Source: Candidatus Thorarchaeota archaeon
Lineage (GTDB): Archaea > Asgardarchaeota > Thorarchaeia > Thorarchaeales > Thorarchaeaceae
DNA: 64,000 bases
Direction: 5' to 3'
NCBI GenBank assembly: GCA_038893995.1
Contig: JAWAQK010000002.1
Coordinates: 45,367 to 109,366, forward strand
In this document: in pieces, positions 1 to 64,000 of the stretch
Numbering within the stretch: the first letter of the stretch is position 1
How the letters are laid out: each line of letters starts with the position of its first letter
Translations under genes and position numbers: made by a program
The notes under the pieces: model-generated
Database searches by the model: none
Seen by the model: the letters and a program-made list of their open reading frames with translations, nothing else
Told to the model about the DNA's origin: nothing

Positions 1-84
1 CGTATGGCTTGGCCAGATCGAACGATATTATTAGATTCATTGACAATAAATGCATATGATGGCTGATTGTGGGCCTGATCTACC

Positions 85-849
85 ATGAACCTCAGGCTTG
101 AGAATATGACAATACTTGTGACAGGTGCCTCTAGAGGACTAGGATTTGCAGTTGCAAGGGCTCTGTCCTCCGAGGGTGCACGAGTCATATTGTGCAGTAG
201 GAACGAAACTCGATTGAGGAAGGCAGTCGATCAGTTGGGAGACTCTGCTTCATACATCGTTGCTGATGTTTCAAGAGCAGCCGACATCCAAATGATGGTA
301 CGGCATGTTCGTGATTCCATAGGCGTCCTTGACGGTCTCTTTGTAAACACAGGTGGTCCTCCCACTGGCAAGTTCCTCGGACTATCAGACGATGATTGGA
401 GGTCAAGCTTTGAACTCACAGTCATGAGTGCTGTAAGGCTCACACACGAGTGCCTTCCGTTGCTCACGAAGTCAAGATCCTCCTCCATCCTGTACAACAC
501 GTCGATATCCATTAAGGAGCCTATTGAGAACTTGATACTATCAAATTCTCTCAGACTCTCGATAATCGGTTTGATGAAGTCCCTCGTAAACGAGCTGGGT
601 CCAGACGGACCGAGGGTCAATGCGGTGTGTCCCGGGTATTTTCGTACAGAACGCATCGAAGAAGTTCTCGCCAGCTCGAGTGAGAAGGATGAATCGCTCG
701 GCAGGTTAGAACGCAATATTCCTCTTCGCCGAATTGGCGATCCGGCAGAATTTGGAGCATTCTGCGCCTTCATCATGAGCCCAGTTGCAAGCTATATCCA
801 TGGAGCTGTTCTGGTTATAGACGGAGGACTATACCGTGGGATGAGCTAA
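85..849 (+). CDS. Short-chain dehydrogenase/reductase (SDR) family oxidoreductase
   Basis: Rossmann motif TGASRGLG, NTGGPP, VNAVCPG, C-terminal IDGG; canonical YxxxK replaced by SNSLR. Confidence 0.9.
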   Translation: MNLRLENMTILVTGASRGLGFAVARALSSEGARVILCSRNETRLRKAVDQLGDSASYIVADVSRAADIQMMVRHVRDSIGVLDGLFVNTGGPPTGKFLGLSDDDWRSSFELTVMSAVRLTHECLPLLTKSRSSSILYNTSISIKEPIENLILSNSLRLSIIGLMKSLVNELGPDGPRVNAVCPGYFRTERIEEVLASSSEKDESLGRLERNIPLRRIGDPAEFGAFCAFIMSPVASYIHGAVLVIDGGLYRGMS

Positions 850-1814
850 GACATTTCATCTGGATTACTAGTCAACCTGTTGAGTGCCAATCTTGCGTAG
901 TCCCGGACTTGGCTGTCGGAATCATCCAGCAAAGATACTAGTTTGCCCTCCGCGGGAGGATATGGTGTCACACTGAGTGCCCATGCAGCCATCCGTCTGA
1001 CGGAGGCATCCGTGGACTCCAGCAGTTGTGCTATCATTCGAAGAAGCACTTCTGAACGGTTCTCTAGCACCAGTCTTATCAACCGAGCCTGCTCTGCGGG
1101 TGCTGCTCTTTTCATCGCATCAGCTAGACCTTGAAGTGCTCTGGGACTGTTGATGGCTCTGAGGGCTCTTATTGACCAGTCCCGAACTTCGTCATCCGTG
1201 TCCTCCAGTGCTGCTAGGAGACTGACCACAGAGTCCGGTGATGCAATCCTGCAGAGTGCCCATGCGCCTGCACGGCGGATCCTGGCATCTGGATCGCCAA
1301 GGGAAGCACAGAGTAGTCCGATGTCCAATTCGTCTGGGTCTATCGTCATTGCGTATAATGCTTCCACCCTTAGCATGACGTCTTCGTTGCAGTTTCGTGC
1401 TACTGTTCTAATCAGACTCCCATAGCGTTTGGGGTCGACGGATGCAAGTATGTGAAGTGCCCACTTTCTCTCTTCGAAGACCCGATTGCAGTCTTCTAAC
1501 ACCTCTACGAAACACTGAGAGAGCGACTCGATTTTTCCTCGATATGCCACATGAAGTGCCTCGAGTCTTACTGAGGGGTCACTGTCCTGTAACGCAAGCT
1601 TCACGGACATCCTAGCGAGAACGGGGTCCATCAGATCCAGAATGTTCAGGATTCCATGCTTGAACTCCCTTGTTCCCTTCTTGCTCCAGATTATCTCGAG
1701 ACTCTTCTGAAACAAGCTGGAATGGGCATTGACATAGTCTGCGGCCTCCGTTCTAGTTACCTTCTGACCGATGCTGGCGACTAGATCCCGCAGTATTCTC
1801 TCTTCTGTTTCCAT
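846..1814 (-). CDS. HEAT (PBS-lyase-like) repeat protein
   Basis: Repeated units LQDSDPSVRLEAL, LGDPDARIRRAGAWAL, LEDTDDEVRDWSIRAL, LDDSDSQVRDYARLAL. Confidence 0.85.
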   Translation of the reverse strand: METEERILRDLVASIGQKVTRTEAADYVNAHSSLFQKSLEIIWSKKGTREFKHGILNILDLMDPVLARMSVKLALQDSDPSVRLEALHVAYRGKIESLSQCFVEVLEDCNRVFEERKWALHILASVDPKRYGSLIRTVARNCNEDVMLRVEALYAMTIDPDELDIGLLCASLGDPDARIRRAGAWALCRIASPDSVVSLLAALEDTDDEVRDWSIRALRAINSPRALQGLADAMKRAAPAEQARLIRLVLENRSEVLLRMIAQLLESTDASVRRMAAWALSVTPYPPAEGKLVSLLDDSDSQVRDYARLALNRLTSNPDEMS

Positions 1815-1832
1815 TCTGTTTCCTCCAGCATT

Positions 1833-2837
1833 TTAGACGTATATCTTGAATGCATCTGCGTGTGGTTTCCTGAAACCTTTCAGGTCTGGTTCAGACATAC
1901 TTGCTCCATGATAGGCCGCCATTTGTAGAGCAATGATGTGAGGTATTACCTGGACAAGCGGAAACCCGATCCCCGTGGCTCTTGCACAGTTGACGTAGAT
2001 CGGCCGGGCACCAAGTGATGCAACTACGCTCATGAAGACATCATCTGATGGGTTCTGAAATCGATTGCCGATCAGAATAACACGGTCTCCACACTGGAGA
2101 GACAAAACCTGATGATGTCTAAACTCCTCTGTCAACCCAACAACAGACCTCACCAGTGACATTTCGCTGAACTTCATGGCTCCTACCTGGGCAGAAACAT
2201 AGTTTGCCCCCTCCGATACTATGAACATGACACCATCCTGGGTGAGCACCTCCCCGATCTTCCTGCCCTCCGTTTCTGACCATCTCATAGCTGTACCGAA
2301 TTTGCTAGTCAACTGCAAGAGATCGCCTACTAGCCCTGAAATATCTGGGTCTGAGTCGCTGATGAGCGCAAGCAAGAGTGCAATCGCCGAAGTAGTCGTT
2401 ACCGAAGGTGGCAAATCGTAGGTGGCCACTCCGGAATCCGTCCTCAATACGTAATCTGCTATCTCGGAAGCGGGACTATGTTCCGCGTCGGTCAGGAGCA
2501 CCACCGGGGTCCCTCTGCTCTTTGCGTGTCTCATCGCCCTCAACGTTTCGATACTGCGACCCGATGCAGTGACGGCAACCAGCATGCCGTCATTTCCCAA
2601 ATAGACTTGCTCGATCTCTGTTGGAGAAATCGCTGCCGACGGTATGCCGATCGATTGGAGCGCCCATTCACCGAACTGCGCCACACCGTACGAGTCTCCG
2701 CACCCGGTGAATATCAACCGACGTGCCTCAATGAATCGTTTCTTGATTTCATCATCAATGTTCTTTCGGAGCACACGCGGAATCGTGTGTTCCTGTGATT
2801 TGATGGTCTGATAGTACTGGTCTAGAAACTTCGACAT
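1833..2837 (-). CDS. Double SIS-domain phosphosugar isomerase/deaminase (GlmS C-terminal/FrlB-like)
   Basis: FTGCGDS, VTASGRSIET, GAMKFSE, EEFRH motifs; no glutaminase domain. Confidence 0.8.
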   Translation of the reverse strand: MSKFLDQYYQTIKSQEHTIPRVLRKNIDDEIKKRFIEARRLIFTGCGDSYGVAQFGEWALQSIGIPSAAISPTEIEQVYLGNDGMLVAVTASGRSIETLRAMRHAKSRGTPVVLLTDAEHSPASEIADYVLRTDSGVATYDLPPSVTTTSAIALLLALISDSDPDISGLVGDLLQLTSKFGTAMRWSETEGRKIGEVLTQDGVMFIVSEGANYVSAQVGAMKFSEMSLVRSVVGLTEEFRHHQVLSLQCGDRVILIGNRFQNPSDDVFMSVVASLGARPIYVNCARATGIGFPLVQVIPHIIALQMAAYHGASMSEPDLKGFRKPHADAFKIYV

Positions 2838-3011
2838 CTTAGACGCACAGGCTCTTGAGCACAGACTAACAGAGGATGCTCGAATTCCTTTAAGTGCAAA
2901 TCTGTGTGTCCCTTAGGCTTGCGGTGTATCGCATAGTCAAGTTTGTGAAGTGTAGAATCGAGATGGACTTCAGGAACTGCATATAACCTGCTCTCAGACT
3001 GCTGTACTAGA

Positions 3012-3488
3012 TCACACCACTGACTTCGACTGACCGACGCCTGTCTTATGACTCACGTAATCCGCGTAGGCCCTTCGTGCAAGATCATTAGCTCGCATAT
3101 TCTCCTCTCTAGGTATCCATCTGATTTCGATCTCGATGCCTCTCCTGCTAAGCTCTCCAATCAGTTGCTTCAGTCTGCTGTGCAGAGGTCCAATCCTCTT
3201 GGACTTGACTGCATATTCCCCCCTGATCTGTCTTATCACCAACTGACTGTCTCCACGTATGACCACACGGTCCCCCTCACCTACTAGAGGCGCGACCGCC
3301 TCCAGCGCGCTGATGAGACCTGAGTACTCTGCCACGTTATTTGTCATATCGGATCCTTCCCCCACAATACCACCAGCAGAGGCTATTTCCACTCCACTCT
3401 CTATCACCGTATATCCCCAGCTTGCCACTCCTCCTGGGTTGACAGGCTCACATGCCCCATCGAAACTAATGTGGAAGACCCTTGACAT
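3012..3488 (-). CDS. rnhA: Ribonuclease HI
   Basis: FDGAC, TNNVAEY, GDSQLV, WIPREEN motifs; ATG at 3488 follows a GAGGGT RBS (track start 3521 is probably too long). Confidence 0.93.
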   Translation of the reverse strand: MSRVFHISFDGACEPVNPGGVASWGYTVIESGVEIASAGGIVGEGSDMTNNVAEYSGLISALEAVAPLVGEGDRVVIRGDSQLVIRQIRGEYAVKSKRIGPLHSRLKQLIGELSRRGIEIEIRWIPREENMRANDLARRAYADYVSHKTGVGQSKSVV

Positions 3489-3539
3489 CTGACATACCCT
3501 CTTCTGTCTACGCATTCTCACAAGTATTCGGCAAGTAGG

Positions 3540-3851
3540 TGCAGCGGCCCACTCAGCGTCGATTGTCCTTCCCAGTCAGCTCTCTCGTCGCTCTTCTCGG
3601 GGCGGCTTCCTCTGGGGCTCCTCCGCTCTGCCTTAGGGCTGTTCCCGCCAGGGCCTGACCCGGTTCGGCAGTCTAAGCACACCTGCATCAGTTCTACAAC
3701 TGATGTTGTGGCCGCGTCGGACTCCAGAGACCACCCGTCACCGTCCTTCGACGAATGCTGTCCTGGTCCGGTTTCAACCTCTGCGGTGTTACTGGCGCCA
3801 CTATTGCCTTGTGGTTTAAGCCGTGGCAAACGGCCCGCCCTTCCCGCTGCA
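3540..3851 (-). ncRNA. ffs: Signal recognition particle (7S/SRP) RNA, about 312 nt
   Basis: On the minus strand: terminal helix UGCAGCGG/CCGCUGCA; Alu helices 3 and 4 with complementary loops UUGCC/GGCAA; helix 6 CAUCAGUU-GUAG-AACUGAUG; helix 8 GAACCGGGUCAGGCCC-UGGC-GGGAACAGCCC. Confidence 0.93.
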
Positions 3852-3870
3852 AATCTTTACTGGCCGGCTT

Positions 3871-3880
3871 CTCATAAAAG
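3871..3880 (-). promoter_or_regulatory. TATA box of the SRP RNA gene
   Basis: CTTTTATGAG on the minus strand 20-29 nt upstream of the predicted 5' end. Confidence 0.6.
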
Positions 3881-3912
3881 GATTCTCCTGGGTTGCATAG
3901 TTGTCCAAGTCC

Positions 3913-5715
3913 TCAGATGATGACGCCGGCATTCCTCTTGATCTGTATGATCTCTTCAAGAACATCAAGTTCTGACTGTGACAATTCTGTACGGAATCTT
4001 TTCTTGATCGCCATGATATGTTTCTGGGGAACGTCGACATAGAGTGTCTCCCCAGGCTTAATCTGCCTTCCCACAGTTGGTCCCCGGATTGATATGGCGA
4101 CCTCCATTCCATCAGACGCTTCATCAATCGTTACTCCTCGATCCTGGATCTGCATTACGGTCCCAATCCGCTTCCCACTGGAGTTGATCAGGTCATTCTT
4201 GGCTCTGAGCAAACCATGAACTCTGACTCCCACAATCGCTGGATCCTTGTTACGAAACACGTATTCCGGAAGGAGTTCAATCTTTGCAGGTCTGACGATG
4301 CTGTTCAACGATTCTGCCTTAGCTTGTTCTCTCTTCAACATTACCCATGCGTTGTATTCATCGAAGAGCCGATAGATCACAGTGTTCACAAAGAGCTGAA
4401 CTCCGTATTCAGCCGCCAGATCTTCAATATCGGGGGCTATCTTTACGTTGAAACCGAGGACAACCGCATTGATGGGATCTGAGTCTCCAGCTGCCCTCGC
4501 CTCCAAGATATCCCTTTTGACGATAGGTCCCACGTCTGCTATCCTCACTTGCACTTTTCTCTCCTGGAGGTACTGAGTTACGGCCTCCAAAGAACCAAGT
4601 GTATCCGCCTTCAGGACTATCCCCGAGGAATCTCTCTGTATTCTGATTGCATTGATCTCCTCTCTTATTCTTCTGCTGATCTCCTCGAGGTCATCGTCTT
4701 CGCCGATGGCATAGACTGGTGCACCAGCAACTGCTCCATGAATGTCGGGGGACACGATCTTGACTCCTGCTGCTGCATGGACCTCATCAACGGGGGTAAA
4801 TCTTTCCCTGGGATCTCGTATCTCGTCTAGTGGTTTGGGGAGCAACAGACTTCGGATCTTGGCAACAATCACATCTTCAAGCCCGCCAATAACAACAGTG
4901 TCAGTTCTCTTCAGCACACCTTCATAGATTATGGTGTCGAGTGTCATGCCGAGGCCCGGTTCCTCTCTAACCTCAAGCACTGCTCCTCGGGCGGGTCCCT
5001 CTGACATTCTTAGTCTGTCCTTCATGTACTGCTGAGTCAATCCCGAAAGAACCATCAGCAATTCGGGGATGCCCTCTCCCGTCCGGGCACTGGTCGGTAT
5101 TATCGCGACGGTCCTTGTGAAGTCCTTTACACGGTCGAATCTCTCGGAGTCAATTCCATTCGCAGAAAGTGCGCCAACGATCTCATAGATGAGTTTGTCA
5201 ATCTGTCTACGAGTACCCTCATCCTGTGCGTTGATGCTCTGAACGAGAGTCATATTCGGTTTCTCTCTCCAACCGGGCACTTTGTCCAACTTGTTTGCCG
5301 CCACAACGAACGGTGTCTTCCCTGACCGTAGTATCTTCAGCGACTCGTAGGTCTGAGTCATAGGTCCATCATTAATGTCTATCACCAGTATTGCAATATC
5401 CGCAATGGCTCCCCCACGTCTCCTGAGGTTGAGATATGCCTCATGCCCTGGTGTGTCAATAAATAGCAGGCCATCTATCAGGAGTTCCACCTTTGTCAGA
5501 TCGAGCAGGTTTCCACACATTGACCTTATGGTTTCGAGGGGAAAAAATGAGGCTCCGATGTGTTGCGTCATTCCTCCCACCTCCCGCTCTTGAACAGCAG
5601 TTCCCCTCATCTTGTCTAAGAGGGAGGTCTTTCCGTGGTCGATGTGCCCAAGTACAGTGACAATCGGCGATCTCAACTTGGCCTTTCCAGGAGTCACAGA
5701 TTCAGGCATGGTCAC
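3913..5715 (-). CDS. infB: Translation initiation factor aIF5B (IF-2)
   Basis: RSPIVTVLGHIDHGKT, DTPGHE, NKLD, KADTLGSLEA; 600 aa, no intein; ATG at 5709 is an alternative start. Confidence 0.97.
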   Translation of the reverse strand: MTMPESVTPGKAKLRSPIVTVLGHIDHGKTSLLDKMRGTAVQEREVGGMTQHIGASFFPLETIRSMCGNLLDLTKVELLIDGLLFIDTPGHEAYLNLRRRGGAIADIAILVIDINDGPMTQTYESLKILRSGKTPFVVAANKLDKVPGWREKPNMTLVQSINAQDEGTRRQIDKLIYEIVGALSANGIDSERFDRVKDFTRTVAIIPTSARTGEGIPELLMVLSGLTQQYMKDRLRMSEGPARGAVLEVREEPGLGMTLDTIIYEGVLKRTDTVVIGGLEDVIVAKIRSLLLPKPLDEIRDPRERFTPVDEVHAAAGVKIVSPDIHGAVAGAPVYAIGEDDDLEEISRRIREEINAIRIQRDSSGIVLKADTLGSLEAVTQYLQERKVQVRIADVGPIVKRDILEARAAGDSDPINAVVLGFNVKIAPDIEDLAAEYGVQLFVNTVIYRLFDEYNAWVMLKREQAKAESLNSIVRPAKIELLPEYVFRNKDPAIVGVRVHGLLRAKNDLINSSGKRIGTVMQIQDRGVTIDEASDGMEVAISIRGPTVGRQIKPGETLYVDVPQKHIMAIKKRFRTELSQSELDVLEEIIQIKRNAGVII

Positions 5716-5845
5716 TCACCGCGATAGGTATGATGGCCTCAAGTGGGTCTATTTATCAAATTGCCGGAGCGTCTTCTGATCGATGCTCTTCGGAATCCTA
5801 AAAAAGAGGCACCGTTGCTGCGAGCTAAGAAACTGACATGAGACA

Positions 5846-6535
5846 ATGGATGGATACATCATGGAAAGCTCGTTGGTAGTGATAAAGCCTGATGGTACCG
5901 TCCGCAGACGGGTGGGCGCTCTGACAATAGAACGCATCATCGGGATGGGGTATCAGGTGTCTGCATTCAAGGAGATGCATGTTTCCGAATCGCTTGCGCG
6001 TGCCCACTACTCTGTACATCTCGGGAAGCCATTCTTCTCTTGGTTGGTCCGGTTCATGACCTGCGCTAGGGTTGTGGCTATGATCATAGATGGACCAGAT
6101 GTTATTCAAGGCATACGTGCTCTGCTGGGCGCGACTTTCGTCCAGAAGGCAGATCCAGAGTCCATACGTGGTCGTTACGGGCTAATAGGGGGCATTAACA
6201 TAGCTCACGCGTCAGATGGCCCCGAGACCGCAAGACAGGAGATTGAACTATGGACCAAGCATGGCGGTTTGAAACGATCTCGAAATGCAGGAACTGAGGC
6301 CCTATCATACATATCTCGGTATGCTCACGGTGAGGTCGATCTCACGATGCAGATTCGGGGGTTGCTGCAGTCAACAATCCTCAATGGCCATGTAGGCGAA
6401 TCTGTGCAGACTGAGCTTGAGTCCCTGTTAAGGCAGGAGGCATGTGACATCACTGACGAAGAAGTCATGAAGCTATCAGAAATAATCCTCGATCTTGTAA
6501 GGGAAGAATGTGAGAAGGCCAAGAGTCACGCGTAG
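5846..6535 (+). CDS. ndk: Nucleoside diphosphate kinase with C-terminal extension
   Basis: IKPDG, HY..H..KPFF, PESIRG, NIAHASD (catalytic His). Confidence 0.92.
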   Translation: MDGYIMESSLVVIKPDGTVRRRVGALTIERIIGMGYQVSAFKEMHVSESLARAHYSVHLGKPFFSWLVRFMTCARVVAMIIDGPDVIQGIRALLGATFVQKADPESIRGRYGLIGGINIAHASDGPETARQEIELWTKHGGLKRSRNAGTEALSYISRYAHGEVDLTMQIRGLLQSTILNGHVGESVQTELESLLRQEACDITDEEVMKLSEIILDLVREECEKAKSHA

Positions 6536-6588
6536 ATACCTCTACTTGACTACTGTGTAGACTTAGGGTATCCCCCGTCATTCTTAGA

Positions 6589-6789
6589 TCATGTGCCAGT
6601 TCCCACGCCCTTCTGGTACAGGAGCGTCCACTTAGTTTCCCTTGGTTTCATTCCTCTGTCGATACTACTGACCTTGCACTTGTTGGAGCAGAACCATAAG
6701 ACTGCTCCATCCTTCGTCCTCACAAATGCGATACCGGTCCCCGGCTCTATGTCCCGCCCACAGAATGTACACCTCTGTGTTCCGACCAT
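6589..6789 (-). CDS. rpl24e: 50S ribosomal protein L24e
   Basis: CTFCGRDIEPGTG...FCSNKC...PRETKWT. Confidence 0.96.
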   Translation of the reverse strand: MVGTQRCTFCGRDIEPGTGIAFVRTKDGAVLWFCSNKCKVSSIDRGMKPRETKWTLLYQKGVGTGT

Positions 6790-6792
6790 CTC

Positions 6793-7017
6793 TCAGCGCC
6801 TCCTCATCTTCCTTGCTTCGCGTTCCGTCTCACGTAGGATCAGTATGTCCCCCACCCTCACGGGTCCCTTAACATTCCTTGTGAGAACTCGCCCCTCATC
6901 CCTCCCCTCCAGCACCTTGACCCGTACTTGTGTGATCTCGCCGGTTACCCCAGTACGTCCCAGTAGCTGGATCACCTCGGCAGGAATGGATGGCTCCTTT
7001 TCCTCACTCATGAACAC
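6793..7017 (-). CDS. rps28e: 30S ribosomal protein S28e
   Basis: [37 protein letters not shown]. Confidence 0.97.
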
Positions 7018-7030
7018 TGCTCACCTCGAC

Positions 7031-7402
7031 CTACTTGCGGAGGCCCTCTATCTTCTGGATGATATCTACGACCATGTCCTTGGCCTTTCCCTCGATCAGG
7101 ATTGCAACAGCAGCGGTTGGTCGTTCAATACCTGCTGCAGCGCCAAGGCCCTTCCGACTGTCCACAAATATATACGGTGTCTTCTTGTCGTCACAGAGTC
7201 CTGGCAGATGCATGATCACCTCCGACGGTTCGACGTCTTCCGCGATTAGAACAAGACGAGCACTGCCACGCTCTACACACTTGGTTGTTTCGTTGATTCC
7301 CTTCTTGATACGACCTGAGTCTCTGGCGATCTGCAGGGCCTCCAAGGCCTTCTTTTTGAGTTCCTCTGTCGCTTCCCAATTGACAAAGCTTGGTCTTGGC
7401 AT
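7031..7402 (-). CDS. rpl7ae: 50S ribosomal protein L7Ae
   Basis: KKGINETTK, LIAEDVEP, LGAAAG; conserved L7Ae-S28e-L24e gene order. Confidence 0.97.
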   Translation of the reverse strand: MPRPSFVNWEATEELKKKALEALQIARDSGRIKKGINETTKCVERGSARLVLIAEDVEPSEVIMHLPGLCDDKKTPYIFVDSRKGLGAAAGIERPTAAVAILIEGKAKDMVVDIIQKIEGLRK

Positions 7403-7404
7403 AC

Positions 7405-7438
7405 CTTCTACCTCTGTTCTTCTACATCATTGGTGAAG
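7405..7438 (-). promoter_or_regulatory. Kink-turn in the rpl7ae 5' UTR overlapping the RBS (autoregulatory element)
   Basis: Minus strand CUUC-ACC-AAU-GA-UGU-AGAAGA-ACA-GA-GGU-A-GAAG: C-stem, 3-nt bulge, tandem G.A pairs and NC-stem, ending 2 nt before the AUG. Confidence 0.8.
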
Positions 7439-7517
7439 TAGCACGACTAGATGTCCTCTCTAGCTGTGTTCCACCGGTTTTCTGACGACCATCTTTTAAA
7501 ACTGTCGAACCGATCCG

Positions 7518-8510
7518 TCAGTAGAGTGATCTGATACTATCAACAAGATCTTCGTCTGTGAAATTGTCTAGGACCGAGTACCTTCCCCGCTTCTTCATTA
7601 TTTCGAGCGCGTGATGTATGTCATCCAGGAACGTTTCCAAGGTGATCGGAAGCTCATGCAGCCTACAGGGTAATCCTCTAGTTCGCATGACCCGTCGGAT
7701 CTTGTTCAAGTCATGGATCGCATATCCTATCTCCTCAAGAAAATGTACACATATGGGTGTTGCAAAGGCCACCTGTATCCCATGCAGGCCTACTCCTCTT
7801 CTATCCATCGCGTGAGATATGGCATGTTCTGTTCCAGAGCATGGTCTCGAGCTTCCTGCAAGACACATCGCCCTTCCCGCGTCTATCTCGGCATGTACGA
7901 GTGTTTCCAAGTCATCGTGTTCTAGCACTTTGCAGAGCGCCGATGCCATTGTTCGATAGCTGTCCTCAACGAAGGACTCCCCCACTGCCTCAGCAGCAAG
8001 TTTCCACTCAGCTAGGCTTGATGCCTTACTGATAATGTCCCCTGTCCCGGCTCGTTTCAACTCCTTGGGTGCTCTTGACATTATGTCGAGGTCCGCAATG
8101 ACGGCCACCGGAAGCTTGCACTTCCTAGAGTACCGGTAACCATTCTGACTTACGGAAGCCGCTTCGCTGGCAATTCCATCATGAGACGCTGCCGTTGGCA
8201 CGGATATCCAATCTAGCCCAGTTTCGGCAGCTAGCAGCTTGGCCGTGTCGATACTCCGCCCTCCCCCGAAACCAAGTATGACCGACGCAGAATCGGTTTC
8301 GATCCCACGAATCTCGTGGGATGACAGCACCCATCTGATGTCTGATGAAACTATGCTCTCTATCTGCTTTCTGTAGATGGACAGTATAGACTCGTCGGTG
8401 ACACATATTACCCGATGTCCTGCGGTGTATTGTGAGAGCTTCTCTATCGCACCCCTTGCAACTACTACATGGTTGGGACAAACATCGTTCATGTCAAGGA
8501 CCCCTATCAA
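7518..8510 (-). CDS. egsA: sn-glycerol-1-phosphate dehydrogenase
   Basis: GGGRSID, PTAASHDGIAS, SSRPCSGTEH, LHGIQV. Confidence 0.9.
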   Translation of the reverse strand: MIGVLDMNDVCPNHVVVARGAIEKLSQYTAGHRVICVTDESILSIYRKQIESIVSSDIRWVLSSHEIRGIETDSASVILGFGGGRSIDTAKLLAAETGLDWISVPTAASHDGIASEAASVSQNGYRYSRKCKLPVAVIADLDIMSRAPKELKRAGTGDIISKASSLAEWKLAAEAVGESFVEDSYRTMASALCKVLEHDDLETLVHAEIDAGRAMCLAGSSRPCSGTEHAISHAMDRRGVGLHGIQVAFATPICVHFLEEIGYAIHDLNKIRRVMRTRGLPCRLHELPITLETFLDDIHHALEIMKKRGRYSVLDNFTDEDLVDSIRSLY

Positions 8511-8629
8511 CTAGATCTGGTGGGTTCACTAGTCATATCGCTAACATTCGACTCAATGTTATCACTGTAACACGACATCTGAAATCCTCTTCATGTGGTC
8601 TATTCACCGACCGTTAGGAGCATGAGCAA

Positions 8630-9127
8630 ATGACGCAGTACATCAAAGTTGCCCTTATGGGCTCTGGATATGCGGGAAAGTCCACGCTGATTAAGCTATT
8701 GACTGACACGCCCGCCAGGCTCGACGGCAATTACAAACCTACAGCCGGAATGGACTGTGGGACCATCACACTCGATGGCGGAACAAAGATAACGTTAGTT
8801 GAAATGGGTGGTCAGAGCCATTTCGAGTTCCTATGGCCAGACTTCCTGCAAGGCAGTAGTATGGTCGTGGTCGTCACCGAGAGCACCCCCAAGGCTGTCC
8901 TGAAAACCCGTCAACTGCTTGAGAGCTACAAGGACCATCTTGCTGGGCGTCAAGTAGTTGCAATAGCTAACAAGCAAGACCTGCCAGGCTCGATGAAACC
9001 AGAGTCTGTACAAGATCTTCTGGGTGTCCCTACCTACGGCATGGTCGCGATAGACCCCAAACAGAGAATGCAGGGCTACAAGGTATTGATCGAAGGTCTT
9101 AGAGGTCTGGTCCAAGTGGCAGGCTAG
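8630..9127 (+). CDS. Small Ras-superfamily GTPase (Arf/Sar-like)
   Basis: G1 GSGYAGKST, G2 PTAG, G3 EMGGQ, switch-II Trp, G4 NKQD; 165 aa. Confidence 0.88.
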   Translation: MTQYIKVALMGSGYAGKSTLIKLLTDTPARLDGNYKPTAGMDCGTITLDGGTKITLVEMGGQSHFEFLWPDFLQGSSMVVVVTESTPKAVLKTRQLLESYKDHLAGRQVVAIANKQDLPGSMKPESVQDLLGVPTYGMVAIDPKQRMQGYKVLIEGLRGLVQVAG

Positions 9128-9204
9128 TCCATCGCTGCAGTGTCTTGCTTGCGCTTCCACCGTACAGTAATCCTTTTATGTGCTCTGGCTCGAAAGCATC
9201 CCAG

Positions 9205-9262
9205 CCCAGGACACGGGCGAGTGAGCCAACCAGGCTGTCTGTTGTTGGCGAGTCCGTCCGGG
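9205..9262 (+). promoter_or_regulatory. Structured leader with K-turn-like motif upstream of the rpoD-rps2 operon
   Basis: ACGGGC-GAGU-GA-GCCAAC...GUUGGC-GA-GUCCGU; TATA-like CTTTTAT at about 9173. Confidence 0.5.
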
Positions 9263-9265
9263 ACA

Positions 9266-10105
9266 ATGTCTTTTGGGTCAAGTGTACTGGAGTACGATTC
9301 AGAATTGGAGGTATCCGTCCTTCGCAAGGAAAGCGACTCAATCACCCTTCTAGTCGAGGGTATTGATGTTGCCTTGGCTAATGCATTGCGAAGAACAATG
9401 TTGGCAGGACTACCTACCATGGCAATTGATGAGGTCCTTATCCTCGAGAATACAAGTGTCATGTACGACGAGATACTTGCTCATCGACTAGGTCTCATAC
9501 CCCTCACTACTCCACTCGACGACTACAACCTGCCAGATGACTGTGAGTGCGGTGGCAAGGGTTGTAGTCTGTGCCAATGTACACTGACTCTTGAAGTGGA
9601 GGCAAACAACCAGGAACTGATGGTGTACTCTCGAAATATTTTATCACAAGATCCCAAGGTCGTTCCCGTAACGGGCGATATTCCCATCGTGAAACTCGCG
9701 CCTCACCAGAAGATCATCGTGGAGGCGTATGCACGTCTCGGAAGAGGCAGTGAACATGCGAAGTTTCAGCCTGTGTCCACAGTAGCATACAAATATGTTC
9801 CTGTTGTCAGTATCAACAGAGAGAAATGCACTAGATGCGGTGCATGTGCAGACTCGTGTCCCAAGGGGATATTGGTACTCGAGAACAATGTCATATCGAC
9901 CCAGAACACACTTGAGTGTACTCTGTGTGAGATGTGTGTTCGGGAGTGCGAACCGGGTGCAATCTCTGTAGAACACAGAGAAGGTAGTTTCATTTTCAAG
10001 ATCGAAACTACCGGTGCTCTCTCAACAAAGGAGATTGTAGAACGTTCAGCGGAAATTCTGAAGGGAAGGATCCAAGTGGCCCTCGACTTTGCAAACACAT
10101 TATGA
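9266..10105 (+). CDS. rpoD: DNA-directed RNA polymerase subunit D (Rpo3) with ferredoxin-like insert
   Basis: ANALRR, ENTSVMYDEILAHRLGLIP, HAKFQP, two CxxCxxCxxxC motifs; start at ATG 9266 or TTG 9305. Confidence 0.96.
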   Translation: MSFGSSVLEYDSELEVSVLRKESDSITLLVEGIDVALANALRRTMLAGLPTMAIDEVLILENTSVMYDEILAHRLGLIPLTTPLDDYNLPDDCECGGKGCSLCQCTLTLEVEANNQELMVYSRNILSQDPKVVPVTGDIPIVKLAPHQKIIVEAYARLGRGSEHAKFQPVSTVAYKYVPVVSINREKCTRCGACADSCPKGILVLENNVISTQNTLECTLCEMCVRECEPGAISVEHREGSFIFKIETTGALSTKEIVERSAEILKGRIQVALDFANTL

Positions 10106-10485
10106 ATGGAGCTGATCAAATTATGGCTCGAATGGGAACAACTAATCCTAACACGCTCGCGCTTATCCGCGCACTCCGTCGCGCCTCCGTGCAGCACAAC
10201 GCAGGAATTTGGAAACGGGTCGCTGAGATAGTTTCACGGCCCGCTAGGAAGCGCGTTGTAGTAAACGTTGGTGAGATCGAGAGGCACACTCATGACGGTG
10301 ACCTTGTGGTCGTGCCTGGCAAAGTACTGGGCTCAGGAAATCTCAATCATCGCGTCACTGTTGCTGCACTGAGCGCATCTGCCTCAGCGCGTCAGATCAT
10401 TATCACCGCAGGTGGGTCGTTGATGACCATAGAGGAAATGCTCAAGTTGGCTCCTACTGGAGCCGGTGTAACCATACTTGTTTGA
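10102..10485 (+). CDS. rpl18e: 50S ribosomal protein L18e
   Basis: TTNP, IWKRVA, VVPGKVLGSG. Confidence 0.95.
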   Translation: MNGADQIMARMGTTNPNTLALIRALRRASVQHNAGIWKRVAEIVSRPARKRVVVNVGEIERHTHDGDLVVVPGKVLGSGNLNHRVTVAALSASASARQIIITAGGSLMTIEEMLKLAPTGAGVTILV

Positions 10486-10952
10486 GGGTGTTCATGATGA
10501 GCCAGCAAGACATCAAGGTGTTTGATGCTGAACAAATGGTCATTGGGCGTCTGCTGACAGTCGCCGCGAAAGCTGCCCTCATGGGGAGCAACGTAGTCAT
10601 AGTCAACGCAGAGAAGGCGATAGTCACCGGCGATCGAAGGGCGCAAATAGAGTCGTTCAAGAGGAAACGTGAGATACGCGCCAACTACAATCCGCGTAAG
10701 GGCCCCTTTCACGAACGTCGTCCAGACAAGCTTGTCAGAAAGATGATACGGGGCATGCTTGCTTGGCCAACTCCACGTGGAAAGGCTGCGTACAAACGGG
10801 TGTCCGTTCACGTCGGCGTTCCACCAGAGTATTCTGCTGTGGAGAAGATAGTGCTTGAGGATGCACGTTACGACAGTCTGAGAAACAAATGCATTACCAT
10901 CGCAGACCTTTGCTATGAACTGGGCTGGAGAAACAGGGGGGCGATGAGTTGA
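10482..10952 (+). CDS. rpl13: 50S ribosomal protein L13
   Basis: DAE..VIGRL, VNAEKA, RKGPFH.RRP, RGML. Confidence 0.95.
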   Translation: MRVFMMSQQDIKVFDAEQMVIGRLLTVAAKAALMGSNVVIVNAEKAIVTGDRRAQIESFKRKREIRANYNPRKGPFHERRPDKLVRKMIRGMLAWPTPRGKAAYKRVSVHVGVPPEYSAVEKIVLEDARYDSLRNKCITIADLCYELGWRNRGAMS

Positions 10953-11350
10953 TGAAAGTGGTAGTCAGTTCTGGAAAAAGGAAGACATCTGTCGCAAAGG
11001 CAACTGTGAAGAAGGGCTCCGGTCGCATTCGAGTGGATGGGAAACCACTCGCCATCATCCAACCCGAGATAGCAAGAATGCGAATTATGGAACCATTGAT
11101 GCTCCTTGGAGAAGGTTGGAAGCAGTATGACATCTCGGTCAAAGTACGGGGTGGTGGGTTCATGAGCCAGGCGGATGCTGTACGTATGGCGATAGCCACC
11201 GGCCTTGTAAAGATGAGCCAGGACTACGAGGCAAAGGCTAGAATGATGCAACACGACAGGTCGATGCTCGTGGGCGATCCAAGAAGAACTGAGTCAAAGA
11301 AATTCGGAGGTCCCTCAGCACGATCGAGGTATCAGAAGTCATACAGATGA
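10949..11350 (+). CDS. rps9: 30S ribosomal protein S9
   Basis: GKRKTSVA, VRGGG, DPRRTESKKFGGPSARSRYQKSYR. Confidence 0.97.
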   Translation: MMKVVVSSGKRKTSVAKATVKKGSGRIRVDGKPLAIIQPEIARMRIMEPLMLLGEGWKQYDISVKVRGGGFMSQADAVRMAIATGLVKMSQDYEAKARMMQHDRSMLVGDPRRTESKKFGGPSARSRYQKSYR

Positions 11351-11365
11351 TCGAGGTGTACACAG

Positions 11366-11581
11366 TTGATAATCCCGGTCAGATGCTTTACTTGCGGAAA
11401 AGTTGTTGCTGACAAGTATGAACAGTTCCGACGTGAGATACAGCAGGGTGAGACTCCAGCGGCAGTGCTTGATCGACTAGGCCTCAAGCGGTACTGCTGT
11501 CGCAGAATGCTCATGTCACACATCGACATAATTGACAGTTTCATTGCGTTTTCGGTTGTTGATTCATCGGAGGCAAGATAG
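11366..11581 (+). CDS. rpoN: RNA polymerase subunit N (Rpo10)
   Basis: [11 protein letters not shown]...RYCCRRML; TTG start after GAGGTG. Confidence 0.97.
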
Positions 11582-11582
11582 A

Positions 11583-12218
11583 ATGAGTGAAGAGGAAACT
11601 GCCGAGGTCAATCTTCTCATATCAATGGACAAGTATCTCGCCGCTGGTTGTCACATTGGCACACAGGTGAAGACGAAGGATATGGAACCATTCGTCTATC
11701 GACAGAGGCCGATTGGACTCTATGTCCTAGACGTACGGAAGACTGACGAACGGATTCGAACTGCTGCACGATTCATATCACGATTTGAGCCTGACAAGGT
11801 CGTCGTTGTTTCTGGAAGAGTCTACGGAAAACGTCCAGTTCAAGAATTTGCAAGGTACACTCGTGCAACTGCCTTCACTGACCGATTCGTGCCTGGCACA
11901 TTCACCAACCCTCAGCTTGCTGGTTCAAGGCCATATACCGAACCAGAGGTAGTACTGATTACGGACCCCCGTACAGATCAGCAGGCTCTTTCAGAGGCGT
12001 CTCGAATCGGTGTTCCTGTGATTGCTTTGTGCGATACCGACAATGTCACGACTAATGTAGACCTGGTGATTCCGTCCAACAACAGGGGGCGTAAGGCGCT
12101 AGCCCTTGTGTACTACCTATTGACAAAGCAGGTCCTTATTGAGAGGGGTGAGATTCCCGCTGATGGAGAACCTGCATTCACCCCCGATGACTTCGAACCT
12201 CAAGCACAGAAGCTCTAA
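11583..12218 (+). CDS. rps2: 30S ribosomal protein S2
   Basis: YLAAGCHIGT, RFVPGTFTNP, IPSNNRGRKAL; ATG at 11583. Confidence 0.97.
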   Translation: MSEEETAEVNLLISMDKYLAAGCHIGTQVKTKDMEPFVYRQRPIGLYVLDVRKTDERIRTAARFISRFEPDKVVVVSGRVYGKRPVQEFARYTRATAFTDRFVPGTFTNPQLAGSRPYTEPEVVLITDPRTDQQALSEASRIGVPVIALCDTDNVTTNVDLVIPSNNRGRKALALVYYLLTKQVLIERGEIPADGEPAFTPDDFEPQAQKL

Positions 12219-12607
12219 CTGAGTATCGTGACTGTTCCATTGGTGGCATCAACTTCGGCAGTCCGTCCAGTTACGAGCTTGCTGAGATCTACTTTGTCAA
12301 CTGCAGGTATTTCTCCAATGATACACCCTACCGCTACCACGGGGTCCATCGACTCATTGATGATGGCAAGCGGCGCCTTTCCCGCCTTGCTCAACGCATA
12401 GAGAACGTATGAACCAACCGTGCTACCCTTTCCAGTTGGGAATGCAAGTATCTTGTTGGATATCGATACTCCCTCGAGGGGGTGTCCTTTTTCTACGATC
12501 TGTCCCGTCTTTGGGTCGCATCCCCCGAAGAACGATATGTCCGATCTACTTACGAGGAGCTCACCTGTGACCTTTCCCCTGAATATGCTACGACAACGAA
12601 TGATCAT
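12215..12607 (-). CDS. Aconitase X small (swiveling) subunit / phosphomevalonate dehydratase small subunit (DUF126)
   Basis: ISFFGG.DP.TG, GKGSTVGSYVL; ATG at 12607 overlaps the large-subunit stop (ATGA). Confidence 0.9.
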   Translation of the reverse strand: MIIRCRSIFRGKVTGELLVSRSDISFFGGCDPKTGQIVEKGHPLEGVSISNKILAFPTGKGSTVGSYVLYALSKAGKAPLAIINESMDPVVAVGCIIGEIPAVDKVDLSKLVTGRTAEVDATNGTVTILS

Positions 12608-13788
12608 CCCTGTACAGCCTCCCTTATGCACTCCTCCACGGTCCTTATCTCCGTCTTGAACTTGTTCTTCCCACGAGCATAGAAGCATGCCTTTGCTGAG
12701 TCTGTCATCAGACCCCTGAACATTCCCTTGAGTGGTGCAACTGCGCAACAGGCATCACTCACTAGGAATGCTCCCGCTTTCTCAATCATGTCGTAATAGC
12801 CCATCTTGACGGCAAGCTCCTTCGTAGGTTTGGCCGTCGTTATCCACACAGTCTTTCCGTGTGCCACATGTTTCCCCCTAAGAAGTCGGGCAATCTCAGC
12901 GATTTCAGCTATGCTTGCATGCGGGCAACCAATGCTGATGAAGTCTATGTCTGCACCCTCGTCGTCCAGTTCCGCCTTTGCTTTCTCCAGGTCTTCCTGT
13001 GAGATAGTTTCGACCTTCTCTGGAATAGTTGTGCGGTTTGGTGTGATCCCCTCGATATGAAAGATCGCAACTCCTCCGTATGTTGCAATGGACGCGCAGA
13101 GCGCCTTCAGTTCATCGGTCGAGGCGCGTGATATGCCCTCAATGTACGGGATCGAATTTCTGGTCCTGTTACCAATTACCTGCCCGAGTAGTCCGAAGTC
13201 CACTGTATTCTCGAGCCTTGCCTCAACCAAGTACCTGACTTGAGCCATCCTATTCTTGTCTAGGTGAAGACCATATTCTGCTGTTCGGCCAGTCAGAGCT
13301 GCAGCGATTGCACTCGGTCCGCCCTCGCGGTTCGTATAGGCCCCAATGACGGAGTTCGCAAAACAGACGGCGGAGGACTCTGCCCATGCAATGTGTTCGC
13401 CATAGTGTGGCAGATTACCGATCAGGTATGGTGTGCATGTGCAAGTCGTAATGACGCCCATTCTCCTGAATGCATCTATTACTCTCTCTTGGTCGCGTGC
13501 AAATTCCTCTGATATTCCGTGCTTTTTCCATTCTGTCAGGTCCATCCCTGCTGGGTTGAGGGTCGTCAGGACGCGTACTTGTCCGTCCTCCGCCATTTCT
13601 GCAAGGTACTCAAGGCCATACTCCCCTAGGTTGTCATAGGACACCCCTGCTATCTGAACACTGGAAACAGGTATGAGTCTTGTGGCACCATAGATCTCTC
13701 CCAATGCCGTAATGATCTCCATTGCCTTCCGGGTGGCCTTTCCGTACTCTCCATTCAGCATGCGTTTCTCTTCAGATGTAAGTTCTAA
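12604..13788 (-). CDS. Aconitase X large subunit / phosphomevalonate dehydratase large subunit (DUF521)
   Basis: TLNPAG, TCTCTPY, AWAESSAV, TNREGG, IGCPH, MTDSAK; conserved N-terminus xLTSEEKRMLNGEYG extends upstream of the ATG at 13761 to a TTA at 13788. Confidence 0.9.
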   Translation of the reverse strand, partial: LELTSEEKRMLNGEYGKATRKAMEIITALGEIYGATRLIPVSSVQIAGVSYDNLGEYGLEYLAEMAEDGQVRVLTTLNPAGMDLTEWKKHGISEEFARDQERVIDAFRRMGVITTCTCTPYLIGNLPHYGEHIAWAESSAVCFANSVIGAYTNREGGPSAIAAALTGRTAEYGLHLDKNRMAQVRYLVEARLENTVDFGLLGQVIGNRTRNSIPYIEGISRASTDELKALCASIATYGGVAIFHIEGITPNRTTIPEKVETISQEDLEKAKAELDDEGADIDFISIGCPHASIAEIAEIARLLRGKHVAHGKTVWITTAKPTKELAVKMGYYDMIEKAGAFLVSDACCAVAPLKGMFRGLMTDSAKACFYARGKNKFKTEIRTVEECIREAVQG

Positions 13789-13795
13789 CGTGCCC

Positions 13796-15103
13796 TCATT
13801 CCTCCGAGTACTTTCTTATGTCGACCTCATGAAACTTGGCCTTCTCAAAGCTCTTTCCCTTCGTTGTCAGCTTCTTGGTACAATCAAAGCCTATCTTCGT
13901 CGTGAGCTTTGTATCGGGTTCGGCGCTAGGGTCCAGAGAGCTCCCAGGTTCGCGTCCTCTGACTATCATGTCAGAGTCTCCCTGAAATCTGGTCGCCATT
14001 GCCCATTCTCGCTCTTGTTCATCATAGATGTCTATGTCATCGTCATACACCCAGACATGTTTTGCACTTGTGTGTCCTCGGAACGCACCTTCGATCGCCA
14101 GCTTTCCGTCATCGTCCTTTTGTTTCTTGATCTTGACTGCAACGTGTAGCCAGCTGGCACCTCCAGGAGTCATGCTGACATCGAGAACCTGAACTCCCTT
14201 CTCGCGCACGCTCTGGTATATCGTTGGTTCTCTCGGCATTCCCATGAGAATCTTGTGCTCAAGACGTCCTGGCAAGAGCGCCTGCCAAATGGCATTTCTT
14301 CTGTGCGTGATTCGCTTGACTTCAAATACTGGTTCTTGTCTTACCACATCGACGGTTTCCGTAAGGTCTATGAACGGGCCCTCAGCGGCCTTTTCATTCA
14401 AGTAGACTCTTCCCTCCAGAACAAACTCACAATCTGCGGGGATCCTTAGATCAACCGAACTTGCATGGGTCAGTCTTATGGGGCGCAAGGCATTGGCAAT
14501 CTCGAGCTCATCGATCCCCGTCTTGACCGAAGTTGCAGCCGCTATCAATACCTCTGGCGTGTTTCCGACACAGAATGCGGCATCGAGTTCTCCAGCCCTC
14601 TGAAGGAACTTGTGAAAATCTCTGCCAGACACGATCCTCACTGAGAAATGTCGTGAGTCAATCTGCATGGCTCTGTGGAAATCAAGGTTCTGTCCATACT
14701 CCGGATCCTTTGCAACAACAACAGCAGATGAAATGTAAGGCCCCCCGTCTACGACGTTATGTCGAAGTATTGGCAGATCGTTGAGATCGACAACGGATCT
14801 GGTGACCTCCTGGCACGGTGCTCCATCGATAAGCTCCGGAGGACTCCTCTTCTCAATGGCTTTAGCTAGTGTTGGTATGATGTCTTGAACACCTATGCCA
14901 AAGTAGTCTGCTATCTGTTGCTTTGTACAGAACAGGTTCCCCGCAACACGAAATGAAGACTCCTTTACCTTCTCGAAGAGAGCTGGCTTTGGTTCTAGAC
15001 ACTTGAGAATACCAGCAATCTCAAGATCCTTCGAAACTGCGGTCCTAATCGTTCGAATGCTTCCCTTTTTGATCAGTTGGTTGATGTATTCCTCTAGTAT
15101 CAT
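13796..15103 (-). CDS. UbiD-family prFMN decarboxylase (probable trans-anhydromevalonate phosphate decarboxylase)
   Basis: DGGPYI, EFVLEG, EGPF, DDDIDIYD, WAMATRFQ, SSLDPS; in an operon with mvk and acnX. Confidence 0.88.
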   Translation of the reverse strand: MILEEYINQLIKKGSIRTIRTAVSKDLEIAGILKCLEPKPALFEKVKESSFRVAGNLFCTKQQIADYFGIGVQDIIPTLAKAIEKRSPPELIDGAPCQEVTRSVVDLNDLPILRHNVVDGGPYISSAVVVAKDPEYGQNLDFHRAMQIDSRHFSVRIVSGRDFHKFLQRAGELDAAFCVGNTPEVLIAAATSVKTGIDELEIANALRPIRLTHASSVDLRIPADCEFVLEGRVYLNEKAAEGPFIDLTETVDVVRQEPVFEVKRITHRRNAIWQALLPGRLEHKILMGMPREPTIYQSVREKGVQVLDVSMTPGGASWLHVAVKIKKQKDDDGKLAIEGAFRGHTSAKHVWVYDDDIDIYDEQEREWAMATRFQGDSDMIVRGREPGSSLDPSAEPDTKLTTKIGFDCTKKLTTKGKSFEKAKFHEVDIRKYSEE

Positions 15104-15112
15104 GCTCTCACC

Positions 15113-16054
15113 TCAGACTCCAAAGGATGTTACCCAGACATCCGTCGCTCCAGCTTCTCTCAACGCGCCAGCGACAACTTGCGCTCCTTTCTCATCGTCA
15201 GTGAGTGCGATCATGTTGCCTCCCCTTCCTGTACCCGTGAGTTTTGCACCAACTGCACCTCGCCTGATTGCAGTGTCAACCAGAGTATCGAGTTCGGGAC
15301 AGGACACGGTCAGCTGTTGAAGTAGTCTGTGGTTCTCATTCATTAGCTTTCCAACTCTCTTCTTGTCGAGCTCAAGTAGCGCATCTCGTGCTTGCACTAT
15401 GAGCCTGTCATATTGTTGTAGAATATTGTCAAACCATGATCTATCACTCTGAGCCAGTCTTCTCACATCATCAACCACAGCTTTTGTACTAGATGTCAGA
15501 CCCGTTGCTGCTATCACCAAGTTCAGAGGTCTTTTCAGTTTGAGAACCTCGAACACGGGCTTGTCGGAGGATGTGGGTTTCTGATACCACACTAGTCCGC
15601 CGAATGTGGAGGCCGTGTTGTCTATGCCCGACGGAGTGCCATGGTATCCCTTTTCCCCCTCGTACGCTGCGAGATTGATTTTTTCATCGTCGTAATTCAA
15701 ATCGAACTCTTCGTTCAGTGCTCGCGCAATTGCTACACAGCTCGCAGCACTAGCGCCAATCCCAGAGGCACACACAAGATCTCCCGAAAGCTGTATGTGA
15801 ATGCCTTTCTCTGAGAGATCTATGCCCATGTATCGAATTATGTTGTCTATCGATGCTGTCTGCTCGTCTGCTTTCTCTTTCTTGTAACCTGGTACTTCCG
15901 GGCGCAGGTCCTCAAGTTTCCATCCTGGTGTTGATGTTCGATGAACGGTGGCAATGGTTTCGGCAGAGATACCTGCGGCCAGTGCTGGTCTACCGTAGAC
16001 CACAAAGTGTTCGCCAAAGAGAATGGCCTTGCCTTTTCCAGATCCTACAGCCAT
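15113..16054 (-). CDS. mvk: Mevalonate kinase
   Basis: GKAILFGEHFVVYG, GIGASAA, HGTPSGIDN, GAKLTGTGRGG. Confidence 0.93.
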   Translation of the reverse strand: MAVGSGKGKAILFGEHFVVYGRPALAAGISAETIATVHRTSTPGWKLEDLRPEVPGYKKEKADEQTASIDNIIRYMGIDLSEKGIHIQLSGDLVCASGIGASAASCVAIARALNEEFDLNYDDEKINLAAYEGEKGYHGTPSGIDNTASTFGGLVWYQKPTSSDKPVFEVLKLKRPLNLVIAATGLTSSTKAVVDDVRRLAQSDRSWFDNILQQYDRLIVQARDALLELDKKRVGKLMNENHRLLQQLTVSCPELDTLVDTAIRRGAVGAKLTGTGRGGNMIALTDDEKGAQVVAGALREAGATDVWVTSFGV

Positions 16055-16262
16055 GTTCTACACGCCCTGTAGTTTGTTGATGCGACGACATTCGGTGCTT
16101 TTGAAGTCTTCCTTCGACGGATCACCAATCCCGAAAAGGCGTCTTCATCGTGCGTGGTTGTTCATGACTACACGGGCGATGTTGTCGCATGAGAACCAGG
16201 TCAGAGTCGTGGATTATTTGATAATATCAACTGCGGTCGTCGTCTGCTAGAATGTTACAATC

Positions 16263-16340
16263 TGGTGGGCCGGGCCGGATTTGAACCGGCGGCCTCTTGG
16301 TCCCGAACCAAGAATCATAGCCAATCTAGACCACCGACCC
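16263..16340 (-). tRNA. tRNA-Pro(CGG), CCA encoded
   Basis: GGGTCGG acceptor, anticodon arm CTTGG-TTCGGGA-CCAAG, T arm GCCGG-TTCAAAT-CCGGC, 3' ACCA. Confidence 0.96.
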
Positions 16341-16368
16341 GCCAACTATCGCCAGGAACGGCGTCGAT

Positions 16369-17205
16369 TTAATCGTTTCGTTGAGAGTTCCGTAATTGTT
16401 CTACTGTACCGATATACAGTCCTTCTGTGGTGTATGCATCTATCCGTGAAGAATCGATACATCTCAGGTCAAGAATGGGGCCTTCTAGGTTGACCCCTGA
16501 GTCATCGACTGGCCTACCATGGATCAGAGGGTTGTAGCAGGGCAACACAACAATCTTCAATGTTGTTCTGTTGATGTTGATTCCTGTTGCCTCTGAAATA
16601 CAGTGTCCCCTCACCCTACACACTAGAACGACTGGAGTGGTTCCAATGCCAACTCTTCTGGCAGGTTGGCCAACATCTTTAGCCGTGAGTGTGCGCATTC
16701 TCCTAACACACGGATGGTGATGCCCCATGACGACCATATCACACCGAAGTACGTCACCGGATGGCCATGCATGACCATGTACAAGTCCTACTCTTGTTCC
16801 GTCCATCACTATGACTTGGCCTCTTGGATCAGAAACTTCCACATCGCGCGGCAGTAACGCACGGAGACCTCCATCATGATTTCCAGGAATGATGTGGACC
16901 TTGCTGTGCTTCGCTATTGCCTCAACAAATTCTGGAATGACACTCCAGTTGTAGAGTCTATCAATGAGAATGGTATGTTTCAAGTCTCCAACGATGTACA
17001 GACTGTCTACACTGTGTTTCTCTAGGAGGCCTGAGAGTGACACCATCATTTCATTCTTCTCGTCCTGAATCAAGGTGTCACTGAGTCCCTGAATCTCAGA
17101 TGAGTATCCAATGTGCAAGTCGGATACGATCGCGATCGTTTCGCGAGTCGAATGGATGACAAGAGCTCTGCTGTCTAGTACTGATCGCACAAGTGTTGGA
17201 TTCAT
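16369..17205 (-). CDS. Calcineurin-like metallophosphoesterase (probable DNA nuclease)
   Basis: SDLHIG, GDLKH, GNHD, HGH, GHHHP; ATG 17205 chosen to avoid overlap with the divergent gene. Confidence 0.88.
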   Translation of the reverse strand: MNPTLVRSVLDSRALVIHSTRETIAIVSDLHIGYSSEIQGLSDTLIQDEKNEMMVSLSGLLEKHSVDSLYIVGDLKHTILIDRLYNWSVIPEFVEAIAKHSKVHIIPGNHDGGLRALLPRDVEVSDPRGQVIVMDGTRVGLVHGHAWPSGDVLRCDMVVMGHHHPCVRRMRTLTAKDVGQPARRVGIGTTPVVLVCRVRGHCISEATGININRTTLKIVVLPCYNPLIHGRPVDDSGVNLEGPILDLRCIDSSRIDAYTTEGLYIGTVEQLRNSQRND

Positions 17206-17253
17206 AATATCGTTAAAAGGCAAATGAAGTGTGAATGACATCTGTGACCAGAA

Positions 17254-17637
17254 ATGCTCTCGAGTCTTGAGATCGAGCTGCTCTCTGAACCACACCTAGC
17301 TCAGAAGGTCATCGAGTATTTCAAGGACAAGTACGGTAAGAGATTCATCAGCGCCCTAAGGGCGGCAGAAGAAGGAAGAGTCCTGAAGTACCAATTTGTC
17401 CCAAGTGGGGTGATCGCCTGGACTGTGCAGGGTCGCAAGCGGGAGTACCTTGTTGTCCCGGAGGTCTACTGCAGCTGCAGGAGTTTCTATCAGAGTGTTG
17501 TGATATCTCGGCAGTGTGACGTCTGCTACCATCTTTTGGCTCAGAAGATCGCCGAATCAAGAGGAACGTTCGTAACCAAACACCTTGATGATGACGCACG
17601 TCGAAGGCTCTACAAGTCCTGGCGACGTACAGACTGA
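17254..17637 (+). CDS. SWIM zinc-finger protein (SWS1/ZSWIM7-like)
   Basis: V.G....Y...YCSCRSF...CYHLLA (CxC...CxH). Confidence 0.8.
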   Translation: MLSSLEIELLSEPHLAQKVIEYFKDKYGKRFISALRAAEEGRVLKYQFVPSGVIAWTVQGRKREYLVVPEVYCSCRSFYQSVVISRQCDVCYHLLAQKIAESRGTFVTKHLDDDARRRLYKSWRRTD

Positions 17638-17691
17638 TTCTGGGATAGATTTAAAACTCGGTCATTGGGTAGGCCTCCGAAGTGAGATCGG

Positions 17692-18795
17692 GTGGGCCCT
17701 ATTATGGAACGTGGTGCCTGTTTCAAGGTCTGTGTCCTGCTGCTCGTTGTGCTCATGACCTGTAAGCCCGTTACTGTAAGTGCCCAGGTTCTGGATCAAG
17801 TCGTGGTACTTTTTGATGCCTCCCACTCGCCTCAGTTTGCTCCTGATGATGACGAACAGGGTCTGGGCCTGATACTCAAGATGGTGAACTCTTCAACAAG
17901 GTACATGGTGCGTGTTCACAAGGGTTCCCCGCTCAACACGAGTATCCTTGATGACGTGGACATACTGATCGTGGCATCGCCAGACAAGTCCAATCCATTC
18001 TCCCGCTCCGAAATCTTAGCCATATCGGAGTCAATTGCAAACGGAACTTCTCTTCTTGTTCTCGGAGACCCCTGTATTGACCAGAAATCAAAATACTGGT
18101 CTACTGAGCGACTTCGCGACATGGGCGAGAATATAGCTCTGAACCAGTTTCTTGACTCATTGAACATCAGTGCTGTTCGCTTCAGTATCAACTATACTGT
18201 TGGGGGTGATGCCTGGGGCGATACGATGTTCGACTATGATCACGCCCTGAATAAGACATCTCCCTCTGTAATCCGACTTGGCTCTGCATCGTGGGCCTCC
18301 GCGCACCCAATATTCCGGAACATAAACGAGCTGGTACTTATGACATCGACTCTCAAACCGCTCAATAGTTCCACATTGATCGGTAGGAGCGAAAAGAGCT
18401 CGTTTGCACAGTTCAGAAAGGGGCCAAATACCTTTGCGAACTTGAGTTTTCCGAACATGAGTCTTGAGGAATTCAGAAATCGTCCTCTCTCATATTCAGC
18501 CATCAACGGTACTTTCCCATCATGGCTCAGTGCTTTTGAGTATGGATCGAGTAGGGTTGTGATCTCCGGATCGACGATAATGTTCTCCGGCCTATCTCTT
18601 GACCTTCCTAGTTCTGATGCGCGGAAAGATGACAGATGGTTCTATACTGCGGACAATTCCAAGCTGTTCCTGAACATATTGAGTTGGCTCTCTGAACGCC
18701 ACGTCAGTCCTCCCAGTGCAATCACTCAGGTCTTGATAGTTTCATCAGTCCTTCTTGCAGTAGGGGTACTTTACTACGTTGTTCGAAGAGAGTAA
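17692..18795 (+). CDS. Secreted, C-terminally anchored glycoprotein with GIFT/DUF4350-like alpha/beta domain
   Basis: N-terminal signal peptide; VLFDASH, DILIVASP, GTSLLVLGD, RVVISGS..MFS, DN.KLFLNILSWL; C-terminal TM helix followed by RRE; 10 NxS/T sequons. Confidence 0.7.
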   Translation: MGPIMERGACFKVCVLLLVVLMTCKPVTVSAQVLDQVVVLFDASHSPQFAPDDDEQGLGLILKMVNSSTRYMVRVHKGSPLNTSILDDVDILIVASPDKSNPFSRSEILAISESIANGTSLLVLGDPCIDQKSKYWSTERLRDMGENIALNQFLDSLNISAVRFSINYTVGGDAWGDTMFDYDHALNKTSPSVIRLGSASWASAHPIFRNINELVLMTSTLKPLNSSTLIGRSEKSSFAQFRKGPNTFANLSFPNMSLEEFRNRPLSYSAINGTFPSWLSAFEYGSSRVVISGSTIMFSGLSLDLPSSDARKDDRWFYTADNSKLFLNILSWLSERHVSPPSAITQVLIVSSVLLAVGVLYYVVRRE

Positions 18796-18864
18796 CATCA
18801 TCAAGCACAGCGAGTGAATGAGGTGTTTCGACGCGCTGGCCACTCTACTGACATAGAGATTGTT

Positions 18865-21681
18865 CTACCAGAAACCCCGTGTCCTGGCGTATTGCTCTTC
18901 TGCTGCAGCAATTGCCCTAAGTAACGAGACTCTGTCCATTCTGCTAGGCGACAATATCCTGGATGCCATAGTCGGCCCGATGCCCCTTCCAGCTAGGACC
19001 ATGACTGCCCTCTTGCCGTACTCAGCCACTAGCTGAGCAGTAAGATCCATCTGTCGTACTAGCCTATTCGACGAAACCCTGTTCCGACGACCATCATAGG
19101 TACTATCCTTCTGGTCCCCCCTCCGGATCTTGAATACAGATATCATCCTTGATAGGCAGGTCGGGCACGTCACGATTTCGTCCAGTGAGTAGACCTTACG
19201 AACTGCGCTCCAGCTGCAGTTTCGGCACTGGAGCCGGAGTTCTGTGGATAGAAGCCTTCGCTCGAGCAGGGCGAGGATCTCTTCTTCCTCCAGGGTTTCG
19301 CCAACCAGTTCAAACCTGGACCTCCCTTCGACTATCGACTGTGCAAGTGGGGACATTGACGCTGGAATCACGATTTGAAATTGTATTCTGCCATTCCTGC
19401 AGTCTTCGAGGAACTCAATCACGCGTTTCTCATCCGTTTTCTGAAAGAGGACCTCGTTGAGTGCCTCATCGAACACGGGCGTGTTTCTCAGCAATCTGAT
19501 AAGATTTCTTGCTACGTTCGAGCTAGCCTCCGGTTCTATGACGCCCATTCTCTTGGCAACTTGTGCAAATCTGGACAGAAACGCATCTGTATTCTTTAGA
19601 GCCAACCGCAGCAGTGTTCTTGTCTGTGCAGCTTCAAGCCCTTTGAGCACGCATTCAATCTCGGAAGGGTCAATGTGCTGAGAGGTAGAGAGTAGTATCC
19701 TGTATGGATCGCTCTCCATTCCTATGTCAATCCCATGTCTTGTGGACAGAAGAGCAGACAGCAGCAGGCCAAGTGTCTCATTGGCCCTTGTTCCCAGAGG
19801 CACATGAACAACGAGCCCCATACTTGTGCTCTCGATGACGACGCGCTTGACAGATGGAATCACGCCAAGTATATGCATGCTAGCGTCGATGCACTGTATC
19901 ACATACTCTGCTGCTTCCTTAGTCAGCCGATATCGTTTCTCTAGCCATTTGCAAGCCCTCTTCTTTGTCATGGTTGCGACGTGATTCCAAACGGAAGACA
20001 CTTCGACAGCCACCTCATAAGGAACTGGAATCATCTCTCCCGTCCATCGCGGAGGCGCAGTATCAGTACTGACTGCAGGTCTGCATAGTACCTCCTCATC
20101 TATGCTGACGACATCGTACGTCCTACCTGCAATCACAAGGCTCGTACCTGCCGCCACATTGGTCTTGACATACTCCTCATCGAGGACTCCTACAGTTCTC
20201 CTTGTCAGTATGTCCAATACTGGTACTTGTCTGACATCGGGTATTGTTCCCAGATGTTCGTAGTAGAACTTCCTTGTCCTCCTCGTGGCTGCAACACGGT
20301 CTCCAATAACTGAGATCAGAGATCTCCGCTTCATGAACTCTATGAGACGCTCGATGTGTGATCTGTTGAACATCCTGAACGGACATGTTTCCCTTGTCAT
20401 CTCAAGCAGCTCGGTCAAGCTCACACTCCCGGAATCCAAGACAGCACCACATATCTGATGGCAGAGGACATCCCACGATTCCATCGGTATCTCGACATGC
20501 TCGACCTTGTTCAGAATTGCTCTCCGCACAATTACACCTGACTCAGTCACATCATCGAGGTTCATTGTTGCGATGACAACACCCTCTGCAGCACCCCCTA
20601 CCCGATGAGATGCTCTCCCTGCCCTCTGCAATTCCCTTGATACATTACGTGGACTGCTATACTGTACCACGAGGTCCGCCTGGCCTATGTCTATTCCTAG
20701 CTCCAGACTGGAAGTAGCTATCATTGCTTTGCAAGAGCCATTCTTGAACTCGTCTTCTGCCTCAAGCCGTTCGGACTTCGAGAGAGAGCCATGATGGACT
20801 CTGAGCTTGAGTGACGGATCGATTACCCTCATCTTAAGACCTAGTAGTTCAGCAAACGATCGCGTGTTGGTGAATATCAATGTCGAACTGTGTGTGTTTA
20901 TCAGATCTAGGATCCTCTTCAGTCGCGCCACGTTGTATGGTGAGACCTTGATCTCCCGAGCAATCCTCATGTCTTCGTCATCTGGCACGGGCATCTCAAC
21001 CCGTAGAATCATCCGTCGTGATTCAAATCCTCCCCAGATGATTCTGACGTACTGATCCGTTCCGCCCAACCATCCAGCAACAGTCCTGGGGTTACCAACA
21101 GTGGCCGAGAGTCCTATGCGCTGAATTCGTGAACCGGCTATTCTCTCAAGTCTCTCCAGACCGAGACTGAGCTGTACACCTCTCTTGCTACCGGCCAGTT
21201 CGTGTACCTCATCAATCACGGCCGTTCGTACGTTTCTGATGTGCATCTGCATTCTCGGAGCAGGGATGATCGCCTGTAGTGTTTCGGGAGTGAGGATCAG
21301 CAGGTCTGGTGGATTCTCCAATTGCTTCTTGCGGAAGTGTTGTGATGTGTCTCCGTGACGTACACTCACACTCAGACCAACATGGGTACAGATTCTCTCG
21401 ATGCGCTCGAGCAGATCCCTGTTCAGCGCACGAAGTGGGGTTATGTATAGCAGCCTCACGCCGCCTGAAGAACGATCGTCAGTCTGTTCTAACATCTTAC
21501 TTAACAGTGGAAGCAGTGCTGCCTCCGTCTTTCCAGATCCCGTGGGAGCTACGATCAGGAAGTTATCTCTGGACCGAAGAATCTCGGGTATTGCTGCTAC
21601 CTGAATTGGAGTTGGTTCGACTATTCCTCTATCTGCTAGGACTTCTCTTATCCGATCATGCAACAGCTCAAACACATTCAT
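18865..21681 (-). CDS. lhr: Lhr-family SF2 ATP-dependent helicase
   Basis: APTGSGKT, YITPLRAL, DEVH, GLSAT, HHGSLS, SSLELGID, QRAGRA; C-terminal Zn ribbon. Confidence 0.92.
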   Translation of the reverse strand: MNVFELLHDRIREVLADRGIVEPTPIQVAAIPEILRSRDNFLIVAPTGSGKTEAALLPLLSKMLEQTDDRSSGGVRLLYITPLRALNRDLLERIERICTHVGLSVSVRHGDTSQHFRKKQLENPPDLLILTPETLQAIIPAPRMQMHIRNVRTAVIDEVHELAGSKRGVQLSLGLERLERIAGSRIQRIGLSATVGNPRTVAGWLGGTDQYVRIIWGGFESRRMILRVEMPVPDDEDMRIAREIKVSPYNVARLKRILDLINTHSSTLIFTNTRSFAELLGLKMRVIDPSLKLRVHHGSLSKSERLEAEDEFKNGSCKAMIATSSLELGIDIGQADLVVQYSSPRNVSRELQRAGRASHRVGGAAEGVVIATMNLDDVTESGVIVRRAILNKVEHVEIPMESWDVLCHQICGAVLDSGSVSLTELLEMTRETCPFRMFNRSHIERLIEFMKRRSLISVIGDRVAATRRTRKFYYEHLGTIPDVRQVPVLDILTRRTVGVLDEEYVKTNVAAGTSLVIAGRTYDVVSIDEEVLCRPAVSTDTAPPRWTGEMIPVPYEVAVEVSSVWNHVATMTKKRACKWLEKRYRLTKEAAEYVIQCIDASMHILGVIPSVKRVVIESTSMGLVVHVPLGTRANETLGLLLSALLSTRHGIDIGMESDPYRILLSTSQHIDPSEIECVLKGLEAAQTRTLLRLALKNTDAFLSRFAQVAKRMGVIEPEASSNVARNLIRLLRNTPVFDEALNEVLFQKTDEKRVIEFLEDCRNGRIQFQIVIPASMSPLAQSIVEGRSRFELVGETLEEEEILALLERRLLSTELRLQCRNCSWSAVRKVYSLDEIVTCPTCLSRMISVFKIRRGDQKDSTYDGRRNRVSSNRLVRQMDLTAQLVAEYGKRAVMVLAGRGIGPTMASRILSPSRMDRVSLLRAIAAAEEQYARTRGFW

Positions 21682-21916
21682 CGGCTAGCTTTCCTTTCTT
21701 GATGCGGCGCTGAAAGTCATTGATGACTATCCGTATGTCGGTCGATAGGGTGATATCCGCTTGTCTTGCAAGCTCTTGAAGCTTGTCCAATGCGCTCTCA
21801 CATAGAACATTCTCTGAAACTATCTCTTCGATTATCGTTCTCATCTCTCGAAGATACACTAGATATGGGGCACATGACTGGAATGACTCGGCAAGCAGTG
21901 TCCTGCATGAATCTAT
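21668..21916 (-). CDS. Small conserved hypothetical helical protein (start uncertain)
   Basis: Open frame between the OST4-like ORF and lhr, overlapping the lhr start; GGTGA RBS precedes an ATA at 21916, first in-frame ATG gives MRTIIEE. Confidence 0.5.
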   Translation of the reverse strand: MDSCRTLLAESFQSCAPYLVYLREMRTIIEEIVSENVLCESALDKLQELARQADITLSTDIRIVINDFQRRIKKGKLADECV

Positions 21917-21926
21917 ACGTTCACCA

Positions 21927-22037
21927 TCATTCTTCAGATTGTTCCTGCCCCCAAACGCTGTAGGCCAGAATGAACACCAAGGCGAACAATCCAAGCATCA
22001 ACATGACTATGTAGAGCACATTCTGAAGCGTCTGCAT
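21927..22037 (-). CDS. 36-aa single-pass membrane microprotein, OST4-like (not in ORF track)
   Basis: MQTLQNVLYIVMLMLGLFALVFILAYSVWGQEQSEE*; TATA-like TTTTAAG about 30 nt upstream; one uncharged TM segment. Confidence 0.6.
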   Translation of the reverse strand: MQTLQNVLYIVMLMLGLFALVFILAYSVWGQEQSEE

Positions 22038-22093
22038 TGGAATCTGGCGACTCTGCGTCTAGTGCACTTAAAACAGTTGCTACTGCCCGTTGC

Positions 22094-22342
22094 CTACTCA
22101 GATCTTTGCATCTCTGAGAATCTGTCGACAAATGTCCCGTAGACGTCAACCGGTTCAGTTAGAGAGGTCACCTTCTCGATCGTCATGTCAAGCCCGCACG
22201 ACCCACATCTGACGGTGGCAATGCCCTCCTCCTGATACACTTCAATCTTTATTGCAACCTCTCCGCAGTTAGGGCACGCGTACACGTCGGGAATTCGCTT
22301 CTGGGGTCGTCGAATCACCTTTTGCCTACGTCTTCTTCCCAT
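22094..22342 (-). CDS. elf1: Transcription elongation factor Elf1
   Basis: MGRRRR, CPNC...CGSC, EPVDVY..FVD. Confidence 0.92.
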   Translation of the reverse strand: MGRRRRQKVIRRPQKRIPDVYACPNCGEVAIKIEVYQEEGIATVRCGSCGLDMTIEKVTSLTEPVDVYGTFVDRFSEMQRSE

Positions 22343-22492
22343 TAGATCACCCTTGTCGTTTCTTCATCTGGATGAGCAAGGATTATGGAGAATAAAGCCA
22401 GCCAAGGGTCCCGGGGGCCTGTTTTAAGCATTTTGATGCCTCAGTGACCCAAACAAAAGACTTCTTATTGGGAAGGTGTCGCACTTGCCCAA

Positions 22493-22732
22493 ATGTCCTC
22501 CCTCAGTAAGAACCTAAGATGTATTCTCCGGATCTTGGAAGACAAAGGTCCCCTCACCACAGCAGAGATACTTCAGGCTGCTAACTCTGAAGCATACCGC
22601 GGTATATGCGATGAGTGTGTGGGAGGCGACTCGTTTGTTGCTGCTGCAAATCAGCTCGTGGAAATGGGACTTGTGACGAAACAGCTGCGAAAAGGTGGAT
22701 ACCACTGGCAAAGGACGGGTGTGAGCGCGTGA
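22493..22732 (+). CDS. Small winged-helix protein with CxxC insert
   Basis: ILRILEDKGPLTTAEI...CDEC...LVEMGLV...GGYHW; stop overlaps the desulfurase start (GTGA). Confidence 0.65.
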   Translation: MSSLSKNLRCILRILEDKGPLTTAEILQAANSEAYRGICDECVGGDSFVAAANQLVEMGLVTKQLRKGGYHWQRTGVSA

Positions 22733-23973
22733 CGGACTGGAAGAGAATCAGAGGGGACTTTCCCGTTCTCAGTAGACTGATTCGAGGAAAGCCCATAGTG
22801 TACCTTGACAGTGCATGTATGGCACTCAAGCCAAGACAGGTCATTCGTGCCATGAACGACTACTATGAACTCCAGTCTGCGTGTGGCGGTCGCAGTCTGC
22901 ATACACTTGGTAAGGAGGTTTCCGACGCTGTTCATGTAGCACGAGAGAGTATGTGCAGATTCATCAATGCATCCGACAGTCGCGAGTGCATATGGACGAA
23001 GAATGCCACCGAATCCTTGAATATCGTTGCACATTGCGTGGAACTTCCAAAGGGGTCGAAGATCGTCACAACATCACTGGAACACCATAGTGGCTCGTTG
23101 CCATTTGTTGAACGCGCTCGGCATGACGGACTAAAACTGGAAGTGGTAAAGTCCAGGGATGACGGGACGTTTGACATTGAGGATTGGAAACGTGCAATCG
23201 ACTCAGACACTCGACTTGTATCTGTTGTGCATTCATCGAACGTCACTGGAACAGTCGCCCCCCTACGAGAGATTGTTGAGATCGCACACGACAGGAACGC
23301 ACTTGTTGTTTCTGATGACGCGCAATACGCTCCACACCATCCCATGGACGTTCGTTCCTCCGACGTAGACTTCTCTGCAATCTCGATCCATAAGATGTGC
23401 GGACCTACCGGGATGGGCCTTCTCTACGGCAAGCTCGAGCATCTTGAGTCGATGAAGATGTTTGTCACAGGTGGTGACACGGTCAGCGATGTACGTTTCG
23501 AGGACGGTGAGATCCTGCCTACTTACCTCGGTCCTCCCGCCAAGTTTGAGGCGGGGCTTCAAAACTACGCTGGAATAATAGGATCGGGAGCAGCCGTCGA
23601 CTATCTAACTTCTGTCGGTATGCATAATGTGGAGCACAGAGAGTATGCTCTCCTTCGTGCAACACTCAGACAATTGAAGGACATCAAGGGAATCAGAATC
23701 ATTGGTCCCGACGATCCTGACCTTAGATCTGGCGTGGTTACATTTACGGTGGACGAGATTAGATCCGCACACGATGTTGCACTCTTTCTGAGTGAAGAGC
23801 ATAACATCATGTGTAGATCCGGTTGGCACTGTACCGGCCCCTATCATTACCAGGTCGGAATACCCCCCGTCTATGGTACCGTCCGTGCAAGCTTCTACTT
23901 GTATAACAATATGGATGATGTTCGCACGTTCCTTCACGCGCTCTGCGACCTTCTGGAATCTAGCATGGAATAG
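22729..23973 (+). CDS. sufS: Cysteine desulfurase, SufS/group II family
   Basis: YLDSA, NATESLN, EHHS, HSSNVTG, DDAQ, SIHKMCGPTG, FEAG, RSGWHC; GTG start at 22729. Confidence 0.9.
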   Translation: MTDWKRIRGDFPVLSRLIRGKPIVYLDSACMALKPRQVIRAMNDYYELQSACGGRSLHTLGKEVSDAVHVARESMCRFINASDSRECIWTKNATESLNIVAHCVELPKGSKIVTTSLEHHSGSLPFVERARHDGLKLEVVKSRDDGTFDIEDWKRAIDSDTRLVSVVHSSNVTGTVAPLREIVEIAHDRNALVVSDDAQYAPHHPMDVRSSDVDFSAISIHKMCGPTGMGLLYGKLEHLESMKMFVTGGDTVSDVRFEDGEILPTYLGPPAKFEAGLQNYAGIIGSGAAVDYLTSVGMHNVEHREYALLRATLRQLKDIKGIRIIGPDDPDLRSGVVTFTVDEIRSAHDVALFLSEEHNIMCRSGWHCTGPYHYQVGIPPVYGTVRASFYLYNNMDDVRTFLHALCDLLESSME

Positions 23974-24059
23974 CCATTGTCAAACTGTTTCTTTGGACAC
24001 CTGCATCCGGATTCCTTTCGTTAGACGCACGGCACGGTCTCACGTTGCGGTCTGACCTC

Positions 24060-25817
24060 TCAACCCAACTTACTGAGGTCCTCTTCGACCTCCTGTCTCA
24101 AGCGCCTTATCTCCTCAAACAGACTGGATTCCTGGACCTCCCTGGCTGACACCTCGAAAGAGTCTCTGAATTTCCTCACAGTACCACGGACTGTAATTCT
24201 GGCCCCTCTTATCTCTTCTAAGAGTCCGGTTCCCCCTTTCCCCTTCTCGCTGATTTCAATCGCACTGGCCCGTGCCAACTCCTCTGCAACAGAGTCGAAC
24301 AGAGTGACCCTCACTGTGTTTCCAGATCCATCATCCAGCGTGATCTTGTATAGGAGAATTGGCACCGGCTTGTGCACCTTTCCGTGTGCACTACACGCGT
24401 ATCCTTCCTCAGATTCATCCACCTTCTTTCTACATCCCGGGTGATCACAGGCCAAGTAGAATATGTCCGACTCCTGTACTGCCACTACTATTCCCTCAAC
24501 CTCAATGTATTTCTTCTCGAATGAATCGTCTATGTCGCACATTCTGACCCTCTTAGGTCTAGGTTGCAAGTGTTCCTCGAGAGATGAGATCTCCACATCT
24601 GTGATCACGATGTCCTCTGGGTTTCTCTCCAGTTCTCCCTGTCTTCCCACATGAAGTTCCGGTTCTCCTCGAATCCCCTCCTTCACATAACAATGCCTGA
24701 TCCTTACCAGATCTCCTTCTCTGAGTTGAGAAGCCAGCTCCGCCTTCTCGTTCCAGAATGTGACTCTGACGGCTCCTGAATTGTCCGCGACCACGACGTT
24801 TCTGAGCCTGCCACTTCTCCCCTCCTTCTCGAATCTCCTTTCCTCCATCACACTTATGACCTTGGCCTCTATGTCCACATCGGTCATGCTGGTTTCGAGT
24901 CTCGAAATGGGTGTGAGTCCAACAGATCTAGTCTGCGTTTCGAAACTGGCCTGGTCAACATCGATCTTGTAATCCAGGTTTCTTTCAATCACTGATGATC
25001 TGCCGGCATGAACCTCTATCTCGCCATTAAGTCCCTGCTTGGTGTAAGCCCCCGTGAGTCTTACTACCTCCCCCACATTCACATCCTTCATCTTCTCTGC
25101 ATGGGCGTCCCAAAACACTATTCTGGCCGATCCTGTTTCATCAGCGCCTCTGATACTCATGATCGTCCCTTTCGTGCCATCTCGACTGCGCGTAAATGTC
25201 TTGAGTCCCTGTGTTTGGACAACTTTGAATACTAGTGTGATGTCGCTTGCTGGAACCTGAAGACTACCGATCTTGACCGTTTCCTGTTTCACATTGACTA
25301 CGGACTTGAATACATCCGCTTCTTCTCCGTCCATGACCCTCATCTCCCCTGTGTGGCCGAGGCTCAACTCAAGGGCATCTCTTAGTCCCCTCCTTGCAGA
25401 GGCTCCTCGTATCTGGATCACATCACCGACAGAGATCTCGCCTTCTTCTACGACCTTCGTCTTGTCATCCCACAGGGCAACTCGTATCTGTCCTGACTCA
25501 TCTGCTACGACGATACTGGCTACCTTGCCTTCTCCACTACTCTTAGAGAAGGTCCTCACTGGGTCAATCCTTACTATCATTGCTGTAAGCACAACATTCC
25601 TCATGTTCTCATTCAGATCTGATATGCGCATCCTTGAAGACCTGGGCTGCTGTAGGTCGACACCAAGTTCTCTCGCGACGATCATGGCCGCAGACTCGTC
25701 ATTGATCAGGTCCATTCCAATATGCTGACGCTTCTTTCGGATGAGGTCCAGGATCTGCTTTCGGTCGTACTCCGTGTTTCTCAATACTATCTCAATCATT
25801 TCTTCTAGTGTTAGCAA
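24060..25817 (-). CDS. rpa: Replication protein A, large subunit (multiple OB folds plus Zn finger)
   Basis: N-terminal helical domain (MIVARELGV); three OB folds (ADESG/ADETG/ADNSG..FW); C-terminal OB fold with CDHPGC...CSAH and LDDGSG. Confidence 0.9.
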   Translation of the reverse strand: MLTLEEMIEIVLRNTEYDRKQILDLIRKKRQHIGMDLINDESAAMIVARELGVDLQQPRSSRMRISDLNENMRNVVLTAMIVRIDPVRTFSKSSGEGKVASIVVADESGQIRVALWDDKTKVVEEGEISVGDVIQIRGASARRGLRDALELSLGHTGEMRVMDGEEADVFKSVVNVKQETVKIGSLQVPASDITLVFKVVQTQGLKTFTRSRDGTKGTIMSIRGADETGSARIVFWDAHAEKMKDVNVGEVVRLTGAYTKQGLNGEIEVHAGRSSVIERNLDYKIDVDQASFETQTRSVGLTPISRLETSMTDVDIEAKVISVMEERRFEKEGRSGRLRNVVVADNSGAVRVTFWNEKAELASQLREGDLVRIRHCYVKEGIRGEPELHVGRQGELERNPEDIVITDVEISSLEEHLQPRPKRVRMCDIDDSFEKKYIEVEGIVVAVQESDIFYLACDHPGCRKKVDESEEGYACSAHGKVHKPVPILLYKITLDDGSGNTVRVTLFDSVAEELARASAIEISEKGKGGTGLLEEIRGARITVRGTVRKFRDSFEVSAREVQESSLFEEIRRLRQEVEEDLSKLG

Positions 25818-25949
25818 TGGAATTCCCTTCGATTCCAGTGTGTTTCACCTGAAATTACCCGCTGGCCACCTTTAAACGTCTTCATTGATGGATCTCTTCA
25901 CCGTCATGATGATAAGCGACCAGATCATCCTCTGCGTTCGCGAACTGAC

Positions 25950-28900
25950 TTGAGTGGTCAAGATTACTCTCTGCCAAAACATAGCCCAAGCTACGCAGAG
26001 TACTTCAGGACGATAAGCGACGAGATTGGAAGGATATACGAAATTGCCTCTCGTGCCAGGGCAAAGGGCATTGATCCCTCAGAGAAAGTCGAGATCCCGC
26101 CAGCACACGATCTTGCTGCCCGAGTCGAGGCCACTCTTGATGGCCCTGTAGGTATTGCAAGGAGAATCCGCGAGCTGCAAAGATCAATGAGCCGCGAAGA
26201 GGTGGCTTTCCAATTAGCACGAGAGGTTGTAGAGGGCCGATTTGGTGAAATAGGCAGCGACGAAGTGACCAATCCAGCCCTGAGAGAGGAGAAGGCCGCT
26301 GACAAGGCGGTCCGTGTTGCTCTCTCCATTCTGACTGAAAGCATAACAGCCGCGCCCCTGGAGGGAATTGCAAAGGTCAAGATCCATGGTTCGAATGAAG
26401 ACCGGTACTTGGCCCTCTACTTGGCTGGTCCAATCAGGGCCGCTGGTGGTACCGAGGCAGCGGTCACAGTACTGGTCGCAGACTACGTTCGACAGGTCCT
26501 GGGGTTGCCTCCACTAAGACCTACAGAGAAAGAGGTAGAACGTGCAGTTGAGGAAGTCGAGCTTTATGCTAGAAACGTACATCTCCAGTATCCCGTGAAT
26601 TCTGACCTGATACGGTTTGCTGCAAGGCACCTCCCCATCATGCTCACAGGCGAACCTACTGAAGAGATAGAAGTGTCCGGGACACGAGATCTAGAACGAA
26701 TTGAAACAAACAGGGTTCGGGGAGGCGCGGTACTGGTTCTGAATGATGGAGTGGTGGGTAGGGCTGCAAAGTTGGCCAAGATCGTGAATCGCCTGAACAT
26801 TCCCGGCTGGTCCTGGTTAGACGAGATTGTCGCTAGGACATCAAAGACAAAGAGCATTGAAACCGATGACGAACGTCAGAAGCTACTCGCTCCGAAACAA
26901 GACTATCTTGTCGATGTGATTGCTGGTCGCCCTGTGTTTTCACACCCATCCAAGATTGGAGGTTTTCGTGTCAGATATGGTCGATCTCGCAATACCGGTC
27001 TTGCTGCAGTGGGGCTCCATCCCGCGACCATGGTCGTTCTCAGTGAGTTTCTCGCATCCGGGACGCATATCCGAACAGAGAGACCCGGTAAGGGTTCCAT
27101 TGTGGCGCCGGTCGACACAATCGAGGGCCCAATCGTCCTACTGGTTGATGGTTCCGTCAGGCAGCTGAATGATGTGAATGAAGCACGCGCCTGCATGGGA
27201 TCTATCAAGAAAGTGCTTTACCTTGGCGATATACTGATCGCACTGGGAGAGTTTCTCGAGAACAATCATCCCCTTGTACCTTCTGCATACTGCGAGGAAT
27301 GGTGGTCTCACGACCTAGAGCAGAAGACACAGGCCCTGTCTCGAAATCAGCTCGCGAGCTTGCTTCGAGATTCTGGAGTTTCTCCAGAAGAGTATGAGTC
27401 TTTCGTGCATAATCCACTGACCCACTACCCGACTCCGCAACAGGCAGTCCTGATGTCCAAACTACTTGATATTCCATTGCACCCGAGGTATGTATATCGT
27501 TGGAATGCGTTGAGCCCGGTAGAGTTTGATGAATTCAGAACCTGGCTTCTGACATCGTACGGGGAAATAGTGGAAGACGGTCGCAGACTGATAAAAGCGC
27601 CTGACAATTCACGATTCAAGGCCATGTTGGAGCGTATTGGTGCGCCTCACAGGTACCTGCAGGGCTCAAGAGAAATTGTACTCCTTGATGATCCGCTCAC
27701 TATACTAGAACAGCTCGGCAACAGAGAGCATGAACCACAGGGCTCAACCACGCTCGACGCAGTCAACTCGGTTTCGAACGTCAGAGTCGGTGACAGACTC
27801 GGGTTTCACATAGGTGCGAGAATGGGCCGGCCTGAGAAGGCAGAAGCAAGAAGAATGAAACCCCCCGTTCAAGTGCTCTTCCCAGTAGGCCGAGATTCCT
27901 CAACCGAGAGAAACTTGGAGAGGGTGGCACGAAATCAGGAGTCCTTACCCCCACTGGACACCTATATGAGTCCCATGGAAACCGGGTATGGAATACCCAG
28001 AAACGTCGAAACTGATTCCGGTAGAGGTGTACTGGTAGAGCTGGTTGTGAGAGTGTGTCCTAACTGCGGAAACGAGACTTTCGAGCCCATGTGTCCCGTG
28101 TGTCGAGTACGTACGCAGGTGAAGCGATGGTGTTCGCAGGAGGGATGCGGTCTCTATGTTGACGAGACTAGGGGTCTCTGTCCACGCAGCCACAATGTGA
28201 ATCTTATCAGATCAACGAAGGTCCGCAGGGTCGATATCGATGCATATCTCGAGCGCGTCAAACAGGAGATTTCGGAGAGTGACGCGTTCGATGTCAGAGG
28301 GGTACTTGGCCTAACCAGTGAACTCAAGATTCCCGAGTATCTCGGCAAGGGCATTTTGCGCGCAAAACATGGCGTGTATTGCTATCGAGATGGTACTGCA
28401 AGATTCGATGCGACTGATGCACCTTTGACTCATTTCACACCTAAAGAGGTGGGGGCGTCAGTCGGTCGCCTGCGCAGCCTCGGATACTCAGTTGACTATC
28501 AAGGGAACCCGTTGGTGTCCGACGACCAGATACTCGAGTTGAAGGTTCAGGATATTGTCGTGTCAGAGGCATGCGTTGAGTATCTATTCCGCGTTGGTCA
28601 GTTTGTTGATGATTGTTTGGAAAAAATCTACGGGCTGGATCGATACTACCGTTTTGCCAGTCTTGAGGACCTGATTGGGCATCTGGTCATCGGTCTTGCA
28701 CCGCACACATCCGCGGGGATTGTCGGACGCATCATTGGCTTCACTGATGCAAGTGTCTGCTACGCCCACCCATACTGGCATGCTGCAAAACGCCGCAACT
28801 GTGATGGTGATGAGGACTCAGTGATGCTCGTTATGGATGCTCTTCTCAACTTCTCCAAGTCCTTCCTACCCGCCGGAAGGGGTGGCTTCATGGATGCTCC

Positions 28901-29540
28901 TCTGGTCCTCTCGGTGATACTGAACCCACAGGAGGTCGATGATGAAAGTCATAACATGGATGTCTGCTTCCGATACCCATCTCGATTCTACGATGCAACT
29001 CGTCAGATGGTCAGCCCAAAGACCTTTGAACGTGTAGTGGACACTGTCAAGGCTCGTCTGGGGACAGAGGCTCAGTATGAGGGTTTCGGATTCACGCACG
29101 GGACGTCTTCAATTCATATGGGTCCTAGAGTGTCCCGGTACAAATTGTTGAACACCATGGCGGACAAGTTGAAGGCTCAGCTCGCCCTGGCCAAAACCAT
29201 AGCAGCTGTTGATCCTCGCGATGTCGCTGAGAGGGTCTTGTCCCATCACTTCATTCGTGACATTCGTGGCAATCTCAGGGCCTTTACCACACAGAGGTTT
29301 CACTGTTTCAGATGTCGAAGGATTTTTCGTAGAGTCCCGTTGTCCGGTCGCTGCACATGCGGTGCCCCCCTTTCACTGACAGTGCGGAAGAAAAACATCT
29401 CCAAGTATCTTGAGATTGCAGAAACCACGATTGCAGAGCATGGTCTGGGCCCCTACCTATTAGATCGTCTGCGTTTGATGAAGTCATCACTGGACTCGAT
29501 GTTTCTCTCTGAGCAGACCAGTCTGACAGATTTCTACTGA
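25950..29540 (+). CDS. polC: DNA polymerase D large subunit DP2
   Basis: AGPIRAAGGT, YGRSRNTG, RMGRPEKA, LAPHTSAG, HAAKRRNCDGDED; C-terminal PIP box QTSLTDFY; no intein. Confidence 0.98.
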   Translation: MSGQDYSLPKHSPSYAEYFRTISDEIGRIYEIASRARAKGIDPSEKVEIPPAHDLAARVEATLDGPVGIARRIRELQRSMSREEVAFQLAREVVEGRFGEIGSDEVTNPALREEKAADKAVRVALSILTESITAAPLEGIAKVKIHGSNEDRYLALYLAGPIRAAGGTEAAVTVLVADYVRQVLGLPPLRPTEKEVERAVEEVELYARNVHLQYPVNSDLIRFAARHLPIMLTGEPTEEIEVSGTRDLERIETNRVRGGAVLVLNDGVVGRAAKLAKIVNRLNIPGWSWLDEIVARTSKTKSIETDDERQKLLAPKQDYLVDVIAGRPVFSHPSKIGGFRVRYGRSRNTGLAAVGLHPATMVVLSEFLASGTHIRTERPGKGSIVAPVDTIEGPIVLLVDGSVRQLNDVNEARACMGSIKKVLYLGDILIALGEFLENNHPLVPSAYCEEWWSHDLEQKTQALSRNQLASLLRDSGVSPEEYESFVHNPLTHYPTPQQAVLMSKLLDIPLHPRYVYRWNALSPVEFDEFRTWLLTSYGEIVEDGRRLIKAPDNSRFKAMLERIGAPHRYLQGSREIVLLDDPLTILEQLGNREHEPQGSTTLDAVNSVSNVRVGDRLGFHIGARMGRPEKAEARRMKPPVQVLFPVGRDSSTERNLERVARNQESLPPLDTYMSPMETGYGIPRNVETDSGRGVLVELVVRVCPNCGNETFEPMCPVCRVRTQVKRWCSQEGCGLYVDETRGLCPRSHNVNLIRSTKVRRVDIDAYLERVKQEISESDAFDVRGVLGLTSELKIPEYLGKGILRAKHGVYCYRDGTARFDATDAPLTHFTPKEVGASVGRLRSLGYSVDYQGNPLVSDDQILELKVQDIVVSEACVEYLFRVGQFVDDCLEKIYGLDRYYRFASLEDLIGHLVIGLAPHTSAGIVGRIIGFTDASVCYAHPYWHAAKRRNCDGDEDSVMLVMDALLNFSKSFLPAGRGGFMDAPLVLSVILNPQEVDDESHNMDVCFRYPSRFYDATRQMVSPKTFERVVDTVKARLGTEAQYEGFGFTHGTSSIHMGPRVSRYKLLNTMADKLKAQLALAKTIAAVDPRDVAERVLSHHFIRDIRGNLRAFTTQRFHCFRCRRIFRRVPLSGRCTCGAPLSLTVRKKNISKYLEIAETTIAEHGLGPYLLDRLRLMKSSLDSMFLSEQTSLTDFY

Positions 29541-30397
29541 GGTTTGTCCTCCCTGAAGAGTATTGGGAGTAGGTCCATGTCCTCAATCATTCCGATCAGA
29601 CTTCCGGCATATGAGAGAACAGGGGCCTGATCAATGTCACTCTTACGTAGCGTCCTGACACACTCTGAAACGGATGTGACTTCCGTCACAGTGATGACAT
29701 TTCTTGTCACAATCCTCTCAACCGGTACGTCGGGTAGTTTCAGCAGCTTGCTTGTGACTACAAGGAAGTCCTTCGAAGTCCATCCCCACTCGACTGAGGA
29801 CTCTGTTTCGCTGTGGGTTACCATCACCTTGTCCTCGGTGGATTCCTCTGACATTTTGATGAAGTCGCTCACCGAGATTACCCCGGTGACACCCCCTCTC
29901 GAGTTGAGCACGACTAGGGCATTCTCGCCCGCCATCTCCATTATCATATAGGCCAGGGGCAGCGGGGTCTGATCCCAGACCGCTGACACCTTCCTTCTCA
30001 CGAATCCACTTATGTTCTCTTCTTCGAGGCCTTTCGAATCCTTCAATGCGGCATCAAGTACATCGAGTACTGAAACTAGTCCTACCAGGTCATGCTGGGC
30101 ATCTACTACTGGCACCACGCGATTTCCGGTTTCAACCATCTTCTTGGCAACAGTTGCTAATTCGTCGTCCTCCGTGACCGTTGTCGGGTTCCTGTTCATC
30201 AGCATCGCAAGCTGGTCCTCATCCGCCTTTCTCAGCAGGTCGAACCTTGTGACCATACCCACCAAGTTTCTCGTCCCTTTCTTGACTACTGGAATGCTGT
30301 CTAATTGTTTCTCCGCCATCAGGTGCAATACATCCTCTCTCGAACCTGGTACGGAAACGTAGACCATGTCTGTCCGCATGCACTTGGATACCCTCAT
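29534..30397 (-). CDS. Four-CBS-domain protein
   Basis: Repeated IPVV/LVGMVT..D units; ATG 30397 after GGAG. Confidence 0.85.
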   Translation of the reverse strand: MRVSKCMRTDMVYVSVPGSREDVLHLMAEKQLDSIPVVKKGTRNLVGMVTRFDLLRKADEDQLAMLMNRNPTTVTEDDELATVAKKMVETGNRVVPVVDAQHDLVGLVSVLDVLDAALKDSKGLEEENISGFVRRKVSAVWDQTPLPLAYMIMEMAGENALVVLNSRGGVTGVISVSDFIKMSEESTEDKVMVTHSETESSVEWGWTSKDFLVVTSKLLKLPDVPVERIVTRNVITVTEVTSVSECVRTLRKSDIDQAPVLSYAGSLIGMIEDMDLLPILFREDKPQ

Positions 30398-30665
30398 AGT
30401 CGAACACTCCGGTACTCGAGATGACCACTCATCACTGCTTCCGCCAAAGATGATATTGGCTCTCTCAGAACGTTGAACAAGCTGGAATTTCAAGCGTACC
30501 TTTTTAAGATATCTTCAGCTGGGAAGAGGTCAAGCTATCAGTTCATCAAGCTCGATTTCTAGCTCACAGCAGTGTTGAGCTTCGTCATGGAATCAGGGCT
30601 CTGGCCACAAGCGATATAACGACCCCCTCATATGCAACACCCAGAATCAGCTCAGAGGGACAGAC

Positions 30666-31988
30666 TTGAAGAGCACCAGAGAGGTCTACGATCACATCTT
30701 CAGCCTTATCGAGCAGCACGAAAAGTGGATGACGAAGACAATCAACTTGATCGCGTCTGAGAATGTTTCATCGCCAGCCGTAAGGTCTGCAATAGTATGT
30801 GATTTTCGTGACAGGTATGCTGAGGGCTGGCCTGGAGAGAGAGTCTACGCGGGCTGTGTCTACATTGACCAAGTGGAAACAATGTGTATCGACCTTGCAA
30901 AGGAACTCTTCAGGGCAGAATTTGCGGATGTAAGACCGGTGTCCGGCGTGGTAGCCAATCTTGTGATGTACACTGCAATGATGCAGCCGCTGGACAGGAT
31001 GATGGCACTGTCGATCGCTGATGGTGGACACATATCTCATGCAAGAGCGAACCTGGGCGGGACTGCTGGAGCAGTCAGAGGACACAAGGTACGGAACTGG
31101 ATCTTTGACGAGTCTGAGTTCAACATAGATGTCGATGCTAGTATCAAGGAGATTCGGAGGCTTGAGGCCGAGGGAGATCACATAAGCTTCCTCCTGTTTG
31201 GTGGAAGTGTGTTCCCATTTCCTCACCCGGTCAAGGAGTTCAGGGACGTCGCGGATGAGTTCAGTATGACCATAGGCTATGATTCCGCGCACGTTTCAGG
31301 TCTTATTGCAGCCGGCCGGTTTCAAGATCCATTAAGGGAGGGCGCCGACATCATGACTGCCTCGACCCATAAGACATTGCCTGGTCCCCAGCACGGCATT
31401 GTCTTGTCCAAGGCCAAGTATGCCGACGCAATCAAGACCGCTTCGTTTCCAGGGTTGTTGAGCAACCACCACCTCCATAACGTGGCGGGGTTGGCAATTG
31501 CGCTCACAGAGATGCTGGAGTTTGGAAAGGCCTATGCGGATCAAATCATAAGGAATGCAAAGGCTCTTGCTCAGTCGTTGCATAACAGAGGCTGGAATGT
31601 GGTTGCTGAGCACAAGGGCTTCACTCAGTCACATGTGGTCCTATGTGATGTTTCCGAGACTCCACTGAAGAACGGTCGTGCTGTTGAAGAACGGCTGGAA
31701 CGAGCTGGCATCATCATCAATCGTAATCTGCTACCGTGGGACAAACGAATGGGCCGTGACTACAAGACTCCCGGCGGAATTCGACTTGGGACCAGCGAAG
31801 TCACACGGCTTGGGATGAAGGAATCAGAGATGGACGAAATTGCCGATTTCATTCACAGGGTCGTCATGAAGGACGAGGATGTCTTGAAGATAAGCGATGA
31901 GGTCAGGGAGTTTCGTAGTGAGTATCAGCGTGTCCACTATGCATTCGAGAATGAAACGCCTGCATACGCACATCTCAGATTCAGGTAG
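30666..31988 (+). CDS. glyA: Serine hydroxymethyltransferase (archaeal type)
   Basis: LIASEN, YAEG, GGHISH, DSAH, STHKTLPGPQHG, GIRLGT. Confidence 0.97.
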   Translation: MKSTREVYDHIFSLIEQHEKWMTKTINLIASENVSSPAVRSAIVCDFRDRYAEGWPGERVYAGCVYIDQVETMCIDLAKELFRAEFADVRPVSGVVANLVMYTAMMQPLDRMMALSIADGGHISHARANLGGTAGAVRGHKVRNWIFDESEFNIDVDASIKEIRRLEAEGDHISFLLFGGSVFPFPHPVKEFRDVADEFSMTIGYDSAHVSGLIAAGRFQDPLREGADIMTASTHKTLPGPQHGIVLSKAKYADAIKTASFPGLLSNHHLHNVAGLAIALTEMLEFGKAYADQIIRNAKALAQSLHNRGWNVVAEHKGFTQSHVVLCDVSETPLKNGRAVEERLERAGIIINRNLLPWDKRMGRDYKTPGGIRLGTSEVTRLGMKESEMDEIADFIHRVVMKDEDVLKISDEVREFRSEYQRVHYAFENETPAYAHLRFR

Positions 31989-32008
31989 TTACAGGGAGGT
32001 GGACACTC

Positions 32009-32293
32009 GTGGACATCTGTGAGGCCCAGTCTCATATGAAACAGATCTACGGCTTACGCGATCGAGATGCCGGAGTAAATGTGGCTCTGCTTCGTACCTA
32101 CCAGGAACTGGCAGAGCTTAGCGAGGCGGTGATGTCAAATCTATCAACCAGAGAGTTGGCTGGAGAGCTGGCCGACCTACTTGCGTGGGTATGCTCTCTG
32201 GCCAACCTCCTTGATATCGATCTGAATGGTGCATTCTTGGCAAAGTATGGTCGAGGTTGTTCGAGGTGCCATTCCTCGCCATGTATCTGCTAG
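32009..32293 (+). CDS. MazG-like nucleotide pyrophosphohydrolase
   Basis: QELAELSEA, ELADLLAW..SLAN, C-terminal C..C...PCIC. Confidence 0.8.
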   Translation: MDICEAQSHMKQIYGLRDRDAGVNVALLRTYQELAELSEAVMSNLSTRELAGELADLLAWVCSLANLLDIDLNGAFLAKYGRGCSRCHSSPCIC

Positions 32294-32481
32294 CTTCGAG
32301 TCTGTTCACTGTTCAGATGTGTCAGGTACCTGGTAGACGACTCCTGATGTAAAGAACAGGTCGGGAATGTGATCTTGCACTGACCTCAGTATCCCCTCCC
32401 CTGCCCTGTTCGATCGTAGACACCCCCAGTCAAAAGAGATAAAAATGGTTCAGTTGAGCTCGTTGCTGGAGGCTCCAGACG

Positions 32482-32664
32482 GTGCCCAAGACAACAAAGA
32501 AGCGCAGTGGGAAGAAGGGATCCGGACCGATGCCATCCGGTGGGGCGGGTCTCATAAGATTCTTCGAAGACGAAACCCCTGGTGTCAAGGTCGGTCCCGT
32601 CGTGGTGGTCGTACTAGCCGCCATGCTCATTGTTGCTACGGTACTTGCGCATGTGCTGACTTGA
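32482..32664 (+). CDS. sec61b: Preprotein translocase subunit Sec61beta
   Basis: GAGLIRFFEDE..GVKVGP followed by one TM helix. Confidence 0.92.
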   Translation: MPKTTKKRSGKKGSGPMPSGGAGLIRFFEDETPGVKVGPVVVVVLAAMLIVATVLAHVLT

Positions 32665-32733
32665 ACGAACGTATCCGAGCCTAAGAATTATAAGGCCTTC
32701 CCAGTGCACCCCACCAGGGTCGGTGAAGCAGCA

Positions 32734-33012
32734 ATGAAAGTGAGTTCATCCGTGAATCGGTACTGTCCCAGATGCAGGGGATACAGAGAACACTCAACAT
32801 CGATCTACAAGAAGGGAAAGGACCGATCCTTGTCCGCTGGCGCCCGAAGAATGAGGCGACGTACCAAGGGTTACGGATCGTTTCCAAAACCAATTCAAAA
32901 ACGTTTTTCGAAGACCACCAAGAAAGTTTCATTGAAGTATAAGTGCAAGGAATGTGGTTATCAAAGTCAGAAGAAAGGCATGCGTCTCAAGAAGGTCGAG
33001 ATTGAGCGATAG
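32734..33012 (+). CDS. rpl44e: 50S ribosomal protein L44e
   Basis: YCPRC, GARR..R..KGYG, KTTKKV, CKEC; ATG at 32734. Confidence 0.95.
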   Translation: MKVSSSVNRYCPRCRGYREHSTSIYKKGKDRSLSAGARRMRRRTKGYGSFPKPIQKRFSKTTKKVSLKYKCKECGYQSQKKGMRLKKVEIER

Positions 33013-33139
33013 ACCCTTCACTGTTTTCTACTACTCATGTCGATAGAGTTATAATCACCAGAAGAAGTGTGGTCCTAGCTGCCCCAGAAGCAGCCTCCAT
33101 TCCCGGAGTCATGTGGATTGAAACCAGAGGTGATCAGAT

Positions 33140-33340
33140 CTGAGTAAGGGTGATATTATTCCCCAGCCCACATCACGCTTCCTGCGAGTGAAATGTCTGG
33201 ACTGTGATAACGAGCAGATCATATTCGGTTGCGCCTCTACGGAGGTCAAGTGTCTGAAGTGCGGAAAGCTTCTTGCACGACCCTCTGGAGGAAAGGCGCG
33301 TCTTGAGCCCACAGCCCGAGAATTGGAGATTCTGCAGTAG
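33140..33340 (+). CDS. rps27e: 30S ribosomal protein S27e (not in ORF track; CTG start)
   Basis: SKGDIIPQPTSRFLRVKCLDCDNEQIIF...VKCLKCGKLLARPSGGKA; conserved L44e-S27e-aIF2alpha-Nop10 order; GAGGTGA RBS. Confidence 0.95.
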   Translation: MSKGDIIPQPTSRFLRVKCLDCDNEQIIFGCASTEVKCLKCGKLLARPSGGKARLEPTARELEILQ

Positions 33341-33372
33341 ACTCCTTTCTGGCTTCACAAACTGGAGATGAA

Positions 33373-34173
33373 ATGTGTATGGTCCTCAGGAGAGCTGAAT
33401 GGCCCCAGGTCGATGACTTCGCAATTGCGGTCGCGACGAAAGTTACGTCCTACGGCGCATATGTGACTCTACCCGAGTACAACAACAAGGAGGGTTTCAT
33501 TCACATCTCTGAGATCAGCAGCACATGGGTACGCAATATTCGAAATCACATACACGAGAACCAGCGGGTCGTCGTCAAGATCTTGCAGGTCGATCCAGAG
33601 AAGGGACAGATTGACTGCTCGCTCCGAAGAGTATCGGCCGAGGCTGCCCGTGCCAAGAACAACGAGTGGAAGCGAGCCCAGAAGGCAGAAAGAATCCTCG
33701 AACAGCTTGCAAGCGACTCGAATATGACCCTTCAGGAGACCTATCGGGCGGTGGGCTGGCCCCTCGAAGATCATTTTGGAGAGATCTACACAGCGCTCGA
33801 GAAGATAGCCGTAGAAGGGGAGGCTGCACTTGTGTCGGTTGACATACCCCGCGAGCTTCGCGCGCGTCTAATAGAACTTGCCAGGTCAAGGATTGAGACT
33901 CCCTCAGTGGAGTTGGATGGCGAGCTGAATATACAGGTCCCAGGGATTGATGGCGTTGAGGTGATCAAGAAAGCGCTATTAGCTGGTCTCAGTGTTGCGA
34001 AGAATAACAGGAGCTCCACAGTTGATATCTACACGTTAGGATCTCCTCGTTACAAGTTGAGGATCACTGGTCCTGACTACAAAGAGGCAGAGTCAGTCCT
34101 GTCCGCGGTCGTTGAGGCTGTTTCTGGTATCGTTCGTGCGCAGGGTGGAGTTGTTTCGCTCACCAGGAAGTAG
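33373..34173 (+). CDS. eif2a: Translation initiation factor aIF2 alpha
   Basis: S1 domain YGAYV.L.EY..KEGFIHISEI, KGQIDCSLRRV, GSPRY. Confidence 0.96.
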   Translation: MCMVLRRAEWPQVDDFAIAVATKVTSYGAYVTLPEYNNKEGFIHISEISSTWVRNIRNHIHENQRVVVKILQVDPEKGQIDCSLRRVSAEAARAKNNEWKRAQKAERILEQLASDSNMTLQETYRAVGWPLEDHFGEIYTALEKIAVEGEAALVSVDIPRELRARLIELARSRIETPSVELDGELNIQVPGIDGVEVIKKALLAGLSVAKNNRSSTVDIYTLGSPRYKLRITGPDYKEAESVLSAVVEAVSGIVRAQGGVVSLTRK

Positions 34174-34180
34174 ATCGCAT

Positions 34181-34369
34181 ATGCCATCGCTATTCAAGTG
34201 CGCCCAGTGTGGTTCATACACACTGCGGGACACATCTTGTCCAAAATGCAATGGCAAGGTATTTGATCCAGAGCCTCCGAAGTTTAGCCTAGTTGACAAG
34301 TATGCGGAGTATAGACGAAGGGCAAGGAAGATGGGCCGAAGTGCCACAGGCATGAATCAGTCAACATGA
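34181..34369 (+). CDS. nop10: H/ACA RNP protein Nop10
   Basis: CAQCGSYTL...CPKC...PPKFS..DKYAEYRR; ATG at 34181. Confidence 0.93.
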   Translation: MPSLFKCAQCGSYTLRDTSCPKCNGKVFDPEPPKFSLVDKYAEYRRRARKMGRSATGMNQST

Positions 34370-34553
34370 TGGACCTCGTCTGCAGCGGGCGGCAGTCGAC
34401 GGTCGAATTCTGGACTGTGTGCCTTGTTTCAACAGTTTGCTTTCGCCGCCCGTGCAGTCTATTTGATGTCCACTCCTCACCTCTTGGTCTCGGCATCGAC
34501 CTGTCCTACGCATGTTCACCCTGTCACATCTAGTCTTTCGGATCTGTCCGTAC

Positions 34554-37292
34554 CTAATACAGATCTACGGGTACCCAGAATGAGTACCAATTGGTCATCA
34601 GTGTTGGCAGACCTGATTGGGTGTTCCTCCAGTACAGGAACTGGATCTGATAGTTCATTCCCGGTTTCATGGATAGATCCTGGGAGTCACGAGAGTTGAG
34701 TGGTATTATGTACTCAACGACTTTGTTTCCAGCACCGGACTCCGATGGGTTAATACCCGTGCTGTCCTGCTTCCAGGCGCCTCCTTCGACTGAGTAACCG
34801 TCATAGTGTGCCTGACCGTTGTAATTGACTGCATGGATATCCACGAAATCGGTTCTTCCGATCTGAGACAATTGGATACCGATTGCGTCATTGGCATAAT
34901 CGTAGTTCTCCATCTCAATCCCGATGTACATATGGGTCTCATTTGCCCTCATGTAGATGTCAGCATAGTGCCCCGCGCCGAATACTACGCTTCGCTTGGC
35001 AAATGTGCGCTCGGTAGCCCCGATTTGTCCATCCGCCTTGGCAAAGTGGAGAGATCCCTTCTCCGTCTTCCATTCCGCGCTGGTGCGATTCTGATATTGG
35101 TAGAGCATTGTGTAATCTATCTCGTATATCTTGACCAATCCGTATCGGTAACTGACAAAGACCGGCTTGAATGCACCGTGGAGAGTGGTCGGAATGTTAT
35201 TGACCCACCTGGTATCAGTTTCCTTCTCTATGTAGTACCTGTCGTATGCCAGTCGGTCACTTGACAGGGTTGTGCCCTGAGTTGACCTTGGTTCTTCAAA
35301 TAGCATCAGCTTATAGAGGGTCGAACGGAAGAATGCATCAAGTGTATACTCGTCCTCCTTTACGTCTGCCGTATTCGGATTGTCACCGAGGTAGATTGCA
35401 TCATCTATCTTACTTGATCCAAGTCTGTCCTCAGCTATGCGTACCATCCAGGGCCATTTTCCGTCATCTCCTCCCACTCCAGGGACACGATGTCCCCAGT
35501 ACACAAGGACATGAGTGGCATTCCAGATCTTGAACGTCTTCAGTGACTCGGTGAGGTTCAGCGCCATCAAGGCGTATCCCATCAGTGCTATTTGTGTGGA
35601 ATTATGCGTGGAGTTATCCACGATTGTACGGGCTCCGCCTGCGGTGCCAATCCAGTATCCGTAGTCCCACCAGGAAGCTATTGTTGCTGATGGTGGGAGC
35701 GTCCTGATGAACGTCATCGCAGTCTGCCAGTCTGTATGTGAAGAATCATATGCAAACTCAGGACGATTGGACGCGCTTGTGGCAAAACTGACGCCTGTGA
35801 AGACAGTCATTGAAAGCATTAGACCAACCACAAGGTATGCGGCGAGTGCATGTTCTGAAGTCAGAGCCGAGCTCACCCTGAACCTTCGTCTCTCGAAAAC
35901 TGATTTCTGGACGACTATTCTTGCAAAGGGTGCTAACACTCCATTGACCGCGACGGCACCCAATACGGCTGCTCCCACAGACAGAATCAGTGCTAGCCTT
36001 ATCATACTACCCGTAAAGTACACTGAGGAGATCCCGTAGAGCACTAGCAGGATGTCCTCGTCTCTTCGTCTCTTGAATAGGAAGTACATTCCCAGCGGCA
36101 TGAACAGGACAAGTACTGAGAGGTTGCTGTAGAAGCTTGACCACGGACTTGGAAGGTGTTCTGCAACTGATGCAAATATGCGTTGTTCCATCCTGAAGAA
36201 CGGGTTTACCACTGTGAGAAACTTTCCGCCGATGGTCAGGAATGGTGTGGACTCAAGTGTAGCTATCTGCAACCCGATGTTGCCTGTATAGACGAAGTAT
36301 CCTACCACTCCAATCGCCGACGTGATGGCTCCGAACAATATCGGACGCAAGTATGAACCAAACGCGTCCATTGCAGCTGCACGTTGCCCCGCCATCCTGA
36401 TCCAGATTTCATACCCAACCAGGAGTACTCCAATCCCAACAGGTACCATGAATGACACCGAGCTGATATCGGAGAATCCGTTGCGAGGAACCAAGTTGCC
36501 TATGAACAGCCCAAGTGCAATAGTGATTGTGTAGGTGGACAACAATCTCTGGCTGTATCTTCCAAAGAGTATCATCAAGAACGCATACAGTGCAAATAGG
36601 CTCACTAGGAAGTCAGCTGCACCCCATGATGCATTGAGGTACGCAATGGCAAGGCCTGCTCCTACTGCGGACAGTGTCGAGTTTCGTTTAAGCGACCTAA
36701 CAAACAGCCAAAGAGCCAGTACGATCGCAAAGACTCCTAAAGACTCGTTGTCAAAGAACCCGGCTATCGATCTCTGCATGTATGCAGGGAGAACCGCCAT
36801 GAAAAGGGCTGTGAGCATGCCGACTGTGTTGTTAGACGTCTCCCGTCCGAGAAAGAATGAGAGCAGAACAGTAATTGCTCCCATGATTGCTGGGAATACC
36901 AGTGCCACATAGGTGATACTCACCTCTATTCCCAACGCGTTGGCCAGATAGTACACAAATGCTCCCGTGAACGGTACACCCAGGTACGCTCTCTCCGCGA
37001 TCTGACGCCCAAATGGAACCCAGCTCGTGTCGTCATACCAGCTGAAGAAAGCCACATAGCCATGTTGAGCTACATACTCAACTAACTTCAGCTGGAACCA
37101 TGGGTCAAAGGCACGTGGAATTGGCTGGGACTGCATCAATGGATATAGCCGCATCATGAGTGCCAATATCAGAATCATTGGCATTGTCACTGCTACTATC
37201 ACAGTTCCACGGGTGATCTTTGCCTTTGGTCTATGAAAGACAAGCGACAGAAACTTTGATGCGGACTTCTTGAGTCTGCTGAGTTGGGGCAT
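34554..37292 (-). CDS. aglB: Oligosaccharyltransferase catalytic subunit STT3/AglB with extra C-terminal domain
   Basis: FDPWF, RSIAGFFDNE, SVAEH, WWDYG, DNSTHN, DDGKWPWMVRIA; multiple TM helices. Confidence 0.96.
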   Translation of the reverse strand: MPQLSRLKKSASKFLSLVFHRPKAKITRGTVIVAVTMPMILILALMMRLYPLMQSQPIPRAFDPWFQLKLVEYVAQHGYVAFFSWYDDTSWVPFGRQIAERAYLGVPFTGAFVYYLANALGIEVSITYVALVFPAIMGAITVLLSFFLGRETSNNTVGMLTALFMAVLPAYMQRSIAGFFDNESLGVFAIVLALWLFVRSLKRNSTLSAVGAGLAIAYLNASWGAADFLVSLFALYAFLMILFGRYSQRLLSTYTITIALGLFIGNLVPRNGFSDISSVSFMVPVGIGVLLVGYEIWIRMAGQRAAAMDAFGSYLRPILFGAITSAIGVVGYFVYTGNIGLQIATLESTPFLTIGGKFLTVVNPFFRMEQRIFASVAEHLPSPWSSFYSNLSVLVLFMPLGMYFLFKRRRDEDILLVLYGISSVYFTGSMIRLALILSVGAAVLGAVAVNGVLAPFARIVVQKSVFERRRFRVSSALTSEHALAAYLVVGLMLSMTVFTGVSFATSASNRPEFAYDSSHTDWQTAMTFIRTLPPSATIASWWDYGYWIGTAGGARTIVDNSTHNSTQIALMGYALMALNLTESLKTFKIWNATHVLVYWGHRVPGVGGDDGKWPWMVRIAEDRLGSSKIDDAIYLGDNPNTADVKEDEYTLDAFFRSTLYKLMLFEEPRSTQGTTLSSDRLAYDRYYIEKETDTRWVNNIPTTLHGAFKPVFVSYRYGLVKIYEIDYTMLYQYQNRTSAEWKTEKGSLHFAKADGQIGATERTFAKRSVVFGAGHYADIYMRANETHMYIGIEMENYDYANDAIGIQLSQIGRTDFVDIHAVNYNGQAHYDGYSVEGGAWKQDSTGINPSESGAGNKVVEYIIPLNSRDSQDLSMKPGMNYQIQFLYWRNTQSGLPTLMTNWYSFWVPVDLY

Positions 37293-37421
37293 TCAGTACC
37301 GCTTCTCCCTTAGGTTGGGTTGTGCATCGTGCCCCCAGTAGCGCTAAAAAGATTACGTTCGGCCTAGGCATGTACAGCTTCGTCCCCCGATGGAGGGACA
37401 GGCAGTACGTCGCCTGCGACC

Positions 37422-37835
37422 CTAGAGCGACTTGATGTAATCGGCGTACTCCGTGTCGTTCATGAGCTTCTTCAAATCTGGATCCAGCGACGAGGGTTTC
37501 ATCTTGAACAACCATCCCGCACCATAAGGATCTTCGTTGACGATCTCGGGCGATTTCTCAAGGTTCTTGTTGACCTCTATCACTGTTCCAGAGATAGGTG
37601 AGAAGACATCTGAAGAGGCCTTCATGGATTCGACCAGGCCGCATGGGGCGCCTGCCTTCAGTTCTGTACCCACTTCACTTACCTCCACGAAAGTTATCTC
37701 GTGGAGCGCATTCTGTGCGTAGTCTGTAATTCCGACTATGACCACATCACCCTCGACCCGTGCCCATTCGTGGTCTTTCGTGTAGTATAGCCCGGGTACG
37801 ACCCTTTTCCCATCAGTCATTGAATACACCACCAA
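37422..37835 (-). CDS. gcvH: Glycine cleavage system H protein
   Basis: YTKDHEW, GITDYAQ, VESMKA (lipoyl Lys), NEDPYG.GW; ATG at 37820 is the likely start. Confidence 0.96.
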   Translation of the reverse strand: MVVYSMTDGKRVVPGLYYTKDHEWARVEGDVVIVGITDYAQNALHEITFVEVSEVGTELKAGAPCGLVESMKASSDVFSPISGTVIEVNKNLEKSPEIVNEDPYGAGWLFKMKPSSLDPDLKKLMNDTEYADYIKSL

Positions 37836-37874
37836 CTTCCCGCATTGTTCGTGCTTAAATGAATTCCTTCTCGA

Positions 37875-39014
37875 CTACTGCTGCACCCTGTCTTCTCCGT
37901 ACCTTCTCGTGTCGTAGAATGGCCAATCAACTACTCTCGCCTTTCTCACCCGACCCTTTATGTCTATCCCGACCTCGGCTCCTGTACTGACAGTATCAGG
38001 TTTGACGTATGCCATTCCAATGCCGTTCTCAAGAGTTGGCGAGAGGCCACCGCTTGTCACCTCCCCAATCTGAGTGTCATCCAATAGGACCGCATAATGC
38101 TGGCGCGGAATTCCTCTCTCTATCATTACTAACCCTATTCGTGTTTTCTTCCCTCCTTTCTCCTTGTGCTGCCTAACAATGTCGTATCCAATGTAGTGGG
38201 GTTCGACCTTGAATTTCACAGCGTAGGCTATTCGCGCCTCAATGGGGGAGGTGTCCTCATCGAGTTCATGGCCGTAGAGCACGAATCCCGCTTCCAGTCG
38301 GGTTGAGTCTCTTGCTCCCAGTCCACACGGCTTTACTCCAAACTCGGCACCCTGGTGAAGTAGTTCCTCCCAGAATGATATCGCCTTATTCTTACCCTCG
38401 GCGGTCATTGGCGTGTCGAGAAGGAGGATCTCGCCCCCTGCTTCTCCTGTGTAACCCGTCCTGCACAGATAACAGTCGTAGCCCGCCAGCTTCAACCGGT
38501 GGCAGCTGAATCGTGGAAACTCACTCACATCTCTACCCGCGAGCCTGGACAGTAGTTCTAGTGCTCTGGGTCCCTGAACGGCAATCATGCTGACCTCTGC
38601 AGATCTATCAATGACCTGCACATTGAAACCTCTTGAATGGTCGATCATGTGTCTGTAGATCTTTGGCCCGTTTGATGCATTTGTGACCCATATGTATTCC
38701 AGATCTCCCACACGGTATAACAACAGGTCGTCCATTACCCCCCCTCTCTCGTTTAGGCAGGTAGAATAGTGCCCCTCCCCTACTTGCAGCTTGGTCACGT
38801 TATTTGTGGTCAGAGTTTGGAGAAACTCCGCAGATTGCGGACCGCTGACAAAGAATCGGGACATATGACTGGTGTCGAATATACCTACACTGTTGCGGAC
38901 CGCCATGTGCTCTTCCCGGATGTCTGTGTAACGGACCGGCATTTCCCATCCGGCGAATTCTACCATGTCGGCATTGTTCACATGCCAGTCGTAGAGTTGT
39001 GTTCTCATAGGCAT
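37875..39014 (-). CDS. gcvT: Glycine cleavage system T protein (aminomethyltransferase)
   Basis: FAGWEMP, FDTSHM, AVQGP, RTGYTGE, GLGARDSTRLEAG. Confidence 0.96.
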   Translation of the reverse strand: MPMRTQLYDWHVNNADMVEFAGWEMPVRYTDIREEHMAVRNSVGIFDTSHMSRFFVSGPQSAEFLQTLTTNNVTKLQVGEGHYSTCLNERGGVMDDLLLYRVGDLEYIWVTNASNGPKIYRHMIDHSRGFNVQVIDRSAEVSMIAVQGPRALELLSRLAGRDVSEFPRFSCHRLKLAGYDCYLCRTGYTGEAGGEILLLDTPMTAEGKNKAISFWEELLHQGAEFGVKPCGLGARDSTRLEAGFVLYGHELDEDTSPIEARIAYAVKFKVEPHYIGYDIVRQHKEKGGKKTRIGLVMIERGIPRQHYAVLLDDTQIGEVTSGGLSPTLENGIGMAYVKPDTVSTGAEVGIDIKGRVRKARVVDWPFYDTRRYGEDRVQQ

Positions 39015-39093
39015 TCATAGTCACCTTTATGATGGTTGTTCAATCATAGAACCGCAGCTGTGCCTCAAAACAGCGACTGACGAGGCATGTCAT

Positions 39094-40305
39094 TTGGTAC
39101 TGTATAGGACAGTCACGATAAGGAAGCTCAGCTGTGGCCATGGACATGGCCCCCGTGTGATGGGCATCATGAATCTTTCGCCAGAGTCGTTCTATAAGGG
39201 TTCTGTATACTCCGACTCAGAGTCTATAGAAACAGCAGTCAGACGCATGGAGACGGAAGGCGCTGACATCATAGATGTTGGTGCCGCCTCTTCTGCTCCA
39301 GTCAACATCTATGCCACCTCCCCGATTTCCGGGGAACTGGAGGCAAGTAGAATTGAAGAAGCATTCCCCCGAATTAGGCAGCTGACGGAACTTCCAATAT
39401 CTATTGATACCACATCTTCCCGGGTTGCCAGGATCGCACTCGACCTCGGTGCAGACATGGTGAACGATGTGTCTGGACTCAGGGATGACCCAGAGATGGC
39501 ATTACTTATTGCAGACAGAGGTGTTCCTGTGGTGATCATGTCACGCTGCTCACCGCCATGTCATAGTCTTAATCAGGCACTGGAGGCGCTTTGTGAAAGC
39601 ATTCGAATCGCAGGAGACGCAGGCATACACGACGATCGCATCATCGTTGACCCGGGTATCGGCTTCGGAAAGCCTGCGGCGGTAGACCTCGACCTCGTGA
39701 AGTCTTTGGGCTCCTTCAAGATGCTTGGATATCCTCTCCTCGTAGGATTATCGAGAAAGGCATTTCTCGGTAGCATTGCCTGTTCATCGAGTCCAGATGA
39801 ACGTCTCACTGAAACCATTGCAGCAACTGCCATCTCTGTGGCCTATGGTGCTGACATAGTCAGGTCACACGATGTTGCAGAAGCAAGAAAGGCAGTAAGA
39901 GTTGGTGCAGCACTGGCAACACATTCTCACCTCACTTCGGGAAGTGTCGAGCTTGTAGATGCGCTCGACGAACAAGAGGCATCCGTCCTGTTGAAGAGGA
40001 TTGGTGTGTCTCCCGAGGTGGTGCCGGCGCTGTCAAAAAAGTGCTCCACACTGAATGTCCTGGTATCTGGTGTGACTCCTTCTGCAGGTGTCGTGATGAA
40101 GCAGGAGATGCTGGCCGTAGGGGGGGACGCTGCCTATCACCATGGAACCATCGATCATTCAGTGGATTGCACAGATGTCCTTGTGATGGGTAATCGCCTT
40201 CAACTCAGCAAGCTGGCGAAGAGGCTTCTGAAGATGACGTACTTCGGGCTGGACCGGATTGGTCGCGAGATTGCGGATGTTCTTGATGTCCACATCCAAA
40301 AGTGA
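39094..40305 (+). CDS. folP: Dihydropteroate synthase with C-terminal accessory domain
   Basis: VMGIMNLSPESF, IDVGA, SIDT, NDVSG, DPGIGFGK, GLSRK, RSHDV. Confidence 0.92.
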   Translation: MVLYRTVTIRKLSCGHGHGPRVMGIMNLSPESFYKGSVYSDSESIETAVRRMETEGADIIDVGAASSAPVNIYATSPISGELEASRIEEAFPRIRQLTELPISIDTTSSRVARIALDLGADMVNDVSGLRDDPEMALLIADRGVPVVIMSRCSPPCHSLNQALEALCESIRIAGDAGIHDDRIIVDPGIGFGKPAAVDLDLVKSLGSFKMLGYPLLVGLSRKAFLGSIACSSSPDERLTETIAATAISVAYGADIVRSHDVAEARKAVRVGAALATHSHLTSGSVELVDALDEQEASVLLKRIGVSPEVVPALSKKCSTLNVLVSGVTPSAGVVMKQEMLAVGGDAAYHHGTIDHSVDCTDVLVMGNRLQLSKLAKRLLKMTYFGLDRIGREIADVLDVHIQK

Positions 40306-40317
40306 GGTGACCTCCTG

Positions 40318-41016
40318 ATGAGGTGGTCCGAGTGGGAACCAACATATCGTGCCATTGCGAGGCGCCTTTCGCTTGACGTCTCTCTTGACTTCAAGGCTAC
40401 TGAGATGCTGACTCAGATCCTCGCAGACCAGAGGCCAAGACGGGAATTTGAACATCTCAAACATATCATGACCGACAGAGATGTCGTCATATGTGGTGCT
40501 GGTCCCTCGCTTGACGACCATATTGAAACATTGCGGGCCAAGTCTGATCTCGAAAACTACACGATTGTGGCCGCAGATGGAGCTTACAGAGGCCTCCTTT
40601 CCCATGGTGTGAGGTGTGACCTGATCGTCACCGACTTGGACGGAATTGATATTCTGCATCCACCTGAGTCACTTGTCATCGTTCATGCACACGGCGACAA
40701 CATGCCTCTTCTGGAAAGATTTGTTTCCCAATTGGGGTTTGTCCTGGGTAGCACACAGGTGAAGCCCACTCCTCGAGTACACCTTTGGGGAGGCTTCACA
40801 GATGGAGACCGCGCCTGTCACATCGTCGCACACTACCGTCCCCGACGAATCATACTTGCAGGAATGGACTTTGGAGTAACCGTTGGCCGTTGGTCCAAAC
40901 CTGAGTTTGATCGGCCTCATCCTGCAAGCCGACGAAAGCAGATCAAGCTCGAGATCGCGAAGCAGTTGGTTCAAAGGGTTCTTTCTACCAGTAACGTAGC
41001 ATTCACCTTTCTCTGA
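40318..41016 (+). CDS. mptE: 6-hydroxymethyl-7,8-dihydropterin pyrophosphokinase (MptE/DUF115)
   Basis: GAGPSL, AADGA, VTDLDG, HAHGDN, GGFTDGDRA, GMDFG. Confidence 0.9.
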   Translation: MRWSEWEPTYRAIARRLSLDVSLDFKATEMLTQILADQRPRREFEHLKHIMTDRDVVICGAGPSLDDHIETLRAKSDLENYTIVAADGAYRGLLSHGVRCDLIVTDLDGIDILHPPESLVIVHAHGDNMPLLERFVSQLGFVLGSTQVKPTPRVHLWGGFTDGDRACHIVAHYRPRRIILAGMDFGVTVGRWSKPEFDRPHPASRRKQIKLEIAKQLVQRVLSTSNVAFTFL

Positions 41017-41064
41017 CGAGTGCACCAGGATGATTTCAGAAGATTCGTTTAGGTTCGGCGAGGT

Positions 41065-41481
41065 TCAACCATAGGCCGTCTTGAGGCTCATGAGGTACAT
41101 CATTAGGACCACGGTGATACCGAGCATTAGGATTGCGATGAGCATGTACCGTGTAGCTCGGCCTGGTTGGAATACAAGTCTTGACGCATGATATAGCAAA
41201 CCAAGGCCTAGCGATCCAAAGAATACAAGGACCGCCACAACAAATCCCTCAAGTCCAAGCTGGAAGTCCGGCGTGGGGTATACTACCACCGGTCCACTCG
41301 ATCCACTGACGACCGCTGGTGGAGTCTTCACCAATGCAAAGATGTTTCCTCCAACTACAAACACGTACAGAACGAATATGAACCCAAAGATGACCATGTC
41401 TGGAGGTCGCGATACAGTCCCCAGTTTGGGTCGTTTCAGATTCAGCCTTGGTCTTACTATGAATCGTGGCCACCATGGCAT
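41065..41481 (-). CDS. OSTC/DC2-like (OST3/OST6 family) three-TM membrane protein
   Basis: PRLNLKRPK, TM1 ending GG.IF....PP, Q...EG, G.LG, C-terminal M.LK; 138 aa, no thioredoxin domain. Confidence 0.75.
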   Translation of the reverse strand: MPWWPRFIVRPRLNLKRPKLGTVSRPPDMVIFGFIFVLYVFVVGGNIFALVKTPPAVVSGSSGPVVVYPTPDFQLGLEGFVVAVLVFFGSLGLGLLYHASRLVFQPGRATRYMLIAILMLGITVVLMMYLMSLKTAYG

Positions 41482-41568
41482 CTCCGAATGCCTCGAAGTG
41501 CGCCTTCATGAGGACGCTTTTAAGAATATCGCGAAGACTCGTCGCAAACTGTCACGGAGGAAATCTTC

Positions 41569-43683
41569 TTGTCGAGGACCCTGGTGATCTCTGAGAAACC
41601 ATCGGCTGCGAGGCAAATTGCATACTCCCTCGACCAGTACAACTCTCCCCGTAAGATCATCAGGGGTGGTGTATCGTACTACGAATGTAGACGTGACAGT
41701 GACATAGTCATCGTCGTCTATACATCGGGCCACCTGCTCGGATTGAAACAGAGAGAGCAGGGATGGTCTTACCCACGGATGGACGCAGAGTGGGTACCGA
41801 TATACGCCCTGGATCGAAGGGCTTCAAGGGCCCGGGCCATTATCAACCTGATACAAGGCCTCTCTAAGGAAATTGATCAGATCGTTGTGGCAACAGACTA
41901 TGACATGGAGGGGAGCTTGATCGGATACCTGACCGCAGTATATGTCTGTAATGCCGACCCTCGCAACACGAAGAGAATGAAGTTTTCATCTCTGACGAGA
42001 GAAGAGATTCTTAGCGCGTACAATTTCGCCTCTCCCTCCCTCGATCTCTCAACCATCAGGGCCGCCATTGTACGTCATTACGTCGACTGGCTATATGGCA
42101 TAAACATGACACGTGCATTGACTCTTGCGCTCAAGAGGGTTTCTGGCAATTTCAAGATACTCTCAACAGGTCGAGTACAGGGGCCCGCCCTTGCATTGGT
42201 TGCCTCTCGCGAGCAGGCCATCAATACTTTCGTTCCTAGTCCTCGTTGGAAACTCCTGGTCCTGGGGGATGTCTGTGGACAAGAGATACAGCTTCAGTAC
42301 AACGGTCAGATCGAAACACTCGATGAAATGCTAAAGATAATCGAAAAGCTCGATAGCTCGGGCTCCATCGTGCATGTGGACCAAAGACTGGCTCACATCC
42401 CCCCACCTCCACCGTTCAATCTCAGTACACTTCAGTCAGAGGCATTCCGACTCCTCGGGATTAGACCTAGTAAGACCCTTGAACTGGCGGAAAGTCTGTA
42501 TCTTGATGCATTGATCTCCTATCCTCGCACAGACAGCCAGCAGATACCTACAACAATTGACCTGAGCGAGATACTGACTGACCTCGGTAGGAACAATGCA
42601 TATGCTCCATTGGTGCAGACGATCCTTGGCAGGGGAGGTCCGAGGCTGAGACCGGGACCCAGAACCGATCCTGCTCACCCTGCAATTCATCCGACGGGCA
42701 AGCTCCCATCCCGACGTCTGCATGGGCTCAAGGCTGACGTATATGACCTGGTGGTTAGAAGGTTCCTCTGTGCTCTTGACGAAGAGTCTGTGAAACAGAT
42801 GATACGGGCCGATGTGAATATCGGCGGTCTTGTCTTGAGTACATGGAGCGAGCAGTTGCTGAAAAGAGGCTGGCAGAGCATCTATCTACCTGGAACGGCA
42901 CGCGAGAATCGGGTGCTTCCACCTCTGAGCGAGGGCATGCATGTCAGAGTACTGTCGGTGATGTGCGAGAGGCTTGTGACCCATCCTCCCGCCAGATACA
43001 GTCCCTCTACTCTTGTCAAGGCACTTGAAAGCAATGGACTGGGCACAAAGGGCACAAGGGCTGACATTGTTGATTGTCTGCTGTTGCGTGGGTACGTGCT
43101 AGATGACAAGTACCACATGTCAGCTCTGGGTCATGCCCTCTTCGAAGCCCTCCTAGAGTACATTCCAGAGCTTCTGTCAACCAGTCTGACAAGGGCTCTT
43201 GAGGAGAAAATGGCCGAGATCCGAATCAATCAACAGAACTGTGACGCGGTCATCAGGGAAGCAAAGGACCATTTACTTAGACTACTAGCTGAGTTGAAAC
43301 TGAGAGAACAGGAGATAGGTACACTCCTGGCAGAGGCTCTGAGTATGTGTTGGGACGATCATGAGAGTTTCGGAAACTGCCCCAGGTGCGGCGTTGGTAT
43401 CCTTAAGCTTGTACGATCGGGGTCAAAGTCCTTGGTCAAGTGTTCGGGTCAATCGGACGGAACCTGCGACCTGACGTTTCCAATGCCACGGAGAGGTCAT
43501 ATCATCCCAACCGGTCGGGTATGCAACTTCTGCAACACTCCAATTGTGCAGGTCGTGTCTGGTCGCAGAACCTGGGAAACTTGTGTGGGATGGGTACAGT
43601 GTCCCGGTCGTCAGATCGAGTGTGATAACGTCACTGAAAAAAGTCCGAAGAAACGGACTGTGAAAGGTCGGAATACTAAATGA
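41569..43683 (+). CDS. topA: DNA topoisomerase type IA
   Basis: ISEKPS, GHL, ATDYDMEG, STGRVQ, ISYPRTDS (catalytic Tyr), AHPAIHPT, GLGTKGTR, C-terminal Zn ribbons. Confidence 0.95.
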   Translation: MSRTLVISEKPSAARQIAYSLDQYNSPRKIIRGGVSYYECRRDSDIVIVVYTSGHLLGLKQREQGWSYPRMDAEWVPIYALDRRASRARAIINLIQGLSKEIDQIVVATDYDMEGSLIGYLTAVYVCNADPRNTKRMKFSSLTREEILSAYNFASPSLDLSTIRAAIVRHYVDWLYGINMTRALTLALKRVSGNFKILSTGRVQGPALALVASREQAINTFVPSPRWKLLVLGDVCGQEIQLQYNGQIETLDEMLKIIEKLDSSGSIVHVDQRLAHIPPPPPFNLSTLQSEAFRLLGIRPSKTLELAESLYLDALISYPRTDSQQIPTTIDLSEILTDLGRNNAYAPLVQTILGRGGPRLRPGPRTDPAHPAIHPTGKLPSRRLHGLKADVYDLVVRRFLCALDEESVKQMIRADVNIGGLVLSTWSEQLLKRGWQSIYLPGTARENRVLPPLSEGMHVRVLSVMCERLVTHPPARYSPSTLVKALESNGLGTKGTRADIVDCLLLRGYVLDDKYHMSALGHALFEALLEYIPELLSTSLTRALEEKMAEIRINQQNCDAVIREAKDHLLRLLAELKLREQEIGTLLAEALSMCWDDHESFGNCPRCGVGILKLVRSGSKSLVKCSGQSDGTCDLTFPMPRRGHIIPTGRVCNFCNTPIVQVVSGRRTWETCVGWVQCPGRQIECDNVTEKSPKKRTVKGRNTK

Positions 43684-43901
43684 GCCGATGCACAATATGC
43701 GGTAGAAGGTCCGTGCATGAACGACCTCTGTGTCGGTATCACAGTGCAGCCTACGACATCATTGAACGCAAGTTCAACGAATGGAAATGTGCCACGGGCT
43801 GCTCGTGGACGGAATACATCGATGAACTCCTTGAGATGGAGGAGACTGGAATATGGGTGCGAGATGTGCTGGACTGGATCAAGTCACAAAGTGATTCTTG
43901 A
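43680..43901 (+). CDS. Small CCCH-type zinc-binding hypothetical protein, translationally coupled to topA
   Basis: CTIC...CRYH followed by a Trp-rich helical tail; ATGA overlap. Confidence 0.65.
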   Translation: MSRCTICGRRSVHERPLCRYHSAAYDIIERKFNEWKCATGCSWTEYIDELLEMEETGIWVRDVLDWIKSQSDS

Positions 43902-44226
43902 GCACATGAGACGCCTCTAACATCGTCTGCCGATCCATGTCTTTGACAGACATTATCAACATGCACATGGAGCCAGTCCATGCAGATACTCTCTCTGCCA
44001 ATGCTCGCGCAATCATTATGTCTTGGCCTGTTCCAGACATCGCTGTGGATGTGGGTTCACGTTGACCCGGCTTTGATGGGACAGAGAAAACAGTTGCTCC
44101 AAAACGGAACGTTTCAGTGTCTGATATCATGACAAGCAGTCCATTGTCCATCCGGATGACCCTGAAGAACAGCGTCTTGCCTGTTGGGGTGTTCTCACTG
44201 AATTCTTGAATGCTTTGTAGGTCCAT
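43879..44226 (-). CDS. Proteasome assembly chaperone PAC3/PAC4-like protein
   Basis: FS, F.V.R, P.ST...G, LA.R...T pattern and 115-aa size resemble PSMG4 as remembered. Confidence 0.6.
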   Translation of the reverse strand: MDLQSIQEFSENTPTGKTLFFRVIRMDNGLLVMISDTETFRFGATVFSVPSKPGQREPTSTAMSGTGQDIMIARALAERVSAWTGSMCMLIMSVKDMDRQTMLEASHVLKNHFVT

Positions 44227-44330
44227 TGAGATTGCTTTCCTGTCGTAGAATAAATCGTTGTTGGGACCGTTACGCGAGACAACACGGAATCAACATCATT
44301 ATCTGCGTATATGCTCCCTCGCCCTGAAAG

Positions 44331-46274
44331 ATGAACGTCAAGCAGTTCTCCCATCTGGACTTCTTTCCCTATTTGGATCCCCGAACTGGTCAGGTCGAAT
44401 TGATGAAGGCAATCGAGAACGCAGTCAGAGATGGGAAGGACCTATGCTGTGAAGCCCCAAATGGATTTGGAAAGACCTGTGTGACCCTGTGTGGTGTTCT
44501 CCCGTGGGTCAAGGAGAACGATGCTAGAGTGCTCTATTGTGCCCGGACTCACACACAACTGGACCGTGTTGTGGAAGAAGTCAAGTCGATATGCGCGAAG
44601 CAGGGCGTGAGTGCAATCTCTTTCAGAGGCCGGCAACATATGTGCCTCAACAAGTACGCATTGCAGTTCTTTGATGGAGCAAGTGTCGGCGACATTTGCA
44701 CTGAGTTACGGTCAGAATCACGATGTCCATTCTACGACAAGAGCCGCCTTACATGGGCAGCTGACAGTATCCGCAGTAGCCATGAGACAGCTTGTCTGAC
44801 GGCATCAGAGATTGTAGCTTTTGGGAGCAATCACGACACTTGTCCATATGAGATTGCCAAGGAACTTGTCAAGAACACGGATGTTATTGCTCTATCCTAC
44901 CTCTATGTCCTCGACCCTTTCATTGCTGAGACCTTCATGGTCGAACTTGACATTCCTGCATCGAGGTTGGTTCTGATACTTGATGAGGCTCACAATGTGC
45001 CCAGTACCGCGCTGGAGTCTGCGAGTGATTCGCTTAGTGTCGGCAGTGTGAAGGCTGCCATCCAGGAGTCAAGTACATACGATGACGCAGTTGCGGGGGA
45101 CATCTGCAGAAGACTGGCCAGAATCATGATAGACACGTCATCTGCGATGGATGTCGGGGAGATGATAGTTGACCCGCAGCTGATCTACGATCAGATCATG
45201 CCACATTCCGCTGATGGGTCTGAATTGGACCCGCTGACTCACCTGACAGACCTTGGACTAGCAATAAGGAAAAGGGAGTTGAGAAACAACCGTGCCCCTC
45301 GTTCATCGGTGTACAGAGTCGCAAGTTTCCTGACGAAGTGGGTGGCGGCAATCGAGAAGGGGGGTTATGGTTTCACAATTTCTTCAAGTCGCTCTTCTCA
45401 AGAGGGCGCGCAGACGGCACTCAACCTCATTGCGCTCGACCCCACCTCGGTAACGCTGCCAGTCTTGAGGCGTGTGAGGTGTACGGTGGCCGTTTCAGGG
45501 ACTCTGTCCCCAGTTGAGTCCTATCGTGAGATGCTCGGTCTTGGTTCTCGGTGTATCACTATGACGTTTGGAAGTCCATTCTCCCGCGAAAGACGAATGT
45601 GCATAGTTGTAGATGGCATTGACACCTCATATGAACACAGGCAAGAGTCACTCTACGAACGATTGGCGGAACATTGTGCTTCTGTCGCGAATGCGACCCC
45701 CGGAAACACAGGGGTGTTCACGTCAAGCTATCAGATCCTAGAATCTCTCCTTACGGCTGGTCTCTCCAGGAGAGTAGATCGGAAACTGTTTGTGGAGAAT
45801 CAGAAACTGGGTGGTCGGGACAACGATAGGCTAGTGGATGAATTCAAGAAGCTTGGATCCATGGGTGGTGCAGTCCTCCTCGGAGTTCAAGGAGGACGAA
45901 ATTCGGAGGGCGGCGACTTTCCAGGTCCCTCCATGGAGAGCGTAGTGGTAGTGGGCGTCCCTTACGCCAAACCAAATCCACGGACTGATCTGCTCATCGA
46001 GTACTTTGACACTCGATTTGAGGGGCGTGGCAGAGAATATGCCTATGTGATCCCCGCGATGACTCGATCAGTCCAGGCAGCAGGAAGGCCGATCAGAAGA
46101 GACACAGACAGAGGTGTAATTGTGTTTCTCGACAGGAGATTTGGGACTGACTATCTCAAGCGGTTCATGCCGATGTGGCTTAGAGAGGTGCTCGTTCATG
46201 CTCCAGACGACCCTGATACAGTCTATCAGATGGTCAGAGAATTCTTCAGTCGGGTTCGTCCAGTAGATCACTGA
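44331..46274 (+). CDS. xpd: XPD/Rad3-family Fe-S DNA helicase
   Basis: APNGFGKT, four Fe-S Cys, DEAH, SGTLSP, SEGGDF, GVPY, QAAGRPIR. Confidence 0.93.
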   Translation: MNVKQFSHLDFFPYLDPRTGQVELMKAIENAVRDGKDLCCEAPNGFGKTCVTLCGVLPWVKENDARVLYCARTHTQLDRVVEEVKSICAKQGVSAISFRGRQHMCLNKYALQFFDGASVGDICTELRSESRCPFYDKSRLTWAADSIRSSHETACLTASEIVAFGSNHDTCPYEIAKELVKNTDVIALSYLYVLDPFIAETFMVELDIPASRLVLILDEAHNVPSTALESASDSLSVGSVKAAIQESSTYDDAVAGDICRRLARIMIDTSSAMDVGEMIVDPQLIYDQIMPHSADGSELDPLTHLTDLGLAIRKRELRNNRAPRSSVYRVASFLTKWVAAIEKGGYGFTISSSRSSQEGAQTALNLIALDPTSVTLPVLRRVRCTVAVSGTLSPVESYREMLGLGSRCITMTFGSPFSRERRMCIVVDGIDTSYEHRQESLYERLAEHCASVANATPGNTGVFTSSYQILESLLTAGLSRRVDRKLFVENQKLGGRDNDRLVDEFKKLGSMGGAVLLGVQGGRNSEGGDFPGPSMESVVVVGVPYAKPNPRTDLLIEYFDTRFEGRGREYAYVIPAMTRSVQAAGRPIRRDTDRGVIVFLDRRFGTDYLKRFMPMWLREVLVHAPDDPDTVYQMVREFFSRVRPVDH

Positions 46275-47004
46275 GTAACTTATGTCCCTCTACTATTGCC
46301 CTTGCATCCTCATTAGACAGGTGCCCCTTACCCTGTGTCAAGTAGGTATGAAGTCGTCTGATCGATTCCAGGTTTCCACTTCGGGTTGACACAACATAGT
46401 CGTTTCCACTCACACTTCGGCCTGTACGGTTTGCGATGAGGACCGCTGATGAAGAATCTGCCCCAGGTCCCACTGAAACGCTGGTGTTGCATTCGTTTAC
46501 TATCTCTATGAGCGCCGTTTCTACATCCGATACCTCTCTGAGATACATCACTGCAAAAAGCTTGGAGCCCGTACCAATTCTGATCATTGTTCTACACATT
46601 GGAAACCTGCTCATGAGGTACTTGATCCAGTGCTTGGTTGTAGTAGCTGCGTCTGGGGGAGAGACTGCAGTGTGTTTCAGTATGACTGCCCTGTCTATCA
46701 CCAAGGCGAGTCCGAACCTCATTCCAGGATCAACCCCGATGACTATGGTGGATGGTGTCGATATCCCCCTCAACCTAAGCAGTATCTCCAACATCGTGAT
46801 CTGGTCGTCGTTGTTCATGATCACGGTCCTGGGGTCCTGTTCCGAGGTTTCAACGTCATCTGTGAGAATGACTTGAGCATTCTGAAGTGCGGGGTCCTCC
46901 TGATCACAGACCGCGAAACTCACATCCATCTGCTTCAGTAGAGCAACCGCCCTGTAAAGGCTCCTGGGGTCTCTCGTCACAACGGCTACGTCTACTCTGA
47001 ACAA
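46246..47004 (-). CDS. Hypothetical protein with RNase H-fold (YqgF/RuvC-like) domain
   Basis: VIGVDPGMRFGLAL, RIGTG, VNE..TS, D..SAVLIA. Confidence 0.65.
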   Translation of the reverse strand: MFRVDVAVVTRDPRSLYRAVALLKQMDVSFAVCDQEDPALQNAQVILTDDVETSEQDPRTVIMNNDDQITMLEILLRLRGISTPSTIVIGVDPGMRFGLALVIDRAVILKHTAVSPPDAATTTKHWIKYLMSRFPMCRTMIRIGTGSKLFAVMYLREVSDVETALIEIVNECNTSVSVGPGADSSSAVLIANRTGRSVSGNDYVVSTRSGNLESIRRLHTYLTQGKGHLSNEDARAIVEGHKLLSDLLDEPD

Positions 47005-47053
47005 GGCAGAACCCCTTTTCAGCTATCCTTATCACTCATGCCTGATAAGACAG

Positions 47054-47755
47054 ATGTCAATGCCCAATTTGACTCTTCCGTCAGGTATACAGTCTTTGGA
47101 TGAGCTGTTCGACGGAGGCCTTCCCTTCGGAAAGATCACTCATGTTTTCGGCGAAGCAGCGTCAGGTAAGACGACGCTGGCACTGCAGTTTGTGAGCTCA
47201 GCATATACCTCCCATATCAAGAGTGTGATTGTATATACTGAACCATCTTCTCCCATTGAGCGACTAGAACAGATTACTGGACGCAGATATGAAGATCTTC
47301 AAGACATGGTCCTCCTGCTTGTTCCCAAGGACTTTCAACAACAGGGCATCGTGGTTGACGACTTGGAACTATACGCTGCTGACAGAAGGCTGATCGTTGT
47401 CGACACACTGACTCGCCTGTATCGGGTTGCTCTGAGCGACAAGGAATCTACATATGCTGCTCACAGGGAACTCAACCGACAGGTGGGCATGCTGAAGGGG
47501 CTTGCAAGATATCATGGGACTGCCGTTCTAGTACTAAACCAGGTGCGAGCTCGTATGGGGGATGAGAACGACTTTGAACCTGTTGCCAGAAGCATAATGG
47601 AGTACTGGGAAGATCTCAGTGTCAAGATGCACATGGGTGCTTTACCTGGCGAGAGAATTATAGAGCGCCTGATCCCCAAGACCAATAACTGTACTCGTCG
47701 TCTGGCTCTGACATCCCGAGGACTGCAAGACATGGCAGACGCATACAAACAGTGA
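47054..47755 (+). CDS. radB: RadB-like RecA-family ATPase
   Basis: LDELFDGG, GEAASGKT, LIVVD, VLNQV; no N-terminal HhH domain. Confidence 0.85.
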   Translation: MSMPNLTLPSGIQSLDELFDGGLPFGKITHVFGEAASGKTTLALQFVSSAYTSHIKSVIVYTEPSSPIERLEQITGRRYEDLQDMVLLLVPKDFQQQGIVVDDLELYAADRRLIVVDTLTRLYRVALSDKESTYAAHRELNRQVGMLKGLARYHGTAVLVLNQVRARMGDENDFEPVARSIMEYWEDLSVKMHMGALPGERIIERLIPKTNNCTRRLALTSRGLQDMADAYKQ

Positions 47756-47782
47756 AATGCAAGCTGATGGTGACTAGTCACA

Positions 47783-48343
47783 ATGTACGACTTCTTGGCG
47801 CTACTCGGGTTATCTGTGTGGTTTGGCCTTCCTGCATGGATTGCCAATGCGGCGCCCGTGGTTTTCGGAGGAGGTAGACCAATCGATGGTGGTCGTCTAT
47901 TCATCGACGGGAAGCGGCTCTTTGGAGATGGAAAGACTGTGCGCGGATTCGTTTCAGGAGTACTCATGGGAACCATGACTGGCACTGTGGAACACATGTT
48001 GGCCCCGTACCTGAAACCACTCATAGAGTCATATGTCTCATTCAGTGCTGACATGGAGCAGCTGCTATTCATGACTATTCCCGTGGCTGCTTCCCTGTCC
48101 GTGGGTGCCCTGCTTGGTGACCTATTTGGATCCTTCCTCAAGAGGAGGTTTGGCATTGTCAGCGGCGGTCCTGCGCCTCTCTTGGACCAGATTGGATTTC
48201 TGATAGTTGCGTTAATTCTATCATCTGTATTCATTGAGCCATCACCAGTATACGTACAGCTTCTGGTACTGCTTACTGTGCTTGCACACTGGATCTCCAA
48301 TATGGGGGGCTATCTGCTGGGGATCAAGAAGCATCCCTGGTGA
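47783..48343 (+). CDS. carS: CDP-archaeol synthase
   Basis: PAWIANAAP, PIDGG, GDGKTVRG, GDLFGSFLKRR, LDQ, KKHPW. Confidence 0.95.
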   Translation: MYDFLALLGLSVWFGLPAWIANAAPVVFGGGRPIDGGRLFIDGKRLFGDGKTVRGFVSGVLMGTMTGTVEHMLAPYLKPLIESYVSFSADMEQLLFMTIPVAASLSVGALLGDLFGSFLKRRFGIVSGGPAPLLDQIGFLIVALILSSVFIEPSPVYVQLLVLLTVLAHWISNMGGYLLGIKKHPW

Positions 48344-48497
48344 CGGACCGAAACAGTAACTCCGACCGTGCGGCCTCTAATGATCTCGTAGACAAGGATG
48401 GCATACTAGAACAACAACACAGGTTTCAGTTGCTGCAAAGCACTTTTCTAGCACAACACCAAAACCTCTATAAACATGGCCTAGACATTGAACCTCA

Positions 48498-48634
48498 GGG
48501 CCAGTGGCTCAGCTAGGTAGAGCGACAGGCTCTTAGTTCTCAGCCTCTACATACTGGATTGAGACACTTGTACGTCGGGGGTTCGATCATGCTGAGCATA
48601 GCTCTGCATGGAACACATCCCCCCTGGCCCGCCA
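48498..48634 (+). tRNA. tRNA-Lys(CTT) with two introns (37/38: 48536-48565; 58/59: 48587-48616)
   Basis: Removing two 30-nt segments gives a 77-nt cloverleaf: GGGCCAG/CTGGCCC, ACAGG-CTCTTAA-CTTGT, GGGGG-TTCGAAT-CCCCC, 3' GCCA; the second intron forms a strict bulge-helix-bulge. Confidence 0.9.
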
Positions 48635-48987
48635 TTTGTCAGAGAAAAGACTATGATATCCTTGCGTTTCCTTCGGCGATTACGTCCGAACAGGTATAGC
48701 TGTACCGAGTTCTTCAGTAACAGGACTGTTGATGCGCAATCCATTTTGCCCCTTGGTCTTTGTACTGGAACCGCTGTACGGGTGGCCAGGTCTTCTCGTT
48801 ACTCAAGTCTTGTGTACGATGTCTATGGGTCCCTCAAAGGCCGAGATCGTACTCATCTCATCGGTAGCCATAACCCCCTGACTGATCTGTGACCATTCCG
48901 ATCCTTATATCAGTGACATATCATCCTGGCTTCCTCTGCGTGTGCTACGAATGACTCTCTCCCGAGGCACCTCTCCTACGTAGATCA

Positions 48988-49043
48988 AACAGGTCATGCT
49001 CGGCTCGGACCGTTGTTCCAGCGTCCGGTAGCCATGACCTGTT
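48988..49043. repeat. Inverted repeat (hairpin) downstream of tfrB
   Basis: AACAGGTCATG/CATGACCTGTT (11 bp perfect) plus inner CGGAC/GTCCG. Confidence 0.7.
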
Positions 49044-49078
49044 CTTGCCGATCTTCTAGACCCGTGATTCATTTTTCT

Positions 49079-50644
49079 TCATGAGGAGCTATCTCCCTTT
49101 CTGTAGGACTCTGCTAGTAGGTCTGGAATGTACTTGGTTTCTATCTCGGTTCCTTTCAGTATGTCGCTGATCTGAATCGTACAGAATGGACACTCAGTGG
49201 CCACCATGTCAGCCCCGGTGGCCTCGATGTACTCCCTCTTCGTAGTTGCAATCTTCTGTGAGAGTTCGCGTTTTCCTGCTCGAACTCCCCCGCCTGCGCC
49301 GCAGCATCTGTTTCTGTAGGGATCCTCTATGTACTGGAGCCCCGGTATCAGTTTCAGTAGTTCGACGGGTTGATTCACAACTCCCTGCCCACGGCCGAGA
49401 TGGCATGGCTCGTGGTAAGTCACTCTCCTTCTGATCTCTCCCTGAGGTTTAACGATGTTCTCCTTGCCAATCACATCCAACATGTACTCAGCAAGGTCGT
49501 AGACCTTGAACTTGGGTGGCTCGCCACGCTCCTCTTCTATCATCGGTCTATGATCCTCTCTGAGGGTCTTCCCACACCCTGCGCATGCCACAACTACTGT
49601 ATCGAGATTGTATTTCTTCATCACATCCTCGAATATCTCTGTGACCCGTTTGGCGGCAGCCCTTGCGGTGTGAAGGTCTCCTGTCCTGAATGCTGGACTT
49701 GCACAGCACCATTGTTCCTTGGGCACCACCACATCAATGCGGTTTCGATTCAGTACCTCGATCAGTGCCCTGCCAGTTTGCTGCATCCTGTAGTCAATGA
49801 GGCATCCTGTGAAGAACGCCACTCTTCCCCTCGGGTTCTTCACGAAGAAGGTCTCCGTTTCGATACTCTTCAATAGTGGTGGTTCTTTCTCGGGTACCGA
49901 ACGTCCAGTGGCATTGATTGAATCTATGAATCCCTGCTGTCCCTCCGCAAGCTTATAGCCTGCCTCGACGGCCTTCGCGCGAAGTAACTCCACAGCAAGA
50001 CTGGGTATCTTGATACGCTTCGGACAGATATCCTCGCACATCTTACACGTGGTGCAGGAATACACTGACTCGTTGATCGCCATGGCGACACGGTCTTCAA
50101 CATCCCTCGGGTCGAGTTCAAGTCGTGCAATCTGTCTTATGATCATCGGACCAGGGTAATCCCATGTTTCATGCACAATGGGGCAGTTTGATAGACAGGC
50201 ACTACATTCTATGCACTTACGGATTTCCCTGAGCTTCTCTATCTCTTCAGAGTGGATTATCTCTGGTCTCTGAGGTGGCCTGTCCCTCGCCACATAGGGC
50301 CGAATCCTTCGTATTCTGTATGTCACCTGTGAGATGTCCACCACTAGGTCTTTGATGATGGGCATTTTTTCCAGAGGTTCAAGTCTGAGAGGTCGAGATG
50401 AGTCGATCTTTGTCCTGCATGCTATCCTTGCGGTACCGTTGACTCTGACGGCGCATGATCCGCACTGTCCACTTCTACACTCCCATCGAAATGCAAGCCC
50501 TGAGTCGTACTTATCTTGGATGTAGAGAAGTGCATCCAAAACAGTCATCCCGTCGATGTACTCAACATCAAAGTCTTCGAAGTATGGCTCGACATCTGTG
50601 TCAGGATTGTACCTTTGAACACTCACTTTGATTGTCTTAGTCAA
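49079..50644 (-). CDS. tfrB: Fumarate reductase Fe-S subunit fused to two CCG domains (TfrB-like)
   Basis: CRSGQCGSC, CIECSACLSNCP, CTTCKMCEDICP, then FTGC..WCCA..ACAGC and HEPCH..CCGAGG..ECPFC; TTG at 50644 after GAGGAGG. Confidence 0.85.
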   Translation of the reverse strand: MTKTIKVSVQRYNPDTDVEPYFEDFDVEYIDGMTVLDALLYIQDKYDSGLAFRWECRSGQCGSCAVRVNGTARIACRTKIDSSRPLRLEPLEKMPIIKDLVVDISQVTYRIRRIRPYVARDRPPQRPEIIHSEEIEKLREIRKCIECSACLSNCPIVHETWDYPGPMIIRQIARLELDPRDVEDRVAMAINESVYSCTTCKMCEDICPKRIKIPSLAVELLRAKAVEAGYKLAEGQQGFIDSINATGRSVPEKEPPLLKSIETETFFVKNPRGRVAFFTGCLIDYRMQQTGRALIEVLNRNRIDVVVPKEQWCCASPAFRTGDLHTARAAAKRVTEIFEDVMKKYNLDTVVVACAGCGKTLREDHRPMIEEERGEPPKFKVYDLAEYMLDVIGKENIVKPQGEIRRRVTYHEPCHLGRGQGVVNQPVELLKLIPGLQYIEDPYRNRCCGAGGGVRAGKRELSQKIATTKREYIEATGADMVATECPFCTIQISDILKGTEIETKYIPDLLAESYRKGDSSS

Positions 50645-50657
50645 CCTGTAGACCTCC

Positions 50658-52346
50658 TCACGGTGGAACAATCTTTGTTATCACCAAGTTCTCCTTTCTC
50701 AGTTCCATGTTCCCGTCCTTTCCCTTCCGAATGACGATGTTGTAGTATCCCTTATCGTTAGGGTCTGCATCTGTTCTGAAGTGAGCACCTCTGCTACCCT
50801 TTCGCATGAGTGCCGCTTCTGTGACCATCCTCGCAGTGATGACCATATGAGGGAACTCGATGGCCTGGTGCCATCCTGGATTGAACCGTTTGACGGGCTT
50901 GTCAACCTTGATTCTCGGTACTACATCCCTCTCGATCTCTCTCAGTCTCTTTGCGGCGGCCTGTAGGTCCTTCTCGTTCCTAAATATCTGTACCTTCTCC
51001 CACATGAGTGTCTGAAGCTCTTCTCGTGCGTCTGCAGGGGAGACACCCTCACTGCGTTGTAGCATCGACTCAAGCCTCTCGAACTCCTGGAGGATCGTCT
51101 TCTGGTCAATACCTGCAAGCTTGTTTTGCTTTGCAAACCTAGCTGCACTTGCGCCCGCTATGGCCCCAAACACCTGCGTATCAGCCAGAGCGTTACCCCC
51201 AAGGCGATTTCCGCCATGAACACCTCCTGTGCATTCACCGGCCGCGAACAGGCCCGGGATGTTAGTGGCCGCATTCTCATCAATCTTTATTCCCCCCATG
51301 AAATGGTGTGCAGTAGGTGCTACCTCCATGGGTTCGTTCCGGATATCCACACCTGCATCTTCAAACTGCTCCAGCATGCTCTCTAGCCGATGTTCTATTA
51401 TCCACGCTGGAAGGTGGGCCACACTCAAATACACTCCGCCGTGTTCAGTGCCCTGACCCTGAAGTACCTCTGTCATTATTGCCCTCGTCACTTGATCCCG
51501 CCCCGCCAATTCCATTACATCGGGGTGGTACTTGTTCATGAACCGTTCTCCATTCTTATTGAGTAGGATTCCACCCTCACCACGCACTGCTTCAGTGACA
51601 AGCTTTCCAACTGCGGATGGGGGCCACACCATTCCTGTTGGATGAAACTGAACATGTTCCATGTCCACTAGTTCGCAACCCGCGTCGTATGCCATTGCGT
51701 AGCCATCGCCAACGTCCAGCTGAGCATTGCTTGTGACCTTGTAGATTCGCCCAGCTCCGCCCGTCGCCATTATGACGGCCTTTGCGCGAAAAACGAGATA
51801 GTCGCCGTACTTCAGGTCGATAGCACATACGCCAGATATTCTACCCTCGTTGACGAGAAGCTTGGTCGCAAACACTTCGTCGAAGACTCTGACTGATGTC
51901 TTTCTGATTGCCTCTGTAAGCGTTACCATGATCTCGGATCCGGTTCTGTCAGAGGCGTAGGCGGTCCTCCGGTATGTCTGTTTCCCAAAAGGTCTCTGTG
52001 CAATCTTCCCCTCTGGGGTTCGATCGAAGACGGCGCCCATCTCTTCAAGGTCGTATATTCTCTCGGGGGCGTCACGTACCAGGATCTCCACAAGTTTCTG
52101 ATTGTTTAGATAGTTGCCACCCACAATCGTGTCCTTGAAGTGCACATCCGGATTGTCCTCAGGGTCTACGTTGCCAATTGCAACATTGTAGCCTCCCTCG
52201 GCCATTGCGGTGTGCGCCTTTCCAAGTAGCTCCTTGCTCAGTAGTATGACATCCAGGTTGTACTTTGCCGCCTCTATTGCAGCGCGACAGCCAGCACCAC
52301 CAGCACCGACTACCAAGACATCACAAGTGAACGTCTTGTACTCCAA
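50658..52346 (-). CDS. tfrA: Fumarate reductase/succinate dehydrogenase flavoprotein (TfrA-like)
   Basis: GAGGAG, AHTAMAEGG, QFHPT, TEAVRGEGG, AHHFMGG, HGGNRLGGNAL, SRGAH. Confidence 0.88.
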   Translation of the reverse strand: MEYKTFTCDVLVVGAGGAGCRAAIEAAKYNLDVILLSKELLGKAHTAMAEGGYNVAIGNVDPEDNPDVHFKDTIVGGNYLNNQKLVEILVRDAPERIYDLEEMGAVFDRTPEGKIAQRPFGKQTYRRTAYASDRTGSEIMVTLTEAIRKTSVRVFDEVFATKLLVNEGRISGVCAIDLKYGDYLVFRAKAVIMATGGAGRIYKVTSNAQLDVGDGYAMAYDAGCELVDMEHVQFHPTGMVWPPSAVGKLVTEAVRGEGGILLNKNGERFMNKYHPDVMELAGRDQVTRAIMTEVLQGQGTEHGGVYLSVAHLPAWIIEHRLESMLEQFEDAGVDIRNEPMEVAPTAHHFMGGIKIDENAATNIPGLFAAGECTGGVHGGNRLGGNALADTQVFGAIAGASAARFAKQNKLAGIDQKTILQEFERLESMLQRSEGVSPADAREELQTLMWEKVQIFRNEKDLQAAAKRLREIERDVVPRIKVDKPVKRFNPGWHQAIEFPHMVITARMVTEAALMRKGSRGAHFRTDADPNDKGYYNIVIRKGKDGNMELRKENLVITKIVPP

Positions 52347-52430
52347 CTCAAGTCCTCCGCTTGGTCGTACCGTGGACGATGACCTGGGCTACAACATCCC
52401 GCTTAAAGCCATTGCTACGTACACAGGCGT

Positions 52431-52475
52431 ACGACCCCTTCTCTGGTAGGCCGGGCCGAATGTGGAAGGGGTCGT
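52431..52475. repeat. Inverted repeat (hairpin) downstream of the fumarase beta gene
   Basis: ACGACCCCTTC/GAAGGGGTCGT (11 bp perfect). Confidence 0.7.
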
Positions 52476-52511
52476 TCTAGTCCTTGCTCTCTGAAGTAAG
52501 GGATGTGCTAC

Positions 52512-53129
52512 CTACTCCTTGATCCCAATGAGTGAATAGACGTGCGCCTTCCTTGTAGCCACACTCTTGGCCATTTCCTCATGCATACTGTTGCCATGCG
52601 AATCCATTGTGACCAGGAGAGGACCGAACTCCTCCGCTGTGATCACCCATAGCGCTTCAGGCATGCCCAAGTCCTGCCACTCGTATGCCCTGACTTCCTT
52701 GAGTCCCTTCGCCGCAAGTGCGCCACATCCCCCGGTATAGCTACAGTACACCGCCCCCACCTCTTTCAGTGCTGCGAGCGTGCGTGGGCCCATACCCCCC
52801 TTGCCCACTATTATCCGTGCCTTGTACGTTCTCAGAAACTCATCCTCGAAGAGTTCCATTCGTGTGCTAGTAGTCGGTCCAGCTGCGACTATCTGCCACT
52901 TGCCCTCCTTCTGCATTACCACCGGTCCGACATGATAGATGACGCCTCCCTCAAAATCAACGGGCGGCCTCTCACCTCTCCTGGCGAGCTCTAGTGCTCG
53001 TTGATGTGCCTCGTCCCTCGCAGTGTAGACGTGCTCTCCGCTGACATACAGAACATCTCCGACCTTGAGCTTCCTCACATCGGTTTCACTGATCGGTGTC
53101 CTCAAGTGATATTCTGCCAACCTAGTCAC
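52512..53129 (-). CDS. Fe-S fumarate hydratase (class I) beta subunit
   Basis: TARDEAH, AGPTTSTRM, GKGGM, LGMPEA, MDSHG. Confidence 0.93.
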   Translation of the reverse strand: MTRLAEYHLRTPISETDVRKLKVGDVLYVSGEHVYTARDEAHQRALELARRGERPPVDFEGGVIYHVGPVVMQKEGKWQIVAAGPTTSTRMELFEDEFLRTYKARIIVGKGGMGPRTLAALKEVGAVYCSYTGGCGALAAKGLKEVRAYEWQDLGMPEALWVITAEEFGPLLVTMDSHGNSMHEEMAKSVATRKAHVYSLIGIKE

Positions 53130-54012
53130 CTCCGATGGGATGCGTTAGGTACTCTACGTCCAGTCCTCTTGAGATTATCGCCGTGCTTCTTCGGGCAGCC
53201 CAGCACTGAACAGCAACGCCAACTGGTAGACTTGCAGGATGTCTCATGGCATAGTCCACCTTGACGCCTAGTACAGTAGTCTGTCCTCCGAGCCCCATGG
53301 GACCAATTCCAGTGCTATTCAGTGCCTCGGTAAGTTCTCTCTCAATCCTGGCCACCTCGGGGTCCGGGTGGCTATCCCAGAGAGGTCTCAAGAGCTGTTG
53401 CTTGGCTATCTTGATCGCTATGTCTGCACCTCCCCCTATTCCCACTCCTATGATATTCGGAGCGCAGGCCTCACCCATATACTTCATGGCATTGTCCACG
53501 ACCAACTTCTTGACACCCGCTAGTCCGACCCCGGGTTTGAGCATTCCCACTATGCTGACATTCTCACTGCCCCCTCCCTTGGGGAACACTGTAATCTCAA
53601 GAGAGTCGCCGGGGACGATGTCCCAGTTGATCCACGGGATCTTCTCTCCTGTGTTGTCACCCGAGTTACCGCCAGCAATGGGATTCACGGCGTTAGGCCG
53701 TAGTGGAACCTCCCTAGTGGCCCTCCTTGTTGCTTGCACTAGTGCATCTCTTATCTCGCCTATATGGGGGAACCTGTCACCGACCTTGACGTAGAATATC
53801 ATGATTCCCGTGTCCTGGCAGATTGGCACCCCTGATGCTGCAATCTCAAGGTTCCTGATTATGGCTCCAAGTTGGGTCCTTGCAGTATCGCTCGTTTCAC
53901 GCTCATATGCGGCCCTCAGCGCTTGCTCAACATCAGATGGTAGCTTGACTGCTGCGACTTTGAGGAGTCGAAATGCAGTGTCCTCGATTACCTGCGCCGG
54001 ATCTTTCAACAC
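53122..54012 (-). CDS. Fe-S fumarate hydratase (class I) alpha subunit
   Basis: PICQDTG, PKGGGSEN, ACAP, GIGPMGLGG, HPASLP, CWAAR. Confidence 0.93.
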   Translation of the reverse strand: MLKDPAQVIEDTAFRLLKVAAVKLPSDVEQALRAAYERETSDTARTQLGAIIRNLEIAASGVPICQDTGIMIFYVKVGDRFPHIGEIRDALVQATRRATREVPLRPNAVNPIAGGNSGDNTGEKIPWINWDIVPGDSLEITVFPKGGGSENVSIVGMLKPGVGLAGVKKLVVDNAMKYMGEACAPNIIGVGIGGGADIAIKIAKQQLLRPLWDSHPDPEVARIERELTEALNSTGIGPMGLGGQTTVLGVKVDYAMRHPASLPVGVAVQCWAARRSTAIISRGLDVEYLTHPIGGD

Positions 54013-54103
54013 AAGTCACACTCCTTGTTTCTGGGTTGCATCCACCTAAGCAAGGCAGGTCCGAGAAGGAACTAATCTATATTGCTATCGTGCGAAAATA
54101 GTC

Positions 54104-54664
54104 ATGAGAATGGTCGAATGTGTCTTTTCTGTTGTAGTCGTTCGGAGCCTGAATGTCTACTTTGCAGACTTCCCCGTCATGTTTCTGGTTATGCTACTCC
54201 TGTTGTCCGCATATGCATGGCTGGATCTCAAGACACGGCGTGTTTCCAACCGCAGCATACTGATTGGAGGTGCAATTGGACTCTCGTTGGCAATTGTCAC
54301 GGGTCCTCCTGTAGACAGTCTGATGTTGCACCTAGTTTCCCTGATTGTCGTGTCCATCACATCTCTCCTGCTTTGGCAGGTGGGTGCCATTGGAGGAGCC
54401 GACCTCAAGGTCATCTTTCTTACATCTATTCTGAGTCCCGGGCTAGAGTTTGCTCAGCTGGATGCTCTTCTAGAGATCATACTGGGCGATCTCCTGCGTA
54501 TTCTGACAATGCTTGTGCTTGGCATATTGTACCAACAGATGCAAAGACACAGAGGTGCATCAGCCCAGAACATTGTTCCACTGATCCCCCTCTTTCTCGT
54601 GGCATATGTCCTGTCACAGTTTGCTGTACTGACAGTTCGCATGGTCAATGGTCTAGCACCCTGA
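54104..54664 (+). CDS. A24-family prepilin/preflagellin peptidase
   Basis: DLKTRRVSN and GGADLK aspartate motifs, multiple TM helices; start uncertain. Confidence 0.8.
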   Translation: MRMVECVFSVVVVRSLNVYFADFPVMFLVMLLLLSAYAWLDLKTRRVSNRSILIGGAIGLSLAIVTGPPVDSLMLHLVSLIVVSITSLLLWQVGAIGGADLKVIFLTSILSPGLEFAQLDALLEIILGDLLRILTMLVLGILYQQMQRHRGASAQNIVPLIPLFLVAYVLSQFAVLTVRMVNGLAP

Positions 54665-55358
54665 TCCCATCATGACCTATTGTGAATGGGTGACGTTTCA
54701 GACTATGCTCGCTTCCTCGCATCTTCCACACGATCAGACTGCGCTCAAGCACTCCATGTCGCTCGGTGAGGTACAGCACGATCAGCCCTTGACATACGTA
54801 CTCCTCCACACCCGCAATGCTGAACGATTCCGACGCAGGTGTCTCTCCTATGAAGAGAGTTGTGACTTTCAGCTCTCTCAGCAGCGCGCCGATTCTGTAC
54901 AACTGGTACCTGGTCTCAGATGGCTCGTCAAACCTAAGACCCAGTCCTGACAGGCTGTCAATCACGATTCTCCGAGCACCGTACTCGTCTACTCCTCGGT
55001 AGATCTCTTCTGCCAGCGTGGTCATATCAAAGCCTCTTCTTAGGGCGTACTTCTCTGAGGTCGGAAGTCCCGCTTTGCTGGATGAGGCATCTATCATCAA
55101 GAAAAGACGCTGTTTCTCAAGCTCTCGTATGTCCCATTTGAACCCGAGTGCAAAATTTCGCACGTCGTCAGGCCTGGTTTCGAGGGTCACAAGTATGCCA
55201 GGTTCTTCTGACTGTGTCGCACCAGCGTGTAGGAACTGAAGTCCCAGTGTCGATTTTCCTGTGCCTGTACGCCCTGAAACAAGCGTGGTGCTTCCACGTT
55301 CAAACCCTCCCCCGACTAGGTTGTCCAAGCCAGGAATCCCTGTCTTGACTCTGTTCAT
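54645..55358 (-). CDS. KaiC/RAD55-like single-domain ATPase
   Basis: TGIPGLD, GRTGTGKS, RIVIDS, WKMRGSEH. Confidence 0.9.
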   Translation of the reverse strand: MNRVKTGIPGLDNLVGGGFERGSTTLVSGRTGTGKSTLGLQFLHAGATQSEEPGILVTLETRPDDVRNFALGFKWDIRELEKQRLFLMIDASSSKAGLPTSEKYALRRGFDMTTLAEEIYRGVDEYGARRIVIDSLSGLGLRFDEPSETRYQLYRIGALLRELKVTTLFIGETPASESFSIAGVEEYVCQGLIVLYLTERHGVLERSLIVWKMRGSEHSLKRHPFTIGHDGIRVLDH

Positions 55359-55364
55359 ATCATT

Positions 55365-55832
55365 TCATCCCTTGCAAGAGCTGATCTCCCATCCTTTCAA
55401 GACCCCTGACAGCATTGTCATCGTCACCTTGACGACATCCGGAGACTTCCGTATTCGGTCAACACGTTTCTCTAGGTCCGCATTGTCATTGCCCATCAAC
55501 AACGCGTAGATGGTCATTGGTTCACTGCTCACCGCCACCCAGAGGAACTCCTCCTGCTCAGCCATCTCTTCAGCAAATGAGGTCGTTCTGTGGGTACTGA
55601 ACTCGGCTATTATATGTCCACCAATCTCCACCTTGAGAAGTGCAGATACGTTGTAGCCCAAGGCTTCCGGACTGACAAGAGCACTGAATCTCTTCACAAC
55701 CCTCTCTCTAAGTCTCCTAGTCCGAAAGTGAATTGTTGTGTCTGGTCTTCCCAACTCTTCCGCGATCTCAACTACAGGCATCCTTGCATCTTTCTGGAGC
55801 AGTGATATTAGCTTTCTATCTAGGTCGTCCAT
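55365..55832 (-). CDS. Lrp/AsnC transcriptional regulator
   Basis: MDDLDRKLISLLQKDAR HTH, ALG, RAM-like C-terminal domain; co-oriented with the KaiC-like gene. Confidence 0.88.
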   Translation of the reverse strand: MDDLDRKLISLLQKDARMPVVEIAEELGRPDTTIHFRTRRLRERVVKRFSALVSPEALGYNVSALLKVEIGGHIIAEFSTHRTTSFAEEMAEQEEFLWVAVSSEPMTIYALLMGNDNADLEKRVDRIRKSPDVVKVTMTMLSGVLKGWEISSCKG

Positions 55833-56013
55833 AGTGTATTCACCGCAGGGGACATCTCGTAATACACCACGATACGGGGTAATTAAGCATTGTCAGTTTC
55901 GCAATTATTTCCCCAATCATCTCAACGTACTGGGATCTCGTCACCAGAAACCTGATTGAGTTGACCTCGTAGAGTGAAGTAATCACGAAACCGGTGCCAG
56001 TACAATGAGGAAG

Positions 56014-56337
56014 TCACAACGTGACGAACCCGATGAGCAGAGTCCATACAAGTACCCATAACAGAAGGTAGGACGCCAATGAGTCCACGATGAGCTTCTG
56101 TCGTCCCCCTATCCTTGATGGATCGACCTCGAGAAGGTATACAATTGCATAGAGTGAGATTATGTAGATCAAGATACCAAACACGATACCTCTTATGCCC
56201 CGAAACGCGTCACCTGCCAGAGCACACAGTACTCCACTCAGTAGCGCAAAGACCATCTTGACATAGAAACTCTGGTCTTGAGGACTATTCGCCCATCTAC
56301 CAAACATGCGCTTGAAGACGGCTCTGATTGGCCCCAT
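56014..56337 (-). CDS. EMC6/Rab5ip-like three-TM membrane protein
   Basis: ALLSG..C...G...GI.G (TM1-2) and Y...WVLVWTLL (TM3); 107 aa. Confidence 0.7.
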   Translation of the reverse strand: MGPIRAVFKRMFGRWANSPQDQSFYVKMVFALLSGVLCALAGDAFRGIRGIVFGILIYIISLYAIVYLLEVDPSRIGGRQKLIVDSLASYLLLWVLVWTLLIGFVTL

Positions 56338-56411
56338 ATCTGATCACCGGCAGTCGGGTGTATCAGCCATCGACCATGTTATAAAACGATTGGTCACTTT
56401 CTAATCTGAAA

Positions 56412-58415
56412 ATGAAAGAATCTATGAGTAACATCGACCTGAGGATGATCCTTCCAGAACTCCGGCAGGCTATCGAGGGCGGCTTTATCAAGAACATATA
56501 CCAGTACGGGCAGATCTTCGTTCTGAAAGTCTATCAACCAGGCGGTCAATACTCTCAGCTTCTACTGCAGCCAGGAGTTCGGGTGCATCTCACCCATTTC
56601 AGGAGGGTTGCAGAACGAGTTCCGTCCAAGTTCGTTGCTGTGCTGCGAAAATATCTCAGAGAGAAACGGATCGTATCAATTGGACAGCATGATCTCGACA
56701 GGATCCTATTGATCCAGGTTGGCGAATCCGGCTCCTCCTACAAGCTTGTTGTAGAACTCTTTGGACAGGGCAACTTGATCCTGCTTGATCCTGAAGACAG
56801 AGTGTTCATCGCGCTCAGCTATCGAAAGATGAGGGACAGAGACATAGTTCCAAGAGCAAAATACGAGTTTCCTCCACAACGTGGTATCGACATATTTGAG
56901 ATCGAAGATACGGCAATCAAGAACATCATTTCTGACTCCAATGCTAGTCTCATTCGCACACTTGCAAGCAGGCTCAACCTCGACGCCACCAGCTGCGAGG
57001 AGATCTGTTCTCTAGCAGGACTCAGTCCGACCATGAATGTTTCCGAGATGAGCCCGGAAGCACAGAATGATCTGGCAGTTGGTATCCGACGGTTTGCTGA
57101 GAAGCTGAGAGGTGGAGTGTCTAGACCAAGAGTTGTTCTGTATCACGACACGGATGAGCAGAATCCCGAGCCAGTAGCATTTCTGCCATTTGAGTTCAGT
57201 TTGTATGCGGCTCAGCCCCACAAGGAGTTTCAGTCCTTCAGTGAGGCAATCGATGAGTTCTTCGGAGTTTCTGAGGATGAAATAACAGAGACCGAAGACC
57301 CTGCACGTGCTGCAGAGCGTAACCGACTACAGCGGATCATCGAGAAACAGAGTGAGAGTCTGGACCACCTGATGGTGGAAGCTCAGCAGAAGAGACGAGA
57401 AGGTGATCTCATCTATGCCAATTTCCAAGTCGTAAACGACGTTCTCAATACGCTAAACAGCGCTCGCTCGAACGGAACAGAATGGGATGAGATAATCAGA
57501 AGGATCGACGAGGGACGATCTCGGGGACATGAAGTTGCTCGACTGATACAGGAGATTGACCCATCAGCCGCTCGGGTCACAGTCCTACTCGATGGGGTTC
57601 AAGTTCGACTAGACACCAGACTCTCAGCGCAAGAGAACGCCTCTCATGCCTATGAATTGGCGAAGAAGCTGGAAAAGAAGGCAGATGGTGCTCGATTGCA
57701 GATAGAAAAGGCGCAATCAAGGATGAATGAGTTGGACCTAGTACCCATTCAAAGTGCAACAACCATGCCTGTGCGGACAAGGAAACGCCGCTGGTATGAG
57801 AAGTACAGGTGGTTCATATCTTCTGAGGGTTTCCTCGTACTGGGAGGCAGGGATGCCAAGAGCAACGAGCTCCTCGCGAAGCGACAACTTGAGCCTAACG
57901 ACATCTTTCTCCACGCAGCACTGCATGGGGCTCCCTATACGGTCATCAAGGTCCCTCAGGATCCCCCTGGTACAGCCACCCTGTGGGAGGCAGCGCAGTT
58001 TGCAGTGAGTTTCTCAAGAGCCTGGCAGGATGGTCTGACCAGTGGCGATGCTTACTGGGTAACACCTGATCAGGTGAGCTTCTCGCCTCCTACAGGTGAG
58101 TACTTGCCCAGTGGTGGAGTGATGATATATGGCAGTCGCAACTATCTCAAGAATGTCCCTATCGATGTCTCAGCGGGGATTATCTTAGATGACCAAGAGG
58201 GTATTCCTGTCTGTGGTCCCACCAGCGCAGTGAAAAAGAACACTCCATATTCAGTACGAATCTACCCTGGCAGCACTAAGAAGAGTCAACTTGTGAAGGG
58301 GATAGTCGCGCGTTTGGCTTCGATGTTGCCTGAGGAGTCACGAAGTGTCCTTCATCTGATACCAGAAGAGGACTGGATGCGTGTCCTACCGCCTGGGGAC
58401 GGCAGACTTGAGTGA
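56412..58415 (+). CDS. rqcH: Ribosome rescue factor Rqc2/NEMF (NFACT family)
   Basis: MSNIDL, LRKYL, DRI, ELFGQGNLIL, WYEKYRWF, GGRDAKSNE, HA..HGAP, GEYLP.G. Confidence 0.95.
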   Translation: MKESMSNIDLRMILPELRQAIEGGFIKNIYQYGQIFVLKVYQPGGQYSQLLLQPGVRVHLTHFRRVAERVPSKFVAVLRKYLREKRIVSIGQHDLDRILLIQVGESGSSYKLVVELFGQGNLILLDPEDRVFIALSYRKMRDRDIVPRAKYEFPPQRGIDIFEIEDTAIKNIISDSNASLIRTLASRLNLDATSCEEICSLAGLSPTMNVSEMSPEAQNDLAVGIRRFAEKLRGGVSRPRVVLYHDTDEQNPEPVAFLPFEFSLYAAQPHKEFQSFSEAIDEFFGVSEDEITETEDPARAAERNRLQRIIEKQSESLDHLMVEAQQKRREGDLIYANFQVVNDVLNTLNSARSNGTEWDEIIRRIDEGRSRGHEVARLIQEIDPSAARVTVLLDGVQVRLDTRLSAQENASHAYELAKKLEKKADGARLQIEKAQSRMNELDLVPIQSATTMPVRTRKRRWYEKYRWFISSEGFLVLGGRDAKSNELLAKRQLEPNDIFLHAALHGAPYTVIKVPQDPPGTATLWEAAQFAVSFSRAWQDGLTSGDAYWVTPDQVSFSPPTGEYLPSGGVMIYGSRNYLKNVPIDVSAGIILDDQEGIPVCGPTSAVKKNTPYSVRIYPGSTKKSQLVKGIVARLASMLPEESRSVLHLIPEEDWMRVLPPGDGRLE

Positions 58416-58533
58416 TCGATCCGTCGACCTCAAGTATGACATCATTACATTTAATTGCCCACACTTAGCTAGGTATCATTGGAAGCATTGTGAGTGGCCG
58501 GTAGCAGGTCCGCCCGGATTGGAGGAATGTTCG

Positions 58534-59100
58534 ATGAACGTCTCATCTCACTCAATGAGTGTCAAGGAGATCATGACTACAAGTGTTGTGACCATGCCCC
58601 CCACGGCCACCGTACTTGAAGTCGCAAGATCGATGACCAAGATGAACATAGGGTCCGTTGTCATAGTAGAAGCCGGTAGGGCGGTTGGAATAGTTACAGA
58701 AACCGACATTGTACGCAGGCTCGTTGCTGAGGAGCTGGATCCTCGTAAGACATCAGTTGGCGAGATCATGAGTTCGCCGATTGTTCATGTGACACCAGAA
58801 ACACCTCTTACAACCGCTATGCGTCTGATGGCCCGGAATGACATTCGCAGACTCATTGTACTTAGAAACGATTCACTGGTCGGCATCATCACATCGCGTG
58901 ACATTCTCGAATGGTCCCCGGAGCTGATTGATATTCTGGTTGAGTCATTGCGGATGAAGGGTGGTGGACGCCCAGTGAGGTCCGCTGAGGAAGAGGATGA
59001 GATTGTCACATATGGGGGCATCTGCGACGGCTGTGAGGAGTATTCGACCGACCTTGTTCTTGAGGACGGACGCTACCTCTGCGAGAACTGTCGTAATTGA
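58534..59100 (+). CDS. CBS-pair protein with C-terminal Zn ribbon
   Basis: Two CBS units plus GICDGC...YLCENC; ATG 58534 after GGAGG. Confidence 0.88.
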   Translation: MNVSSHSMSVKEIMTTSVVTMPPTATVLEVARSMTKMNIGSVVIVEAGRAVGIVTETDIVRRLVAEELDPRKTSVGEIMSSPIVHVTPETPLTTAMRLMARNDIRRLIVLRNDSLVGIITSRDILEWSPELIDILVESLRMKGGGRPVRSAEEEDEIVTYGGICDGCEEYSTDLVLEDGRYLCENCRN

Positions 59101-59164
59101 AGATGCTCCTCTATGCTGACAGGTGACAAGCGTTGGAAGAAGATCCTATGGAGGTGCGTATACT

Positions 59165-59971
59165 TTGGAAGTAAGCCAGATAATGTCAGAAGCTGTGACC
59201 ATCGACAAGAATCAGAGACTGTCCTATGCCCTTGACCTTCTCGAAAGGAAGAAGGTCGATCGTCTCGTCGTGACGGATGGAAGTAGTGTACAGGGGATCG
59301 TGACCTACGCGGATATTGCAGATCGACTGAGCGTGAGCAAGGTCGTAGCAGTGTCCACTGGACGTCTTCACGTGTCCAGTGTAATGACCGAACCCGTCAT
59401 ATCAGTTGCTCCGGACGAAGATGTGTCAGATGTTGCACGTCTCATGGTTGATCGGGGAATGAGTGGGTGCCCCGTGATAGACAAGAATGGAATGTTAGTA
59501 GGAATGGTGACTAAGCGAGAGATCATTCAGCTGGCCAATAAGTTTGGTCATATTAAGGTCAAGGATATCATGACCTCTGAAATGCTCCTGACAGCAAACC
59601 CCTCTGAGCGGCTCATCAAGGTCAGGGCCGACATGCTTGGTGCAGGCTATTCTGGTGTGCCAGTCGTCGATGGAACGCGCGTTCTGGGACTGGTTACGGA
59701 AAAGAGTGTGGCTGAAGCAATGGCCCGATTCAGCACAGAGGTACCAGACAAGTATAGGTCAAATCAAGTACGCAATCTACGAGTTGTTGATGCAATGATT
59801 CAACAGCCGCCCGTAGTTTCACAAGACGACTCTCTCCCTGACGCTGTGAAAAAGCTGACCGAGAGCGGTCTGAATACTCTCCCAGTTGTGGACCGCGAAG
59901 GCAGGCTCGTTGGGATCATCAGTTCCACCGACATAACTAGATTCATTGCCAACAAATTCAAAGTTCCTTAG
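59165..59971 (+). CDS. Four-CBS-domain protein
   Basis: Four CBS repeats; TTG 59165 after GGAGGTG. Confidence 0.88.
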   Translation: MEVSQIMSEAVTIDKNQRLSYALDLLERKKVDRLVVTDGSSVQGIVTYADIADRLSVSKVVAVSTGRLHVSSVMTEPVISVAPDEDVSDVARLMVDRGMSGCPVIDKNGMLVGMVTKREIIQLANKFGHIKVKDIMTSEMLLTANPSERLIKVRADMLGAGYSGVPVVDGTRVLGLVTEKSVAEAMARFSTEVPDKYRSNQVRNLRVVDAMIQQPPVVSQDDSLPDAVKKLTESGLNTLPVVDREGRLVGIISSTDITRFIANKFKVP

Positions 59972-59998
59972 ACCTTCTGATCACATGTCTGTCTGGGA

Positions 59999-61324
59999 AT
60001 GTGGCCTTCCATGACTCTTGACCTACTACTGAAGCATGGGTCATTGATAGTCAATGGCCGGGTGCAGTTGGGATCAGTCGGAATCATCGGGAACAAGATT
60101 GCAGGCGTATACCTCACTGGCAACGAACCTCCTGCTAGACAATCAATAGATTGTACTGACTGCTTTGTCCTGCCTGGAATGATCGACATTCATGTACATC
60201 TCAGGGACCTGGGTGAAGCAAACAAAGAGGACTATGCTACTGGCACGATGGCAGCCGCCGCCGGAGGTGTGACGACAGTCGTCGATATGCCTAACTCTGT
60301 GCCTCCTGTACTTGACATGTCTGTACTGCAGGAGAAAATACGTCTTGCAAGGCTCAAGCGATATGTCAACATCGGCTTCTATGCAGGTGTTCCCAAGATA
60401 CCCGAAGACTTCGAACAGGATATGGTCCGTGACATCCTTGGACTCAAAGTCTATCCCCACTCACCTCTGTCAAAAGGCGTCCAGTATACTGAAGAACGTA
60501 TACTGGCCTGTATGCGACTTGCATCGCAGGTGGGCCGTCCACTGCTGATCCACCCTGATTCTTCTACTCCGTCCGACCTAGTACAGGACATCGATAGCTA
60601 TTTCCGGCTTCATAGTTGTGAGGGAGAGCTTAACTCGGTAAAACGATTTGTCGGTGCATTGAAGGAGGTCGGCGGTCATCTTCATGTCTGTCATGTCAGC
60701 TGCGGAATGGTTGCGGAGTACATAATGGAGAACAGAGCTGAAGATTCACTCACCGCAGAAACGACTCCTCACCATCTACTACTGAATAGCCTCAGTTTCC
60801 CTAACTCGGATGGTACTGCAAAGATGCTTCCGCCCCTGCGTTCTCCATATGACAATCAGGTCTTGCTCCGTGTACTCTGTGAAAAATGTGCTCTGGACTG
60901 TGTTGCATCTGATCATGCACCTCACACACCAGCCGAGAAGTCTCGTCCGTTCTTGGAGGCCGCTAGTGGGATTCCAGGCCTAGAAACAACAGTTCCCCTG
61001 CTGCTCACCGAGGTACTACTTGGCCGGATGTCATGGCTGGACTATCTACGTGTATGTTGCTCGGCCCCGGCCAGGATTCTGGGGCTCGGAACCAAGGGGA
61101 TCCTTGCTCCGGGTTATGATGCCGATCTGGTCATAGTCCGTCGTGGTGAGTATGTGATCCGCGGCCAAGAGTTCCTATCGAAAGCCAAGGTCACTCCCTT
61201 CGAGGGGAGACGTGTCCTCGCCAAACCTGTTATTACAATCGTCGGCGGTGTAGTCGTCTATGACGGCGGGGACATGATGGTCGGTCCAGGGGTTGCCGGC
61301 ACGGTTCCAATACGAAAACACTAA
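59999..61324 (+). CDS. pyrC: Dihydroorotase (amidohydrolase family)
   Basis: PGMIDIHVHLRD, DMPNS, HVCHVS, ETTPHHL, PPLR, SDHAPH, GIPGLET, TPFEG. Confidence 0.88.
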   Translation: MWPSMTLDLLLKHGSLIVNGRVQLGSVGIIGNKIAGVYLTGNEPPARQSIDCTDCFVLPGMIDIHVHLRDLGEANKEDYATGTMAAAAGGVTTVVDMPNSVPPVLDMSVLQEKIRLARLKRYVNIGFYAGVPKIPEDFEQDMVRDILGLKVYPHSPLSKGVQYTEERILACMRLASQVGRPLLIHPDSSTPSDLVQDIDSYFRLHSCEGELNSVKRFVGALKEVGGHLHVCHVSCGMVAEYIMENRAEDSLTAETTPHHLLLNSLSFPNSDGTAKMLPPLRSPYDNQVLLRVLCEKCALDCVASDHAPHTPAEKSRPFLEAASGIPGLETTVPLLLTEVLLGRMSWLDYLRVCCSAPARILGLGTKGILAPGYDADLVIVRRGEYVIRGQEFLSKAKVTPFEGRRVLAKPVITIVGGVVVYDGGDMMVGPGVAGTVPIRKH

Positions 61325-61338
61325 ACGTCAATACCTGT

Positions 61339-61989
61339 ATGAGGTACAGGGATGCACAGTTGACGTATGTCTATTCCGATGAAGATGGTGGCTTCCTCGT
61401 CAGGCTTGCTAGGCGTGCAGTAGAGGAGTATGTGACGGTTGGCAGAAAGATCGAGCCCCCTGAAGACTGCAGTCCACATCTGAAAAAGGAATCCGGAGTG
61501 TTTGTCACCCTGAACTCACTCAGTGACACCCATGTTGATCTGAGAGGATGTATTGGTCGCCCATATCCAAGCCAGCCACTAGTCGAGGCAACCATAGACT
61601 CCGCAATTGATGCTGCGGTAAACGATCCAAGGTTTCCACCTGTAAGGAAGGGTGAACTCGACAATTTGCTGGTTGAGATCAGTGTTCTGACTCCTCCAAT
61701 GCCAATCAAGTACGATGACCCTCATGAACTCCTCAACATAGTGAAGGTGGGACGCGACGGTCTCATTGTGTCGCGGGGAATGTGGCGCGGACTCCTCCTG
61801 CCACAGGTCCCTGTTGAGTGGAACTGGAGCGTCAGGGAATTCCTCGAACACACTTGCATGAAGGCCGGTCTCCCCAGCAACGCCTGGTTAGACCGCAATA
61901 CAAAGTTCATGTCATTCCAAGCAGAGATCTTTGGAGAGGTGAATCCTAGAGGGGACATAGTGCGGAATCCATCTCATTCAAGGGCCTGA
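61339..61989 (+). CDS. AMMECR1-family protein
   Basis: GVFVTL, LRGCIG, DPRF, EISVL, GRDGL, LLPQV, KAGL. Confidence 0.93.
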   Translation: MRYRDAQLTYVYSDEDGGFLVRLARRAVEEYVTVGRKIEPPEDCSPHLKKESGVFVTLNSLSDTHVDLRGCIGRPYPSQPLVEATIDSAIDAAVNDPRFPPVRKGELDNLLVEISVLTPPMPIKYDDPHELLNIVKVGRDGLIVSRGMWRGLLLPQVPVEWNWSVREFLEHTCMKAGLPSNAWLDRNTKFMSFQAEIFGEVNPRGDIVRNPSHSRA

Positions 61990-62003
61990 GGGATGATGTA
62001 GCC

Positions 62004-62861
62004 ATGACCGGATTGCCGCCTTCTGCGATATTAGACCTGCAGCGATATCTGGAAGAGGACATTCGATCCGGCGACATAACGACGAGTTGTCTAGATGGTC
62101 TTGATATGGATGGGGTTGGCACGGTGTTCTCCAGAGAGAGGGTCATAGTGGCTGGAGTCGAGGAGACCCGCGCAATCTGTGACTTGACTGGTCTTAGGTG
62201 TGAGTCGTTGGTGTATGAGGGTAATTGGGTGTCTCCTGATGAACCCGTTCTACGAATTGCTGGCTCTGTAAGAACTCTTCTTGCTGTTGAGAGAGTGATC
62301 CTCAATATAATGATGAGAATGTGCGGCATTGCAACCAAGACCTACAGACTGGCTGCCCTCGCGAAACGAGTCAATCCCCATGTGAGAGTCGCAGCTACCA
62401 GAAAGACTACGCCCGGCTTTCGATTCTTTGAGAAGAGGGCAGTGATGTTGGGGGGCGGAGATCCCCACAGATTCGCTCTTGATGATATGGTCTTGATAAA
62501 GAACAATCATATCGCAGTCGTCGGGGGCGTTTCAGAGGCTGTCAAAGCTGCGAGGAGAACGGTTTCGTTTACGAAGAAGATCTCTTGTGAGACTAGGACA
62601 CTGGCTGAGGTTCAAGAGGCCATCGAGGCAGGAGCTGATATCATACTTCTTGACAATTTCACACCAAAGATGCTCGGGAATGTGATCCGAGTCATCGATG
62701 AGAGGGGTCTCAGACAAAGAGTGATCCTCGAGGCATCAGGTGGTATCGATGAGTCCAACATCGAGGAATACGCTGCATGTGGTGTCGACATCATCTCGTG
62801 TGGTGCCATTACGCATTCATATCGGTCTGCAGATCTCCACATGTCGATATCCCTCTCCTAA
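62004..62861 (+). CDS. nadC: Quinolinate phosphoribosyltransferase
   Basis: EDIRSGDIT, ERVILN, TRKTTPG, HRFALDD, LLDNF, EASGGI. Confidence 0.96.
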   Translation: MTGLPPSAILDLQRYLEEDIRSGDITTSCLDGLDMDGVGTVFSRERVIVAGVEETRAICDLTGLRCESLVYEGNWVSPDEPVLRIAGSVRTLLAVERVILNIMMRMCGIATKTYRLAALAKRVNPHVRVAATRKTTPGFRFFEKRAVMLGGGDPHRFALDDMVLIKNNHIAVVGGVSEAVKAARRTVSFTKKISCETRTLAEVQEAIEAGADIILLDNFTPKMLGNVIRVIDERGLRQRVILEASGGIDESNIEEYAACGVDIISCGAITHSYRSADLHMSISLS

Positions 62862-63121
62862 TCCGCTCCTTCAACCAGTCATCTGGTTCTGACATTGGCA
62901 GTATTCTGTGAGGGATCACAGTCGCAGTAACTACCCCATTCCCTTGCAAGAGCTATCTTTGACGCGACCCTTATCCAAGTGAAACCGACTCTTGTGGCAA
63001 TCTGTCCTACAGAGTGAATTTCCTCTCGAGCTAGGGACTAACAGATCAACTCTGTGGCCCGGACCCGTTTCCAGGCGCATACTTTAGGTAACGCCTGATG
63101 GGAAACTACAACTAGCGATAG

Positions 63122-63196
63122 TGCCCCGGCCGGGATTTGAACCCGGGTCGCAGGAGCGAAAGTCCTAAATGCTGGGCCGGTCTACACCACCGGGGC
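63122..63196 (-). tRNA. tRNA-Glu(TTC)
   Basis: GCCCCGG acceptor, TAGGA-CTTTCGC-TCCTG, CCGGG-TTCAAAT-CCCGG; CCA not encoded. Confidence 0.95.
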
Positions 63197-63275
63197 ATTT
63201 CAACATCACCACCAATGTGGACTGCTATTAAGACTTATGCAAGTCGGGGCTGTGATCACTCATCGCAGGAGTTTC

Positions 63276-63662
63276 TCAATCTCTTTCCCCATTCTCGGCG
63301 CTATCCGTTTTCCTAGTGTGATTAGATGACCGGTGTCCGAGCCCGTCGCGAAAGTGACTCTTGCGGAGAGAGATTGCCTGCTGTAGGATGGCAGATGCTT
63401 CTGTGACGTCCTTTTCTCCCTCACATGCAGCCCTGAGGAAGAACACTTGCAGTTCCTTCTGATCCGGGAGTCCAGTGATTGCACTTGAGGACGACACCAA
63501 TGTTGGTACCGCAACAACTCCGAATTCTTGTGCGATGTCTTTATGTTCGTCAACATCAACCTCAAGGATGTGGGTTTGGAGGCCCGGTTCCAACTCGTCG
63601 CTTATCATGCTCATGAGCACATCACAGAACGTGCACCTGCTGCTTCGGAACATCAGTATCAA
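63276..63662 (-). CDS. Thioredoxin-fold protein
   Basis: CTFC motif, EVDVDE, FGV.AVPTL (cis-Pro). Confidence 0.8.
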   Translation of the reverse strand: MILMFRSSRCTFCDVLMSMISDELEPGLQTHILEVDVDEHKDIAQEFGVVAVPTLVSSSSAITGLPDQKELQVFFLRAACEGEKDVTEASAILQQAISLRKSHFRDGLGHRSSNHTRKTDSAENGERD

Positions 63663-63797
63663 TTCTGTTACCCCGTGTTCACTCGCTCATGTCTACTGCA
63701 AGGATTTAAGCACCGAACGGATTGACTTTGTATTGTTTCTTTGATGTCTGGCACAACGTTAATATCCTGATCCTTCCGGACTCCAATCACGACTGAA

Positions 63798-63912
63798 GGG
63801 CCCGTAGCTCAGCTTGGTAGAGCAGCAGGCTCATAACCTGTAGGTCTGAGTATTCTCTCTTAGCATTCAGACTGGGGATCGGCCAGGGGTTCAAGTCCCC
63901 TCGGGCCCACCA
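63798..63912 (+). tRNA. tRNA(CAT), probably tRNA-Ile2, with a 38-nt non-canonical intron at about 43/44 (63842-63879)
   Basis: GGGCCCG/CGGGCCC-ACCA, GCAGG-CTCATAA-CCTGT, AGGGG-TTCAAGT-CCCCT; removing the insert gives 77 nt; the GGGCCC acceptor is typical of archaeal Ile rather than Met tRNAs. Confidence 0.85.
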
Positions 63913-64000
63913 GCCTCGGACTATAAAGCATCGACTGGTGGAGAATGCCTGACCCGCTGAGGCAACATAGTGCTTTGGCGTTCCGAATCCTCAGAACGCA

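Follow-up and report, generated by a model that had tools for sequence, protein, structure and literature searches.

The 64,000-nucleotide window from a Candidatus Thorarchaeota archaeon (the whole stretch of DNA analysed here) probably encodes a small oligosaccharyltransferase (OST) of the eukaryote-like 'subcomplex II' type, consisting of STT3, a microprotein of 36 residues (36-mer) and a DC2-like protein, with a mode of working that we infer. The window is of Asgard origin, and relatives of its proteins in the databases carry the label Thorarchaeota. The genes are genuine and conserved; homology is established for STT3 with eukaryotic STT3 and for the 138-aa protein with OSTC, while the docking of the 36-mer on STT3 is a prediction. 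All seven features listed in the original prediction, six open reading frames and the SRP RNA, were found where it had placed them (Table 1, which adds the strands). It was also right that several OST subunits had already been reported from Asgard archaea, but wrong that no archaeal OST4 was on record: homologues of both Ost4 and Ost5 are described in most Asgard classes (Eme et al., 2023, PMC10307638).

Table 1. Features of the window, with position, strand and the evidence for each.
Feature	Position	Strand	Evidence
Archaeal SRP (7S) RNA	3540..3851	-	Rfam RF01857, 81.9 bits, E 2.4e-18
Type I membrane GIFT-domain glycoprotein ('Wbp1-like'), 367 aa	17692..18795	+	Pfam, AF2 model, fold comparison
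Single-TM microprotein, 36 aa, conserved; candidate Ost4 counterpart	21927..22037	-	Class conservation, coding pattern, complex model
BRE/TATA-like promoter box, GCAACTGTTTTAAG	22064..22079	-	~36 nt upstream of 36-mer start codon
Sec61beta (archaeal SecG), 60 aa, tail-anchored	32482..32664	+	Pfam Sec61_beta E 1.8e-14
STT3/AglB catalytic oligosaccharyltransferase subunit, eukaryote-type, 912 aa	34554..37292	-	Pfam STT3 E 9e-51
DC2/OSTC-like 3-TM protein, 138 aa	41065..41481	-	Pfam OST3_OST6 E 2.7e-8
EMC6-like membrane protein, 107 aa	56014..56337	-	Pfam EMC6 27.8 bits, cut-off 23.3

STT3 and the DC2-like protein

STT3, the sole copy found genome-wide, consists of about 13 TM helices followed by the WWDYG domain and a C-terminal extension of about 250 aa, for which Pfam returned no match. 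The motifs WWDYG (541-545), D609xxK612xxxM616 and SVAE (375-378) are present. Among PDB structures, human STT3A (E 1e-79) and yeast Stt3 (E 3e-73) come closest, whereas the similarity to archaeal AglB is much weaker (2e-4), which bears out the eukaryotic type that had been proposed for this subunit.

The DC2-like protein belongs to the OST3/OST6 family, lacks the thioredoxin domain and has three hydrophobic segments; its Pfam match spans profile positions 182-290 of 294 and thus only the TM part. Used as a single sequence, it gave human OSTC as the top PDB match (6S7O_H, E 4.9e-4, almost full length), and the family profile matched OSTC chains only (E 1.2e-6). Neither search returned an Ost3/6, MAGT1 or TUSC3 chain at E <= 10. 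These matches to OSTC confirm the specific assignment as DC2/OSTC-like. The protein is present in 83 of the 87 genomes of the class and, with open frames of mostly 139-230 aa, in 249 of 301 sampled Asgard genomes. In the literature searched, we found no paper joining Asgard, DC2 and oligosaccharyltransferase.

In archaea and bacteria, OST is established as a single-subunit enzyme (PMC7226087), and STT3 might likewise act alone in the manner of AglB, with the DC2-like, GIFT and 36-residue proteins being independent of each other and retained from an ancestor shared with eukaryotes without forming a complex. We regard this as improbable. It would fit that the candidate genes form no operon and are dispersed among glycine-cleavage, folate, helicase and translation genes, and that no match to Ribophorin I, DAD1 or OST48_N was found in the 91%-complete genome. 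The dispersed, non-operonic arrangement had been recognized in the original prediction; the co-location itself reflects conserved class-wide synteny amid unrelated genes and not an operon. However, where a genome of the class has both genes on one contig, the DC2-like gene is almost always about 4 kb away from STT3, and it keeps this distance in a complete genome of the class in which the block with the 36-mer is 158 kb away. Moreover, we know of no function of OSTC-family proteins outside OST, and the complex model described below favours docking of the 36-mer on STT3.

The 36-residue microprotein as a candidate Ost4 counterpart

The 36-aa ORF is a genuine gene and not a chance frame, since matches in an open frame of 36-59 aa occur in 86 of 87 genomes of the class, the nucleotide variation is of the coding type (third > first > second codon position) and a conserved box lies upstream. 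In the form found in relatives, CAGCAAyGrTTATAAG, this box precedes the start codon by 36 nt at 24 of the 27 orthologous loci, and by 27-38 nt at the remaining three. The alignment revealed invariant G16, L20, Y26 and G30 (G-x3-L-x5-Y-x3-G) together with an acidic tail. Conserved neighbours are Elf1, a small helical ORF, the Lhr helicase, a metallophosphoesterase, RPA and PolD, with no glycosylation gene among them. The order Elf1 > 36-mer > Lhr is kept in all 30 loci of the class, in 11 of which tblastn detected the helical ORF between the 36-mer and Lhr.

Sequence comparison did not connect the 36-mer with Ost4. The Pfam Ost4 model found nothing at E <= 10, neither in the genome translated in six frames nor among 27 members of the 36-mer family; the family profile retrieved no PDB chain, and the protein atlas gave no link to Ost4. 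An exhaustive HMMER search of 1.84 billion proteins returned just 23 clusters (29-54 aa), and all 17 newly retrieved representatives carry the motif of the query family.

The complex model, a check of the kind proposed in the original prediction, combined STT3 (1-640), the 36-mer and the DC2-like protein and placed the 36-mer at the Ost4 site with an ipSAE of 0.76. In the controls, either the 36-mer was replaced by one of two unrelated natural 36-residue proteins or STT3 was replaced by an unrelated protein of 677 residues; all three scored 0.00. Of 80 solved complexes, 58 attain the mark passed by the 36-mer, compared with 2 of 110 mismatched pairs, a calibration that holds only roughly because we supplied our own alignments. 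Contact agreement between runs was at least 92 % and the partner pLDDT at least 71. In the model, the 36-mer contacts STT3 residues 27-54 (TM1), 154-167, 450-461 (end of TM12) and 486-505 (TM13), with its N-terminus at the outer end of TM1; yeast Ost4 sits between TMH1 and TMH13 of Stt3 (reviewed in PMC7226087). From the proposal of an OST4-like protein, the conserved one-helix protein and its modelled docking at the Ost4 site are thus retained, but not a link to Ost4 in sequence.

The pass may also stem from solved STT3-Ost4 structures that the model remembers, a source of passes of which the modelling tool itself warns. The 36-mer would then be a generic one-helix microprotein and not an OST subunit, with a role tied to the Elf1/helical-ORF/Lhr neighbourhood or to another membrane complex; its Ost4 likeness (length, G-x9-Y spacing, polar tail) would be convergent, and the model would simply dock a helix where Ost4 had been seen. 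Besides the missing sequence link and the invariant gene order within the class, this reading can draw on the recurrence of 36-mer > helical ORF > Lhr in a second Asgard family and on RPA or metallophosphoesterase genes adjoining the 36-mer in other lineages. We nevertheless consider it unlikely: the controls failed throughout, the modelled interface and orientation agree with the Ost4 site, the gene is preceded by a conserved promoter-like box of its own and it is not obvious what a TM helix would do beside a cytoplasmic helicase. In addition, most Asgard classes are reported to have Ost4 homologues, and the six-frame search with Pfam Ost4 yielded no other candidate in this genome.

The GIFT-domain protein and general secretion components

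The GIFT-domain protein, found in 80 of the 87 genomes of the class, consists of a signal-peptide-like N-terminus, the GIFT domain (~37-340) and a C-terminal TM segment (346-364), and contains 10 N-x-S/T sequons. Pfam recognized ABC_transp_aux (GldG-type, PF09822, E 9e-10) and, weakly, IFT52_GIFT, with no match to OST48_N. The AF2 model (pLDDT 83.7) was compared with known folds by VIA-align, resulting in Z scores of 22.5 for IFT52 (N-terminal domain, 5FMR/5FMS), 20.4 for human OST48 (6S7T_G) and 18.0-18.4 for yeast Wbp1 (6EZN_G). By this model and by hydropathy, the protein is OST48/Wbp1-like in fold and type I topology, with IFT52 and OST48 about equally close in fold; at 367 aa it is shorter than the OST48 chain (410 residues). 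The 'Wbp1-like' label therefore agrees with fold and topology but not with the Pfam family, which is of the GldG/IFT52 type.

We lean slightly towards a GldG-like accessory or surface glycoprotein that stands apart from glycosylation and is no counterpart of Wbp1/OST48. Apart from the Pfam result and the slightly higher fold score for IFT52, some homologues are named 'Gldg family protein' by NCBI, and WBP1 homologues are confined to Heimdallarchaeia according to Eme et al. (PMC10307638). On the other hand, no ABC transporter gene adjoins the GIFT gene, the layout with an external GIFT domain, one C-terminal TM segment and a short tail is that of OST48, the alignment to OST48 is longer than that to IFT52 (232 versus 213 residues) and the protein is nearly universal in the class. 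It falls within the GldG/IFT52/OST48 fold class, as an extracellular glycoprotein anchored in the membrane, and is at most a candidate OST participant.

Sec61beta, the SRP RNA and the EMC6-like protein belong to the general machinery by which archaea secrete and insert proteins. To our knowledge, Sec61beta and SRP RNA are universal among archaea. The Sec61beta gene, encoding a housekeeping translocon subunit, adjoins those of ribosomal protein L44e and aIF2-alpha. The SRP RNA matches Archaea_SRP over its full length in an E-value search (model positions 1-317 of 317); its score lies below the Rfam gathering score of 96.5 bits, and it was missed at that threshold. The EMC6-like gene is surrounded by an AsnC regulator, a KaiC-like ATPase and NFACT. 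EMC6-like proteins occur in nine of nine diverse archaeal proteomes queried, partnering YidC rather than OST (PMC8675477), and archaeal YidC is also the expected partner here. All three components occur across archaea and are uninformative about an OST-A-like translocon, for which they had been listed.

Relation to known oligosaccharyltransferases

Eukaryotic OST subcomplex II comprises STT3A-OST4-DC2 in human OST-A (6S7O, 8B6L) and Stt3-Ost4-Ost3/6 in yeast (6EZN, 6C26). The thorarchaeal set resembles it in a catalytic subunit clearly homologous in sequence to STT3A and Stt3, in a 3-TM OSTC-family protein (138 aa versus 149 aa in DC2) and in a one-helix 36-aa protein whose predicted place is the TM1/TM13 groove, with its N-terminus facing outwards. 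In contrast, the 36-mer is without detectable Ost4 similarity, Ribophorin I, DAD1 and OST48_N have no matches in the genome, STT3 carries the additional C-terminal region, the membrane is the cytoplasmic membrane and the complex is a predicted one. Single-subunit AglB (Archaeoglobus fulgidus 3WAK, Pyrococcus 2ZAG) shares enzyme superfamily, WWDYG domain and cytoplasmic membrane with thorarchaeal STT3, but is described as working without partner subunits.

In the favoured reading of a small STT3/36-mer/DC2-like enzyme, STT3 would move the lipid-linked glycan onto N-x-S/T sites at the outer face of the cytoplasmic membrane. The 36-mer would lie N-out/C-in in the groove between TM1, TM12 and TM13 and would stabilise STT3 in the manner of Ost4. 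As a second membrane partner, the DC2-like protein would correspond to eukaryotic DC2 or the TM part of Ost3/6 and might form a bridge to SecYE-beta. By analogy with eukaryotes, it may bind STT3 or SecY and the enzyme may act co-translationally; the coupling to SecY and the idea of a 'proto-ER' are only analogies.

STT3, Ost3/6-family, Ost4, Ost5 and Sec61 subunits have been reported across Asgard classes (PMC10307638, PMC11417166); for this OST/translocon ESP set, Eme et al. also cite Zaremba-Niedzwiedzka 2017. In Carilo et al. 2024 (PMC11417166), an Asgard translocon of Sec61, OST and TRAP was modelled with AF2 and superimposed on human 8B6L; the Lokiarchaeon studied there has OST1, which was not found in the thorarchaeal genome. 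The small TM protein is named 'Ost3/6' in these papers, whereas it is of the DC2 type here. The thorarchaeal OST-type system is thus real and largely known already, its toolkit having been published for Asgard archaea; the DC2-type assignment and the predicted docking of the 36-mer are small additions to this work.

STT3 and the DC2-like protein

All open reading frames named in the original prediction were found in the window, and their positions are collected in the table together with those of neighbouring features. Relatives of the encoded proteins in the databases carry the label Candidatus Thorarchaeota. The 912-aa STT3 protein matched Pfam PF02516 with 174 bits (cut-off 24.5, E-value 9e-51; 176.7 bits in the genome-wide search), and no second copy was found in the source genome (2.33 Mb, 82 contigs, 91 % complete). 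Comparison with the PDB identified human STT3A (1e-79), STT3B (4e-76) and yeast Stt3 (3e-73) as the closest solved structures, whereas archaeal AglB domains reached 2e-4 at best (Pyrococcus AglB). A sequon-binding WWDYG motif and DK-type motifs in the external domain define the STT3/AglB/PglB family. Reading the protein sequence, we found WWDYG at residues 541-545, D609-x-x-K612-x-x-x-M616 and also SVAE, and hydropathy analysis gave about 13 transmembrane (TM) segments. Because the eukaryotic proteins are far closer than AglB, and in view of the motifs and the number of TM segments, the protein is, judged by its sequence, an STT3 of the eukaryotic type rather than a typical archaeal AglB, in agreement with the original prediction. 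Its C-terminal extension lies past the part that can be aligned with eukaryotic STT3; it is conserved across the class and matches no Pfam family.

Positions of the features discussed in the text (window coordinates unless a contig is named)
Feature	Position	Strand	Remark
RNase H/RVT_3-type protein	3012-3521	-	directly adjoins SRP RNA
SRP RNA	3540-3851	-	
aIF5B	3913-5715		on the other side of SRP RNA
Wider region around the 36-mer	16369-29540		metallophosphoesterase, GIFT gene, cysteine-desulfurase-type enzyme, RPA, PolD large subunit DP2
GIFT protein	17692-18795	+	367 aa
Lhr helicase	18865-21681	-	beyond the helical ORF
Small helical ORF	21668-21910	-	between 36-mer and Lhr, runs into Lhr
36-mer	21927-22037	-	one-TM microprotein
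Elf1	22094-22342	-	adjoins the 36-mer
One-carbon/folate set including SHMT	30666-31988, 37422-41016		interleaved with STT3 and the DC2-like gene
Sec61beta	32482-32664	+	
STT3	34554-37292	-	912 aa
STT3 C-terminal extension	34554-35313	-	residues ~660-912
DC2-like protein	41065-41481	-	138 aa
EMC6-like protein	56014-56337	-	
tRNA	63798-63909	+	
69-aa two-TM ORF	G000:C45:12342-12518 (locus L131, 1495-1704)	-	source genome, outside the window
Possible GIFT remnant	G058:C1:1517305-1517550		complete genome of the class

The DC2-like protein matched Pfam OST3_OST6 (PF04756; 34.1 bits, cut-off 27, E-value 2.7e-8) at profile positions 182-290 of 294, corresponding to the TM part only. With the single sequence, the best PDB match was human OSTC (6S7O_H; residues 10-132 against 14-135 of 149, E-value 4.9e-4). 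A family profile of 25 orthologues retrieved OSTC chains only (E-value 1.2e-6, 12-133 against 15-139 of 149), and no Ost3, Ost6, MAGT1 or TUSC3 chain was among the PDB matches at E ≤ 10. For an OSTC-like protein we expected a length of about 140-150 aa, three TM helices, the absence of a thioredoxin domain and an OSTC chain as the closest solved structure; the DC2-like protein, which has 138 aa and three hydrophobic segments and lacks a thioredoxin domain, agrees with this description. The DC2/OSTC-like assignment made in the original prediction is thus confirmed, and it is more precise than the label 'Ost3/6' used in the literature for the Asgard protein. A literature search for papers joining Asgard, DC2 and oligosaccharyltransferase (OST) found none. 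The family is present in 249 of the 301 Asgard genomes sampled, mostly as small open frames. A second OST3_OST6 match in the source genome (contig C3) was rejected, since it is an ordinary cytoplasmic CxxC thioredoxin. Coupling of the DC2-like protein to SecY, as well as any 'proto-ER' reading, would be an analogy.

The 36-residue microprotein as candidate Ost4 counterpart

The 36-mer contains a single hydrophobic segment at residues 7-25 and fits Ost4 in size and topology (~36 aa, one TM helix). This ORF is a genuine gene. Open frames of 36-59 aa with a match were found in 86 of the 87 genomes of the class surveyed, and codon positions 1, 2 and 3 show 0.36, 0.13 and 0.61 differences per site. 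Upstream of the start lies a CAGCAAyGrTTATAAG box, at a distance of 36 nt in 24 of 27 loci and of 27-38 nt in the other three. G16, L20, Y26 and G30 are invariant in the family alignment, and the tail is acidic. Weaker relatives (34-41 aa) that share the G-x9-Y core occur in other Asgard families. Across the phylum, the family profile matched in 84-92 of 301 genomes, nearly all belonging to Thorarchaeia, which marks the sensitivity limit of the profile and not absence.

Sequence searches gave no link to Ost4. The Pfam Ost4 model (PF10215) had no match in a six-frame search of the genome at E ≤ 10 and none among 27 members of the 36-mer family, and a general Pfam search with the 36-mer was likewise empty. 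In the PDB, no chain at all, Ost4 included, was found by phmmer with the single 36-mer sequence or by the family profile. A word-indexed profile search returned 191 proteins; the 120 listed among them are all without a Pfam domain. When 1.84 billion proteins were searched exhaustively with the profile, only 23 clusters (29-54 aa) were obtained, and all 17 newly retrieved representatives share the family motif. In the protein atlas, the best score was 0.80, which is uninformative.

The complex of STT3 (residues 1-640), the DC2-like protein and the 36-mer was predicted using an own alignment for each chain, with the 36-mer as the only scored partner. It obtained a score of 0.76, compared to 0.00 for the best of three controls; in the benchmark, 58 of 80 solved complexes and 2 of 110 mismatched pairs attained this mark. 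The runs agreed in at least 92 % of the contacts, and the pLDDT of the partner was at least 71. Predicted contacts on STT3 comprise residues 27-54 (TM1), 154-167, 450-461 (end of TM12) and 486-505 (TM13). Yeast Ost4 is described in a review as 'nestled between TMH1 and TMH13 of Stt3' (PMC7226087). As residues 4-12 of the modelled 36-mer are placed near the outer end and residues 23-32 near the cytoplasmic end of STT3 TM1, the predicted orientation is N-out/C-in. Between the 36-mer and the DC2-like chain no contact was listed, which according to the tool is no evidence against touching. The model treats the 36-mer like Ost4, and its binding to STT3 is a prediction; because STT3-Ost4 complexes have already been solved, the pass may reflect likeness to these complexes and may stem from the memory of the model. 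Hence, the OST4-like microprotein of the original prediction holds with respect to size and the single TM helix, but not with respect to sequence; the complex modelling proposed there, in which the 36-mer was the only scored chain, predicts its docking at the Ost4 site.

A rival explanation holds that the 36-mer is not an OST subunit and that its role is tied to the Elf1/helical-ORF/Lhr neighbourhood or to another membrane complex. The main argument for it is the conservation of this neighbourhood, including RPA and the metallophosphoesterase. Elf1, 36-mer and Lhr follow one another in this order at all class loci compared (30 of 30), and tblastn picked up the helical ORF at 11. A second Asgard family shows the succession 36-mer, helical ORF, Lhr as well, and its helical ORF is homologous to that of the class (E-value 2e-6); in further lineages RPA or a metallophosphoesterase flanks the 36-mer.

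Within the window, the 36-mer and the GIFT gene lie in a replication/repair neighbourhood, parts of which accompany the 36-mer in other Asgard families. The helical ORF encodes ~60-80 aa and extends across the start of Lhr, and Pfam contains no match for it; its counterpart elsewhere in Asgard archaea has 86 aa. No ATG or GTG is present between the 36-mer stop and the conserved part of this ORF, and the sole upstream start is a TTG overlapping the 36-mer.

The distances between STT3, the DC2-like gene and the 36-mer are largely conserved as well. In genomes of the class that carry both STT3 and the DC2-like gene on one contig, the two are almost always about 4 kb from each other; the DC2-like gene and the 36-mer are separated by about 16 kb in the majority of class genomes. 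We rejected the idea of an operon, since the stretch from STT3 to the DC2-like gene contains unrelated genes (for glycine-cleavage H and T, dihydropteroate synthase, an MptE-like kinase) and since the 36-mer block is 158 kb away from the STT3/DC2 block in one complete genome (G058). Considering these distances and separating genes, the co-location therefore represents class-wide synteny. Phyletic co-occurrence, proposed as a check in the original prediction, is uninformative within the class, because all four families are near-universal there (36-mer 86, DC2-like protein 83, STT3 82 and GIFT protein 80 of 87 genomes).

The GIFT protein and further components

Searches of Pfam with the GIFT protein resulted in an ABC_transp_aux (GldG-type) match and a weak IFT52_GIFT match, and some homologues carry the database name 'Gldg family protein'. 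OST48_N (PF03345) did not match the protein at E ≤ 1. No ABC transporter gene is located beside the GIFT gene. An AF2 model of the protein (mean pLDDT 83.7) was compared with known folds using VIA-align, yielding Z-scores of 22.5 for IFT52 (213 residues), 20.4 for human OST48 (232 residues, 3.0 Å) and 18.0-18.4 for Wbp1. Foldseek together with VIA-align ranked IFT52 and OST48/Wbp1 at the top, clearly above GATase1-like proteins (Z 15). The protein has a hydrophobic N-terminus, a single C-terminal TM segment (346-364) and 10 sequons. The designation 'Wbp1-like GIFT protein' is therefore fair for fold and one-TM topology, but with a GldG-type sequence and no OST48_N match the protein is only a candidate member of the OST48 family. 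Among genomes of the class with its gene and the 36-mer on one contig, nearly all have the two about 4 kb apart. In G058, only a 122-aa open frame matches, covering the last 86 GIFT residues, which may point to a degraded gene.

For ribophorin I, the source genome had no match, and only 6 of the 87 genomes of the class gave weak ones. For DAD1 and OST48_N, the matches in the source genome were weak and spurious throughout, the single OST48_N match, located outside the GIFT gene, reaching 12.6 bits. A 69-aa ORF with two TM segments on another contig matched Pfam Ost5/TMEM258 below the threshold (21.9 bits, cut-off 27.4, E-value 2e-4, profile positions 10-70 of 73), and this ORF may encode an Ost5 homologue as reported for Asgard archaea by Eme et al. 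(2023).

The remaining components are ordinary archaeal housekeeping and have no bearing on an OST-A-like assembly. Sec61beta matched PF03911 (54 bits, cut-off 27, E-value 1.8e-14), has a tail-anchor TM at residues 40-58 and is encoded next to L44e and aIF2-alpha. The SRP RNA aligned with Rfam RF01857 (Archaea_SRP) over its full length (positions 1-317 of 317, 81.9 bits, E-value 2.4e-18) and was missed at the gathering threshold (96.5). To our knowledge, both are universal in Archaea. The EMC6-like protein matched EMC6 (PF07019) with 27.8 bits (cut-off 23.3), and EMC6_arch (PF19094) with 18.9 bits, below the cut-off. EMC6-like proteins occur in nine of nine diverse archaeal proteomes (PMC8675477) and have been modelled as archaeal YidC partners (PMC8675477; 10.64898/2026.10.28.762692). 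Near the end of the window, Rfam detected a tRNA (61 bits) of 112 nt, compared to the 71 positions of the model; it was not called by ARAGORN and probably contains an intron.

Relation to the published Asgard OST

The original prediction knew of no reported archaeal OST4. This does not hold, as Ost4 and Ost5 homologues have been described in most Asgard classes, with WBP1 only in Heimdallarchaeia (Eme et al., 2023; PMC10307638). Furthermore, AF2 models of a Lokiarchaeal Sec61/OST/TRAP translocon have been superimposed on the human structure 8B6L (Carilo et al., 2024; PMC11417166). In light of these two studies, the claim of novelty is wrong, and the general idea of a pre-ER multi-subunit OST is already in the literature. 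The window makes modest additions: a specific Thorarchaeal gene as candidate for the part of Ost4, together with a docking prediction run against controls, the assignment of the Asgard 'Ost3/6' as DC2-type and a GIFT-fold candidate worth testing against OST48.

As a tentative reading, which we consider possible but rather doubtful, Thorarchaeia would have a minimal multi-subunit OST made of subcomplex-II-type parts only: STT3, an Ost4 counterpart diverged beyond sequence detection and a DC2-type (not Ost3/6-type) partner, maybe together with an Ost5-like protein and a GIFT-fold functional forerunner of OST48. The translocon-docking DC2 form would then be ancestral, and the thioredoxin-bearing Ost3/6 a later eukaryotic fusion. 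If the three proteins do act as one complex, Asgard archaea would have had the catalytic core of eukaryotic N-glycosylation (STT3-Ost4-DC2/Ost3) as a multi-subunit machine predating the ER, and a few known genes could suffice to reconstruct this core.

Follow-up and report, generated by a model that had tools for sequence, protein, structure and literature searches.

The window analysed here, a continuous stretch of 64,000 nucleotides, comes from a Thorarchaeota assembly of 2.33 Mb that is distributed over 82 contigs and is 91% complete. Positions 21927-22037 of its minus strand (stop codon included) carry an ATG-initiated open reading frame (ORF) for a single-helix membrane microprotein of 36 residues, with one hydrophobic stretch at about residues 7-29. 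The original prediction, which had placed a 36-residue ORF between elf1 and lhr, was exact in coordinates, strand and translation. It had also described the peptide as a possible archaeal homologue of OST4, the small subunit seated on STT3 in eukaryotes, and the following sections discuss the gene, its relatives and the bearing of both on this reading.

The microprotein gene and its probable transcription unit

The upstream neighbour of the microprotein gene is elf1 (22094-22342, minus strand), which encodes a transcription elongation factor and is recognised by Pfam Zn_ribbon_Elf1 with 66 bits. The two genes are separated by 56 nt, and this gap contains the microprotein promoter (22067-22080, minus strand), composed of the TATA box TTTTAAG at 22067-22073 and a BRE-like stretch at 22074-22080. 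The box is situated 29 nt 5' of the microprotein ATG. In 20 of 20 aligned relatives, a box with the consensus (A/G)TTATAAG, preceded by AGCAA, is found at an equal distance from the start, and the TATA-like box that had been assigned to the gene is thereby confirmed. The conserved box at a fixed spacing gives the microprotein gene a promoter of its own and implies that the leader is very short, as expected from the usual archaeal spacing between TATA box and start.

Directly downstream lies orfX (21668-21907, minus strand), the gene of a helical protein of about 77 residues that belongs to the PF2048.1 family. Comparison of the frames in 23 loci reveals a gap of about 20 nt between the microprotein stop and the beginning of orfX, which carries a Shine-Dalgarno-like motif of its own. 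In the window, its 3' end runs 14 nt into the start of lhr (18865-21681, minus strand), which encodes an Lhr-type helicase with the Pfam domains DEAD, Helicase_C, WH_Lhr and DEAD_assoc and is the last gene of the apparent unit. The proximity of orfX to the microprotein stop, together with its overlap with lhr, suggests that the three genes are probably transcribed as one unit from the microprotein promoter. The gene order is the same in 20 of 20 loci, in which a cysteine desulfurase gene and a small wHTH gene occupy one strand, and elf1, the microprotein gene and lhr are located on the opposite strand.

The orfX profile (alignment A5) matches PF2048.1 of P. furiosus, an uncharacterised protein (PDB 6E4J/6NS8), with an E-value of 1.9e-12, and orfX is also present in Pyrococcus, outside the Asgard archaea. 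The C-terminus of the orfX product is basic. Its conserved N-terminus in the window contains no ATG, GTG or TTG codon, and the open frame extends upstream into the microprotein gene; an ATA codon just past the microprotein stop, with a GGTGA motif 4 nt before it, is a candidate non-canonical start. We also note weak matches of the orfX profile to BLOC-1 subunit 2 (PDB 9tqb_H, E 4.7e-4) and of Pfam BLOC1_2 to 4 of 18 orfX members (best E 0.0089). The parts of BLOC-1 and BORC are eukaryotic trafficking proteins, and the likeness may reflect coiled-coil resemblance alone. A further ORF of 36 codons that starts with Met-Gln is found at 21798-21908 (minus strand), just past the microprotein stop and in the frame of the microprotein, where it overlaps orfX out of frame. 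It is most likely spurious, since it sits within the conserved orfX gene.

Conservation and spread of the family

A six-frame search with the peptide as query recovered the microprotein ORF in all 24 genomes of the same GTDB family that were searched, and a 20-member profile detected it in 75 of 76 family genomes. The hits amount to one frame in nearly every genome, with 36-61 codons from stop to stop. The 20 thorarchaeial copies in alignment A1 all begin with Met-Gln, contain a single hydrophobic helix and terminate in a stretch of Glu residues; M1, Q2, L20, Y26 and G30 are invariant among them, and G16 and A19 are nearly so. The median pN/pS in codon-level comparison is 0.38, and values of about 0.11-0.20 were obtained for the three closest pairs. 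The ORF is, beyond reasonable doubt, a real and conserved gene under purifying selection, and conservation, on which the original prediction had been made to depend, proved to be strong. The window copy scores 56-57 bits against the family profiles, occupies the syntenic position and agrees with the definition of the Asgard family in length, mid-helix glycine or small residue, tyrosine, acidic tail and neighbours.

The exact sequence of the window microprotein has no match in the public protein collection, which indicates that the gene was left uncalled in the window assembly. Orthologues from other Thorarchaeota MAGs are called as "hypothetical protein" by NCBI, JGI and ENA; 153 relatives are on record under this label, without a Pfam domain. 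The description of the gene as unannotated is therefore accurate for the window assembly, but its orthologues in other MAGs have been called. Gene callers overlook this conserved component in some assemblies, that of the window included. When 1.84 billion representatives were searched exhaustively with a profile, 24 clusters were recovered at E≤0.001, and each of them is of this Asgard peptide type; the clusters contained no OST4-type sequence, and no protein of another kind was present among the 18 sequences fetched from them.

Beyond the thorarchaeial family, a profile built from Thorarchaeia alone gives weak matches, yet these fall in recurring small frames, and several of the frames are backed as orthologues by start codons with Shine-Dalgarno motifs and by conserved neighbours (families are numbered here with the prefix f). 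The microprotein-like ORF of f15 is located directly upstream of orfX-lhr. That of f19 is followed by orfX, with lhr and a metallophosphoesterase gene at a distance of 2 kb, and that of f13 (Atabeyarchaeia) is likewise followed by orfX, in the vicinity of RPA and elf1. With orfX as anchor, f2, f7 and f8 were each found to carry a divergent copy immediately 5' of it. Adjacency of microprotein and orfX is kept in f1, f2, f7, f8, f13, f15 and f19. In f16, the copy immediately precedes a DEAD-box (Lhr-like) helicase gene and reaches 28 bits with profile A6, in which the f16 member is not contained. A similar ORF follows herA-nurA in f22, a Heimdall group, where microprotein-like ORFs occur in 12 of 21 genomes; its membership in the family is less sure.

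The broader family profile yields one small-frame match per genome and none in long ORFs at E≤1e-4. The family ranges from 31 to 44 residues in length and spans at least eight Asgard families, nine if f22 is counted, among them Thorarchaeia, Atabeyarchaeia and possibly a Heimdall group. At one f22 locus (L060:2285-5729), the ORF has a TTG start after a GGAG motif and lies between herA-nurA and the gene of ribosomal protein S3Ae, in surroundings of DNA-repair genes that include neither orfX nor lhr. In the f19 and Atabeyarchaeia loci, a gene for a SWIM-type zinc-finger protein is situated directly upstream of the microprotein (L053:2551-2955, plus strand; L051:3192-3518, minus strand; L065:2493-2891, plus strand), and the block of SWIM gene, microprotein and orfX seems to be conserved there.

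Similarity to OST4 and predicted docking on STT3

The window encodes two proteins of the oligosaccharyltransferase (OST). STT3/AglB, of 912 residues (34554-37292, minus strand), is recognised by PF02516 with 177 bits and lies 12.5 kb from the microprotein gene. A relative of the membrane part of Ost3/Ost6, of 138 residues with three helices (41065-41481, minus strand), matches positions 183-290 of PF04756 with 31 bits, which is over the cut-off; it is located 19 kb from the microprotein gene and is present in 39 of 40 genomes of the family. The three helices and the restriction of the match to the membrane part of PF04756 indicate that this protein resembles the short DC2/OSTC rather than the thioredoxin-bearing Ost3/6. 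The distances between the microprotein, STT3 and DC2-like genes are kept among relatives as general synteny without formation of a cluster, and the microprotein gene never adjoins glycosylation genes. Ribophorin I gave no match at E≤1 in the 91%-complete genome to which the window belongs. Outside the window, a frame of 69 codons (contig C45:12342-12518, minus strand) is a candidate relative of Ost5/TMEM258, with 20.3 bits and E 0.0014 against Pfam Ost5, the cut-off of which is 27.4.

Searches with HMMER returned nothing that would link the thorarchaeial proteins to OST4. Pfam Ost4 (PF10215), for which membership requires a gathering score of 25 bits, has no match at E≤10 in the window microprotein or the 20 thorarchaeial members of A1, and none in the six-frame translation of the genome of origin. 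None of 301 Asgard genomes contains a match over the cut-off, and no listed match falls at a thorarchaeial microprotein locus. The six-frame matches to Pfam Ost4 in Asgard genomes resemble those of control genomes, and most of them were rejected as noise, being typically short Tyr-His frames in AT-rich DNA. Profiles A1 and A6, searched against PDB sequences at E≤10, found no OST4; their output was either empty or made up of chance matches to helices in multi-pass proteins. With the microprotein family HMM, the OST4 sequences of human and yeast each reach about 0 bits, and an HMM built from these two sequences ranks the microprotein ORF 1204th among 55,563 frames of its own genome. Human and yeast OST4, however, match each other with just 16.7 bits (E 0.067), which suggests that HMMER has weak power at such a length. 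Scans against Pfam of the window protein, the 20 thorarchaeial A1 members and 16 distant members found no significant family, with weak and scattered matches only, and the ESM Atlas was uninformative: unnamed clusters were reached at 0.83-0.85, and the named ones were unrelated, with a cosine of at most 0.80.

Comparison of profiles with hhalign gives a different picture. The family aligns with PDB-verified human and yeast OST4 in a constant register, in which G16 corresponds to G15 of OST4 and Y26 to Y25. The scores of 13.7-14.8 (P 0.0035-0.0066) correspond to an HH probability of 6-9%. Shuffling of the helix columns gave scores of 8.4-9.9 ± 1.6-1.9, and the observed score was reached by 3 of 150, 1 of 150 and 0 of 120 shuffles. 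Among 24,736 Pfam models, the top match of the f16 orthologue is Ost4 (17 bits, E 0.0055, below the cut-off), and the same orthologue is the best genome-wide match to the Ost4 HMM in both f16 genomes that carry it. The f8 orthologue has Ost4 as its sole Pfam match (12 bits, E 0.17, below the cut-off), aligned from residue 1. Neither match is significant alone after correction for about 36 peptides, and they come from different lineages and point in the same direction. We also note that the f2, f7 and f8 copies open with Met-Ile-x-Asp/Glu or a close variant, as OST4 does.

The sequence of human OST4 given in the original prediction is correct and identical to PDB 2LAT/6S7O. Of the features that this prediction had proposed as shared, the length, the single helix and the Gly-x9-Tyr spacing hold throughout the family, whereas Thr3 is not conserved and the tail is acidic where that of OST4 is basic. 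The histidine after the tyrosine, which it had found missing, is absent from every aligned family member (A1, A2, A6). The comparison of profiles with Ost4, proposed as a further check, is divided: tests of the HMMER type remained empty, and hhalign placed the observed score above 149 of 150 and 120 of 120 shuffles, together with the Ost4 matches of f16 and f8. At the level of sequence, homology of the microprotein with OST4 by common descent is weakly suggested and falls below standard significance thresholds.

Co-folding with STT3 had also been proposed, and places the peptide, as a prediction, between the first and last membrane helices. The modelled complex comprised STT3 residues 1-520, the DC2/Ost3-like protein and the microprotein, with alignments of 64, 25 and 20 rows, respectively. 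In three runs, ipSAE reached 0.78, 0.76 and 0.75, compared with 0.00 for the best of three controls, which consisted of two unrelated 36-residue partners, possibly not membrane helices, and one unrelated 545-residue receptor. ipSAE represents the model's own confidence. Of 80 solved complexes, 58 reach the mark used for it, as do 2 among 110 mismatched pairs; with three chains and custom alignments, these figures are a rough guide here. The docking score may also partly reflect memory, since eukaryotic OST structures have already been solved. At least 93% of the contacts are common to the runs, and the partner pLDDT is 75 or higher.

The predicted contacts on STT3 comprise residues 27-53 (first transmembrane helix), 154-167, 450-461 and 486-505 (last transmembrane helix before the external domain), of which 154-167 form the helix preceding the conserved Asp-Asn-Glu loop. 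The tightest predicted pairs involve microprotein residues 15-24, the stretch that holds the most conserved positions, G16, A19 and L20. No confident contact between the microprotein and the Ost3-like chain was listed for the complex model. The numbering of the peptide runs antiparallel to both STT3 helices in the model, from which an N-out/C-in orientation with a cytoplasmic acidic tail is predicted. The N-terminus of OST4 is lumenal or outside and its C-terminus cytosolic. Yeast Ost4 sits between TMH1 and TMH13 of Stt3, and charged substitutions at its positions 18-24 destabilise the Stt3-Ost4-Ost3 subcomplex (review, PMC7226087). On this model, the microprotein is predicted to occupy the seat of OST4 on STT3, in the groove between the first and last helices.

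Interpretation and comparison with known systems

We propose, with a probability of about 0.55, that the microprotein is an OST4-like mini-subunit of STT3 and probably homologous to OST4; both this function and the common descent are what we infer from the results above. The 36-residue single-helix protein, expressed from its own TATA promoter, would serve as a mini-subunit of the thorarchaeal oligosaccharyltransferase. Through a conserved face of small residues (G16, A19 and L20, followed by Y26), its helix would pack into the groove that the first and last helices of STT3/AglB enclose. The predicted orientation, with an outward-facing N-terminus and a cytoplasmic acidic tail, would be that of eukaryotic OST4 on Stt3. 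By analogy with OST4, on which the stability of STT3 and the incorporation of Ost3/Ost6 depend, the microprotein may stabilise STT3 and perhaps help to hold the DC2/Ost3-like subunit. A bolder version appears very improbable to us, namely that OST4 descends from this peptide as its direct archaeal ancestor-type, that AglB acts as a multi-subunit complex of STT3 with Ost4-like, DC2/Ost3-like and Ost5-like proteins, and that conserved co-transcription with orfX and lhr, in most of the Asgard families with the peptide, represents a real functional tie between glycosylation at the membrane and a nucleic-acid helicase module rather than the sharing of a promoter.

The microprotein could instead be an Asgard-specific membrane protein with a different partner, either the PF2048.1-like orfX protein and, by way of it, the Lhr helicase module, which the acidic tail would tether to the membrane, or another membrane complex. 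The likeness to OST4 would then be that of any short helix with a glycine and a tyrosine, and the docking an artefact of the model. This explanation, which we regard as somewhat unlikely, draws on the neighbourhood: adjacency to orfX is kept in seven families, the f16 copy lies upstream of a DEAD-box helicase gene, and in at least seven families the microprotein gene is closely linked with a gene of the PF2048.1 type, with one for an Lhr-type helicase, or with the two together. The basic C-terminus of orfX could meet the acidic tail of the microprotein, and the HMMER-type tests of OST4 against the window and thorarchaeial proteins were negative. The genes are separable, however, as 12 of 21 f22 genomes contain microprotein-like ORFs and 0 of 21 contain orfX, while f10, f18 and f21 possess orfX without a detected microprotein and orfX extends beyond the Asgard archaea to Pyrococcus. 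A different partner would also leave unexplained the OST4 register, the two top matches to Ost4 and a high docking score against controls that score zero. If the predicted docking is right, it favours binding to STT3, and a convergent mini-subunit that binds STT3 and acts like OST4 would account for it with an independent origin. The similarity to OST4, at an hhalign probability of 6-9%, is too weak to prove descent, the charge of the tail is opposite, and the 16.7 bits between human and yeast OST4 leave little signal either way. Convergence nevertheless would require the length, the modelled orientation, the Gly-x9-Tyr register and the Met-Ile-x-Asp/Glu start of f2, f7 and f8 all to be coincidental. 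Shared descent is simpler, since a relationship of STT3 and further OST subunits of Asgard archaea to their eukaryotic counterparts is accepted (PMC10307638), and we consider an independent origin distinctly improbable.

That the ORF has no protein function, and is a leader peptide or upstream ORF regulating orfX-lhr or a chance ORF, is scarcely credible. The ORF is very short and is the first of the apparent unit, as such a reading would have it, but it is conserved at the amino-acid level with pN/pS well under 1, is constant in start, stop and length across 75 of 76 genomes, belongs to a family with members elsewhere in the genome in f13, f19 and f22, and gathers clusters solely of its own peptide type in the exhaustive search. 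An arrest or leader peptide resembling MifM, with a helix and an acidic run before the stop, was considered separately and rejected: a peptide of this length could not bridge ribosome tunnel and membrane at once, the downstream genes are not membrane-insertion genes, and members occur without orfX. The phrase "possible archaeal OST4 homologue" in the original prediction is a fair description of the peptide, short of proof.

If the microprotein is the STT3-bound equivalent of OST4, subcomplex II (STT3, OST4 and Ost3/DC2) would already have been present in Asgard archaea, and multi-subunit OST assembly would be older than eukaryotes. Among other small membrane proteins, MgtS-like proteins, YldA, DWORF and Sec61-beta are of similar size and contain a single hydrophobic helix, but their scores are in the range of chance (Atlas cosine ≤0.80; Pfam E >0.08), and they have neither a shared register nor a predicted partner.

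Eukaryotic OST4, represented here by yeast Ost4p, human OST4, PF10215 and the PDB entries 1RKL, 2LAT, 6EZN, 6C26, 6S7O and 6S7T, is a protein of 36-37 residues with one membrane helix and a short polar N-terminus, as is the microprotein. Both contain a glycine near the middle of the helix and a tyrosine ten residues further on, at the cytoplasmic end, and the microprotein is predicted to share the N-out/C-in topology and the position on STT3, where the first and the last membrane helix flank it. In contrast to OST4, the microprotein has no Pfam Ost4 match and lacks the histidine after the tyrosine. Its tail is poly-Glu where that of OST4 is Lys-rich, and the thorarchaeial proteins start with Met-Gln where OST4 has Met-Ile-Ser/Thr-Asp. 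A PF2048.1-like gene and lhr are probably transcribed together with the microprotein gene, and the binding to STT3 is predicted.

Homologues of Ost4 and Ost5 in most Asgard classes were reported by Eme et al. 2023 (Nature 618:992; PMC10307638) with methods for distant homology; in the accessible part of the supplementary text, only Ost5 and Wbp1 are named as new. The broad occurrence of these Ost4 homologues among Asgard archaea resembles that of the microprotein family with its at least eight families, and the Asgard Ost4 proteins of Eme et al. are likely to be the microprotein family. The idea of an archaeal OST4 homologue was hence already in that work, and the novelty of the present reading is modest. 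What is added to the claim of 2023 is a concrete gene with its promoter and operon, a family alignment and a predicted docking on STT3.
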